From Diplonema papillatum (lineage: Eukaryota), in assembly GCA_030068145.1 (NCBI GenBank), contig JAPJBO010000158.1:117818-181817 (forward strand): a stretch of 64,000 bases of DNA, given 5' to 3'. Positions 1-64,000 of this stretch are shown here, in pieces (position 1 is the stretch's first letter; each line of letters begins with the position of its first letter). Position numbers and translations under genes: made by a program. A model generated the notes under the pieces. The model ran no database searches. It was not told where the DNA came from and saw only the letters and a list, made by a program, of their open reading frames with translations.

Positions 1-127
1 CATCCGCCCCCCAAAATACGTCTCTTTCACCCTTTGACCGCCAGCAATGCAACCTCCTCAAATCTGGACGTGGATGTTGATATCTCACTCGTAAAATCCA
101 TACACGATAGGTTGCTTCTCTCATTCT

Positions 128-152
128 TTCTCAAACAAATTTGCCAAACAAC
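128..152 (+). promoter_or_regulatory. Conserved upstream motif (ctttctcaaacaaatttgccaaaca), 21 nt before the ATG of paralog 1
   Basis: Same motif at the same distance (18-24 nt) upstream of all five paralog start codons. Confidence 0.3.
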
Positions 153-172
153 AAATCATTGTCGAGGGCAAC

Positions 173-2485
173 ATGTGGAGCAGGCTCGTCGCGGTGGTGG
201 CCGTGCTTGGGTTGCAAGCCGAAGCAATGGAAAAGAATCCCGTGTCGAACGCGGATATGTGCAAGCTCGCGAAGACGCTGGACGGGAAGGTTCTGCTGTC
301 GACCGCGACGTGTTGCGTCGGCTATGCCCGACCGGTGAACTACCTGTGCCCGGCTAATACCGGCGACGAAACATTCGCGAAGACGACGGCGCAGTACCTG
401 ATGGATTGCGATGGGGAAATCCCGGACGGAGTGATCATCGCGAAGGGGCCGGGTGACGTGAGCAAAGCGCTTGCGTACGCGAAGGCAGCGAACGTGGCGT
501 TCCGCGTGAAGAGCGGTGGACACAGCCAGGCTTGCCTGAGCACAGTTAAAGACGGTGTGGTGCTGTCTTTGGAGTCGATGAAGAAGATAGAGTACATCAA
601 CCACGACGACGGGTCTGTGTTCGTGACGATTGAAGCGGGTGTGACGTTGACGGAGCTTCGGGCGGACTACATCGCGAACAGTGACGTGTACTTCCCGCAC
701 GGACTTGACCCGTGGATCGGTGCCGGTGGACACTTCACTGGTGGTGGAGTGGGCCACCTTGTGAGAAAGTTCGGGTTCGGTTCGGACTTCGTGGTTGGGA
801 TGGACGTGGTGCTGCCGTCGGGAGAGTTCGTGCAGGTGTTCGAGCCGGAGTACGAGGAGAGGCTGACGGGGCGGCTGAGCGTGTACAACGAGAGAGACCG
901 ACAGCTCCTGTGGGGCTTGAAAGGTAGCGGACACGCGAACTTCGGAGTGGTGACGAAGTTCTGGATGCGGACCATCCCGCGTCCGGCGTACGTGGTGCTT
1001 GGAAAGTACTCTTACAACATCGCGGACAAGACGAGTGTGGAGGAGTACTGGAACTCGATGTGCGGGTACTACTCGAAGGCACCGGAGGACGAGACGGCGG
1101 AAGAACGGAACTTGCTCGTGTGGCCGATGGTGAGCAACAACAGAGAGGGACCAGGGTTCCTGATGCGGTTCATCATCTACTACATCCCGGACAACAACAG
1201 CACTGCGCAGGGAGCTCTCGACGAGGCGACGCCGGTTGTGAACGCGTTCCTGACGCACGTGAACGGGCTGACTTACCACTCGGGAGGCATCGAGGCAGTG
1301 GCTGAGAGCGGGCAGTTCCCGAATCTGGTGGACCCGAGCGTGAGCCGTTACGCACCGACATGCGTTTCGAGGATCGTTCCGTCGCGGGAAGACGTGTGCA
1401 ACAGAGACGGGTGGATTGGGAAGTTCGCTGACTTCATCTACGACGAGATCAGCTTGTTTCCTTCGCGGGGGACGACGCTGTTCACGTACTTCGACAAGTG
1501 GGGCGGGGCAGCTTCGCTGAACGACGCAAACTTCGAGCGGACGTCGGTGAACACGCGGAACGCATATGGCACGATTCAGTTCTGCAGAATCCCGTTGAAC
1601 GTTGCGACGCGGGACACGAATGCCATGATCAACGGTGAAGGTGGTACGAAGGACTTCAACGACTCGGTGCTGGCAGATGTGGGCAACGGGTGGTACTTGA
1701 ACTTCCTCGACACGTTGGCGACGGAACCCGAGCAAATCTACACCGAGCCGGCGGTGTACCAGCGACTTCAGAAGGTGAAGAACGTTTACGATCCGACGAA
1801 CGTTCTCGACAGGCCTCTCGGCGTGCCTCTGCCGGGGTCGGAGTTCTTGGCAGACAGCACCTTGGCGTTGGTCGGCGCTTCGGCACCGACGGGACAAGAC
1901 TACTGCAAACTCTCTGGCACGTTAGAGGGCGCTGTCTTGATGCCTGTGATGGGATGCTGCGGCACCAGCGCGGTGCCGCCAGGCTTTCCGTGCACAGCCG
2001 ACCCAGCGAACGGGAACCTGAGCTACGCTGAGAGCCACAATCGCGTTCTGGTCGACTGCGACGATCTGAAGCCCAACGCCGTCATCATCGCCCGAAGCGC
2101 GTTGGACGTTACGAAGTCGCTGAAGTTCATCAAGGAGCGAGACATCGACTACCGCATCCGTTCCGGCGCTCACAGTCAGTCGTGCGCGAGCACGTGCAGT
2201 AACTGCGTTGTTATCTCGCTGGAGAAAATGAAGGGCATCGACTACGTGACATCTGACACGGGTGCGACGTTCATGGGAGTCGAGCCGGGTGTCGTGTTGA
2301 AGGAGCTCATTGCCGACTACCAGGACCACAGCGACGTGTACTTCCCGCACGGTCTGGACGCACCCGTCGGCCTCGGGGGGCACTTGGGTGGTGGAGCTGT
2401 CGGCTACCTCACGAGGAAGTTCGGCTTCGGCGCAGACTTCATTGTTGGCGTGGAACTTGTTCTCGGGAACGGCAAGTTCGTTCAG
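173..2485 (+). CDS. BBE-like FAD-linked oxidase paralog 1, exon 1 (signal peptide; complete module 1 and N-terminal part of module 2)
   Basis: ORF 173..2500. N-terminus MWSRLVAVVAVLGLQAEA reads as a signal peptide. Motifs RVKSGGHS (His for covalent FAD) and GAGGHFTGGGVGHLVRKFGFGSDFVVGMDVV (FAD_binding_4). BBE C-terminal-like WYLNFLD...YQRLQKVKNVYDPTNVL. A second RIRSGAHS...GGHLGGGAVGYLTRKFGFG starts module 2. Exon ends at a cag|gtgtgc donor. Confidence 0.88.
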
Positions 2486-2710
2486 GTGTGCTTCTTCTGA
2501 TGCACGCAAAACTTTTCAAAGAGCCTTGACAGTTTCCATGTCGCGGTGTTCAGTACGCCATCTTGTTCTTTAAGGCGACACACACGCGTGTTCGTACTTC
2601 CGTGAAGGCACCGAGTTGTATAGCGCTTTAAAACAGGTCCGTTACACACACACCCACTATACTCCGCGTCAGGTGTTACCCATCATTGAATTTCGCACCC
2701 ACTCGCATAG
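2486..2710 (+). other. Intron (GT..AG, phase 0) of BBE paralog 1
   Basis: Donor ttcag|gtgtgc, acceptor tcgcatag|gtc. Homology to module 1 (EFVQVFEPEYEE vs KFVQ|VYDQDYEE) resumes exactly at the acceptor. Read-through gives VQVCFF-stop. Confidence 0.8.
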
Positions 2711-3682
2711 GTCTATGACCAGGACTACGAAGAACAGCTGCTTGGGTACAGGCGAGCGCACAACGACGAGGACCAAGACCTTCTGTGGGCTGTGAAGGGG
2801 AACGCTCACGCAAACGTCGGGGTGGTGACGCGGTACTGGATGCGCACTATTCCTCGTCCGAGCTACATGGTGAAAGGGTTTTACCTGTTCGGAGTGCAGT
2901 CTGCAGTTCACCTGCGCAGCTTCTGGGGATCAGTATGCAAGTTCTACTCTGTCTCCGACGAGTCGCCGAAGGCCAAGAATCTGATTATATGGCCGTTCGT
3001 CCGGTCCGGGAACCAGCTGATGCTGCAAGTGTTCTACCTGCCCGACCGCAACGACACGGCCAGCGGTGCACTGGCAGAGGCGGAAGAAGTGTTGCACGAG
3101 TTCTTGGTAGGTGTGACGGCGCCGTTGATAACGCAGAGTATCCAGGCCGTGCCAGACAAGATGCAGTTCGCCGACATTTTGAACGACCAGGGCGGACGGA
3201 CGACGTACAGCTGCACCTCGAGACTTGTGAGGAAGCGAGAGGATGTTTGCGACAACTGGTCGTTCTTGGACAGCTTCGCTGACAGGATGTGGTACGAGAT
3301 GGTGAACCCTGTTGTGGACCAGACGTTTTTCGCGTACTTCGACCCTTGGGGAAGTGCGGCCACGACCAACGACCCGGACTTCGTGAAGTCGTCATTCATG
3401 GGCAGGCATGCGTGGGGGACGTTCCAGTACTGCAGGACACCCGTGGGCGCCGTCACGAGGGAAGCTTTGTGGGCAACGGTTGACACGTTCGACAGTCTGA
3501 TCGCGTCTCAGATCAGCGACTCGTGGTACGTGAACTTCCAAGACAGAACGACGACAAACCGGTCGCAGGTTCTGTTCGTTCCGGAGGTGAACGAAAGGCT
3601 GCAGACGATCAAAGCGAAGTACGACACGACCGGCGTTTTCTCGAGTCCGCTGACTGTCACGTTGCCCGAACGTGGGTGGTGA
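2711..3682 (+). CDS. BBE-like oxidase paralog 1, exon 2 (rest of module 2, including its BBE C-terminal domain)
   Basis: In frame with ORF 2792..3682. VYDQDYEEQLLGYRRAHNDEDQDLLWAVKGNAHANVGVVTRYWMRTIPRP parallels module 1 VFEPEYEERLTGRLSVYNERDRQLLWGLKGSGHANFGVVTKFWMRTIPRP. Ends WYVNFQD...ERLQTIKAKYDTTGVF (BBE domain). Confidence 0.86.
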   Translation, partial: VYDQDYEEQLLGYRRAHNDEDQDLLWAVKGNAHANVGVVTRYWMRTIPRPSYMVKGFYLFGVQSAVHLRSFWGSVCKFYSVSDESPKAKNLIIWPFVRSGNQLMLQVFYLPDRNDTASGALAEAEEVLHEFLVGVTAPLITQSIQAVPDKMQFADILNDQGGRTTYSCTSRLVRKREDVCDNWSFLDSFADRMWYEMVNPVVDQTFFAYFDPWGSAATTNDPDFVKSSFMGRHAWGTFQYCRTPVGAVTREALWATVDTFDSLIASQISDSWYVNFQDRTTTNRSQVLFVPEVNERLQTIKAKYDTTGVFSSPLTVTLPERGW

Positions 3683-3968
3683 GGACGACATACGAGCAGC
3701 GCAGAAAATCAGCAACGTCACGCGTACAAAACTTACGGAAGAATACTGAAACAAAAAACAAGAAAAAAACAACGAACATCGCGACATCAACGCGAACAAA
3801 CCCAGCGGCGCTTCTTGAGAACGTTTTTAAACAGCGCAGGAAAGGGTTGCGTTCGAAACAAAGCAAACAAGACCCCGTGTATCGAACATTTCGAATACGC
3901 GCGGAGGCAGCACGTTTCCGCAGAACAGAAAGAAAAGCGTATCAGCGCTTTGCCCATCTTCGGAACCC

Positions 3969-4200
3969 TTTTTTTTTTTTACATGAGCGCCAGCTTGGAA
4001 GGAAATGCTCGACGAAGCTGCGAGACAACGAACCGAGGGGATCCCAACTGCTGTAACTAGTCTACCCCCACGACAAGACACACAAACACAACGGGTCGAA
4101 AGTCCTGGGTGAGAAAACAACACACGGTGGTGTAAGCGAAGTACGAAGGAAGTCAATCGGAGTCAAAGCAGCGACGTCGAGTATACCGTAATTGGAATAA
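3969..4200 (-). mobile_element. Short A-tailed retroposon (family R1, SINE-like), copy a
   Basis: T-run on the plus strand (A-tail on the minus strand) then acatgagcgccagcttggaaggaaatgctcgacgaagctgc...gggatcccaactgctgtaacta...ctacccc...cacaaacacaac..gtc.aaagtcctgggtgagaa. Five copies in the window. Confidence 0.5.
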
Positions 4201-6457
4201 TGTTGAACTGGACTAAAGCTGGAACGGGTAAATGACAGACCGGGTAAAACCCGGGACCCCCGGGGAAAACAGATGAGCGCAGTTCGCTGCGCGCCGTCTC
4301 TTTCCGCGCATCGATGCATCTATTATCATTACACCGATCACGCCCCCTCGCAGGAGAAGGAAAACGAAGCGGTGCAGACGCAATCCAAACACACATTCAA
4401 AAAGTTGCACCAACGCAGACGACTGTTCGTCTGCAGATGGTGCGTCGTTTGTTTCAACGCACACAAGAAAAGCAAGGTACACTCGGGGTTGTCCGTTGCC
4501 AAGAGGGAGCGACTGCATGCGTTTTCGCCTCGGAGAGTGTGGGTGTTCGGGTCACGTGGTCTGTGAGCGTCTCTGAGCAGCGCACCATCGGTAACCGGTT
4601 CCGTTAGTGCGCGCCAGGAGTTGCTGTGCAGCCTCGTGCAGAGCCGCACACGCTCTACAGGCATCCCGCCGGCGTTCGCTAGCCTGCTTGGTACTCCTCT
4701 GGCGCTAAGCTTCCCCAAGGAAGGAGCCGCGTGAAGTTTATCTCAAAGCTCAACTCTGGTACCCCCCTACGCAACTAAGTTCCCCCCCCCCCAAAAAAAA
4801 AAACTACAATGAAGCAACGACGGCGCGAGTCAGTAAGAAGGGACGGGTTACGGACCCTCCCCGAAACGCCGTCAGCTCACCCGAAGCCGAGCCAGGGAAA
4901 TGGTGGAATCTCTTATACACCTCTCCGTTTATTTTAGGCAGTCCACGAATTCGTGAGACTGCCGGTGCTCTCCCTTACACAGCAACCAACCGTTTCGGCA
5001 GCAAAGAGAGGTGCGATGTCTAAAGCAGTCACGGGCGACGAACGGGCGCAGAACTGCCAGATGCAAGAACGGGGATCGCGCTCAGGCAGGGCGGATGCGA
5101 GTTGCAGCCTCAGTCTGGCTTCAGAGCCACCAGGTAAGAAGAGGCAGCCTGCTGCTTTCATTTCCTCCCCAGGCTTCGCGTCCGAGTCGTCAGATTCCCT
5201 TCGAGCTGCACTAAGCAGCAAACTCGGTTGTCTCGTTTCCAGTTACTGTTGTTTTGGCACCGCACTCTCTTGCGTCCGCTCCCTCACTATTGTCCTTAAG
5301 TGCCTGCATGGTTCTGTCGGACGTTTGCCACCTCTCATGTTTTTGCGCATGCATTTTCGCAAAAGACCCGCTACGACGATAACGCTGTCTTCCTCGCTGT
5401 GGACCGGTTTGGACCCTTCGAAACGAAGCTCCTGAAAGCGGCCTTTGCGCATGTCAATTTGCCCCTCTTTAACAATCGCGATACCTTTTCCTCTTCTTGT
5501 CGTCGAGACGATCCCTGCCGGGGTTGTTAGTCCGTCGCAAGCGCTTTTTCGCACCCGGGGTGCGCCAGAAAGGTTCCGGCTGATGCGGGGAGGAACGTGT
5601 GGAACACAATTCCTTCTGCTGCTATGTGCAGCTCATGGGGCGCTGTCGTGACCCACTTCGAGCAACCTAGCAGCCGCGTGAGGCCGTGGATTCTGGGTAT
5701 TGATGCAAACAACCGTGCAACTGGAGAAGATGATCGATGAGCACCAGACGAAGCATAAAGACGAAGAAAGACACGCGACGTTGGTCCAACCTCTCAAAGA
5801 TCTACCATGCCAAGCATCAACCACAGCTCTACGACTTACAGTGCAACCATAATAAGTTCGACGACCGCCGGAAGAACAACTACGAAATCTCTGAACAACG
5901 CAGATCCGAGCCTCATTTGGTGTCGCTGCAGCGCTCTGCTGCGAAGAAAAACGAAGAACGACACGAAACTACTGAAAACACAAAGGGTTGTGAGACGTTG
6001 CTCACACTTTGTCGCGGGGTGTTCTTTTTTTATTCGGCCAAGGAGCCCAGCAAGGTGAAAGGTTTGGTAAGATTGGCGTCATTGGGGGGGGGGGGGGGGG
6101 GCCTTAACGTGGCGACACTGTTGACCTTAATTGAGCCGCGGTCGCCGATCCCCCAACCGCAAGCATCATGTCCTTGCGTCGGCACCTGTCAGGAGGGGGC
6201 AGAAGCTGGCGGTTCAGGGAGGCGACCCGAAGCGGAATACCGGACGGTGTCCCCGTAAAAGAATCGGGAAGGTGTGACTGACATTCTTTGATCCTGTTGG
6301 TTCGGGCTTGTTCAGGAGTGCTACCATTTACCGGGATATTACTAGTCGTCGAAGCCAGCCCCACCCCGAATTCTTCTGGTGTCGATTCGAGGTGGCCGTG
6401 CTCGTCTAGCCATGCGTCTTGCTCCAGTTCCCTCAGTAACCTGCAAGAAACCAGCGC

Positions 6458-7222
6458 GTGTGTCCGCTGCACGGCAAGCCGAGGTGCGAGGGCTGCATCC
6501 GCCAAGAATTGAAGCTGGAAGGGTGCTGCTCCAACCATCACGAGGGCGGGGACGGGCTGGCGGTGAAGATGTGCACGAAGCACCGCATGACGGCGTGCTC
6601 CACGTGCACATCGGTGGCGGCATGCTGTAAAAACTCGCACCACAAGTGCCTGAGTCGCGAGCTGCCGACGTGCGATACGTGCATGCGGTACGAGAACGTG
6701 CGGTGCCGCAGGCCCAGGCAGTGCTGTAAGCGAGGGCACCACGGGGCACCGCCAGCGGCGAAGCGGGGACCTGTCGGCCAACGGGCGAGCGCGTACGCCT
6801 CGAAGGTGCCAGAACCGAAGCCGCGGCCACAGGGCCCGCAACCAACAGATCGGACGCCACCACCGAACGGCGAACGTGCAAAAGGGACGGACGGCGCCTG
6901 CTCCCAGCGGAAGCGTGGACGCGACGATGAGCAAGCAGGTGGGAGCGCCCGCAAGAAGCCGAAGCCGCAGCAGCCGCCTCTGAACGAGAAGCGCACCCCA
7001 AAAGTGGACAGCCCACAAACCCAACCGAAGCGGAGCGGCGAAGACGAGCAGGCTAAGGCAGGGAGCATAGAGGAGTCGAGATCTCGGCCGCGGAAACAAC
7101 TTGCGAGGAAGAAAAGGAAGTGTGCCGCATCATCTGGTGATTCCTCGTCATCAAACTGCACCTCGGACGTGAAGAGCGCACCGGAGACAAACAGTACGCG
7201 GCAAGAAGCGACCGAAGCATGA
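6458..7222 (+). CDS. Possible small gene: two tandem B-box-like Cys/His clusters plus a Lys/Arg/Pro-rich tail (weak call)
   Basis: ORF 6458..7222. CPLHGKPRCEGC..x9..CCSNHH and CTKHRMTACSTC..x5..CCKNSHHKC each fit C-x2-H-x4-C-x2-C-x(5-9)-CC-x2-HH. But the locus is GC-rich with long open frames on both strands, and no paralog is present in the other array units. Confidence 0.2.
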   Translation: MCPLHGKPRCEGCIRQELKLEGCCSNHHEGGDGLAVKMCTKHRMTACSTCTSVAACCKNSHHKCLSRELPTCDTCMRYENVRCRRPRQCCKRGHHGAPPAAKRGPVGQRASAYASKVPEPKPRPQGPQPTDRTPPPNGERAKGTDGACSQRKRGRDDEQAGGSARKKPKPQQPPLNEKRTPKVDSPQTQPKRSGEDEQAKAGSIEESRSRPRKQLARKKRKCAASSGDSSSSNCTSDVKSAPETNSTRQEATEA

Positions 7223-7465
7223 CACGACGCGCGCAAAGAGGTAGTCTGTAGCGGCTTGTGCAGTCTATCGACACAGATTGTTGCTGCATAACAAGTTCAA
7301 ACTACTACTACTACTACGGCTAAGGAGCCCAGCACGATGAAAGGTTTGCAAACGAAGGGCACCCATCCAAACGACTGAATAAAAACACCTTCTTGTTTCC
7401 GTCTGTCTTTGTCAAGAGCTGCGACTCAACTATTCTTACACGCACGACAGGTTGTCTCTCTCTGT

Positions 7466-7490
7466 CTCAAACAAAACTGCCAAGCAACAA
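7466..7490 (+). promoter_or_regulatory. Conserved upstream motif (ctcaaacaaaactgccaagcaacaa), 20 nt before the ATG of paralog 2
   Basis: See paralog 1 motif. Confidence 0.3.
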
Positions 7491-7509
7491 CTTATCTTCG
7501 TGGGACAAT

Positions 7510-9825
7510 ATGTGGAGTAGGCTCGTCGCGGTGGTGGCCGTGCTTGGGCTGCAAGCCGAAGCAATGGAAAAAAATCCCGTGTCGAACGCGGATATGTGCA
7601 TGCTCGCGAAGACGCTGGACGGGAAGGTTCTGCTGTCGACCGCGACGTGTTGCGTCGGCTATGCCCGACCGATGAACTACCTCTGCCCGGCTCATACCGG
7701 CGAAGAAACGTACGACACAACGACGAAGCAGTACCTGATGGATTGCGATGGGGAAATCCCGACCGGAGTGATCATCGCAAAGGGGCCGGGAGACGTGAGC
7801 AAAGCGCTTGCGTACGCGAAGGCAGCGAACGTGGCGTTCCGCGTGAAGAGCGGTGGACACAGCCAGGCTTGCCTGAGCACGGTTAAAGACGGTGTGGTGC
7901 TGTCTTTGGAGTCGATGAAGAAGATAGAGTACATTAACCACGACGACGGGTCTGTGTTCGTGACGATGGAAGCGGGTGTGACGTTGACGCAGCTTCGGGC
8001 GGACTACATAGCTAACAGTCACGTGTACTTCCCGCACGGACTTGACCCGTGGATCGGTGCCGGTGGACACTTCACTGGTGGTGGAGTGGGCCACCTTGTG
8101 AGAAAGTTCGGGTTCGGTACAGACTTCGTGGTTGGGATGGACGTGGTGCTGCCGTCGGGAGAGTTCGTGCAGGTGTTCGAGCCGGAGTACGAGGAGAGGC
8201 TGACGGGGCGGCTGAGCGTGTACAACGAGAGAGACCGACAGCTCCTGTGGGGCTTGAAAGGAAGCGGACACGCGAACTTCGGAGTGGTGACGAAGTTCTG
8301 GATGCGAACTATCCCCCGTCCAGCTTACGTAGTGCTTGGAAAGTACTCTTACAACATCGCGGACAAGACGAGTGTGGAGGAGTACTGGAACTCGATGTGC
8401 GGGTTTTACTCGAAGGCGCCGGAGAACGAGACGGCTGGAGAACGGAACTTGCTCGTGTGGCCGATGGTGAGCAACAACAGAGAGGGACCAGGGTTCCTGA
8501 TGCGGTTCATCATCTACTACATCCCGGACAACAACAGCACTGCGCAGGGAGCTCTCGACGAGGCGACGCCGGTTGTGAACGCGTTCCTGGCGCACGTGAA
8601 CGGGCTGACGTTCCACTCGGGAGGCATCGAGGCTGTGGCGGAAAACGGGCAGTTCCCGAATCTGGTGGACCCGAGCGTGAGCCGATACTCGCCGACATGC
8701 GTTTCGAGGATCATTCCGTCGCGGGAAGACGTGTGCAACAGAGACGGGTGGATTGGGAAGTTCGCTGACTTCATCTTCGAAGAGATCAGCTTGTTTCCAT
8801 CGCGGGGGACGACGCTGTTCACGTACTTCGACAAGTGGGGCGGGGCAGCTTCGCTGAACGACGCAAACTTCGAGCGGACGTCGATCAACACGCGGAACGC
8901 ATATGGCACGATTCAGTTCTGCAGAATCCCGTTGAACGTTGCGGCGCGGGACACGAATGCCATGATCAACGGTGAAGGTGGTACGAAGGACTTCAACAAC
9001 ACAGTGCTCGCAGATGTGGGCAACGGGTGGTACTTGAATTTCCTTGACACGTTGGCGACGGAACCCGAGCAAATCTACACCGAGCCGGTGGTGTACCAGC
9101 GACTTAAGAAGGTAAAGCACGATTACGATCCGACGAACGTTCTCCACAGGCCTCTCGGCGTGCCTCTGCCGGGGTCGGAGTTCTTGGCAGACAGCACCTT
9201 GGCGTTGGTCGGCGCTTCAGCACCGACGGTACAAGACTACTGCAAACTCTCTGGCACGTTAGAGGGCGCTGTCCTGATGCCTGTGATGGGATGCTGCGGC
9301 ACCGACCCGTGGCCGCCAGGCGTGCCGTGCGCAACCGACACATCGAACAACGCGCAACTGAGCTACGCTGCGAGCCAGGCTCGTCTTCTTGTCGACTGCG
9401 ACAATCTGAAGCCCAATGCCCTCATCATCGCCCGAAGCGCGTTGGACATTACGAAGTCGCTGAAGTTCATCAAGGAGCGAGACATCGACTACCGCATCCG
9501 ATCCGGCGCTCACAGTCAGTCGTGCGCGAGCACGTGCACTAACTGCGTTGTTATCTCGCTTGAGGAATTGAAGGGCATCGAATACGTGACATCTGACGCA
9601 GGTGCGACGTTCATGGGAGTCGAGCCGGGTGTCGAGTTGAAGCAACTAGTTGCTGACTACCAGGACCACAGCGACGTGTACTTCCCGCACGGTCTGGACG
9701 CACCCGCCGGCATCGGAGGACACTTGGGCGGTGGAGCTGTCGGCTACCTCACGAGGAAGTTCGGCTTCGGTTCTGACTTCATTGTCGGCGTGGAACTTGT
9801 TCTTGGGAACGGCAAGTTCGTTCAG
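7510..9825 (+). CDS. BBE-like FAD-linked oxidase paralog 2, exon 1
   Basis: Inside ORF 7393..9840. Conserved start MWSRLVAVVAVLGLQAEAMEKNPV. ~95% aa identity to paralog 1. Same motifs and same donor cag|gtgtgc. Confidence 0.87.
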
Positions 9826-9975
9826 GTGTGCTTCTTCTGATGCACGCAAACCTCTACCATTCGAACCGGAAGGAATCATAACAGTTTTTGTGTGTTCTGT
9901 TCAGCACACCATTTTGTTGTTGTCTACCCCAACGAACCAACTACCACTCACACAAACCCACCAACACTCACACAG
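9826..9975 (+). other. Intron (GT..AG, 150 bp) of BBE paralog 2
   Basis: Donor cag|gtgtgc, acceptor cacacag|gtttac. Downstream frame is ORF 9892..10947. Confidence 0.8.
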
Positions 9976-10947
9976 GTTTACGAGCAGGACTACGAAGAAC
10001 AGCTGCTTGGGTACAGGCGAGCGCACAACAACGAGGATCAAGACCTTCTGTGGGCTGTGAAGGGGAACGCTCACGCAAACGTCGGGGTGGTGACGCGGTT
10101 CTGGATGCGCACCATTCCTCGTCCGAACTACATGGTGAAAGGGTTTTACCTGTTCGAGGCGGAATCTGCAATCCACCTGCAGAGCTTCTGGGGATCAGTG
10201 TGCAAGTTCTACTCCGTCGACGACGAGTCGCCGAAGGCCGAAAATCTGATTTTGCGGCCCTTCCTCCGGTCCGGGAACCAGCTGGAGCTGGAAGTGTACT
10301 ACCTGCCAGACCGCAACGACACGGCCAGCCGTGCACTGGCGGAGGCGGAAGAAGTGTTGCGCAAGTTCTTGGTAGGTGTGACGGCACCGCTGATAACACA
10401 GAATCTGCAGGCCGTGCCAGACAAGATGCAGTTCGACAATATGTTGAATGGCCAGGGCGGACGGACGACGGACAGCTGCACCTCGAGACTTGTGAAGAAG
10501 CGAGAGGATGTTTGCGACAACTGGTCGTTCTTGGACAGCTTCGCTGACAGGATGTGGTACGAGATGCAGAACCCTGTTGTGGACCAGACATTTTTCGCTT
10601 CCTTCGACCCTTGGGGAGGTGCGGCCGCGGCAAACGACCCGGACTTCGTGAAGTCGTCGTTCATGGGCAGGCATGCGTGGGGGACGTTCCAATACTGCAG
10701 GACACCTGTGGGCGCCGTCACGAGGGAAGCTTTGTGGGCACCGATTGACAAGTTCGACAGTCTGATCGCGTCTCAGATCAGCGACTCGTGGTACGTGAAC
10801 TTCCAAGACAGAACGACGACAAACCGGTCGCAGGTTCTGTTCGTTCCGGAGGTGAACGAAAGGCTGCAGACGATCAAAGCGAAGTACGACACGACCGGCG
10901 TTTTCTCGAGTCCGCTAACTGTCGCACTGCCCGCGCGCGAATGGTAA
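9976..10947 (+). CDS. BBE-like oxidase paralog 2, exon 2
   Basis: VYEQDYEEQLLGYRRAHNNEDQDLLWAVKGNAHANVGVVTRFWMRTIPRP. Same 972-nt length as the other exon 2s. Substitutions cluster in the presumed substrate-binding part. Confidence 0.85.
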   Translation, partial: VYEQDYEEQLLGYRRAHNNEDQDLLWAVKGNAHANVGVVTRFWMRTIPRPNYMVKGFYLFEAESAIHLQSFWGSVCKFYSVDDESPKAENLILRPFLRSGNQLELEVYYLPDRNDTASRALAEAEEVLRKFLVGVTAPLITQNLQAVPDKMQFDNMLNGQGGRTTDSCTSRLVKKREDVCDNWSFLDSFADRMWYEMQNPVVDQTFFASFDPWGGAAAANDPDFVKSSFMGRHAWGTFQYCRTPVGAVTREALWAPIDKFDSLIASQISDSWYVNFQDRTTTNRSQVLFVPEVNERLQTIKAKYDTTGVFSSPLTVALPAREW

Positions 10948-12460
10948 GGACGAAGCACGAGCTGCCACGAAACACGCAGCCAAGCCAAAACTAACCCTTT
11001 CGACCATGGTCACCCGGCGACTTCAGATCGCCGGGTTCTAAAGCGAACTCACATATAATTTAAGGAGGATATCCTTCTTAAAACTCGAAAGAGTATATTT
11101 ATTTATATACGTGTACGAGAAATCATCAGAAAAAGAAAAGAACGAATACCACGGAAGTGTAATCAGAAGAACCAAATAAAACATAAACAGCGAACATCAC
11201 GACACCACGCGAACAAGCTCATTGGCGCTTCTCGAGAATATCTTTGAAAAGCGCGGGAAAAGTGTAGTCGAATTAAAGCAAGCAAGACCCAGTGATCGAA
11301 CATCTCGAATACACGGAGACAGAATATTACCGCAGAACAGAACGAAGGAAGAAAGAAAGCTAAAATAAAAAAAGTACAGTGCTTTTGTTCTTCTTCAACT
11401 TATTGTTCAAGTTTTCAACAACAAATACGCATTTCTTTTCGAGATGCAAGCTTTCCGGATTCGTACCTGAAGGCCAAAACCCAACACAAAACTCATCGTT
11501 CCAGTCCATTGTGCGCCGGGCAGTGATGCCAAATGGGATGTGTTACCGGCAAGCTTAGCCCACGCGCGGCTACGGTTCAACATATCCTTGTCGAAGCCGA
11601 CGCCATCCACACACGCAGCCTCAAGCCTTGTTGAGGCCTACCCGCAAGGGCCGCCCGACCTGAAAGGTGTGATGGAGGATTTCGCTCTTCGAAGGCCACC
11701 GGTTCTGAAGTACGTCAAAAATGTCCAATCTTCAAAATCCCCTAAATTTACCAAACAAAAACTCTAAAAATCCGACCGCCGAATACAAGAAAAAGTCTAA
11801 AAAGACAGGTCGCAAGCCAAACTGGTCGTCCCTCGGGATCGACGGTCACGCAAAAAAAAAAGCGCCCATCTTTCCAAACGCATGCAATTTCCGAGCGGGG
11901 GAGACACCAGCAGTGTTTTCCCTAGCGAGGCGAAACACATTTGTTTCGCCAAAATTTTTGGAGGTGTGTGCTAAGAAGCTTTTTTTCGCCACAGGGTTTT
12001 TGACAAAAATAAGTTGGGTGGTTCATAACTGCCAGGCAGGGTCAATTGCCGATGAGATTCGTCATCAGGAGTTAGAAGTGGCAGTAGAGTCAAGGATGGC
12101 TAGCGGGCTAGATAAAGTCATTGGGTTGTTTTGCAAAGAGATCTCTTCTGCTTTGAACTCTGCACAAAAACTGTTGTCGATCAGCTTTTTGCTGTCGTCA
12201 CGAATGAATGCTTGTAGCTCCGCTTCCGGCTTCGTGGCAACATATTCGATGGCAAGAAGACTATCAGCTCCATCTGCAGGGTTCTACAGCTCCCATTCAA
12301 CAAGCCCGCACGCCTACAACCTACCGACCCTCCATCCTTGAACATCATGCATGAAAGAAATCGGGCGAGAATTTTTTTTTGCCCCTTTTTTGTGAACCGT
12401 TAATTTTTTTGCCAGCCAAATTCATTAACTTGACAAAGCGGAAAAAGCCTGGTCAATAGG

Positions 12461-12491
<31 letters not shown>
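12461..12491. repeat. Homopolymer A31 tract
   Basis: Seen directly. Followed by the 45-bp motif gatcgtccctcgggatcgacggt. Confidence 0.9.
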
Positions 12492-12492
<1 letters not shown>

Positions 12493-14324
12493 AAACAAAG
12501 GTCGAGACATCAATCTGATCGTCCCTCGGGATCGACGGTAGCACCATAAAAAAAACTTTAATCCTAAAAACCCAAAAACGAAATACATGAAGAATACTGA
12601 CCGACGACGGAATGCAGATGGGCGCAGCTTGCTGCGTACTATCTCTTTTCGTGCATCGATGCATCAAGTATCATCACACCGATCACGCCCCCTCCAGAAA
12701 AAGGAGAAGGAAAAGGAGCGGCGCAGACGCAATCATAAACCCACATTGAAAAATGACGCCAGCGCAGACGACTAATTCGTCCGAAAACCCAGATGGTGCC
12801 GTCGTTTGTTGCAAAAGCAAGACACACTCGGGGTTGTCCGTTGTCAAGAAGGAGCGATCGCATGCGTTTCGCCTCCGGGATTGTGCACGTTCGTGTCACG
12901 TGGTCTGTGAGCGTCTTCTGGCACCGCGGAACCGGTTCCGTTGGGTGCGTGCCAGGATTTGCTGTGCGGCCCCGTGCAGAGCCCTACAATCTCTACAGGC
13001 ATCCGCCGGCGTTCGCTAGCCTGCTTGTTACCCAACTCGCGCTTCAAAGAAGGAGCCACGTGCAGTTTGTTTGAAACCTCAATTCTATCATTCAAAAAAA
13101 AAAACGAAAATGAAGCAAAGGCGCATTCAGTAAGAAGGGACGGGATAAAGACCCTCACCGACATGCCGTCAGCTCACCTAAGCCGGACCCCTCGAGCCAG
13201 GGGAATCGTAACACATGCATCTAAAACGAAATACCTGTCTCGACTGCCCCTCGCTCCGTTTCTTCCAGGCAGTCCACGAAAGTGTGACTGCAGATGCTCT
13301 CCCCTTACGTACGCAACCAATACTCTCGGCAGCAAATAGAGGTGCGATGGCTGAAGAATTCACTGGCAAAATGCGAACAAACTTCGGCTGTATCGTCTCT
13401 CCATGTGTGGCCCTATTTATCGGGGTATTTCGGAAAAAATCCTAAAATCCTATTTATGCTTTTTGCACTTTTTCTGCCACTACTTTTTGCACCCTTTTCG
13501 GTTCGAGGCGATGTCCAAACTTCCTCGATCGGCCACGTTGCTGCCCTCGAGACTTGTGACGCAGCAAAGGAACCATCACGCTGCAACCACCACAGCATCT
13601 CCGTGTCGGGGCATCAACCTAGCCTTCTTCGTGCATCCAACTCATGGCCGATACTGCCATGAGCGACATCATCCGTGGGACTGAATACCCAGGAACTCCC
13701 TGTTATCTTCGCTTTTCTCCTTGTAGCCTGGTTCAGAAAAGTGCAAAAATATATTCTTTTTGCCAAAATCTGTTATTACGGTAACGCTCTGAGGGCCACA
13801 CCTGCGTCTCTCTCCGGTTTCTTTCTTTGTATAAGCACCTGCTTTGTATGAAATACTCGGAGGCCGCCAGTTGCAAAATCTGGAGGAGGAATGCGCTGTA
13901 ACCCACACAAAACACACAGGGAAAACTGGGCTGAGTGGCGGGCGTAAGCGTTCAACCAAAAAGAACCATTTGTAGTTGTATTGTTTCTCCCCCTCTAGCC
14001 TCCGTCGAACTAAGCACCGGGCGGCCCCTCCGAGTGTTTTTGTCACCGCACTCTTTTGCGTCCGCTTCCTCCCTCGATCGTCCACGTTTTCAGTACCTGC
14101 ATGGGTCTCTCTCCCGGACGTTTGCCACCCCTAATATTTTGCACACGGTGCACCTGACATTTTGCAAAAGACCCGCTACTACGATAACGCTGCCTTCGTC
14201 GCTGTGGACCGGTTGGGACCTTCAAAACGAACAACACGCGGCCTTCGCGCATGTCTTTTCGCCCTTGTTTTCCTCCTCGTTCCCTTAATATTCGCGAGAC
14301 CTTTCCCTTTCGTTTTACGTAAGC

Positions 14325-14525
14325 GCCAACTTGGTAGGAAATGCTCGACGATGCTGCCAGACAAAGAACAGACGGGATCCGAAGTGCTGTAACTACCGAA
14401 CCACGTGTTGAACGGACGCGAGGTCTACCCCTACACGACGAATCACACAAACACAACAGGTCAAAGTCCTGAGTGAGAATACAGCACACGGGGGTGCAAG
14501 CGAAGACACAAAATAACAACGTCAG
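14325..14525 (-). mobile_element. R1 SINE-like element, copy b
   Basis: cgttttacgtaagcgccaacttggtaggaaatgctcgacgatgctgccagacaaagaacagacgggatccgaagtgctgtaactaccgaaccacgtgttgaacggacg...ggtctacccctacacgacgaatcacacaaacacaacaggtcaaagtcctgagtgagaa. Confidence 0.5.
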
Positions 14526-15316
14526 GCAGTCAGGATAATTGCAGCTCTTGGTGCTCCCGAGTTGTGCGATCCCCACGGTGGGCTCGATAGCCACCGGTGG
14601 CGGCATGTCGGGACGATATGGGTGCATCAAGGCAAGCTTACCGGGAACAGAAAATCTCGCGTTGAGCATAAGGGTGAAAGCTTGCTCGATAGAGTACCGA
14701 TGTGTGAAAGCATGGCCTAACGATCCGTTGGTCTCGCTTACAGATTACCATACGACAGCCTGAAAAAGAAGCTGGCAGCTGTTACCCGTTCTTGCCCCTT
14801 GGTCCTGTCCTCCGTCCAAGAGGTCGGGACTGGCGGTGAGCAGCATATGCACGAGTTGCGCGAGAACGAGGGGCTGCACATAGCAGCCGCAGTGCTGCTC
14901 AGAGGCTGCTCTGTTGGGCACCGGACAAGCGACACGGACACCCGAACCGCAATTGTCTTGTGAAAGCGGCGTGGTTTCCGTCGGAAGCTATCATGGATCG
15001 GGCATCGTTGGATCTTTATCCATGCAGCCGGGAAGCTCGATAAAGAGCTAAATGTGAGAATTTGACGTCTACCCATAACCTCCGGACTCCGATAGAAACA
15101 AAAGTTTAGTGTAACCCCTGATTATTAGATTCACGGTTACACGAACTAGCGCACATGGTCGGTGTTCATGATGCTTTCATTCGTGTAGCTGACTGGCTAG
15201 TTGTTGTAGCAAGGCGTGCTTCTAGACTAAATCCGTATTGTCCCATGTCGAACGCATTTACTCCACACCATCTGAGAACATCCCGACTGCAGGTATTTCC
15301 TACCCGTCCTCTCCTC

Positions 15317-15340
15317 GCAAACAAAACTGCCAAACTGAAC
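15317..15340 (+). promoter_or_regulatory. Conserved upstream motif (gcaaacaaaactgccaaactgaac), 19 nt before the ATG of paralog 3
   Basis: See paralog 1 motif. Confidence 0.3.
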
Positions 15341-15358
15341 CACGTGTGTGAACGCAAC

Positions 15359-17668
15359 ATGTGGAACACTCTCCTTGTCATGGTAACCGTGCTCGTGCTG
15401 CGAGCCGACGCGGTACCGAACGACCCGGTTTCGAAAGCGGATTTATGCGAGTTCGAGAAGACGATAAACGGCATGATTCTGCTTGCGGATGCAACGTGCT
15501 GCCTCGGCGTTGTCAGGCCAGCGGACTACGTCTGCCCGGTTATAGCCGGGGAAGAAACGTACACTTCGGTCACGGAAGATTTCCTCATGGATTGCGACGG
15601 AGACCTCCCCGCGGGAGTCATCGTCGCAAAGGGATCAGGAGACGTGAGCAAAGCGCTTGCGTACGTGAAGGCGGCGAACGTGGCGTTCCGTGTGAAGAGC
15701 GGTGGACACAGCCAGGCTTGCCTGAGCACCGTTAAAGACGGTGTGGTGCTGTCTTTGGAGTCGATGAAGGAGGTGGATTACTTGACACTTGACGACAAGT
15801 CTGTGTTTATGACGATTGAGGCCGGCGTGGTTTTGAAGGAGCTTTTTGACGACTACACAACGAACAGTGACGTGTACTTCCCGCACGGACTGGATCCTTG
15901 GATCGGTATGGGTGGGCACTTGTCTGGCGGTGGAGTGGGCCACCTTGTGAGAAAGTTCGGGTTCGGTACAGACTTCATCGTTGGAATGGACGTGGTGCTG
16001 CCGTCGGGAGAGTTCGTGCAGGTGTTCGAGCCGGAGTACGAGGAGAAGCTGACGGGGAGGCTGAGCGTGTACAACGCGAGAGACCGACAACTTCTGTGGG
16101 GCTTGAAAGGTAGCGGACACGCGAACTTCGGAGTGGTGACGAAGTTCTGGATGCGAACTATCCCCCGTCCGGATTACGTGGTGCTTGGTCAGTACGACTA
16201 TAACATCGTGAACAAGGCGAGTGTGGAGGAGTACTGGAACTCGGTGTGCGGATACTACTCGAAGGCACCGGCGAACGAGACAGCGGAAGAACGGAACTTG
16301 CTTGTGTGGCCGACGGTGAACCAGAACAGTGAGGGAGTGTTCAAGATGCGGTTCACGATCTACTACATCCCGGACGACAACTGCACGGCACTGGGTGCCC
16401 TTGACGAGGCGACGCCGGTGGTGAACGACTTCCTGGCGCACGTGAACGGGCTGACTTACCACTCGGGAGGCATCAAGGCAGTGGCGCAGAGCGGGCAGTA
16501 CCCGAATCTGGTGGACCCAAGAGCGAGCCGTACAGCATACACATGCGTTTCGAGGATCGTTCCTTCGCGGGAAGACGTGTGCAACAGAGACGGGTGGATT
16601 GGGAAGTTCGCCGACTTCATCTACGACGAGATCAGCTTGTTTCCTTCGCGGGGGACAACGTTCTTCACGTACTTCGACAAGTGGGGCGGGGCAGCTTCGC
16701 TGAACGACGCAAACTTCGAGCGGACGTCGGTGACTGCCCGGAACGCATGGGGCACAGTTCAGTACTGCCGAGTGCCTTTGGATCCTACAAACCGTGATAT
16801 GAATGCTATGATCAACGGTGAAGGTGGTACGAAGGATTTCAACGACTCGGTGCTGGCAGATGTGGGCAACGGGTGGTACATCAACTTCATTGACATGTTG
16901 ACGACGGAACCCGAGCAAATCTACACCGAGCCGGCGGTGTACCAGCGACTTCAGAAGGTGAAGCACGTCTACGATCCGACGAACGTTCTCGACAGGCCTT
17001 TCGGCGTGCCTCTGCCGGGGTCGGAGTTCTTGGCAGACAGCACCTTGGCGTTGGTCGGGGCTTCGGCACCGACGGGACAAGACTACTGCAAACTCTCTGG
17101 CACGTTAGAGGGCGCTGTCTTGATGCCTATGATGGGATGCTGCGGCAGCAGCGTGGTGCCGCCAGGCTTTCCGTGCACAGCCGACCCAGCGAACGGGAAC
17201 CTGAGCTACGCTGAGAGCCACAATCGCGTTCTGGTCGACTGCGACGATCTGAAGCCCAACGCCGTCATCATCGCCCGAAGCGCGTTGGACGTTACGAAGT
17301 CGCTGAAGTTCATCAAGGAGCGAGACATCGACTACCGCATCCGTTCCGGCGCTCACAGTCAGTCGTGCGCGAGCACGTGCAGTAACTGCGTTGTTATCTC
17401 GCTGGAGAAAATGAAGGGCATCGGCTACGTGACATCTGACACGGGTGCGACGTTCATGGGAGTCGAGCCGGGTGTCGTGTTGAAGGAGCTCATTGCCGAC
17501 TACCAGGACCACAGCGACGTGTACTTCCCGCACGGTCTGGACGCACCCGTCGGCCTCGGGGGGCACTTGGGTGGTGGAGCTGTCGGCTACCTCACGAGGA
17601 AGTTCGGCTTCGGTTCTGACTTTATTGTCGGCGTGGAACTTGTTCTTGGGAACGGCAAGTTCGTTCAG
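15359..17668 (+). CDS. BBE-like FAD-linked oxidase paralog 3, exon 1 (divergent N-terminal leader)
   Basis: Inside ORF 15155..17881. Start MWNTLLVMVTVLVLRADA is a signal peptide at the conserved position. FAD motifs conserved (RVKSGGHS, GMGGHLSGGGVGH). The leader region is the most divergent part. Confidence 0.85.
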
Positions 17669-17796
17669 GTGTGCTTCTCCCGATGCACGCAAACCTCTAC
17701 CATTCGAACCGGAAGGAATCATAACAGTTTTTGTGTTTGTTCTGTTCAGCAAGCCAGTTTTGGACGAATCCACGACCGACCTAAACTCACACGCAG
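17669..17796 (+). other. Intron (GT..AG, 128 bp) of BBE paralog 3
   Basis: Donor cag|gtgtgc, acceptor acgcag|gtcaatgac. Intron is open in-frame in this copy, but homology restarts only at the acceptor in the +1-shifted frame (ORF 17878..18768). Confidence 0.78.
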
Positions 17797-18768
17797 GTCA
17801 ATGACCAAGACTACGAAGAACAGCTGCTTGGGTACAGGCGAGCGCACAACGACGAGGACCAAGACCTTCTGTGGGCTGTGAAGGGGAACGCTCACGCAAA
17901 CGTCGGGGTGGTAACGCGGTACTGGATGCGCACCATTCCTCGTCCGAGCTACATGGTGAAAGGGTTTTACCTGTTCGGAGTGCAGTCTGCAGTCCACCTG
18001 CAGAGCTTCTGGGGATCAGTATGCAAGTTCTACTCTGTCTCCGACGAGTCGCCGAAGGCCAAGAATCTGATATTGTGGCCGTTCGTGCGGTCCGGGAACC
18101 AGCTGATGCTGCAAGTGTTCTACCTGCCCGACCGCAACGACACGGCCAGCGGTGCACTGGCAGAGGCGGAAGAAGTGTTGCACGAGTTCTTGGTAGGTGT
18201 GACGGCGCCGTTGATAACGCAGAGTATCCAGGCCGTGCCAGACAAGATGCAGTTCGCCGACATTTTGAACGACCAGGGCGGACGGACGACGTACAGCTGC
18301 ACCTCGAGACTTGTGAGGAAGCGAGAGGATGTTTGCGACAACTGGTCGTTCTTGGACAGCTTCGCTGACAGGATGTGGTACGAGATGGTGAACCCTGTTG
18401 TGGACCAGACGTTTTTCGCGTACTTCGACCCTTGGGGGAGTGCAGCCACGACAAACGACCCGGACTTCGTGAAGTCGTCATTCATGGGCAGGCATGCGTG
18501 GGGGACGTTCCAGTACTGCAGGACACCTGTGGGCGCCGTCACGAGGGAAGCTTTGTGGGCAACGGTTGACACGTTCGACAGTCTGATCGCGTCTCAGATC
18601 AGCGACTCGTGGTACGTGAACTTCCAAGACAGAACGACGACAAACCGGTCGCAGGTTCTGTTCGTTCCGGAGGTGAACGAAAGGCTGCAGACGATCAAAG
18701 CGAAGTACGACACGACCGGCGTTTTCTCGAGTCCGCTGACTGTCGCACTGCCCGAACGTGGATGGTAG
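17797..18768 (+). CDS. BBE-like oxidase paralog 3, exon 2
   Basis: VNDQDYEEQLLGYRRAHNDEDQDLLWAVKGNAHANVGVVTRYWMRTIPRP...ERLQTIKAKYDTTGVFSSPLTVALPERGW. 972 nt. Confidence 0.85.
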   Translation, partial: VNDQDYEEQLLGYRRAHNDEDQDLLWAVKGNAHANVGVVTRYWMRTIPRPSYMVKGFYLFGVQSAVHLQSFWGSVCKFYSVSDESPKAKNLILWPFVRSGNQLMLQVFYLPDRNDTASGALAEAEEVLHEFLVGVTAPLITQSIQAVPDKMQFADILNDQGGRTTYSCTSRLVRKREDVCDNWSFLDSFADRMWYEMVNPVVDQTFFAYFDPWGSAATTNDPDFVKSSFMGRHAWGTFQYCRTPVGAVTREALWATVDTFDSLIASQISDSWYVNFQDRTTTNRSQVLFVPEVNERLQTIKAKYDTTGVFSSPLTVALPERGW

Positions 18769-19744
18769 GCAAGGCGTCCCCGTGTGCACTCCAACCGAGA
18801 AGAATGGAACTTGGATAACAAGTGAAGATAGCCAACATGGAACGTCTGATCATCATGCTGACGCAGCACCGCTGCTTGAGCCACCTAGCTCAGGTCTCCT
18901 GTCGTGCGTTCATACTTCAGCATCTGTTCAACGCCACGGTGCAAACTCAGCAGACCTGTATGACCACACGGTTATTCCTTCTTCTCAGAAACTCTTAGAA
19001 GAAGGTTTTGACCTTTTTGACCCTGGAGGTGTATTGTCCGAGCACCGGCTTGGATTCTGATTTTTTTAAGGGAACATTCGGGGCTGCCATTTGCTTTGCG
19101 AATAGTCTCCCCCGATGAAACGCGAATCGTCAGCATTCATCCTGCTACGCCGCCCGTTACCTAATAGCGCACGCCCACCAGCGTTAGGGCAAACACTGGG
19201 AGCCCACAAAACAACGACCCAGTCTGAAAATGACGACTGCGTCACGCTTGCGATTCGAATCACCGGGCGGGCAGTCTTCGCAAGCAACCATCTCTTTGTT
19301 TTCACCCACAAAGAAAAATGTCCAACAACCAAAAAGAAAAAAACAGCAAGCAATGCAACGCAAAAAGGAAAAATCAGCAAGCAATGCAATTGAGTCGCTA
19401 GACATCACCAGAACGACGTACGCAAAACGATCCAGGAAAAGGATCGACAGCTTGAACACGGCTGACGTCGCAGTTTGTTTCACCCAGGGTACGAGTTTGG
19501 GAAGGGGTAATCTGACCGCCCGACCAGTTTTCGGTCAGGAGTAAAAATGGGGTTGAATACAAACAGTTGTTTGACACGCAGCTGGCTGTCAGAATTTTTA
19601 CCCTTTTTTTTTTTTTGACGCTGCTACTGTTCGACACACAAGCCACCCCGGGTATTTTATAAGTATTCGACAAATCGAATACTAACACAGGCGTTATAAC
19701 TGAGTCAATTCACCTACCCCTGAAAGAGACGGAACTCGGTGCAG

Positions 19745-19778
19745 ATGGTCGCCACAGATTCTTTGCATTCTAACCCAA
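19745..19778. repeat. Left member of a long-range 33-bp inverted match (tcgccacagattctttgcattctaacccaaa)
   Basis: Reverse complement recurs at 27411-27443 (tttgggttagaatgcaaagagtctgtggcga), one mismatch. The ~7.7-kb block between contains no recognisable transposase. Confidence 0.35.
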
Positions 19779-20175
19779 AATATCACACACCAGGCATAGT
19801 GGTCAAACCATTCGCATTATCACATAGTATCACATTTGGGATTTTGGCGCAATTACCGCATTTTCATTCGCATTATCGCACGCTTAAAACCTGGGCAAAT
19901 ACCGTACTATGGACTGTCGCGTATTATCGCACGCCAGACAATTGGCGCATTATCGCATGCGATACTGCGATAATTATTGTCGCATGCGGATCGTTTGACT
20001 ACTATGACTAGGGGGCACCATTTCTTGTTTTGCACCACCCCTCCAGGGCATGCCTGGCAGGTGACCCCGGACGCAGTGTTGATGGCCGAAGCCCGGCGTG
20101 ATTGGCGGGCCAGCAGGCCAGGTAGGTTAGTTTTTTGGGCCGGATCGATAGCGCAAGTACCCTGGGTTCACCTCA

Positions 20176-20178
<3 letters not shown>

Positions 20179-20216
<38 letters not shown>
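20179..20216. repeat. Homopolymer A38 tract (probable retroposon tail)
   Basis: Seen directly, at the end of the 19740-20178 block. Confidence 0.9.
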
Positions 20217-20217
<1 letters not shown>

Positions 20218-21294
20218 ATAAACCAAGAACAAAACCTCCGTTCCTCCCTTTTCCCACAAGAGCAAGAAACAAAGGAACAAAGCAAACAAAGAAACAAGTC
20301 CGTCCCGCCAGATTCGAAGAATCTGAAGTTCCACACAAAACCGGCAACGCCATTCTTTCACCTCAATCAGTGTTTTCCCTGTGTGGCTAAAAAATATCTT
20401 TTCGCCTAAAAAACCTTTTTCCACGAAAATGCGGTTGGCTAAAAAACTTTTTTTTGCCGCAGGAGTTCCATCTACACACAGTTCTACAGCAAACTCAAGC
20501 CGGAAGCCACAACCTGCCGACCTCCTAGCACCATGCAAACAGATCGGTCGAGAGAAAAAGTCTTGACCTCTTTTTGTGAACCGTGAAAATTTTTAGCCAG
20601 CCAATTTCATTTTGTTGGCTAAGCGGAAAACCACTGACCTCAATACAAAAAAAGGTTGTCGACCACTAACAAGTAAAATACTAAAACAAAACTACGTAAT
20701 TCTTTCCCGTCTGCCCCCCCACCCCAGCGCAGGCGCACAGAGCACGTAGCAGCCTCGGATGCCGCGGCAATGACTTCCTCTTGCACGGTGAAGTCCAGCC
20801 TCATTGAGCTGGAGCTAAAGATGTCACACCCGCTTTCCGGGTGTACATTTATTTTGTCACCAACCGTGTGTGGGGTATGTTTCCGCGTCGAAGGCAGCGA
20901 ACCGCCTCCATTGCCCCTCCACCAGTTCGCAAACAAACAGTCCCGGACATGGCTAGCCACAACCCGTAACGAAAGCGTGTGTGCCGCAACCAAAACGCGT
21001 GTAAATTCACACTCGACAAGCGGGTGTGACACACGCTTTTTAACTCCAGCTTGAAGTCCAGCTTCTGGGGCTGGACTTCACCGTGTGGCCCAAAAGCAAC
21101 CTTCCGCATCGGCAGCGAAACCCGCTGAATCGACCGCCTTCGAGTGGTTTAGTGGCACTTTGCTGTCGTAGAGTTACCTTTTTATGGGGGGGCGTTTCTG
21201 TCAGACAGGTCCGACCCCCCCCCGCCTCTTGCCGTTCACCAAAGTTTCTGAAACGACGACAAGAACTTGGTTAACGACAGAACTTGGTTAGTTT

Positions 21295-21524
21295 TCACTT
21301 ACGCCCCCTTTTGTTTGTGCGCACTTCCTTCAAACATCTAACGGGAGTGAGGATAGTACGCTGCCATCGATCGGTTTTTGTTCTTGACAAATTGCATTTG
21401 TTAGACACAAAAAAACCTCGTTGTAACCACCACTCTTACGACACTCAGACATCTTCCCGTCTTGACGAAGGTCACCCGGAGACTTTAAAACCCCGGAGTT
21501 CAAGCGAACTTTCACTCTAAAACA
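21295..21524 (+). mobile_element. A-tailed retroposon family R5 (3' end ...ccggagactttaaaaccccggagttcaagcgaactttcactctaaaa)
   Basis: Shares >85% identity with 54965..55105 (minus strand). 3' tail motif recurs at 24121..24199, 35497..35540, ~47990..48030 and partially at 10995..11050. Confidence 0.45.
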
Positions 21525-21626
21525 CAAACCTGTGCCGTATGGGCGGGCGGTCGGTAGCACCTGCCAGATGGAAAGTATCACACAATGCCGCGGCTCATTT
21601 TTGAACTCGTGCGGTTTGGGGTTTAC

Positions 21627-21992
21627 CATGCAGGGTCAAAACCTTGTGTCTTTTTGGAAAACGCTACCGCGGGGCCGATGGCCCCCCAAGGGAAAAATTT
21701 GGATTTTTTTTTAGTAGTACATCTGTACTGACGGGAACATTTCCGGAACAACGGTTGCACATGAAAGAGAAAATGAAGCCAACGAAAAAGTGCTAATACA
21801 GGAAAACCCCCCCAGAGAGGTTTATACCCTGTACACGCGAAGAACAAACCAACTTCTTCAAAAATCATCGCAGTTTTTGTTCCAATTTTATCTTTTTCAA
21901 AACCCCAAATTTTTCCAGAAAAAATGGGTGGCCATTTTTTTTTGGGTCTAAATCCCTCTTACCAGAAAGACACAAGGTTTTGACCCTGCATG
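21627..21992. mobile_element. MITE-like element A with ~28-bp terminal inverted repeats (catgcagggtcaaaaccttgtgtcttttt)
   Basis: Left arm 21627-21655. Right arm 21966-21992 is its reverse complement. Internal sequence shared with the second copy at 39821..40006. Confidence 0.5.
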
Positions 21993-22061
21993 TTACCTCC
22001 TCGAACAGAGTGAACTCTCGCCGCACCTTTTCAGATACGACTGGTTCGATCTCGCTCTTCT

Positions 22062-22089
22062 GAATGCCGGGCGCTAACGCCCGGCATTC
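22062..22089. repeat. Perfect palindrome gaatgccgggcg-ctaa-cgcccggcattc (12-bp stem, 4-nt loop)
   Basis: Seen directly. Sits in a ~700-bp tandemly repeated unit. Confidence 0.9.
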
Positions 22090-22163
22090 TGCTATGCGTG
22101 TTGCTGCAGCCCGACCCATCGCCTATCTTCGGGGCACTGTAGTGACAGCGTCCGCCATCGGTA

Positions 22164-22629
22164 GTAAATTTGTTGCATTTGTGTGTGGGCCTTTTAAGCG
22201 TGGATGATGCCTCTCGCGCTGCTCCCCTTGAGGCTCCTGGCTCATGCCAAAGCGCCGCCGCCAGGGTTAAGGGGTTGCGGCATCAGGCGTGAGCCAGGGC
22301 CAGGGAGACTGTTCGGAGGGGTCACCACCCACCGTTCGCGAGCTTCGTTACTTCACTGCCCCCGGCTCTCCCCGGCCTTCGTCATCCCGGGGGAGGGTTC
22401 CACGGCCATCTCCCCGCGTGGGGAATGGACTGGTGCTGTGCCGCGGGTCCTTCCGTGCGTCCTCGCGACGTCGCCGCTGTCGTTGTCGCTGCCGCTGTTG
22501 CTGCCGCTGCAGCCGCTGTCGGGCGGTTGGTTGACGATCCCGGTCTGCACCCCGCCTGTTGCGCGTCGGCTTTCTTCTTCTCGGCGTTCGCTAGGACGTC
22601 CAATTGGTTGCATTTGTGTGATTGTCAGG
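22164..22629. mobile_element. 466-bp non-autonomous insertion (family R4) flanked by 9-bp target-site duplication ccatcggta
   Basis: TSD copies at 22155-22163 and 22630-22638. The neighbouring tandem unit at ~22872-22886 has the uninterrupted site (cgtccgccgttggtatcacacgaag). 5' ~150 bp of the insert recurs inverted at 49085..49245. Confidence 0.5.
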
Positions 22630-22773
22630 CCATCGGTATCACACGAAGTCGTCAGCCCACCTTCCGACAGGCTTCGTTGGATTCGTGCAAGTAAACAACA
22701 ACCCTTCAACAGAGTGAACGAGTGAATTCTCGTCGCACCTAATCAGATACGGCTCTTTCGTGCTCGCTCTTGT

Positions 22774-22801
22774 GAATGCCGGGCGCTAACGCCCGGCATT
22801 C
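22774..22801. repeat. Second copy of the same perfect palindrome
   Basis: Identical 28-mer in the next tandem unit. Confidence 0.9.
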
Positions 22802-23073
22802 TGCAATGCGTGTCGCTGCAGCCGGCCCCAGAGTAGTCGCCTATCTTCGGGGCACGGTGTTTCCAGTCGACAGCGTCCGCCGTTGGTATCACACGAAGAC
22901 CTCACGTGTTCTTGTTGTTAGCGATCACTCGACGAGACACAGAATATGTTGCCCACCGACACCTTCCGACAGGCTTCGTTGGACTCTTGCGGTTGTTGTT
23001 TACTTCCTTCAACAGAGTGAACGAGTGAACTCTCGTCGCACCTATTCAGACGGCTCTTTCGTGCTCGTTCTCA

Positions 23074-23176
23074 CCCCCAGAAATCCCTTCGAAACAAGCA
23101 CTTCTGTCCCCCAGAAACCCCTTCGAAACAAGCACTTCTGTCCCCCAGAAATACCTTCGAAACAAGCACTTCTGTA
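23074..23176. repeat. 33-34-bp tandem repeat x3 (cccccagaaa.cccttcgaaacaagcacttctgt)
   Basis: Seen directly. Confidence 0.85.
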
Positions 23177-23319
23177 CTGCACTCGCCCCCCTCCTTCCTC
23201 GTCCACGGGGTCCACTTCAAGAGTGAGACCCGTGGCTTCCTCCCACCGCCCCCCGCACGTGGGTCGGATTCGGGTACATATCCGTCTCCCCCAGCTGGCG
23301 AAACGGCGTAGCACGGGTG

Positions 23320-24010
23320 GTCCTGGCTGCGACGAGCTACGAACAGCCGCCTGACAAACCAGACTCACACCGCAGTCCTGTCTGCAGACACACTCAGGTT
23401 CCACGCTGATGATGGTCCGCCTTATGTGTCCGTGGCTTAAAGGACCGAAACACGGCGCAGACGGGACCAGTGCGGTGTTGAGCACATACCCATTCCAAGC
23501 ACGTTCTTGCAAAACCCCCGGGGCGGCATCTTCCACCGGGAGACCGCTCCGGGGAGAGGTTCTTGCAACGCTCTCGATCCGTAAAAAAATAGCTCTGCAG
23601 CCCACCGCTTCGTCGAACCCTGCCTCTCCTCCCCTCCAGCTGTCCTGTCTGTAGACTCCTCAGGTGCCGCGCTGATGATGGTTCAATGGTCCGCCTCACG
23701 TGTCCGTGGCTCGGAAGACCGAACCACGGCGCAGACGGGACCAATGCGGTGTTACGCACATGAACATGCGTCCATTCCAAGCACGTTCTTGCAGTCCCCC
23801 CGTGCCCACGCCGTACCAGCACGGCTGAGTGACGAGCTGCGAACAGCTGCCTGGCAAACCAGACTTACACCGCTATCCTTATCTACTGACACCCAGGCTC
23901 CGCACTGATGGTGGCCCGCCTTAAGTGTCCGTGGCTTAAAGGACCGAAACACGGTGCAGACGGGACCAGTGCGGTGCCGAACGCATATCCATTCCAAGCA
24001 CGCCCGGATA
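23320..24010. repeat. Three diverged copies of a ~165-bp repeat (family R3: ..aaaccagactcacaccgc.gtcctgtctgc...gctgatgatggtccgcct..gtgtccgtggcttaaaggaccgaaacacggcgcagacgggaccagtgcggtg...ccattccaagcacg)
   Basis: Copies at ~23328-23520, 23640-23810 and 23831-24010. Contains complementary segments (ggtccgcc/ggcg..ggacc; ccgtgg/cacgg) compatible with a stem-loop. Confidence 0.5.
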
Positions 24011-24120
24011 AAGCAGAACAGGCGCGTGGTGTGGTGGGAACGTTGGCTTCAACAAGCGAAGCCGAAGCAAAAAAAAAAGAATATCGAACCTGAAACTATA
24101 TTATACCTTGCCACAAAGGA

Positions 24121-24199
24121 ATCCTTTCGACCATTGTCACCCGGAGACTTTAAAACCCCGGATACTCAGGCGAACTTTCACTCAAAAAAAAAAAAAAAA
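24121..24199 (+). mobile_element. R5 retroposon 3' end fragment with A-tail
   Basis: atcctttcgaccattgtcacccggagactttaaaaccccggatactcaggcgaactttcactcaaaaaaaaaaaaaaaa. Confidence 0.4.
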
Positions 24200-25329
24200 C
24201 CGAAAGAACGCAGGAAAACAAAGTCACCAGAACATCAGGACCGACGCGCTATTGTCGACCGCACACAAAGTCAAACGAATTGCGCTACCCACCATCACTC
24301 CCTCCCCCTATATGCGGGGCACTTGGAAGCATGTCGAATAAGATACTTACCGACGTAGCTGGACGTATTTTTCTTCGTGAAAGGATGCAAATTCTATAGG
24401 TTGTGCAACTGCTCTTCGAAACGAAGTGCGTTGGTTGATCAGAATTCCTGAACAGTCGAACAGCGCAAAACGAGTTAGACGAGGCCAGCGAAAACGTGCA
24501 GCGAGGCCCTATACATGTGCAGAACAAGAGTATTTCGCCTTATCATTTGTGCGAAGCATCAACTGATCACCGATGCTGAAAATGATAAGGCGAACTATTC
24601 TTGTTCTTCGCATCGTTGATCAGGCGTGATCGTCCGCTGCTTCGTTCAGTGCGACCCAACTGGACGGACCGTTTTCAAGTTCGTCAAAATAAATGTGCGA
24701 CAGCTGGGCTCTGGCGCAGAGATTACGTGTCCCAATTTCACGGGGGAAGGGGTAGGCGCACCAAAAGAAACTAGATAGATACGTTCCACACCTTCGCTCC
24801 CCGGCGATGGCAATGGGAACGGTGGGAAGCCTCGGGGCTGGCTAAGGCGTGATAACCATCCCTTGGACCTGCCTTTTTGTGCTCCCTTATCTCTCACTTT
24901 CCGTTTTTTCCCCTCTCCCGCTCTACCAACTTCCTCTCTCGTCCACGCCTTCCGTAATCCGAGCATTTTCTTCGCACGGCTATCTCCGGTGACCGCCGAT
25001 TCGAACGTCTGTTTTCCAGCTCTGACTCCGTACGGAACTTTTTACCTCGGGCTTATTTAGACCGGCCGCGGTGCTGCCCTACTTTGCACTCGTGTGCTTG
25101 CTAACAAGAAAGGTAGACTGGCAAACCAAGCTAGACCACTCGACTGCACCCGAAGTTGGTGTCCCGAACACCAAAGAAACGAAGTACGCAAGAACTCCGC
25201 ACAAGCCACGCATCTGGCTTCTGCTAAGGCCTGGACCTACGTTTCTTCAGAGGGGCTCACGCACTCAAAGTTCCCTGACTGGTGTCTCCAAACGAGGGTT
25301 CGCGAGCCGAAGCCCGTTTGTCGCTGGAA

Positions 25330-25530
25330 ACGGATAAGCTACGGATCCGAAGACCCTAACCCCACAAGGGAGCAGCTGCCGTCTTCCCATCATTGGATAA
25401 GTAAAGCGACAACAAGAGTAGTGGTATTTCATTGTTGCGGCCTCCCACCTATTCTACACCTCTCGTGTCACTGCACAAAGTCAGACTAGAGTCAAACTCA
25501 ACAGGGTCTTCTTTCCCCGACTTATACGCA
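25330..25530 (-). rRNA. Cytosolic-type LSU (25S/28S) rRNA-like fragment; divergent, probably a pseudogene fragment
   Basis: Minus strand reads CGGGGAAAGAAGACCCTGTTGAGTTTGACTCTAG...GTGTAGAATAGGTGGGAGG...AATGAAATACCACTAC...GCTTTACTTATCCAATGA. This is the near-universal GGGGAAAGAAGACCCTGTTGAGCTTGACTCTAG / GAAATACCACTAC / CTTTACTTATTCAATGAAG block of eukaryotic LSU rRNA. Homology fades on both sides. Confidence 0.55.
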
Positions 25531-26813
25531 CGAAATACGCGTGAACTGCGCACGAACTGCAATACGGGGTTTCGGGGGTACCAGAAGTAGATACAAATTC
25601 CGATACTTCTCCGTGCCGTAAAAGGGCATGAAACGCATAGCTCCTCTTGCGGGCTATGGTATACGGTATACAACGCACGCACCTGCTTTGTGTGTGCGTC
25701 CATCACAGCCCAATATCGAAGAAGCTGGAAAAAGAAAAAAAAAAGAAGAAGAAGCACAAAAAAAGCGTTCGAATCTTGGTGCGAGAGTGGTCGGTGCTGA
25801 AAGGAAGCCGGACTGGCCGAACCGTCGCAAAACTCGCGCTCGATCCAACGGGGACGGGGGAAGGGTACCCCCCCCCCCCACTTCCCCCGCTGCCGCGCTG
25901 GAGTTTCCCCTTTCTCTCTCTCTTTTTTTCTCTCTTTTTTTTTTTTTGGTAACTGAGGGGGGAAATGCATGACGCACGACCACAACCCGGACCAAACTTG
26001 TGAGTGTGGGACTGTCCGTTTTTCCGTCGGGACTTACCCACTAAAACCACCTAACTCAGAGATTCGAGAGATGCAGAGGGTGCTACCCACGGTTCTCACC
26101 GTGTACGCGGCGCGATGGAGGGGCCACCCTCCACGCGGGACTTGGCCAGTCCTTGCGCTGTCTGCCGCAGGGGTGCCCGGTGGCTAGCCGGATCTTGCGT
26201 CGGAACCCCTGCGCTCGCTGTGGCGCGGCTTGGCGGTCCCCAATTCCGTTTTTCTACGGTCGTTGGGGTACCTGGTGATCGTCCAGTCTGGGCGAGTCCG
26301 GTTGAACCGGCAGACTGTGGCAAGGGTACGATCACGCCGCTCAACTCACTCGGGGAGACACCCTCCACAAGCGACCGGCTTGCGACCGGTCTGGGAGAGT
26401 GCCTCGGGTGAGGTTGCTGCTGCACCTGGGTGTTTTGGGCGCTCTTGCTCAGGCTGGGGTCCTGAAGGCGGGCTTTTTTGGGGCAGTATTTCTCACCCAG
26501 GAGTATGGAGCAGGGGGGGTCTTTTCGCTTCAGCCGGGGCAGTGGCTGATGGGCGGCGATTATTATTATTTCTGGGGGGGCTGGTGCCTTTTTCGGGGGG
26601 GGCGGTGGTGGCTGGTCGTCTCCCGGGGGGCGCGGGTTTTTTCAAGAGTTGTGGGTTGCCCAGTCCCACCGGGGGGGTCTTTTCTCTTGAGTGCCTGCGG
26701 GTTTGTTTCTGGTGCTGGTGCGTTTTTCGGGGGGAGTGGCTCTCGTTTTGGGGGAGGTGCCTGCGGGTTTGTTTCGGGTGCTGAGGCGTTTTTCGGAGGG
26801 GGGGGAGCTCTCG

Positions 26814-26842
26814 TTTTTTTTTTTTTTTTTTTTTTTTTTTTT
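26814..26842. repeat. Homopolymer T29 tract, preceded by G-rich ~60-bp tandem repeats (26690-26815)
   Basis: Units gtgcctgcgggtttgtttc.ggtgctg..gcgtttttcgg.ggg...g.ctctcgtttt x2. Confidence 0.85.
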
Positions 26843-27410
26843 GGCTAGCCAAAGTGAGAAAAAGAGTGAAAGAGTACGAACGTAGTAGTGAGTAGAGAAG
26901 AGAACGAGTGTAAAAGAAGTTGGCGGTAGCACAAACTACCGGGCCAGCGGAGACCACCGCAAAAAGATCTCTAATGTTTCCTTATCCCGCAAAACCAGCA
27001 CCAATAACAACGACCCCCACTTCCCCCGCTGCCGCGCTGTCAACGCGTCCCCCTCCTCGAAATAATATTGCGGACAAGAGTCCCAATGTTTTATCGTGTT
27101 TTTGCATCCTGTCTGGTCTTTCTTTGGTGGACTTTGCCCAGCAAAGTCCGCTGTACGCGGTGAACCTCTGTCGTCTGACGTGCGCCCGTAGCAAGAGGAG
27201 TGAGGTTTCACGCATGCCGCACTTGCAAACAGGATGCAATTGGTCGTCTGCCTGAAACATGCAGGTCTGCCTGAAACATGCAGTGCAAGTCGGCAGAAGT
27301 CTTGCCGTGCTGTGCAAGTTCACCCCCTGCCTGTTCGAATGTTGTCGAGCGGGTGAGCATGCAAGTAATCTGTTGCGATAATCTGCATCGAACATAATCG
27401 AGTTCAGTAG

Positions 27411-27443
27411 TTTGGGTTAGAATGCAAAGAGTCTGTGGCGATA
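27411..27443. repeat. Right member of the long-range inverted match
   Basis: See 19745-19778. Confidence 0.35.
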
Positions 27444-28232
27444 ATCTGTCGACGGCGCAGTTCAGTAGAGCGTTGCAGATTGTAGTCAAGCGAAATTCGA
27501 GCGCAGTCGAGTGTCCTCGCCGCGTAATCGAACCCAGGTCGTTTTTCAAAGGATAGGTGACTTGGCTCACGTGTTTTGCACTGCAACGCTGGATGTATTG
27601 GCGCGCAAACCGTCCGATGTCACGATGCGGAGGTCACCGTGTAAGTCCGATCTGTCAACGCAGATACCATCCTCCCCCCTCCCCCCTACCTACCTAACTA
27701 AGATTCCCCCCCCCCCGGTCTTCGTCGCTCAGCGCGGGTGATAGCCCGCCTGATATGACGCGGAGTAGACGGGACAAGGTGTTCTACCATCGCAAGCAAT
27801 TTTACCTTTCCACAACCCACTCGACTTCGTCTCCCCGTTGCCCTCTCTGATACACACACATACACTCTCTACCTTTCTCCGTTTGATTCACTCGCATTTC
27901 TAGCTGTTCGGGCAACGCCCGCTCAGGCCGGATTGCATGTTTGGACCATTTCTTTCTGCCAGTGGCGCAACCTTCTCGTGGCGGGACGGAGAGTAGCACA
28001 GTAGAACCTGCCGAACGCCTGCGTTCCGCCGCGTTTCGCGAAGAAGTCGTCACCGGAAGGCCGGCGCGCGCTCAAGGGCCACCACGTTTCCCTCGGCTCC
28101 GTCGCGGTTGGGTCTCCATCGCCGCAGGCAAAACGTCGCCAAGCGGAAGTGTTTGTCGCCGCTTTTCGTCGACCTGCGAAGGGGAAACCGTGGAATACGG
28201 CTTCTCAGTACACCTCCCCGGTGGGAAAGACC

Positions 28233-28742
28233 ATTGTTTCTAACGTACTCGTTGACAGGTGCTTCTAACGTACTCTTTCACAGGTTAAGACATCATCCGT
28301 TGCTTCTAACGTTCTCATGACAGATGAAGACAACCTGACGTGAGGCGTCTTCGGTGTTGTAGTAAGACGACCAACGTAGCGGGCCGACCGCGAAACGACG
28401 ATGTGCAAACGACATCCTGGTCGACGAGCGGCCGGCCTGCTCTCAGCCCGGTGCTGGGGCCGGGTGGAGGAAGGCCCCCCCGGAGGAAAGTTGTAGTCTA
28501 ATGTTTAGGCAGAACACTGCCTCTTCTGCATGATTGATGCTTGCATCAAGTCTTCTTCGAAGAATATGTTGCGTAGAAAAGGAAGGCAAAAAAAATGGCA
28601 AGGGAGTGCACAGGTCCAAAGTTGAGGGGGTGGATCATGTCTTGACCTGTCAATGAGCACGTTAGAAGCAATGGATGATGTCTTAACCTGTCAAAGAGTA
28701 CGTTAGAAGCACCTGTCAACGAGTACGTTAGAAACAATGGAT
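28233..28742. repeat. Foldback-type inverted repeat: ~80-bp arms (28233-28312 and 28660-28742) around a ~350-bp spacer, right side with extra ~40-bp tandem units to ~28830
   Basis: Reverse complement of attgtttctaacgtactcgttgacaggtgcttctaacgtactctttcacaggttaagacatcatccgttgcttctaacg matches cgttagaagcaatggatgatgtcttaacctgtcaaagagtacgttagaagcacctgtcaacgagtacgttagaaacaatgg almost perfectly. Confidence 0.75.
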
Positions 28743-29374
28743 CATGTCTTGACCAGTCAACGAGCACGTTGACCTGTCAATGAGCACGTTGACCTGTCAA
28801 TGAGCACGTTCGAAGCAATGGATGATGTCTGGCGGGTCCGCCAGAAAGCACACCACCACTAAATAGGTAGTGCACGTTGACCGCCGCGTTGCTCTGCTTC
28901 GTCATCGGCCTCGATGTCGCCGCCGATCCGTCTCTGCGTGTGCAACACATACCGTCTCCCCCGAGAGACAGGATTCTGTCTAACGGTGAAATCCCGCCTC
29001 AGGGGGACTGGAGCAAAAGCTGGAGTTTAAAAGCGGGTGCCACGCCCGCTTTTGCAGCGCATTAGTTGCACTACATCGTACGGTACAGTAGTGCACGTGA
29101 TATCCTGTGAGGGTGTAGACCTCACGTCGCATCCGCAGCAGCAGGAGTCCACCGTGTGTGTGTATACACTGCATACATGCAGCACGTGGTATGCAGAGGA
29201 GAATCCACAGCACAGGTACAACCGCGCATTTCGTCCTGGGATGGTCCCACGACCAATGGCGGTGTTGAAGGCGCGCGTGCTTGGCAGGACTTGGACTGCG
29301 CACTCTTGCCCGCGCGCTCAGACGCCATCACATTTACGAGCAGCAAGCAACCGGAAACGGAGCGAAAAGAAAAT

Positions 29375-29740
29375 ATGCTCGACGTCGTAAATTTGAAGAA
29401 GGAGCTGGACAAGGTGCACGACTATTGGTCGCCACGCATAGTAGGCCGCGTCAACGACCAGTACGTCAAGGTGGCGAAGGTGAAGGGCGAGTTCGTGTGG
29501 CACAAGCACGACGGTGAAGACGAGATGTTCTTCATCGTGAAGGGATCCCTCGTGATCCAATACGAAGACGGACAGGCAGAGCTGTCGGAGGGCGACTTTC
29601 ACGTGGTGCCCAAAGGTAAAAGACACAACCCCGTAGCAGCGGAGGAATGCTGGATTGCCCTCATCGAGCCCGTCGAGACAACGCACACCGGTGACGTGGT
29701 CTCAGACCGGACAAAATCTGTGGAGGACCAACTGAAGTAA
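29375..29740 (+). CDS. Small cupin_2 (conserved-barrel) protein, bacterial-type, intronless, 121 aa
   Basis: Internal Met of ORF 29156..29740 (MLDVVNLKKELDKVHDYWSPRIVGRVNDQYVKVAKVKGEFVWHKHDGEDEMFFIVKGSLVIQYEDGQAELSEGDFHVVPKGKRHNPVAAEECWIALIEPVETTHTGDVVSDRT). Cupin His/Glu pattern H-x-H...E...G...GD...P.G..H. Confidence 0.7.
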   Translation: MLDVVNLKKELDKVHDYWSPRIVGRVNDQYVKVAKVKGEFVWHKHDGEDEMFFIVKGSLVIQYEDGQAELSEGDFHVVPKGKRHNPVAAEECWIALIEPVETTHTGDVVSDRTKSVEDQLK

Positions 29741-31508
29741 ACGGACAAATGATGATGGCAGCAGGCACATAGTCTGGGTACCAGGTCAACCATTATTGAC
29801 ACAATAGATAGTTAGAGAATCGTTCGAGCGGCTCGGAGATGAAGGGCGGACATCGTCATGCATTATAGGTATCGCGCTCGGCAGGTGAGTTGTTGCACAC
29901 TCATTATCGAAGGTGGGCGGCCGTCTCTATGTGTGGGATCTTATGAGCGATCACTTCGACACCTTAGCTCTCGCTTCATCCCGCTTCGCCAGTCCTGATG
30001 TCAAGATTAACCGACACCCTTAGCGGAATCTGATGTGCGCTCACTCGGACACCTTGCGTCAACTCTTGTTCATCCGTGTCGCCAGTGTACTCTTGACTCA
30101 CCTGGCTGAGTTCAATGCAGTTAGCGAGCGGTAGGTCGAGGAAACGATTCACCCAATGACTTCGAACGGGTACCGCCACAAGGCGAAGACACGCGTGCTC
30201 GAAAGACACCGTGGATTCACGCTATGTCGACGTTCCTTTTTGAATGCTCTTAAAAAACAGGAATCGAGGGGCGCTTTCTACGATCTTGCAGCAGGATACA
30301 AACACAGTTACCCAACACACTCACCTGATGACCATTTTCTGACTTGATCTGGGGTTAGAATTGGAGAAGGCACGCAATTAAAAGAACGAACGTGTTCAAG
30401 TACGAGGGTAGTGGACGTTTGCTAGTCTAAGAGGACCTGTTGCTCAGGCTGGCGTTCGTGCGACCGTTCCTTTTTGCCCAGCCCAACGTTTGTGCGAGCC
30501 CTGATGCTCCGGTGTTGGTGTGAGCATGAGCGCACTGTCGAAGCTGATGCTCAGTCCGCCGCTTGTTTTTTGTGCGCGAGCCGCGCACCGTGAAACCTGG
30601 AAGCTATGCGACCCTCCCTCGAGCATTGGCCTTCCCCCTACCCCTGCAGACGTTTGTGTCTGCGTCTGCGTATTTTGACAACGCAACCGAAGACGTGTCT
30701 GCAGTATCAGCGTGCAGCTTAGCTCGGCACCCTCCATGTAGAGGAAGGTGACGGGACGACTGGGAAGGAAAGCCGATGCGAAGAGAGGTCGCAATGCAGT
30801 TTCTGCTCAGAAAAACTCTTAACGCAGTTCAAGAGAGTGGTAACGTGCGCGCACTTCGAGCAACCTGCGTGCTGAAGCTTCGCAGACGACGCAGTTGAGG
30901 ACTTGTTCTACGAATTGTAGCGTTCACATTTGTGCTGCACAGAAAGAGTTTCTCACATTGCGACTGCACGACTGCTCAAAAGGAAAGGCGGGGACTCACA
31001 ATTGATGGTCGTGATCCAACGACAAACGGCTCACTCGAACTTTGCTTCACCAGGACATAGCAACGCCCGAACCTAGCTGCTAATCGGGGTGTGGGTACGT
31101 ACACGAACTCCCTTGCTTGGCACAACAGGACTGGGAACGGCCTGATCTGCGCACGCCTGCGTCTGCGTCTGCAGTTTTCCGAAAGTCGGCTGCAGACGGG
31201 CCTGCAGGCAACATTGACGAAATAGACACCAGCAAAAAACTGAAGCCAGCGGGGGGCTAGACTAAGTAACTGTAAACGTTCACCGTTTATAAACGTTCAC
31301 GTCTACTCTTTACACTAATCGTGTTTGCTAAGCGTTCACTACATTCACTGGATGGATTATACTTGCCATCGTACTTGTCATACATTAAATCCAACAGTAC
31401 AAGTATGACACGTACGTGGTTCCCTTCTGTGATTTCTTTATGGCCTCTTCTTGTGCAAATTTTTTTAGCTTTAAAATACTCTCTCTATCGCTATCTAAGG
31501 TTCACTGT

Positions 31509-31530
31509 CACAAAACAAATTGTCAATCAC
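31509..31530 (+). promoter_or_regulatory. Conserved upstream motif variant (cacaaaacaaattgtcaatcac), 24 nt before the ATG of paralog 4
   Basis: Degenerate copy of the motif seen upstream of paralogs 1-3. Confidence 0.22.
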
Positions 31531-31553
31531 TAAATTGGACGCGTTTTCACGAG

Positions 31554-33866
31554 ATGTGGCGCAGGGTTATTGCGGTGGTGGCCGTGCTTGGGCTGCAAGC
31601 AGAAGCAACAACGAAGAATCCCGTGTCGAACGCGGATATGTGCAAGCTCGCGAAGACGCTGGACGGGAAGGTTCTGCTGTCGACCGCGACGTGTTGCGTC
31701 GGCTATGCCCGACCGGTGAACTACCTCTGCCCGGCTAATACCGGCGACGAAACATTCGCGAAGACGACGGCGCAGTACCTGATGGATTGCGATGGGGAAA
31801 TCCCGGACGGAGTGATCATCGCGAAGGGGCCGGGTGACGTGAGCAAAGCGCTTGCGTACGCGAAGGCAGCGAACGTGGCGTTCCGCGTGAAGAGCGGTGG
31901 ACACAGCCAGGCTTGCCTGAGCACGGTTAAAGACGGTGTGGTGCTGTCTTTGGAGTCGATGAAGAAGATAGAGTACATCAACCACGACGACGGGTCTGTG
32001 TTCGTGACGATTGAAGCGGGTGTGACGTTGACGCAGCTTCGGGCGGACTACATCGCGAACAGTGACGTGTACTTCCCGCACGGACTTGACCCGTGGATCG
32101 GTGCCGGTGGACACTTCACTGGTGGTGGAGTGGGCCACCTTGTGAGAAAGTTCGGGTTCGGTTCGGACTTCGTGGTTGGGATGGACGTGGTGCTGCCGTC
32201 GGGAGAGTTCGTGCAGGTGTTCGAGCCGGAGTACGAGGAGAGGCTGACGGGGCGGCTGAGCGTGTACAACGAGAGAGACCGACAGCTCCTGTGGGGCTTG
32301 AAAGGTAGCGGACACGCGAACTTCGGAGTGGTGACGAAGTTCTGGATGCGGACCATCCCGCGTCCGGCGTACGTGGTGCTTGGAAAGTACTCTTACAACA
32401 TCGCGGACAAGACGAGTGTGGAGGAGTACTGGAACTCGATGTGCGGGTACTACTCGAAGGCACCGGCGGACGAGACGGCGGAAGAACGGAACTTGCTTGT
32501 GTGGCCGATGGTGAGCAACAACAGAGAGGGACCAGGGTTCCTGATGCGGTTCATCATCTACTACATCCCGGACAACAACAGCACTGCGCAGGGAGCTCTC
32601 GACGAGGCGACGCCGGTTGTGAACGCGTTCCTGACGCACGTGAACGGGCTGACTCTCCACTCGGGAGGCATCGAGGCAGTGGCTGAGAGCGGGCAGTTCC
32701 CGAATCTGGTAGACCCGAGCGTGAGCCGTTACGCACCGACATGCGTTTCGAGGATCGTTCCGTCGCGGGAAGACGTGTGCAACAGAGACGGGTGGATTGG
32801 GAAGTTCGCTGACTTCATCTACGACGAGATCAGCTTGTTTCCTTCGCGGGGGACGACGCTGTTCACGTACTTCGACAAGTGGGGCGGGGCAGCTTCGCTG
32901 AACGACGCAAACTTCGAGCAGACATCGGTGAACACGCGGAACGCATATGGCACGATTCAGTTCTGCAGAATCCCGTTGAACGTTGCGACGCGGGACACGA
33001 ATGCCATGATCAACGGTGAAGGTGGTACGAAGGACTTCAACGACTCGGTGCTGGCAGATGTGGGCAACGGGTGGTACTTGAACTTCCTTGACACGTTGGC
33101 GACGGAACCCGAGCAAATCTACACCGAGCCGGCGGTGTACCAGCGACTTCAGAAGGTGAAGAACGTTTACGATCCGACGAACGTTCTCGACAGGCCTCTC
33201 GGCGTGCCTCTGCCGGGGTCGGAGTTCTTGGCAGACAGCACCTTGGCGTTGGTCGGGGCTTCGGCACCGACGGGACAAGACTACTGCAAACTCTCTGGCA
33301 CGTTAGAGGGCGCTGTCTTGATGCCTATGATGGGATGCTGCGGCAGCAGCGTGGTGCCGCCAGGCTTTCCGTGCACAGCCGACCCAGCGAACGGGAACCT
33401 GAGCTACGCTGAGAGCCACAATCGCGTTCTGGTCGACTGCGACGATCTGAAGCCCAACGCCGTCATCATCGCCCGAAGCGCGTTGGACGTTACGAAGTCG
33501 CTGAAGTTCATCAAGGAGCGAGACATCGACTACCGCATCCGTTCCGGCGCTCACAGTCAGTCGTGCGCGAGCACGTGCAGTAACTGCGTTGTTATCTCGC
33601 TGGAGAAAATGAAGGGCATCGGCTACGTGACATCTGACACGGGTGCGACGTTCATGGGAGTCGAGCCGGGTGTCGTGTTGAAGGAGCTCATTGCCGACTA
33701 CCAGGACCACAGCGACGTGTACTTCCCGCACGGTCTGGACGCACCCGTCGGCCTCGGGGGGCACTTGGGTGGTGGAGCTGTCGGCTACCTCACGAGGAAG
33801 TTCGGATTCGGCGCAGACTTCATTGTCGGCGTGGAACTTGTTCTCGGGAACGGCAAGTTCGTTCAG
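31554..33866 (+). CDS. BBE-like FAD-linked oxidase paralog 4, exon 1
   Basis: Inside ORF 31416..33908. Start MWRRVIAVVAVLGLQAEA. Almost identical to paralog 1 over most of its length. Confidence 0.87.
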
Positions 33867-34089
33867 GTGTGCTTCTTCCGATGCACGCAAAACTCTAGAG
33901 AGTCTTGACACTTTCCGTGTTGCGGTGTTCAGCAAGCCATTTTGTACTTTAAGGCGACACGCACGCGTGTTCGTACTTCCGTGAAGAGGCACTGCGTTAC
34001 ATAACTCTTTTAAACGGGTCCGTAGCACACACCCAATACTCCGCGTCAGGTGTTACCCATCATTGAATTCCACACCCACTCACACGCAG
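33867..34089 (+). other. Intron (GT..AG, 223 bp) of BBE paralog 4
   Basis: Donor cag|gtgtgc, acceptor cacacgcag|gtctatgac. Intron sequence is also very similar to the paralog 1 intron. Confidence 0.8.
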
Positions 34090-35061
34090 GTCTATGACCA
34101 GGACTACGAAGAACAGCTGCTTGGGTACAGGCGAGCGCACAACGACGAGGACCAAGACCTTCTGTGGGCTGTGAAGGGGAACGCTCACGCAAACGTCGGG
34201 GTGGTGACGCGGTACTGGATGCGCACTATTCCTCGTCCGAGCTACATGGTGAAAGGGTTTTACCTGTTCGGAGTGCAGTCTGCAGTTCACCTGCGCAGCT
34301 TCTGGGGATCAGTATGCAAGTTCTACTCTGTCTCCGACGAGTCGCCGAAGGCCAAGAATCTGATTATATGGCCGTTCGTCCGGTCCGGGAACCAACTGAT
34401 GCTGCAAGTGTTCTACCTGCCCGACCGCAACGACACGGCCAGCGGTGCACTGGCAGAGGCGGAAGAAGTGTTGCACGAGTTCTTGGTAGGTGTGACGGCG
34501 CCGTTGATAACGCAGAGTATCCAGGCCGTGCCAGACAAGATGCAGTTCGCCGACATTTTGAACGACCAGGGCGGACGGACGACGTACAGCTGCACCTCGA
34601 GACTTGTGAGGAAGCGAGAGGATGTTTGCGACAACTGGTCGTTCTTGGACAGCTTCGCTGACAGGATGTGGTACGAGATGGTGAACCCTGTTGTGGACCA
34701 GACGTTTTTCGCGTACTTCGACCCTTGGGGAAGTGCGGCCACGACCAACGACCCGGACTTCGTGAAGTCGTCATTCATGGGCAGGCATGCGTGGGGGACG
34801 TTCCAGTACTGCAGGACACCTGTGGGCGCCGTCACGAGGGAAGCTTTGTGGGCAACGGTTGACACGTTCGACAGTCTGATCGCGTCTCAGATCAGCGACT
34901 CGTGGTACGTGAACTTCCAAGACAGAACGACGACAAACCGGTCGCAGGTTCTGTTCGTTCCGGAGGTGAACGAAAGGCTGCAGACGATCAAAGCGAAGTA
35001 CGACACGACCGGCGTTTTCTCGAGTCCGCTGACTGTCACGTTGCCCGAACGTGGATGGTGA
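34090..35061 (+). CDS. BBE-like oxidase paralog 4, exon 2
   Basis: In frame with ORF 34063..35061. Protein virtually identical to paralog 1 exon 2. Confidence 0.86.
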   Translation, partial: VYDQDYEEQLLGYRRAHNDEDQDLLWAVKGNAHANVGVVTRYWMRTIPRPSYMVKGFYLFGVQSAVHLRSFWGSVCKFYSVSDESPKAKNLIIWPFVRSGNQLMLQVFYLPDRNDTASGALAEAEEVLHEFLVGVTAPLITQSIQAVPDKMQFADILNDQGGRTTYSCTSRLVRKREDVCDNWSFLDSFADRMWYEMVNPVVDQTFFAYFDPWGSAATTNDPDFVKSSFMGRHAWGTFQYCRTPVGAVTREALWATVDTFDSLIASQISDSWYVNFQDRTTTNRSQVLFVPEVNERLQTIKAKYDTTGVFSSPLTVTLPERGW

Positions 35062-35230
35062 TAGGATAACCTATCGTCGAAGACTGAGTTTTTGAGCATC
35101 ACATGAGGATATCATGTCATCGAAACGAATCAGTTGGGAGCATCACATAAACTACACCGCATTATGACCGAAGATAAGGCTGCTTCTCGAGAACTTCTTG
35201 ATCGATGCAGCTACGCTTTGTCCTAAAGGG

Positions 35231-35362
35231 GAGGGTCGAATAATAACACCTGTCGTCGAATACTAAAAGAATTCCGGGTAGCCGGACAGTAGCAGGTTCA
35301 AATAGTGGTAGTGTTTCCAGACCACCAGCCGCGTGTCAAATAATTGTTATTATTCGACCACC
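35231..35362. mobile_element. MITE-like element B with 16-bp TIR gggtcgaataataaca / tgttattattcgaccc
   Basis: TIRs at 35234-35249 and 35345-35359. Internal ccgggtagccggacagtagcaggttcaaatagtggtagtgttt. Followed by the recurring ctaactaagatttccccccc motif. Confidence 0.5.
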
Positions 35363-36633
35363 CCCCCCCTACTAACTAAGATTTCCCCCCCTTTCGTTGC
35401 CCAAGCACCCAACTAAAGGAAAAGAAAGCTAAACAAAGTCGGTGCGGCTGCGCCACGTGAAAGCGTGTGGCGGCCATCGACAGCAAAAATAGAAAAAGTC
35501 AAGCGAACTTTCACTCTAAAAAAAAAAACAAAAAAAAAAAGAAAAATCGCCGGAAACACAAAAAAACAATATTTTGTGAACGCTCCATCCCGCAGGGGAA
35601 AGTGAGGGCTCCACGCACTTCATCATGAAAAAAAAGAGGAAATATAAAGGACGTCGGACGGAATTGTTGCGACTCATGAAAGCGACTGGACAAGGACAAA
35701 TTGATTCTTTCGAACTGCTCTTCCCGCAGCGATGTGGAGGCTGAAGGAGACGGCATCGCAAAGTATGCGGCATTTATAGTTAAGCTGGTCCGTCCCCTCC
35801 TGATAGACTGTGATAGACAGAAGAATGCAGGTCCAGGCAGTTCTATGCAGCTCCAGGGGATAGGGATGTACCTGATATACCGTGGTTGGTGGACCTCGAT
35901 TCGCTTCAATGAGCAGGCAATTCGATGCAGTTCCAGGAGGTAGGGATGGGCCGGCTTATCTCCTCCAATAGTGCATTTTTAGAGTCGGTTCGATGGTCTT
36001 CGAAGCTGCGCGCTTCGAAGTCCGCGTCGTCGCAGCAGACTGCCGAAGGAACCGCGGTGCTTGGGCATTCGCGGCGGTAGGCATGCTTTCCGCTCCTCCT
36101 CAGACGTGGGCCCGGAGCATCTCATGCCCTTGCTGGTCGTTTGTATTTCTGGAAACTCAATGCTGCAAATGCATGGAGCTCGCTCTCAGCAAACAACGAG
36201 AGTAGTGTACACTACCGAACTAACTACCGAACTAAGTTCGACCCCCCCCCCTGCAACAATATCGAGACTCACGTCCCGACCGTCATGAGGGGACAGTTGC
36301 TGTTCAATCTGATCCGGCAGGATCCAATCCTGTCGCTCCGAGAAAGCATCCTATGTCCTCTTGATCAGTCAATCTTGTACCCAAGGTCTTCTGAGCTCAG
36401 GGTGTCGCCCCAGCGTATCCTAGCAGATCACCCAACAACATGCCCTTTAACGATAACGAAACACGGAGAGAGGCAGACCACTCTTGCTGCTCGCACAGGG
36501 GATTATACGGGCTTAGTTTAGCGGTCTGAGAGACCGGAACTCAAATTCTTCCGGTCTGGGGGAAAAAAAAAAAAAAACCACATAGCGTTCGGGTTGGGGC
36601 TTACCGGGTGGGAGCGGTAACGGGAGGGCCAGT

Positions 36634-37440
36634 ATGCCACCAAAGAAGCTACAGCGTGTGGATCCAAAGAAGGAGGGGATTCCCCGGGACATCGCAAGCC
36701 TGTTCGGGCTCGCATCTCGGCAAACAGGACGGCAGACCAACGTCCCGAAAGAGGGGACAAACACGGAGTACGAGCGGTGGACAAAGGAGTCGTACTCAGA
36801 AGTTGAGAAGGCCAACTCCCTGCACGACTTTCTGCACGAAAATCACCCGACCTACTTCCTTTGCGATGTCGTGATAAACCGCGCAACTGAAGGTTTAGCA
36901 GGCTTTACCCGCGTGACACCCCAGACAGTCCAGGCCTATCATGCCGAAGTGGCCACGCCCTACGTTAACGGGCTAATCTCTGACCTTCGTTCGGGTTTGA
37001 AGAGCAACCTGGGTGTCATGGAGGGATTCAGCCTTTTTGACCTGAGTGGGCCTGTGGCTGGAAACCAACCTGAGGCGGTCAGACTTGTTGATATTCTTGT
37101 CGCCCATTACGGCGAGGAAAAGGTCCGACCAACCCAGGAAGGCAGATCCGCACGTTCTCCTCCCTTTCTCAATGCCCGCTTCATTGCAGATTTCAGGAAT
37201 GAGGTTTTTCCCCGAGCCGACGACGAGCACAGATCTGTTCTCGAGGAGCTCAAAACTGTTGCAAACACACTGACTCGCTACAGCTATACCGCAGCCCTAA
37301 AGCTGTTTCTCATGGATGTCACACTGACCTCTCTGTACCCGTGCACAAGCCTCCTCATGAACGCGGCCCTTTCGACACCTCTCGGAACGGCATCGGTTGA
37401 AAGACTGTTCAGTTTGATGAAGCTGATCAAAACGAGGAAA
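36634..37440 (+). mobile_element. hAT-superfamily (ZMYM1/Charlie-like) transposase C-terminal relic; no DDE catalytic N-terminal part
   Basis: ORF 36634..37620. ...LSTPLGTASVERLFSLMKLIKTRKRW matches the hAT dimerisation signature (..(C/S)ER.FS.(M/L)..(L/I)KT..R..). Downstream runs into A-rich junk. Confidence 0.5.
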
Positions 37441-38243
37441 AGGTGGCATACAGCATGCAGTTGCAGCAAAAAAAAAAAAAACACGCCCAGACCGGAACTC
37501 AGGATTTTTTCGAAGCCTCGTATAAACCCCTGTGCTCGCAGGAGGGGGGAAAAAAAAAATAGAACAAACAAAAGGAAAAAAAAAAAAAAAACGGAAGAAG
37601 CGAAGTTCAAGAAAAGTTGACTAGCGATACAGTAATCAGCTCTCCAAGTTTTTTTCTGCTACTAAAATGACCACCCGGCGGAGGAATGACGGAGTGTTCC
37701 AGTCGAAAGGAACATGTGTTGAGCTCGCACGCCACAGGCTGCGCCCGCCGACAACCCCCCCCCGCGCTTTGAATCCTCCGCTGCTGGAAAAAGAAGACGA
37801 GTGGTCGAAAAATGCTCAACTAGAGAAAAAGAAACACAAAAAAAGGGCAAAAAAAAAAAAAAAAAAAAAAACGACGGTAACACAAAAAGAATCGAGACGC
37901 GGGGGCATGCATATGTTCCCGGGTAGCTCAAAAGAAAGCTGGCGTTCTAGTCGCGCGGTCTTCAAGCGCGAGGGCAAGGAACCCACTCTCGTGCTTCGGT
38001 CGCGGACCGCTTTTGACTTCTCCCGCACTCTCTTTTTCGCAGAGGAGAGGCGCGCCCTCCCGCCTCGGTGTGGTTGTGGGGGTCCTGTTGGTCATAGGTT
38101 CTCCTCGCCGTCTCACTGCACGAACCGGTGTGCCTTGACACGGTAGGGCGGCACCTGCAACCGTCGTGGACCCCCCATCACCCGCCGTGTGCGCGATACG
38201 TCCATCTCTTCCTCGTGCTGAAAGGAAAGGGGAAGACTATGTG

Positions 38244-38535
38244 TTTTTTTACATAAGCGCCAGCTTGAGAGGAAATGCTCGACGATGCTGCCAGACAAAA
38301 AAAAACAGAAGGGATCCCAAGTGCTGTAACTACCGAACTACGTGTTGAACGGACGTGAGCTCATGCGGGTCTACCCCTACACGACAAATCGCACAAACAC
38401 AACAGGTCAAAGTCCTGAGTGAGAAAGCAACACACAGCGAAGAACAAATCAGATTGTGTTTGTATTGTACCTCTATATATATTTCCTCCCTTCCATTCGG
38501 AGTCGAAGCAGCTACGTCGAGTATTTCTCTCTCTT
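38244..38535 (-). mobile_element. R1 SINE-like element, copy c (most complete, ~290 bp)
   Basis: gtttttttacataagcgccagcttgagaggaaatgctcgacgatgctgccagacaaaaaaaaacagaagggatcccaagtgctgtaactaccgaactacgtgttgaacgg...ttccattcggagtcgaagcagctacgtcgagtat. Not adjacent to any BBE gene. Confidence 0.5.
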
Positions 38536-39600
38536 TTTCTTCGGTTCGTCTTTGTCACTCCGAGGTTGCAGTTGCACCATCCGCATATCGTCTGAATCAG
38601 GCACCGTGCGGCCACCACGGCGTCTCGGGGAGAAGCGGAGTGGCTTCCGTTCGTTGAGCAATCATCAGCAATCATCATAGACTTGCCCGCCAAGTGTGTT
38701 CAATGGCAGGGTTAGCTTCAACCTTTTGCTTCGACGTCCTGCGGGTAGGTATCGAGGCTATTAGTTAGTGAACATCGACTGGGAGCTTGTACCTGGAGTT
38801 GTCGTTCCCGTAATAGCGCCTGGGGCTATCGGCTGCCTGTTAAGATTCGACGGTGGACGACCGACTGCACCTCAAAGTTGTTTCTACATCAATCCATCTA
38901 AACAGAGGAACGAATTAACACCCGACGCCTCCCTTCCACCCGCAGAGTCCATTCCAAACGTGAGGCTCTGCGCTCGCTTTATCCAATCAATGTCCATCCC
39001 GACATCAAGAGAGAAGCTTTTTTTTGACGTGAAAATCACTCTTAAATAGGGCCTGTCCAAGAAGACGAAGGAATTAACTCGAATAAACTCTTGAAAGCCT
39101 GCGAACACGACCATGTTGTCGGCGCAGAGAACTCTGCCGAAAATTAGAATGCAAGCAACGGAGAAAAATTGTGTCGTTGAAAAAGACGGGTCGCATCGAT
39201 GCCTTCAGCGCACAGTGTTCAGTAAGTGTCATTAGCTTTCACGCCTTTGTTCACCTTCTTTTGCTTTTGCAAAAAGCGGACAAGCGCAAATAATCAGCAC
39301 CCCGTGTCGAGAGGAATCAACCACTTTAGCGTGCTGTGATTGGGGGATGGGGCCGATCGACGGAGGGGGAGGGAGGTTGTCCGGCGCGCAGAAAGCCTTC
39401 TGGCCTGGGGAATCACATGGGGCAACCTCGAGAGTTTTACGACTCCAAAATGGAAACCCTGGCGCTCCTCGGAAAGGATTTTCGGACCACATCTCTTCAC
39501 AGCAGCAAACATGGATCCTTTTTCATGGCAACAGCCGCGGTTGTCATTATCAAAAAGTGACGGTTGGCAGCGTACTGTGGAAATTACCAAAACAGGTGAT

Positions 39601-39715
39601 CAGTCGCGATTGTGAGTCATGGCATTTTCACTATGAAAATCTTTAGTCACAGTCGCGATTGTGACCTTTAACATTTTCACTATGAAAATCTTTAGTCACA
39701 GTCGCAATGCAAAAT
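39601..39715. repeat. ~57-bp tandem duplication (cagtcgcgattgtga..attttcactatgaaaatctttagtcac) x ~2.2
   Basis: Seen directly. Confidence 0.8.
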
Positions 39716-39820
39716 TTTGCTTTACCTTGGAAGATCTTCGGGGGAGGGTCACGGCCTGGCACGTTGCATTTGCGTCCACAAAAACCTTCGCTCTTTACCC
39801 TTTACGAACGGGGGACGTAT

Positions 39821-40006
39821 CATGCAGGGTCAAAACCTTGCGTCTTTTTTAAACGCTGCCGCGAGGCCGCTGGCCCCCCAAAAAATGGAAAAACTTGCTC
39901 AACTTCATCAAAAATTACTGCAGTGTTTGTTCCAAAATTTTAAAATTTAAAACCCCAATTTTTTTCCGGAAAAAAATGGGTGGCCATTTACCAAAAAGAC
40001 ACAAGG
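39821..40006. mobile_element. MITE-like element A, second (internally deleted) copy
   Basis: Same termini (catgcagggtcaaaaccttgcgtctttttt ... aaagacacaagg) and shared internal blocks (ccgcg.ggccg.tggccccccaa; aaaaccccaa.tttttcc.gaaaaaatgggtggccattt). Confidence 0.45.
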
Positions 40007-41169
40007 TGCGTGATGCTATAGCCGGTATTTTTTTGTTTGTGCGTACGTGCCACTATAGAATTTTCCTGGTAAAATGCCTCGTGCGACTGTGACTAAAGAA
40101 GGGGAGCAGCCCCCCCCAAAAAGATAAGCACGGCACCTCCCATCCCCTTTAACGAAGCAGTATTTGGAAAGTTAACTTGTGTACACTTTCTGCAGGCCGG
40201 GTTCCCGAAGGGAAGAAGGACCGCCTTCATCAAATAAAGCTTCCCCTCTCCAGAGTAAAAAAGAAGAAGAAGAAAAAAAGAGTATCGATCGAAGGACCAA
40301 AAGAGGAAGAAACCAACAAACAAAGCTCTCTCTCTCTCTTTGCCCTTTCGTTTTCAACCTCACCCACCTCCTTCTCATCCTTTCATCCACCCGTATGTTT
40401 CCTCCCTCGATTTCTTTTTACCCACACACTTTACGTGAGCTCTCGCCTTCAAGCATCTCACTTCATAACGCACCCAGACACACCCCTCTCTATTTTGAAC
40501 GAATATTTCGACCGGATCTTTCGGCCGGGCAATTCTTAAAAAAAAAAAAAAATTGCAGCAAATTGTCGAACCGCGAACTCTCCGCCCGTGCATTCGTTTC
40601 GGCGCACGAGAGTTTAAGGGATTCGGGCGATCGCGGGATAGCCTTTTTTGTTGTTGGGGGGGGGGGGGGGATTTTTTTTTTTTGACACCCGATATTGATT
40701 TTCTTCAAAGATATTCTAACCCCGCCTGTACTATGACTTACCGGATCTATAGCGGCTGCAGCTACACCTTGCAACCGCCAATTGCACCGCATACGAAACA
40801 AGTCGCTCCCTAGGAGCAAGCCAATCATCGTCGTATTAAGGAGATGGTAAAGGAGGAAGCACGAGCCACGTAGTCAGCTTTATGTCTCACCCGATCCCGT
40901 CCCCAAGTTCAACTTTCCTATTTCTTCTCTGCTTTTCCTCAAACGCAAACAAAACAAACATACACACACATACACACATGCATACACAAACACCCTTTTT
41001 CATCGCTCCGCACCCATTCTGTTTGAGGGAACAGCATCTTCCTAGCTCAATCTTCTCCTCAAGCCTTTACCGTGCTCGATCTTCGGCAGTGCCAGCGAGT
41101 ACCCGGAAGCTGCCCAAAAATGTGCCAGCTTCGTCACCTCACGTGGTATGTTGACCAGCCAAACGGGCA

Positions 41170-42720
41170 GTCCCATGTATGCACGGTGAGGTCCAGCGTG
41201 TGGAGCGGGACTCCGAGCGCTGCCACGTTGTTCACAAAGCCCCACTGAGTTCCTCCCGGACGAATCCTGCGCACCCAGCTCTCGACGCACCGTTGGCGAA
41301 CCGTCCACAGCTATTATCGCAACCGCGCTGACCTTTTCGAGAGCACAGCAAAGCAAGTCGAAGGGTGTTCCAGCGGGAGCGGAAACGAAGCTGCGGCCGC
41401 TGCAAAACGCGGGAAGCGACGTGGCCACCTTCCCTTCTTCCGGAAGGAACGGTTTCCGGAGGAAGCCCGGCACCGCCGCCGAGCTGCACGCCAGCGCCCG
41501 ACTTCGGCGGCCACTCGCAGAGTGCGCTGCCCGTGGGCTCCGTGACCGGAGGCAGGTCGTCGGTCGTCCAATGGACGCTCGTGTAGGGGTCCGCCAGCCG
41601 GACTGCGTACAGAGAAGACGTTCGGCGTTCCGCCGCACGAGGAGCCCGAGACAAGATGTGGCTGGCTGCATGTGGAGCAGGACTCCGAACTGCCACGTTG
41701 TCCACACAGCCCCGCTGCGGTCCTCCCGGACGAATCCTGCGTGCACCCAGCTCTCGTCGCCGATGGCGGACCGTCCACAGCTTTATCGCAACCGTGCTGA
41801 CCTTTTCAAGAGCACAGCAAAGCATGTTGAAGGGTGTTCCAGCGGGAGCGGAAACGAAGCTGGGACCGCTGCAAAACGCGGGAAGCGACGTGGTCACCTT
41901 CCCTTCTTCCGGAAGGAACGGTTTCCGGAGGAAGCCCGGCACCGCCGCCGAGCTGCACGCCAGCGCCCGACTCCGGCGGCCACTCGCAGAGTGCGCTGCC
42001 CGTGGGCTCCGTGACCGGAGGCAGGTCGTCGGTCGTCCAATGGACGCTCGTGTAGGGGTCGCCAGCCGGACTGCGTACAGAGACGTTCGGCGTTCCGCCG
42101 CACGAGGAGCCCGAGACAAGATGTGGCTGGCTGCGTGTGCAGCGGGACTCGTTACGGAGCCGAGCGCTGCCACGTTGTCCACACAGCCCCGCTGCGTTCC
42201 TCCCGGACGAAAATCCTGTCTGCACCCAGCTCTCGTCGCACCGGCGGACCGTTTTCGAGAACACAGCAAAGCAAGTCGAAGGGTGTTCCAGCGGGAGCGG
42301 AAACGAAGCTCGGACCGCTGCAAACGATGGGGCCACCTTCCCTTCCTTCCGGAAGGAACGGTTTCCGGGGGACGCCCGGCACCGCCGCCGAGCTGCACGC
42401 CAGCGCCCGATTCGGCGGCCACTCGCAGAGTGCGCTGCCCGTGGGCTCCGTGACCGGTGGCAGGTAGTCGGTCGTCCAATGGAACCTCGCAGCATGCCAA
42501 GGCCCCCCTGGCCCGGCGAGATCCCTCAGACGTAGGGGTCTGCCAGCCGACGGCACCCACTGCGGTGCAGAGAAGTTCGGCGTTCCGCCGCACGAAGAGC
42601 ACGAGACAAAATGTGACTGGCTGCGTGTGGACGGGACTCGCCTGCCACGGTCCACACAGCCTCGCTGCGTTCTTCGCGGACGAATCCTGCGAGCACCCAG
42701 CTCTCGTCGCACACAGTAGA
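41170..42720. repeat. Satellite-like tandem repeat, ~445-470-bp unit x ~3.3, ending ~180 bp upstream of BBE paralog 5
   Basis: Unit landmark gaga(g/a)cacagcaaagca(a/t)gt(c/t)gaagggtgttccagcgggagcggaaacgaagct at ~41339, ~41808 and ~42253. Unit contains ...gacaagatgtggctggctgcatgtggagcaggactc. ORFs 41232..42755(-), 41421..42014(+) etc. are repeat artefacts. Confidence 0.7.
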
Positions 42721-42861
42721 AACAGTCTATTAGTTAAACCACAAAATTCAACCACCTGCCCGTCTTCCCTTGACTAGAGTTTCCGAAAACCACCTGGGTC
42801 ATGCCGATGGCTGGTGTTAATCCCGGTTCTAAGACTGAAACACTCACCTCAGCTTTTTCCG

Positions 42862-42880
42862 TTTCGCAAAGTGCCAAACG
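42862..42880 (+). promoter_or_regulatory. Conserved upstream motif variant (tttcgcaaagtgccaaacg), 18 nt before the ATG of paralog 5
   Basis: Degenerate copy of the motif. Confidence 0.22.
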
Positions 42881-42897
42881 ATCGAATTTTACGCAAC

Positions 42898-45210
42898 ATG
42901 TGGAGCAGGCTCGTCGTAGTCGTGACGATTCTTGGGCTGCAAGCCGAAGCAACAGCACAAAATCCCGTGTCGAACGCGGATATGTGCAAGCTCGCGAAGA
43001 CGCTCGAAGGAAAAGTTTTGCTTGCGGGTTCGACGTGCTGTCTCGGCTTTGTGCGTGCGATGAACTACGTCTGCCCGGCTAGTGAAGGGGACGAAACGTT
43101 CGCGGAGACGACGCAACAGTACCTGATGGATTGCGACGGGGAAATCCCGGGTGGAGTGATCATCGCGAAGGGGCCGGGAGACGTGGGTAAAGCGCTTGCG
43201 TACGTGAAGGCAGCGAAGGTGGCGTTCCGCGTGAAGAGCGGTGGACACAGCCAGGCTTGCCAGAGCACCGTTAAAGACGGTGTGGTGCTGTCGGTGGAGT
43301 CGATGAAGAAGGTGGAGTACATTAACCTCGACGACGGGTCTGTGTTCATAACTGTTGAGCCGGGTGTGACTATATCGCAGCTTCGCACGGACTACTTAGC
43401 GAACAGTAACGTATACTTCCCACACGGGCTGGACCCGTGGATCGGTGCCGGTGGACACTTCACTGGTGGTGGAGTGGGCCACCTTGTGAGAAAGTTCGGG
43501 TTCGGTACAGACTTCGTGGTTGGGATGGACGTGGTGCTGCCGTCGGGAGAGTTCGTGCAGGTGTTCGAGCCGGAGTACGAGGAGAGGCTGACGGGGCGGC
43601 TGAGCGTGTACAACGAGAGAGACCGACAGCTCCTGTGGGGCTTGAAAGGAAGCGGACACGCGAACTTCGGAGTGGTGACGAAGTTCTGGATGCGGACTAT
43701 CCCCCGTCCGGAATACGTGGTGCTTGGAAAGTACTCTTACAACATCGCGGACAAGACGAGTGTGGAGGAGTACTGGAACTCGATGTGCGGGTACTACTCG
43801 AAGGCACCGGCGGACGAGACGGCGGAAGAACGGAACTTGCTTGTGTGGCCGATGGTGAGCAACAACAGAGAGGGACCAGGGTTCCTGATGCGGTTCATCA
43901 TCTACTACATCCCGGACAACAACAGCACTGCGCAGGGAGCTCTCGACGAGGCGACGCCGGTTGTGAACAAGTTCCTGACACACGTGAACGGGCTGACTCT
44001 CCACTCGGGAGGCATCGAGGCTGTGGTGCAGAGCGGGCAGTTCCCGAATCTGGTGGACCCGAGCTCGAGCCGTTACGCACCGACATGCGTTTCGAGGATC
44101 GTTCCGTCGCGGGAAGACGTGTGCAACAGAGACGGGTGGATTGGGAAGTTCGCTGACTTCGTCTTCGAAGAGACCAGCTTGTTTCCATCGCGGGGGACGA
44201 CGGTCTTCACGTACTTCGACAAGTGGGGCGGGGCAGCTTCGCTGAACGACGCAAACTTCGAGCGGACGTCGGTGAACACTCGGAACGCATATGGAACCAT
44301 TCAGTACTGCAGAATCCCGTTGAACGTTGCGGCGCGGGACATGAATGCTATGATCAACGGTGAAGGTGGCACGAAGGACTTCAACGACTCGGTGCTGGCA
44401 GATGTGGGCAACGGGTGGTACTTGAACTTCCTCGACACGTTGGCGACGGAACCCGAGCAAATCTACACCGAGCCGGCGGTGTACCAGCGACTTCAGAAGG
44501 TGAAGAACGTTTACGATCCGACGAACGTTCTCGACAGGCCTCTCGGCGTGCCTCTGCCGGGGTCGGAGTTCTTGGCAGACAGCACCTTGGCGTTGGTCGG
44601 GGCTTCAGCACCGACGTTTATAGACTACTGCAAACTCTCTGGCACGTTAGAAGGCGCTGTCCTGATGCCTATGATGGGATGCTGCGGCAGCAGCGCGGTG
44701 CCGCCAGGCTTTCCGTGCGCAGCCGACCCAGCGAACGGGAACCTGAACTATGCTGAGAGCCACAATCGCGTTCTGGTCGACTGCGACGATTTGAAGCCCA
44801 ACGCCCTCATCATCGCCCGAAGCGCGTTGGACATTACGAAGTCGCTGCACTTCATCAAGGAGCGAGACATCGACTACCGCATCCGATCCGGCGCTCACAG
44901 TCAGTCGTGCGCGAGCACGTGCAGTAACTGCGTTGTTATCTCGCTGGAGAAAATGAAGGGCATCAACTACGTGACATCTGACACGGGTGCGACGTTCATG
45001 GGCGTCGAGGCGGGCGTCGAGTTGAAGCAACTCGTTGCCGACTACCAGGACCACAGCGACGTGTACTTCCCGCACGGTCTGGACGCGTCCGGTGGCATCG
45101 GCGGGCACCTGGGTGGTGGAGCTGTCGGCTACCTCACGAGGAAGTTCGGTTTCGGTTCTGACTTTATTGTCGGCGTCGAAGCTGTGCTCGGGAACGGCAA
45201 GTTCGTCCAG
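42898..45210 (+). CDS. BBE-like FAD-linked oxidase paralog 5, exon 1 (most divergent copy)
   Basis: Inside ORF 42814..45327. Start MWSRLVVVVTILGLQAEA. RVKSGGHSQACQS and GAGGHFTGGGVGH conserved. C-terminal end of the exon differs (KFVQ|gtattc donor). Confidence 0.85.
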
Positions 45211-45621
45211 GTATTCATCACGTTCCCTGCCAGCTGCTTGTTCCGTCAAATTCGTCAGAAGAACGGGCTCACGAAATGCTTATCAGCGTATCAACAGAAG
45301 AGCAACATGCAAATCAACAAGAGATAACCGCCACGGGGGCTTGTCGTCGGTACACAAGTCGGCCTACAACCGCTCAGGAACTCCTTCGAAAAGAAGACTT
45401 GTTCTCACGTACAAAAAGGTTCCAGAAATTCAAAACTCTGTCGGGACTACTTAGTATCGGAGCGCGCGTAACGCCCGATCCACCCCATCGCAGTTGAGCG
45501 GTCCAGACCAGCTCACTCGTCAACGTGCGGAGTTAACCCCGATGATAAAACCACGTTTTCTTACATCTGTTGTGGCGAAGCTGCTGCAGTTGCCACGTCA
45601 AGACATTCTCCCACTCGACAG
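45211..45621 (+). other. Intron (GT..AG, 411 bp) of BBE paralog 5
   Basis: Donor cag|gtattc, acceptor ctcgacag|gtttacgat. Longest of the five introns. Confidence 0.75.
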
Positions 45622-46593
45622 GTTTACGATAAGGAGTATGAAGAAAGGTTATTTGGCTACAGGAGGGCGTACAACGAGGAGGACCAAGACCTTCTGTGGG
45701 CTGTGAAGGGGAACGCTCACGCAAATATCGGGGTGGTGACGCGGTATTGGGTGCGCACCATTCCTCGTCCGAACTACATGGTGAAAGGGTTCTACCTGTT
45801 CGAAGCGCAGTCTGTGGACCACCTGCGCAGCTTCTGGGGATCAGTGTGCAAGTTCTACTCCGTCGGCGACGAGTCGTCGAAGGCCAATAATCTGATTGTG
45901 CGCCCACGCATCGCGTCCCCGAACAAGCTGATGCTGCAAGTGTACTACCTGCCCGACCGCAACGACACGGCCAGCGGTGCACTGGCAGAGGCGGAAGAAG
46001 TGTTGCACGAGTTCTTGGTAGGTGTAACGGCGCCGTTGATAACACAGAGTATCCAGGCCGTGCCAGACAAGATGCAGTTCGAGGACATCTTGAACGACCA
46101 GGGCGGACGGACGACGTACAGCTGCACCTCGAGACTTGTGAGGAAGCGAGAGGATGTTTGCGACAACTGGTCGTTCTTGGACAGCTTCGCTGACAGGATG
46201 TGGTACGAGATGCAGAACCCCGTCGCGGACCAGACGTTTTTCGCGTACTTCGACCCTTGGGGGAGTGCAGCCACGACGAACGACCCGGACTTCGTGAAAT
46301 CGTCGTTCATGGGCAGGCATGCGTGGGGGACGTTCCAGTACTGCAGGACACCTGTGGGCGACGTCACGAGGGAAGCTTTGTGGGCAACGGTTGACGAGTT
46401 CGACAGTCTGATCGCGTCTCAGATCAGCGACTCGTGGTACGTGAACTTCCAAGACAGAACGACGACAAACCGGTCGCAGGTTCTGTTCGTTCCGGAGGTG
46501 AACGAAAGGCTGCAGACGATCAAAGCGAAGTACGACACGACCGGCGTTTTCTCGGGTCCGCTGACTGTCACACTGCCCGAACGGAACTGGTGA
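45622..46593 (+). CDS. BBE-like oxidase paralog 5, exon 2
   Basis: VYDKEYEERLFGYRRAYNEEDQDLLWAVKGNAHANIGVVTRYWVRTIPRP... In frame with ORF 45703..46593. 972 nt. Confidence 0.84.
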   Translation, partial: VYDKEYEERLFGYRRAYNEEDQDLLWAVKGNAHANIGVVTRYWVRTIPRPNYMVKGFYLFEAQSVDHLRSFWGSVCKFYSVGDESSKANNLIVRPRIASPNKLMLQVYYLPDRNDTASGALAEAEEVLHEFLVGVTAPLITQSIQAVPDKMQFEDILNDQGGRTTYSCTSRLVRKREDVCDNWSFLDSFADRMWYEMQNPVADQTFFAYFDPWGSAATTNDPDFVKSSFMGRHAWGTFQYCRTPVGDVTREALWATVDEFDSLIASQISDSWYVNFQDRTTTNRSQVLFVPEVNERLQTIKAKYDTTGVFSGPLTVTLPERNW

Positions 46594-46844
46594 GAGAGGG
46601 CGGTAGAAAATCACATCGTCAAAGGAAACGAAGAATAGTTTACGAAGTAAAAACCTTCGACCCGTTGCCTATCACCAATCCGCAGAGCCTTCAATCCAAC
46701 TATACCCTTACCGTCTTCACCCAATCCCCCGTTTCACCTCCTGAGTTCCGGCAAACTCTGACGTATCGAGACTGCTCGAGGTGCGGATTCGGAGGACTTT
46801 CGTTCTCATCCCTAGGGCGAAGCAGTTTTGCAGCTGTGACTTGT

Positions 46845-46945
46845 AAAGGGGGGGGGTCGAATAATCACAGTTGTTTGACACACGTCTGGTTGTCTAAAAA
46901 CACTACCACTATTTGATCCTGCTACTGTTCGGCTACCGGAACGGC
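46845..46945. mobile_element. MITE-like element B, inverted partial copy
   Basis: aaaggggggggggtcgaataatcacag...aaacactaccactatttgatcctgctactgttcggctaccgg is the reverse complement of the 35231..35362 internal sequence. Confidence 0.45.
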
Positions 46946-47239
46946 TAACGGACTCATTATTCCAAAGCAGGGTCTCTAGTTCTGAGAGGTTGCCCAGAGA
47001 TAAAGAACGAACCCGACCTGCGCTCGATGCGGCCTTTCTACAGCTTGACTGGCTGGGGGATGAATCCCTGCGTTGTTTGGTTGTGTGCCTGGATGACGGC
47101 CGTTTTTTCGTAATAACAATTAATTGTAGACACGAAAGAGAACGCTGGCAGCGTGTTTGGGAGAAGTTTAGCCTATCGATCATATTCACTCACTATCACT
47201 CACTAACAGGCTAATCCTCCCCCGGCACGTACAAACGAA

Positions 47240-47515
47240 GGCGCCAGCTTATTGGAAGGAAATGCTCGACGAAGCTGCCAGACAAAAAACCGAAGGGATC
47301 CCCAAGTGCCATAACTATCGAAGACGTGTTGTACAGACGTGTGGTCAGGCGGGTCTCCCCTACACGACGAGACACAACAGGGACCTGAGTGAAAACAACA
47401 ACACAGCGACGACCAAGTCAGATTGTGTTTGCCTCGTATTTGCCCCTCTGCCCCTATACACTGTATTTCCTCCATTCCATTCGGAGTCAAAGCAGCTACA
47501 TCGAGCATTTTTACG
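47240..47515 (-). mobile_element. R1 SINE-like element, copy d
   Basis: gcgccagcttattggaaggaaatgctcgacgaagctgccagacaaaaaaccgaagggatcc...ttccattcggagtcaaagcagctacatcgagcat. Confidence 0.5.
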
Positions 47516-48337
47516 TCATCAGAACTAAATGGGTTGAATGTGGAGGATGCAAGTTTAGTGTGAGCGATCACAAAAAAGAAACTCGAAACTCCCCGGTTTG
47601 GATGAACACACCCCCGATTGAGTAATTGGTCAGTAATGGGTTAACGGAGTGTCCAACCACGTAAACAAGCAAACCCCCTTTGAGCCCTCGAGAACATCTT
47701 GAGAAGGCGCAATAGTCCCGACCACCTCACGTGCGTATCCCAGGCTTCATTGAAAAAGAGGGCAGTGGCGATGTGCAAAATCGACATCGATTTGGGGTTC
47801 AGTGGTCCGCCAGGCATCGGCATCCGACTTGTCCCGCGCCCCGATATCTTGGCTCATATAGGTAGCACGGACTACCAGACCAGCGGAGGCCACCGCAAAA
47901 AGCAATTTTCCCTTTTCCTTCTCCCTCAAAACCAGCACCAAGAACAACGGCACCCCGATATCTCGGCTCATGAACCTGCTTCCAACCTTTGCAAGAAAGG
48001 CATCCAACAAAAATCCCGAAGCGAACTTGCACTCTAAAAAAAGAGGGGCGAAAGACACCAGTCTGCACGTCCCACGGGATCGTCGGAAACACAAACATAG
48101 TGCCCGCCTGTTCCCCGACTTTTTTGAAAGAGCGGGCCATGACATCGAAATCGAAAGCACATGCTAAACAAGTCCCTCTGCGTGCAGGGGGGTATGGAGC
48201 ATCCCCCCGTATCTTCTAGAGAGAGTCGCAGTCACAACTCAGGGCGAGCGCCCTGAGTTTTTTAACTGATTGCTCAGACACGGTTGTAGGGGCCTTCTCC
48301 CCTGACGGATTCGCCTGTGCTCTAGTAGCACGGGTGG

Positions 48338-48520
48338 CCCTGAGGTACGAACAGCCGCTTGACAAACCAGACTCACACCGCTGTCCTGTCTGCTGACACT
48401 CAGGTTCCGTGCTGATGATGGTCCGCCTTCTGTGTCCGTCGCTTAAAGGACCGAAACACGGCGCAGACGGGACCAGTGCGGTGACCCGTTCCAAGCACGT
48501 TCTTGCAATCCCCTGTATCA
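48338..48520. repeat. R3 repeat, dispersed copy
   Basis: gaggtacgaacagccgcttgacaaaccagactcacaccgctgtcctgtctgctgacactcaggttccgtgctgatgatggtccgccttctgtgtccgtcgcttaaaggaccgaaacacggcgcagacgggaccagtgcggtg. Confidence 0.5.
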
Positions 48521-49084
48521 GGATCCCCACCACACATACTCACACAACACGCACCGTTCTCAAAAAACAGTTTGAGAGGCGCGTGAGCGGCTGCGTCGCC
48601 CCCGGAGCGACAGCCGCAACGCAAACAACCAACACCAGTTCTTCGATAAGAACCTCAGGGTTTCCGCAACGTGAGGGGCGGGTGAGGATATCCTCAAAGA
48701 GTTTCTTTTTTTTTTATGGTAACAAACAGCAACCAATGGCCTGATGGCTGAGAGCACACCTAAGCAGGGCTGCATCCTCGTGTTGTAGCCGTGCTGTGTA
48801 CAAGGCTTCGTGGGGGCCTGGCCATCACAATAGGCGCAACCTTTCTCGACAGTGATTAGACAGTCGGGATGCCGGGGGCGGGTCTCCATGAAGAAGAGAA
48901 AAGTAAAGCAAGACCTGCCCCCTGCGCCTGCTGTCTCCGGCTGCTTCGGCAGACGACACATACTACTACTGGTAGGCGTAGGCCGCCTCCGCGGCGACGC
49001 AACAGACGCGTACCATCTGCTGTGACGTAAACACGGAGTGTGCATAGTGCGTTGCTCAGGGTAGTCGAAGGCCGGACAATCGCA

Positions 49085-49245
49085 CTAATGCAACAAATTC
49101 GCCTGATGCCGCAACCCCTTAACCCGGGCGGCGGCGCTTTGGCATGAGCCAGGAACCTCAAGGGGAGCAGCGCGAGAGGCATCATCCACGCTTCAAAGGC
49201 CCACACACGCACTACTGCAACAAATTTACAACTACTACTGGTAAC
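49085..49245 (-). mobile_element. R4 element 5' portion, inverted copy
   Basis: Reverse complement matches 22164..22300 (gtaaatttgttgca...gggcctttgaagcgtggatgatgcctctcgcgctgctccccttgagg.tcctggctcatgccaaagcgccgccgcc.gggttaaggggttgcggcatcaggcg). ORFs 22204..22725 and 48856..49260 encode the same artefact peptide MMPLALLPLRLLAHAKAPPPGLRGCGIRR. Confidence 0.45.
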
Positions 49246-50170
49246 AAACGCGCTTGTCATTATTAAAAAGGGACGGTTGGCAGCGTATCGTGTTACATCA
49301 TTAAATAGGAGCTACGAATCTAGCCGACGAGCTCTGAAAGTTTGGGCTACACACGATTCCGATTGAGTCGGAAAACCTAGCGTATCCAACACCAGAGGGC
49401 GAAGAACATTAAAACGACCTCCTTTTTTTTTATCTGACAACTAGCGCGTCAACCTGCAATGCGTTGTGAAGGCTAAAAAGACGTATGCAGCGTGTGTTTT
49501 TTGGGGGGGGGTTGATCAGAGTCATCGGAAAACGATTAACCGCTGCGCACAAATAAAGCGAAACGCTTGTCTTTTGAGAAGATGACAGTGCAGGGTTCAA
49601 ACAATTAGTAGGGCGCTTTCTTTTGTTTGTGCGCACTAGCGGAACTCACCTGCTTTGGTAAGTTTCAGCCAACTACTAATTTTTAGTACCAACAACGCAC
49701 TGTTTACACAAAAAAGAAACGTCTACTGGATGTTGTACCCGCTAAGTTCCTTTTCTTTTGACCAGAAATGGGGGAAAATGCGGGGAAGAGGAAGTTAGTC
49801 ACAATAACAAAGCTAAGCACTAACGCCAGACGCGCAAAAGAAAGCAGCAGTAGTCAGGATCGTACCCATTTACGTGCTTGAAAAAGTATTCCCCGGATTG
49901 GCAGACGCGTCCTGGAGATTTACTTAGTTATTAGCCTCCGGAAGAGATGCAACTTTGGCAAGAATACGAGCTTGAGACGGAGTGTTTGGCTGGTGGGCAG
50001 GCTCTCCAGACCGCAACTTAAAGGCCCCTTCACTAAATCCGCGGTTAAATAACCTGGCCTCAGTGGTGCAAGCACCACGCGCTCTTCAAACCCATGAAAC
50101 GTTTTCCCCCCTACTAAGATTTTCCCCCCGGCAAGTAGTGTCGTGATAAAGGGGGGGGTCGAATAATAAC

Positions 50171-50195
50171 ACCTGATGCGAGCAAAGTTTGAGGA
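50171..50195. mobile_element. MITE-B terminal fragment (ggggggggtcgaataataacacctg)
   Basis: Identical TIR plus 5 nt of internal sequence. Preceded by the ctactaagattttcccccc motif. Confidence 0.3.
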
Positions 50196-51187
50196 CAGCA
50201 CCCGGTCCAAGCCCGAGTTATGATTCTCTGCCCACGGTCTGCCTAGTTCCGGTCCCGAGTCCCCGCCGGGCAACGGGCTGTGTGATACCGTTTTAAGACC
50301 TCACCTACCTTCGAAGAAGACTAGAAGCTGGCAGCATCAAACATGCGTGAGAGGCAGTGTCCTGCCTAATCATTAAACTAAGATTCCCTCCCCGGTGTTT
50401 GAGATGAACTTTGTGGCACCAAAACCTGTCGCGCCGTGTTAAAGATGGATTTGTTTTCTGCCATTGTCCATCTGAATCCAGGGGTCTTGGCTATCCACCC
50501 TAAACACGAAGGGAAAATATTTCTTGAGTATGAAGAGGGGGAGGTTACCCTAGCAATTCGGAGAGACGTGATGGATACGATCTGACTGCAGCGAAAGTTT
50601 TTTTGCGTGCCAGGCGACAGGGGCAGCACCGTCCTTTGGCCGGAAGGACAGAAACAAGGAGGAGAGGAGGGAAATAAAGAAGTCAGTCGCAACACTCCAA
50701 CGCTAAGCACTACACGCCAGACGCGCAAAAAAACACCAGCAACAACAGCACCGGTCTTTCCGCGTGCCGGCGACCCAGGGGCAGCAAACCTTTTTTTTTT
50801 TAAACCGGGGGAAAATAAGTTGTTGTGTGAGGGAGTAACCCGCACAAAGAGTCCGCATGCAAAAGGTATCCAGGCAAACACCGCAAGGGTTTATGCAAGG
50901 AAGGAGCGGCGGCACCGATTTCCCAAACTAAAGCATCAAGGCTTGACGCACCTTGGGGCTTGGCGCTCGCGCTGAACACAAGCTCGTCGAGACGGTCAGC
51001 CACAGGGCAGAGCGGACGGGGTTGTGGCACTGTGCTGCCTCCGACTCAAGCTTTGCAAGCTGTGGTTGACCGTCACGTTCCTGGACCAGGAGCGGCCTAT
51101 TTTCTTTATTCTTCAGGGAATAGTTGACCGGTCACTCTTTAAGTGTTGTGCTCGGGTGCGGGAGTCGGAAGCGTAAACCCTGCAGCA

Positions 51188-51270
51188 CCGACCACTCACC
51201 CATCCAAACCAGACTCACGCAGACTCAGGTCCTGCGCTTACAGAACCGAAATACGGCGCAGATAAGACAG
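51188..51270. repeat. R3 repeat, partial diverged copy
   Basis: ccatccaaaccagactcacgcagactcaggtcctgcgcttacagaaccgaaatacggcgcagataagacagg. Confidence 0.3.
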
Positions 51271-52459
51271 GCTCACGCTCTTACAGCCACGCACCACTTC
51301 GCGAAAGAAGCGAAGCACCGAGAGCACTGTCCCAACTATTCCTGTAACGAACGGGGTTATAACAGTGGAAAGCACAGCGGGCCTCGAGCAGGCCGCTTCA
51401 GAAAACACAACTGCCGGGTAATAGACAATCGTCTGTCGGCCACGACGAAAGAAGAGCAAAAAGAAAGTGCCCGACGCAAGAACCACGCGGTCGTGTGCAC
51501 ATAAGAGCGTTTCCGGAGTTGAAGCACTGCCAAACGAAACAGCGGATGCTTTTCATCAACCGATCCAGGTAAGATAGGCATGGAAGGCAAGTCTCGTACA
51601 GGGATGTTTTCTCAGCAGTTAGTGATCCGCTTGCTGTAATTCAACCCGATAGGAGAGCTCCGCACAAACCTGGCCAGTATAAGCACTTTTCCGTCGGCTT
51701 CGTTTAGCTTTTCTGTGCTACCGCTGTTTACGAAAATGCTCCCCCTCTGTACTTAAAGCAATAGGACCAGCCGCGACAATGCCAGCAGAGGTGCTTTGGG
51801 CGGCTGGTTCATCATCGATCCGAAAGGAACCAAATCGAAGCTAATTAGCTTCTGTTCCTCTGCTCCAAACAAGTTGAACGGATTCGGTCGGAAGAGGAAA
51901 AAAAGGAGTATTTCCCGAGCTCGGCGAGAGAAATGCTCTCCTGATCGTTCTTTTTTTCTCTTGTTCTTTTCTTGCGGGCCTGACACAGTCACAGCAACCA
52001 AACACACCTGGTAAAAACTTTTCATTTTGATCTGCACTCGAGCCAACCGAAACGGTTGTAATCCGAGCTCAAAGTTCAAGTTTTCACAACGACACTACGC
52101 ATTTCTTTTGTGCCGGTCGCTCTTCCATTTTCTGTATGTGTCTGCGTGTGGATGTGGCGGCCGTTGAGCGTACTTTTCTACGCAAAAGTAGTTGCCGCCC
52201 GAAGAATATAGTAACGTTCACCGCAAACCTCTCGATACCGGACTTGTTGCATTTGACGGGGCCATGGGGCAAATGGCATGCCCAACGCGCACTACACTTC
52301 TGTGATGGCATGAAACTTGCCAAGCGAGTTCCGCTAGTGCGCGCAAGCAAAAGAAGGCACCATCCTATTCTTTAGCCACTTTTTTTTTTTCGTGGTGCAA
52401 CTCGTGACGGTTGCAAACGTTGCTGGGGAGCTTCAGCGACAACTTGACAGCTTCAGTAT

Positions 52460-52720
52460 CAAAGTCAGTCAATTCTCAATTGCTTGCATCCACTTTCGAC
52501 TCTCGGGTAGTGCGGCTGAGTTAGCGGACGAGAAAACGCCGGTCGTTTCGTACGTGGCTTTGATCGTCAGCCTGTCGTTCACCGGAACGAACAGAACCTG
52601 CAACTGGTACCTCGTCTTTCTGTCTTGGAAGTTCACGCACCAGCTCGCTGATCTGAGACACAGTCAAACTGTCGAACTCGTCAACCGGCATCCCGAAGTT
52701 GCTATATGCCCAGGACCTGA
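52460..52720 (-). pseudogene. Reverse-oriented, frameshifted fragment of BBE paralog exon 2 3' end
   Basis: Minus-strand translation gives FDSLTVSQISELVRELPRQKDEVPVAGSVRSGE, the known +1-frame artefact of the true FDSLIASQISDSWYVNFQD...ERLQTIKAKYDTTGV. Plus-strand ORF 52392..52838 reproduces the antisense artefact peptide EKTPVVSY.ALIV.LSFTGTNRTC seen opposite every exon 2. Confidence 0.6.
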
Positions 52721-53391
52721 AGCAACTAGCGGGATGGATCCGCGCCAATATCAGAACCTTAACACGTCGATCGACTCTCTCCACCTTCTCAAGGCTTCCC
52801 GCGACCCCCCTCCTGAGCCGGGCTCCCGCCACCGTTGATACGGTCCGGAACATCTGACTCGTGTTGCTGGACGACAAGCACCCCCCCCTTCATTTCAATC
52901 ACCTGCTTTGTAGGAAATACTGGAGCCAGTCTCAAAATCCCGAAGGAGGAAGTATGCTGCCCACACGAGACGCGAAACACAGTCTCTGGGGGGAAAGAAG
53001 GCCCACTTTGTTGGCACCATTTTGCGCGCTTAACCATGGTTAAGGCGTACGAAAACCTAGCACTAATATAGCTCAAAGCATTTACAGAACAAAAGCTTGT
53101 AGGCAACAGCTTGTTTTCACATTCTCCCTCTCACCTCCGTCGAAATATGAGCCGGGCGGCGCCTCTGAGTATTTCCCTCCCAAAGCTTTTCCAAAAAAGT
53201 TGTGCTCCAAAAGTTGGGTCAAGAATCAAAAACCCTTCGCTCTGAAACGCAAAGCGAACCCAAGCCAACTCCCGCTGGCAGATGCAGATCTGCCTCAAGG
53301 AACCAGCCAACCAATTGTCTGCGGTGACTGCTGTCGTCGGGGGGGCAAGCCTCATTCATTAGACACCTCGATCTGTACAGTATCGTCGGAA

Positions 53392-53690
53392 ATACTCGAC
53401 GTCGCTGCTTCGACTCCGAATGGAAGGGGGGAAATATAGAGGTAAGGGGCAAATACAATACAAACACAATCTGATTTGTTCTTCGCTTACACCACCGTGT
53501 GTTGTTTTCTCACTCAGGATTTTTTGACCTGTTGTGTTTGTGTGATTTGTCGTGTAGGGGTAGACCCGCACGACCTCACGTCCGTTCAACACGTGGTTCG
53601 GTAGTTACAGCACTTGGGATCCCTTCTGTTCTTTGTCGGGCAGCATCGTCGAGCATTTCCTTTCAAGCTGGCGCTTATGTAAAAAAATAA
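53392..53690 (+). mobile_element. R1 SINE-like element, copy e (opposite orientation, ends gcgcttatgtaaaaaaa)
   Basis: Reverse complement of copies a-d: atactcgacgtcgctgcttcgactccgaatgg...ggtagttacagcacttgggatccc...cgtcgagcatttcctttcaagctggcgcttatgtaaaaaaa. Shows that the A-rich tail is the 3' end. Confidence 0.5.
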
Positions 53691-54964
53691 ACGAAATATA
53701 TGCCGGGTCCAAGCAACACCCGCCCGCGGTGGGGTGCCAATCTGGCAAGTGCTGTCGCCGGGGGGAAGGGGGGGAAAAAAAAATAGCAAAAATCTGAGGG
53801 GGCGTCGATTATTATGATGGAAGCATTTTTTTTTTTCTAAGCTCCGAGGGGACTTAAAAAGCTCGCTCAACCCAACGAGCGACCTTTTTCATCCGCCTGT
53901 TCCCCCACTGCGCTAGCTATCCCTCAGAAAATAAGTGACACGCTGGCAAAAAGGAAATGCCAGCCTCCGGGTGGAACCCTTGCTATCGTTGTTGTCGGAG
54001 GGGAAGAAACGTAGTGCAAGAGTGGACGACACGTCTGCCGTGCGTGCAAGCTGGCTGAGAAGTGAATTGAGCACCCTCAGATGAGCTTGCAGCTGGCATG
54101 GTATTTTCTGTTCGTCTACAACCGAAGCGCGCGCCATCAACACTTCTTTCCAAATAAGGTCGCAAGGCACCAAACTGATCGCCCCTCGGGATCGACGGTA
54201 TCACAAAAAAAGACGCGAAACTGCGCGCCCACCAGACGTCCGCACAGCGGCGAAACCTGGCTCAACCAATAACATTTTCACCTCCCTCCCCTGCTCCTCC
54301 CTTCTTAGACTGTTTCTGTTTTTCTCCAAATATCGGTGCCATCGAACGAGACGGATCGAAAAAGCTGAGGCATGTCAAGGAGACCGAAAGCTTGCTTTCT
54401 GTTTGTGGTTCTCCTTCCTCCCTCCTCTCTCTCTCTCTCTTAAAGGTCAGCGCGGTAGCGAATGACTCAGAGAACACACAAGTGGGTGTAAAGAGGCCCT
54501 GGGGCTGCTAAGGCGTGCAATACCCGCGCCTTGTTTCTTCTAGGGAGCCGTCGAGTCCACCCGTTGACTTGTTTTTGATGTGTTCTCTCTCTGTCTCTCT
54601 CTCGCTCTCTCATTCCAACAACAAGTTTTGTTCGGCCAGCCAAACCCACGAAGCGTATTCGGAGCTGGACATCGGTAAGATGGCGAGGCAACGTACCGAT
54701 GTTTTCTCTATCCCTCGCACAAAAAAAAAAAAAAAAACGAAATGTCTGCGCGGTGCTGATTAATCAGAAAAGGATTTTGAGGTTCAAGTACCTTGTATCC
54801 AATTCCCTTCTTCAAAATCGAAACTTGCCCTAAAAATTCGCTTTTTTTCTCACAGGTTTTCGCAAGGTTCGCGCCTTTTTGGTGGTCAAATTTGGACCCG
54901 TGGGAGATGCTCGAGTTTTCGTACATCTAAAGTAGCTTTGTTTCGTCGAATGCAGACTTACCTA

Positions 54965-55105
54965 GTATTGCGGTGGTGGCGGTCTTTTTGTGTCTGACGA
55001 ATGCAAATTGTCGAGAACAAAAACCGATCGATGGCAGCGTACTGTCCTCACTCCCGTTAGACGAACAAAGCAGGATTGAAGGAAGTGCGCACAAACAAAC
55101 GTGGG
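54965..55105 (-). mobile_element. R5 retroposon copy (5' part)
   Basis: Reverse complement matches 21300..21440 (ccacgtttgtttgtgcgcacttccttcaa...ctaacgggagtgagga.agtacgctgccatcgatcggtttttgttc). Antisense ORFs 54962..55210 and 21284..21520 encode the same artefact peptide. Confidence 0.45.

Positions 55106-64000: not shown

Follow-up and report, generated by a model that had tools for sequence, protein, structure and literature searches.

BBE-like flavoenzymes have been studied as single-module catalysts in the oxidation of alkaloids, antibiotics and oligosaccharides, and for their auxiliary role in breaking down biomass. The fungal AA7 oligosaccharide oxidases are secreted proteins of one module (∼470–500 aa), and GOOX holds its FAD through two residues, a histidine and a cysteine, according to the titles of the structure entries. 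6-hydroxy-D-nicotine oxidase (6HDNO; 2BVF) is a cytosolic, bacterial enzyme of a single module (459 aa) with its flavin attached via histidine alone. The plant enzymes AtBBE-like 15 and EcBBE carry bicovalent FAD and have monolignols and reticuline as substrates. Among protists, Phytophthora infestans is reported to secrete BBE-like galacturonide oxidases that oxidise pectin fragments (PMC12537922), and these provide a functional analogy to the pectin-degrading Diplonema papillatum. A 2024 review of the family (PMC11375781) yielded no account of two-module BBE proteins.

Here we describe a natural fused pair of diverged BBE-like modules, present in at least ten copies in D. papillatum, an ecologically relevant marine predator. 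Our reading, to which we assign a probability of roughly 0.6, is that these copies constitute a lineage-specific, tandemly amplified family of soluble, disulfide-rich flavoproteins of the secretory pathway, each with two BBE-like modules of the VAO/PCMH fold. The two-module architecture is undescribed in the searchable literature, and the genes are unmentioned in the searchable text and supplements of both the genome paper (PMC10161547) and the subcellular-proteome paper (PMC12697944). Two-module genes were already present in GenBank at full length before this analysis. The modules differ systematically at the residue controlling oxygen reactivity, and the family offers a system for asking if a pair of flavin sites in a single polypeptide work together, how oxidase versus dehydrogenase behaviour evolves once a duplication has occurred, and what extracellular oxidative chemistry diplonemids employ.

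A tandem array of two-module genes

The window, the whole 64,000-nt stretch of D. papillatum nuclear DNA that was analysed, contains five two-module paralogs (g1 to g5), all on the forward strand and each encoding 1093–1095 aa. The array extends from position 173, the ATG of g1, to position 46593, the final base of the g5 stop codon. Every gene has two exons and a single GT-AG intron, as determined from ORFs and splice sites. In g1 (1094 aa) exon 1 spans 173–2485, the intron 2486–2710 and exon 2 2711–3682; the corresponding segments are 7510–9825, 9826–9975 and 9976–10947 in g2 (1095 aa), 15359–17668, 17669–17796 and 17797–18768 in g3 (1093 aa), 31554–33866, 33867–34089 and 34090–35061 in g4 (1094 aa), and 42898–45210, 45211–45621 (an intron of 411 nt) and 45622–46593 in g5 (1094 aa). 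Start-to-start distances are 7337, 7849, 16195 and 11344 bp in that order, in agreement with a preliminary description of this DNA that had placed five same-strand paralogs 7–16 kb apart. Pairs of these genes share 87–98% DNA identity across ∼3.3 kb, and their likeness is therefore no chance resemblance.

All five proteins share one layout, a predicted signal peptide followed by two copies of a FAD_binding_4 plus BBE unit with a linker of ∼19 aa between them. In g1, the predicted signal peptide (MWSRLVAVVAVLGLQAEA, 173–226) precedes module 1 (251–1834, aa ∼27–554), which is composed of a Cys-rich N-terminal sub-domain, FAD_binding_4 (aa 84–221), a substrate-binding domain and the BBE motif (aa 508–552). 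The linker (GSEFLADSTLALVGASAPT, 1835–1891, aa 555–573) lies inside exon 1, and module 2 (1892–3679, aa 574–1094) has the same domain order, with the intron falling after aa 771; all of these features are on the forward strand. Both Pfam domains exceed their gathering cutoffs in both modules of the spliced proteins, with FAD_binding_4 (PF01565) scoring 82.4 bits in module 1 and 73.7 bits in module 2 (cutoff 26.4) and BBE (PF08031) scoring 24.7 and 25.1 bits, respectively (cutoff 20.6). The two modules align at 43% identity over ∼530 residues (E = 3e-147), an alignment that takes in the Cys-rich N-terminal segment, and ten cysteines are shared without exception by the two types of module. The Pfam check suggested earlier, together with this alignment and the invariant cysteines, bears out the proposed organization of two modules, each with a Cys-rich N-terminus, FAD_binding_4 and BBE, behind a predicted signal peptide. 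The Cys-rich segment had been regarded as a leader to each module; it does align between the two, but it folds as the N-terminal part of its module (pLDDT 74–93 in the predicted model) rather than as a separate element, and is common to single-module relatives.

The AlphaFold2 model has a mean pLDDT of 82.6 and a pTM of 0.54, with values below 50 only in the signal peptide (residues 1–17 of g1) and the linker (residues 554–569 of g1). Both modules fold confidently; their relative orientation is left unfixed, and the ∼16–19 residues that join them are of low predicted confidence. The pTM of 0.54 may stem from a shallow module 2 alignment and not from genuine flexibility. By sequence profile, solved BBE-like enzymes are matched with E-values as low as 1.8e-31, and the 50 best Foldseek matches listed have target-normalised TM-scores of 0.70–0.85 and include EncM, ChitO, GOOX, XylO, EcBBE, 6HDNO and TamL. 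The AA7 enzymes GOOX (1ZR6/3HSU), ChitO (6Y0R), XylO (5K8E) and FgCelDH7C (6YJI) have the same VAO/PCMH plus BBE fold (target-normalised TM-scores of 0.75–0.81), and fungal AA7 oxidases share with the D. papillatum modules the histidine for covalent FAD and, as judged by motif, the tyrosine of the BBE motif. Their profile matches reach E = 1.9e-22, albeit at just 17–19% identity, and they have one module where the D. papillatum proteins have two.

Flavin sites and gatekeeper residues

Two potential covalent-FAD sites had been proposed for each protein, and both are present as residues, His117 (521–523) in module 1 and His667 (2171–2173) in module 2 of g1. In all five genes the 8-alpha-N1-histidyl-FAD histidine sits in SGGHS in module 1 and SGAHS in module 2, and it is retained in nine of nine module 1 and eight of nine module 2 sequences compared. 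The same fractions apply to the tyrosine of the WYxNF motif (Tyr508, 1694–1696, and Tyr1044, 3527–3529, in g1), which occupies profile position 2 of the Pfam BBE model and which, judged by motif rather than by residue-level structural alignment, may be the equivalent of the GOOX catalytic Tyr429. Gly-rich FAD motifs are also retained in both modules of all five genes. The position of the 6-S-cysteinyl cysteine is an aspartate (Asp179 and Asp729 in g1), whereas GOOX, the aligned 9p1p/9p1o and foraminiferal relatives have a cysteine. Because of this aspartate no 6-S-cysteinyl link is expected, and we infer that FAD is held by histidine alone through an 8-alpha-histidyl link, one per module, at His117 and His667. 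The proteins would then fall among the monocovalent members, which are a minority of the BBE-like family (PMC11375781).

The segment G-x-[C/D]-x-x-[gatekeeper]-G-x-G-G-H of AtBBE-like 15 and EcBBE can be aligned with both D. papillatum modules. In AtBBE-like 15 (Cys179, Leu182), the L182V substitution makes reoxidation by O2 ∼400-fold faster, and the EcBBE gatekeeper is a valine (PMC4513132). All nine module 1 sequences compared have isoleucine at this position (Ile182 in g1), resembling the Leu/Ile dehydrogenase type. Among the nine module 2 sequences the residue is V, A, G, I or D (Val732 in g1, Ala in g2 and Gly in g5), and the valine resembles the EcBBE oxidase type. By analogy with a rule that was derived from bicovalent enzymes of plants and fungi and might not hold for the D. 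papillatum proteins, the module 1 isoleucine predicts a slow, dehydrogenase-like reaction with O2, and the ancestral valine or smaller residue of module 2 predicts an oxidase. Since the gatekeepers differ in this manner, both modules are probably active and functionally differentiated, with module 1 being the derived one. Two further positions were noted. A CxxxCxxC motif (CASTCSNC) after the histidine motif is present in module 2 and lost from module 1, and the position of the catalytic Tyr193 of AtBBE-like 15, by our own count 14 residues on from the Cys/Asp along GGHxxGGGxG (numbering of PMC4513132), is a valine in both modules, which counts against our reading of the proteins.

Two alternatives concern the modules themselves. 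The proteins could be artefacts of gene modelling or assembly in which two adjacent single-module genes were wrongly merged; the GenBank annotation of this very array holds a chimeric model and a split model, and some fungal two-module entries (Tulasnella, P0004) resemble merged tandem duplicates, with near-identical halves and unrelated joining sequence. However, the junction lies within one uninterrupted ORF in all five genes, free of any stop codon or frameshift and in a single reading frame as originally described, and it is also continuous in two-module paralogs outside the window, which contradicts a gene-model fusion. The linker is conserved, no in-frame start in the g1 linker could supply module 2 with a signal peptide, and the copies differ by 2–12%, so that they represent separate loci and not assembly duplicates. 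We therefore consider a merging artefact scarcely credible. It had also been suggested that one module acts as a pseudo-enzyme partner, that is, that module 2 (or module 1) is catalytically dead and serves the other in a structural, chaperone-like or substrate-binding capacity. This fits module 2 of KAJ9463413, a protein encoded outside the window that has Gln for the covalent histidine and Ser for the BBE-motif tyrosine; in comparisons of deep paralogs module 2 has moreover changed faster than module 1 (49% versus 65% identity between g1 and KAJ9463413), the module 2 gatekeeper is variable, and a two-module Clostridium protein (P0110) has an atypical RNHRHDF in module 1 versus a canonical RGGGHNY in module 2. 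For the five window genes the suggestion is disfavoured, because neither module has lost the histidine, the tyrosine or the Gly-rich motifs, and dN/dS is ∼0.1–0.7. Both modules are under purifying selection, the module 2 values (0.06–0.73) lying in the range of those of module 1 (0.27–0.45), and both are confidently folded in the model. A dead module in these proteins thus appears unlikely.

Origin and spread of the family

At least ten two-module genes are present in the D. papillatum genome, g1 to g5 among them, and the family is known so far from this organism only. Its closest relatives, at 30–39% identity, are the single-module D. papillatum paralogs KAJ9472754, KAJ9472746 and KAJ9472744 and the ENA protein P0080, with scores of 396–473 bits for the three that are full-length and 307 bits for the KAJ9472744 fragment. 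Like the D. papillatum modules, these relatives have the Cys-rich N-terminus, a cysteine four residues after the covalent histidine, and a histidine in the GGGGNFG loop, and have no 6-S-cysteinyl cysteine. They differ in having one module (565–572 aa), and they resemble module 2 in keeping CxxxCxxC and, in two of them, in a valine gatekeeper.

In a tree of the modules, module 1 is monophyletic with 100% bootstrap support and module 2 with 98.7%. One duplication or fusion event preceded amplification to at least ten copies, as anticipated in the preliminary description. That description had also proposed that the module was duplicated in cis; this is preferred to a fusion between two pre-existing paralogs, yet modules 1 and 2 are closest to each other in just 58% of replicates. 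The copies are alike only within the coding sequence, and their flanks, at 56% identity, are at the random baseline; g4, for example, is 98% identical to g1 in DNA from ATG to stop codon, and the flanks are unrelated. g3 is a mosaic, in that no other module 1 of the window diverges as much as its own (dS 0.27–0.32) and its module 2 is nearly identical to those of g1 and g4 (dS 0.04–0.07). Because the similarity is bounded by the coding sequence and g3 is mosaic, the copies appear to be kept similar by gene conversion.

A BBE-BBE fusion is indeed unusual, as had been stated, but it is not unique, and seven independent two-module BBE-like proteins of bacteria and fungi are among the best 150 matches of an exhaustive search. 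The arrangement of FAD_binding_4 plus BBE twice over was verified with Pfam in WP_300349412.1 (Clostridium sp., 883 aa), P0085, KAF9969390.1 (Actinomortierella), P0099 and P0109, and in the two-module part of P0095, in which a terpene synthase and a cyclase are joined to two BBE modules. These bacterial and fungal proteins score ∼100–190 bits to the D. papillatum family, compared with >1100 bits within it, and are thus independent fusions; they do not have the Cys-rich N-terminus of the D. papillatum modules. Some of the fungal cases may be annotation mergers.

Location, function and annotation

The g1 N-terminus has the n-, h- and c-region pattern of a signal peptide with AxA (Ala at -3 and -1), read by rule from the sequence, and g2 to g5 each begin with its equivalent. 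A hydropathy scan of the whole protein found no 19-residue window at transmembrane level, and consequently no membrane anchor is predicted. Each protein has 22–23 cysteines, of which ten per module are invariant, and 6–7 N-glycosylation sequons. From its 1094 residues, the unglycosylated g1 protein has an estimated mass of ∼120 kDa. The two-module proteins are probably secreted, although the signal peptide indicates entry into the secretory pathway only.

In the proposed mechanism, each module would bind one FAD through its single histidyl link and oxidise its substrate, which analogy suggests to be an alcohol or a sugar hydroxyl group, by passing a hydride to flavin N5; O2, yielding H2O2, or another acceptor would then reoxidise the flavin, with module 1 slow towards O2 and module 2 behaving as an oxidase. 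Given the large secreted carbohydrate-degrading repertoire of D. papillatum (PMC10161547, PMC12697944), including polysaccharide-degrading enzymes, the most plausible role is to oxidise small substrates, carbohydrate-derived or otherwise, outside the cell or in lysosomes. In the searchable text of the genome paper, the CAZyme table assigns AA7 to DIPPA_26583 only, and the window genes are absent from it (PMC10161547), which suggests that standard profiles do not recognise the window proteins as carbohydrate oxidases. More speculatively, and with the odds well against it, there could be a division of labour within a single secreted chain, in which the derived module 1, with its isoleucine gatekeeper and lost CxxC motif, is a dehydrogenase passing electrons to an external acceptor, such as a quinone or a redox partner like a lytic polysaccharide monooxygenase, and module 2, of the ancestral type, is an O2-reducing oxidase that makes H2O2. 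If so, the proteins would be a self-contained extracellular redox tool, amplified and homogenised through gene conversion, with which to attack prey or the cell walls of algae.

Retention in the ER, in a lysosome or digestive vacuole, or at the cell surface, where the proteins would act on ingested material or make H2O2 locally, is possible but the less probable fate. The cell membrane and lysosomes are the main sites of the signal-peptide-bearing carbohydrate-degrading enzymes of D. papillatum (PMC12697944), and the sequence itself speaks to location through the signal peptide alone. Against retention, there is neither a transmembrane segment nor a hydrophobic, GPI-like C-terminus, the tails (...LPERGW, ...LPAREW and ...LPERNW) have no evident C-terminal retention motif, and no entry for the proteins was found in those supplements of the subcellular-proteome study that were searchable (PMC12697944). 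As to substrate, the GenBank product name of the matching proteins, "6-hydroxy-D-nicotine oxidase", implies that they are such enzymes or, more broadly, amine or alkaloid oxidases. 6HDNO shares the fold and is monocovalent, with histidine as its only flavin link (profile E = 3.4e-20; target-normalised TM-score 0.80), but dozens of BBE-like enzymes with other substrates score equally well or better, 2bvf ranks ∼15th by profile behind enzymes of unrelated substrates and 43rd by Foldseek at just 18% identity, and the window showed no genes of alkaloid or nicotine catabolism. We consider an alkaloid or amine oxidase identity highly improbable, and specific orthology to 6HDNO was rejected on the two ranks and the identity. 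The product name, which has no specific support, is an automated similarity label and misleading.

Besides this name, the GenBank models of the array include one chimeric model, one split gene and one gene that is apparently unannotated, and these are practical corrections to be made. The last of these is g3, for which the search found no separate GenBank protein. Our spliced models of g1, g2 and g4 are identical to KAJ9463415.1 (P0009), KAJ9463418.1 and KAJ9463420.1, respectively, and g5 is cut in GenBank into KAJ9463421.1 (809 aa), which runs into the intron, and KAJ9463422.1 (271 aa).

Gene models and annotation of the array

ORF listing and translation of the window, which has a G+C content of ∼55% and a eukaryote-like gene structure, reveal five long plus-strand reading frames, each protein being continued by a second ORF a few hundred bases on. 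The exons join in frame across canonical GT...AG introns of 225, 150, 128, 223 and 411 nt to give, respectively, g1 (exon 1 173-2485, exon 2 2711-3682; 1094 aa), g2 (7510-9825 and 9976-10947; 1095 aa), g3 (15359-17668 and 17797-18768; 1093 aa), g4 (31554-33866 and 34090-35061; 1094 aa) and g5 (42898-45210 and 45622-46593; 1094 aa), all on the plus strand. These ORFs and spliced models bear out the preliminary description as to coordinates, strand, copy number, spacing (7.3-16.2 kb) and protein length, and the array of five two-module genes is confirmed. By a search of 5.8 billion proteins, the source is Diplonema (Paradiplonema) papillatum. The spliced g1, g2 and g4 models match KAJ9463415.1, KAJ9463418.1 and KAJ9463420.1 at every residue. 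These are encoded on a 320-kb contig and carry the GenBank product name "6-hydroxy-D-nicotine oxidase"; the proteins are already in GenBank, under a misleading name.

No protein matching g3 was found among the GenBank proteins retrieved. The GenBank model KAJ9463417.1 (1095 aa) is a chimera that joins g2 exon 1 (7510-9825) to g3 exon 2 (17797-18768); the ∼8 kb that it passes over contain exon 2 of g2 and exon 1 of g3. It probably stems from multi-mapping RNA-seq reads, a type of artefact against which the genome paper warns (PMC10161547). In GenBank, g5 (42898-46593) is split into KAJ9463421.1 (809 aa), which runs 36 codons into the g5 intron, and KAJ9463422.1 (271 aa), which corresponds to g5 residues 824-1094. 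Predicted splicing of a 411-nt GT-AG intron at 45211-45621 restores the full 1094-aa protein. An in-frame ATG at 15155, upstream of g3, would add 68 residues (15155-15358) and bury the predicted signal peptide; we set the g3 start at the ATG at 15359, since likeness to the other copies begins only ∼44 nt before it.

Architecture and active sites of the two modules

Both FAD_binding_4 and BBE score above the Pfam thresholds in each half of the protein, as had been anticipated from the sequence. The N-terminal module 1 and C-terminal module 2 align end to end with 43% identity, cysteine-rich N-terminal segment included, and 10 cysteines are invariant over all module 1 and module 2 sequences. The two modules could in principle be separate genes. 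However, the g1 inter-module linker GSEFLADSTLALVGASAPT (aa 555-573) lies inside exon 1, as the junction does in every copy, and neither a stop codon nor a frameshift occurs at the junction in any of the five; module 2 has no start codon able to provide its own signal peptide. Because the junction is uninterrupted and module 2 lacks such a start, the two-gene reading is ruled out at the DNA level, and the single reading frame over both modules originally described stands.

The N-terminus MWSRLVAVVAVLGLQAEA, as read from its residues, has the charge, hydrophobic core and AxA pattern typical of a cleavable signal peptide, and a hydropathy scan over the whole protein detects no segment at the transmembrane level. 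Each protein contains 22-23 cysteines and 6-7 N-glycosylation sequons, and a chain of 1094 residues would have an estimated mass of ∼120 kDa prior to glycosylation. We infer that these are soluble secretory-pathway proteins.

An AlphaFold2 model of full-length g1 has a mean pLDDT of 82.6 (∼82 for module 2), with values below 50 only at residues 1-17 (the predicted signal peptide) and 554-569 (the linker). The pTM of 0.54 means, for this model, that each module is well folded while the placement of one against the other is not defined; this value may in part be an alignment effect, with bacterial homologs aligned on module 1 alone. The proposed Cys-rich leader is present at the start of each module, but it is not detachable: residues ∼26-72 are predicted with high confidence to form a helix and short strands built into the module. 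In a Foldseek comparison with the PDB, the top 50 matches are all single-module BBE-like enzymes, among them EncM, ChitO, GOOX, TamL, XylO, EcBBE, PpBBE1 and 6HDNO. Their target-normalised TM-scores are 0.70-0.85 and their query-normalised ones no higher than 0.38, and no single chain among them covers both modules.

The SGGH-motif histidine is present in both modules of all five genes (His117 and His667), and both modules retain the Gly-rich FAD loops and the first-position tyrosine of the BBE motif (Tyr508 and Tyr1044). At the site of the 6-S-cysteinyl cysteine, both modules have Asp, and the foraminiferal relatives and the best PDB matches have Cys. With the histidine kept and Asp at this site, a single covalent FAD link is expected; monocovalent flavin is a known minority state of the BBE-like family (PMC11375781).

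Three residues after the 6-S-cysteinyl site lies the oxygen gatekeeper position, which is Leu182 in AtBBE-like 15, where an L182V substitution makes reoxidation by O2 ∼400-fold faster, and Val in EcBBE (PMC4513132). Module 1 has Ile in all nine sequences compared, whereas module 2 has Val (g1, g3 and g4), Ala (g2) or Gly (g5); the single-module and outgroup relatives mostly have Val. In module 1 a CxxxCxxC motif has lost two of its cysteines, while the motif is intact in module 2 and in the single-module Diplonema paralogs, and its CxxC part is kept in the foraminiferal relatives. From the gatekeeper residues and the loss or retention of this motif, module 1 is the derived one, with a predicted dehydrogenase-like activity, and module 2 is ancestral-like, with a predicted oxidase activity. 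In our own mapping, both modules have Val where AtBBE-like 15 has Tyr193.

It had also been suggested that one module might be no more than a pseudo-enzyme partner. Module 1 has dN/dS values of 0.27-0.45 and the two parts of module 2 have values of 0.06-0.73, which indicates purifying selection on both modules and speaks against either of them being dead in the window genes. An extracellular, bifunctional role is plausible, and the main interest of these genes lies in the systematic contrast of module 1 and module 2 at the oxygen-reactivity site, together with the lineage-specific amplification. Outside the window on the same contig, the most divergent two-module paralog, KAJ9463413.1, carries in module 2 a Gln at the position of the covalent-FAD histidine, a Ser at that of the BBE-motif tyrosine and an Asp as gatekeeper, and this module 2 is a candidate degenerate module.

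Relatives and origin of the two-module genes

The g1 to g5 proteins are members of the BBE-like/VAO family. Specific orthology to 6-hydroxy-D-nicotine oxidase was rejected, as dozens of family members with other substrates score at least as well. The CAZyme table of the genome paper assigns CAZy AA7 to another gene only, and the two-module family is not mentioned in the searched text or supplements of either the genome paper (PMC10161547) or the subcellular-proteome paper (PMC12697944). Neither a 2024 family review nor full-text searching yielded a description of a two-module BBE-like protein. The architecture had been called unusual, and it is rare, albeit not unique: 7 of the 150 best matches of an exhaustive search have two FAD_binding_4 plus BBE sets each, among them a terpene-synthase fusion of 1854 aa and a Clostridium protein of 883 aa that recurs on several contigs. 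These proteins resemble the Diplonema family in their repeated domain set, although their kinship to it is only distant, and the fusions are therefore independent.

The two-module family comprises at least 10 genes. Two more divergent members, KAJ9463413 (∼55% identity) and KAJ9463414 (∼62%), are on the contig of the array, placed relative to the window by accession order alone; KAJ9465102 and KAJ9465103 are on a 363-kb contig and KAJ9452604 is on a 170-kb contig. No two-module relative of the family was found in other organisms, either in a search of 5.8 billion proteins or by HMMER against 1.84 billion cluster representatives. This exhaustive HMMER search with a module profile gave 11,255 matches, only 25 of them with E ≤ 1e-30, and the closest include the single-module D. 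papillatum paralogs KAJ9472754, KAJ9472746 and KAJ9472744, foraminiferal proteins, and two single-module genes of 572 aa in tandem on an 830-kb ENA contig. The genes of this pair (ctg641 of ERZ25333236, our locus L001, at L001 1-1324 and 6001-7719) are intron-less and are the family's closest relatives outside D. papillatum. In JGI metagenome contigs, two short junction-region peptide patterns matched 69 times, and tblastn confirmed none of these matches.

In a neighbour-joining tree of the modules (300 bootstrap replicates, support by bipartition count), the module 1 sequences form a single clade with 100% support and the module 2 sequences another with 98.7%, and the two join the single-module Diplonema genes with 93% support. 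One intron position is common to all copies whose DNA was examined, and KAJ9463413 and KAJ9463414 end exactly there in their older, truncated EukProt versions. Since each module type forms its own clade and the intron position is common, the two-module gene is of one origin, with amplification afterwards. This part of the earlier evolutionary account holds; duplication of the module in cis is likely but not proven, because module 1 and module 2 come out as sisters with a bootstrap support of only 58%. With refinements, the structural and evolutionary interpretation is supported. Retroposition as the mechanism of duplication is rejected, as every copy retains an intron at the same position, and so is recent horizontal transfer from bacteria, as outside Diplonema the nearest relatives belong to eukaryotes (foraminifera) and the bacterial matches are far weaker (∼100 bits).

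Proposed sequence exchange and other features of the window

Self-comparison of the window shows that the similarity of 87-98% between copies is restricted to the gene bodies. The g1 and g4 coding sequences are 98-99% identical, yet the 100 nt that follow the stop codon, and the sequence from ∼70 nt before the ATG outwards, are at the random baseline of ∼56%. Gene g3 is a mosaic: its module 1 diverges more than any other in the window (dS 0.27-0.32), and its module 2 is near-identical to those of g1 and g4 (dS 0.04-0.07). That likeness stops at the coding-sequence borders, together with the g3 mosaic, suggests gene conversion with tracts limited to the coding region. Gene conversion bounded in this way has been described for tandem arrays of kinetoplastids, the sister group of diplonemids. 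Among paralog pairs, likeness is lost at the ATG or no more than ∼70 nt from it and, at the other end of the gene, no more than ∼20 nt from the stop codon.

Between g3 and g4, an intron-less plus-strand ORF of 121 aa (29375-29740) codes for a protein with a cupin domain (Pfam Cupin_2, E = 4.9e-12). A 328-aa plus-strand ORF at 36634-37620, between g4 and g5, has a sub-threshold match to a hAT transposase dimerisation domain (18.9 bits against a cutoff of 21.4) and may be a transposon remnant. A tandem repeat at 41196-42712 (unit ∼470 bp, ∼3.2 copies, 80-97% identity) ends ∼185 nt upstream of the g5 ATG and is akin to the 'repeat-bounded gene structures' described for the D. papillatum genome; a 507-codon minus-strand ORF spanning the repeat matches no Pfam family and is probably spurious. 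A short intergenic repeat of ∼200-300 bp is dispersed in both orientations with 73-88% identity (3970-4147, 14313-14512, 38244-38527, 47241-47510 and 53389-53691), and a perfect (CA)137 dinucleotide microsatellite is present at 56731-57004.
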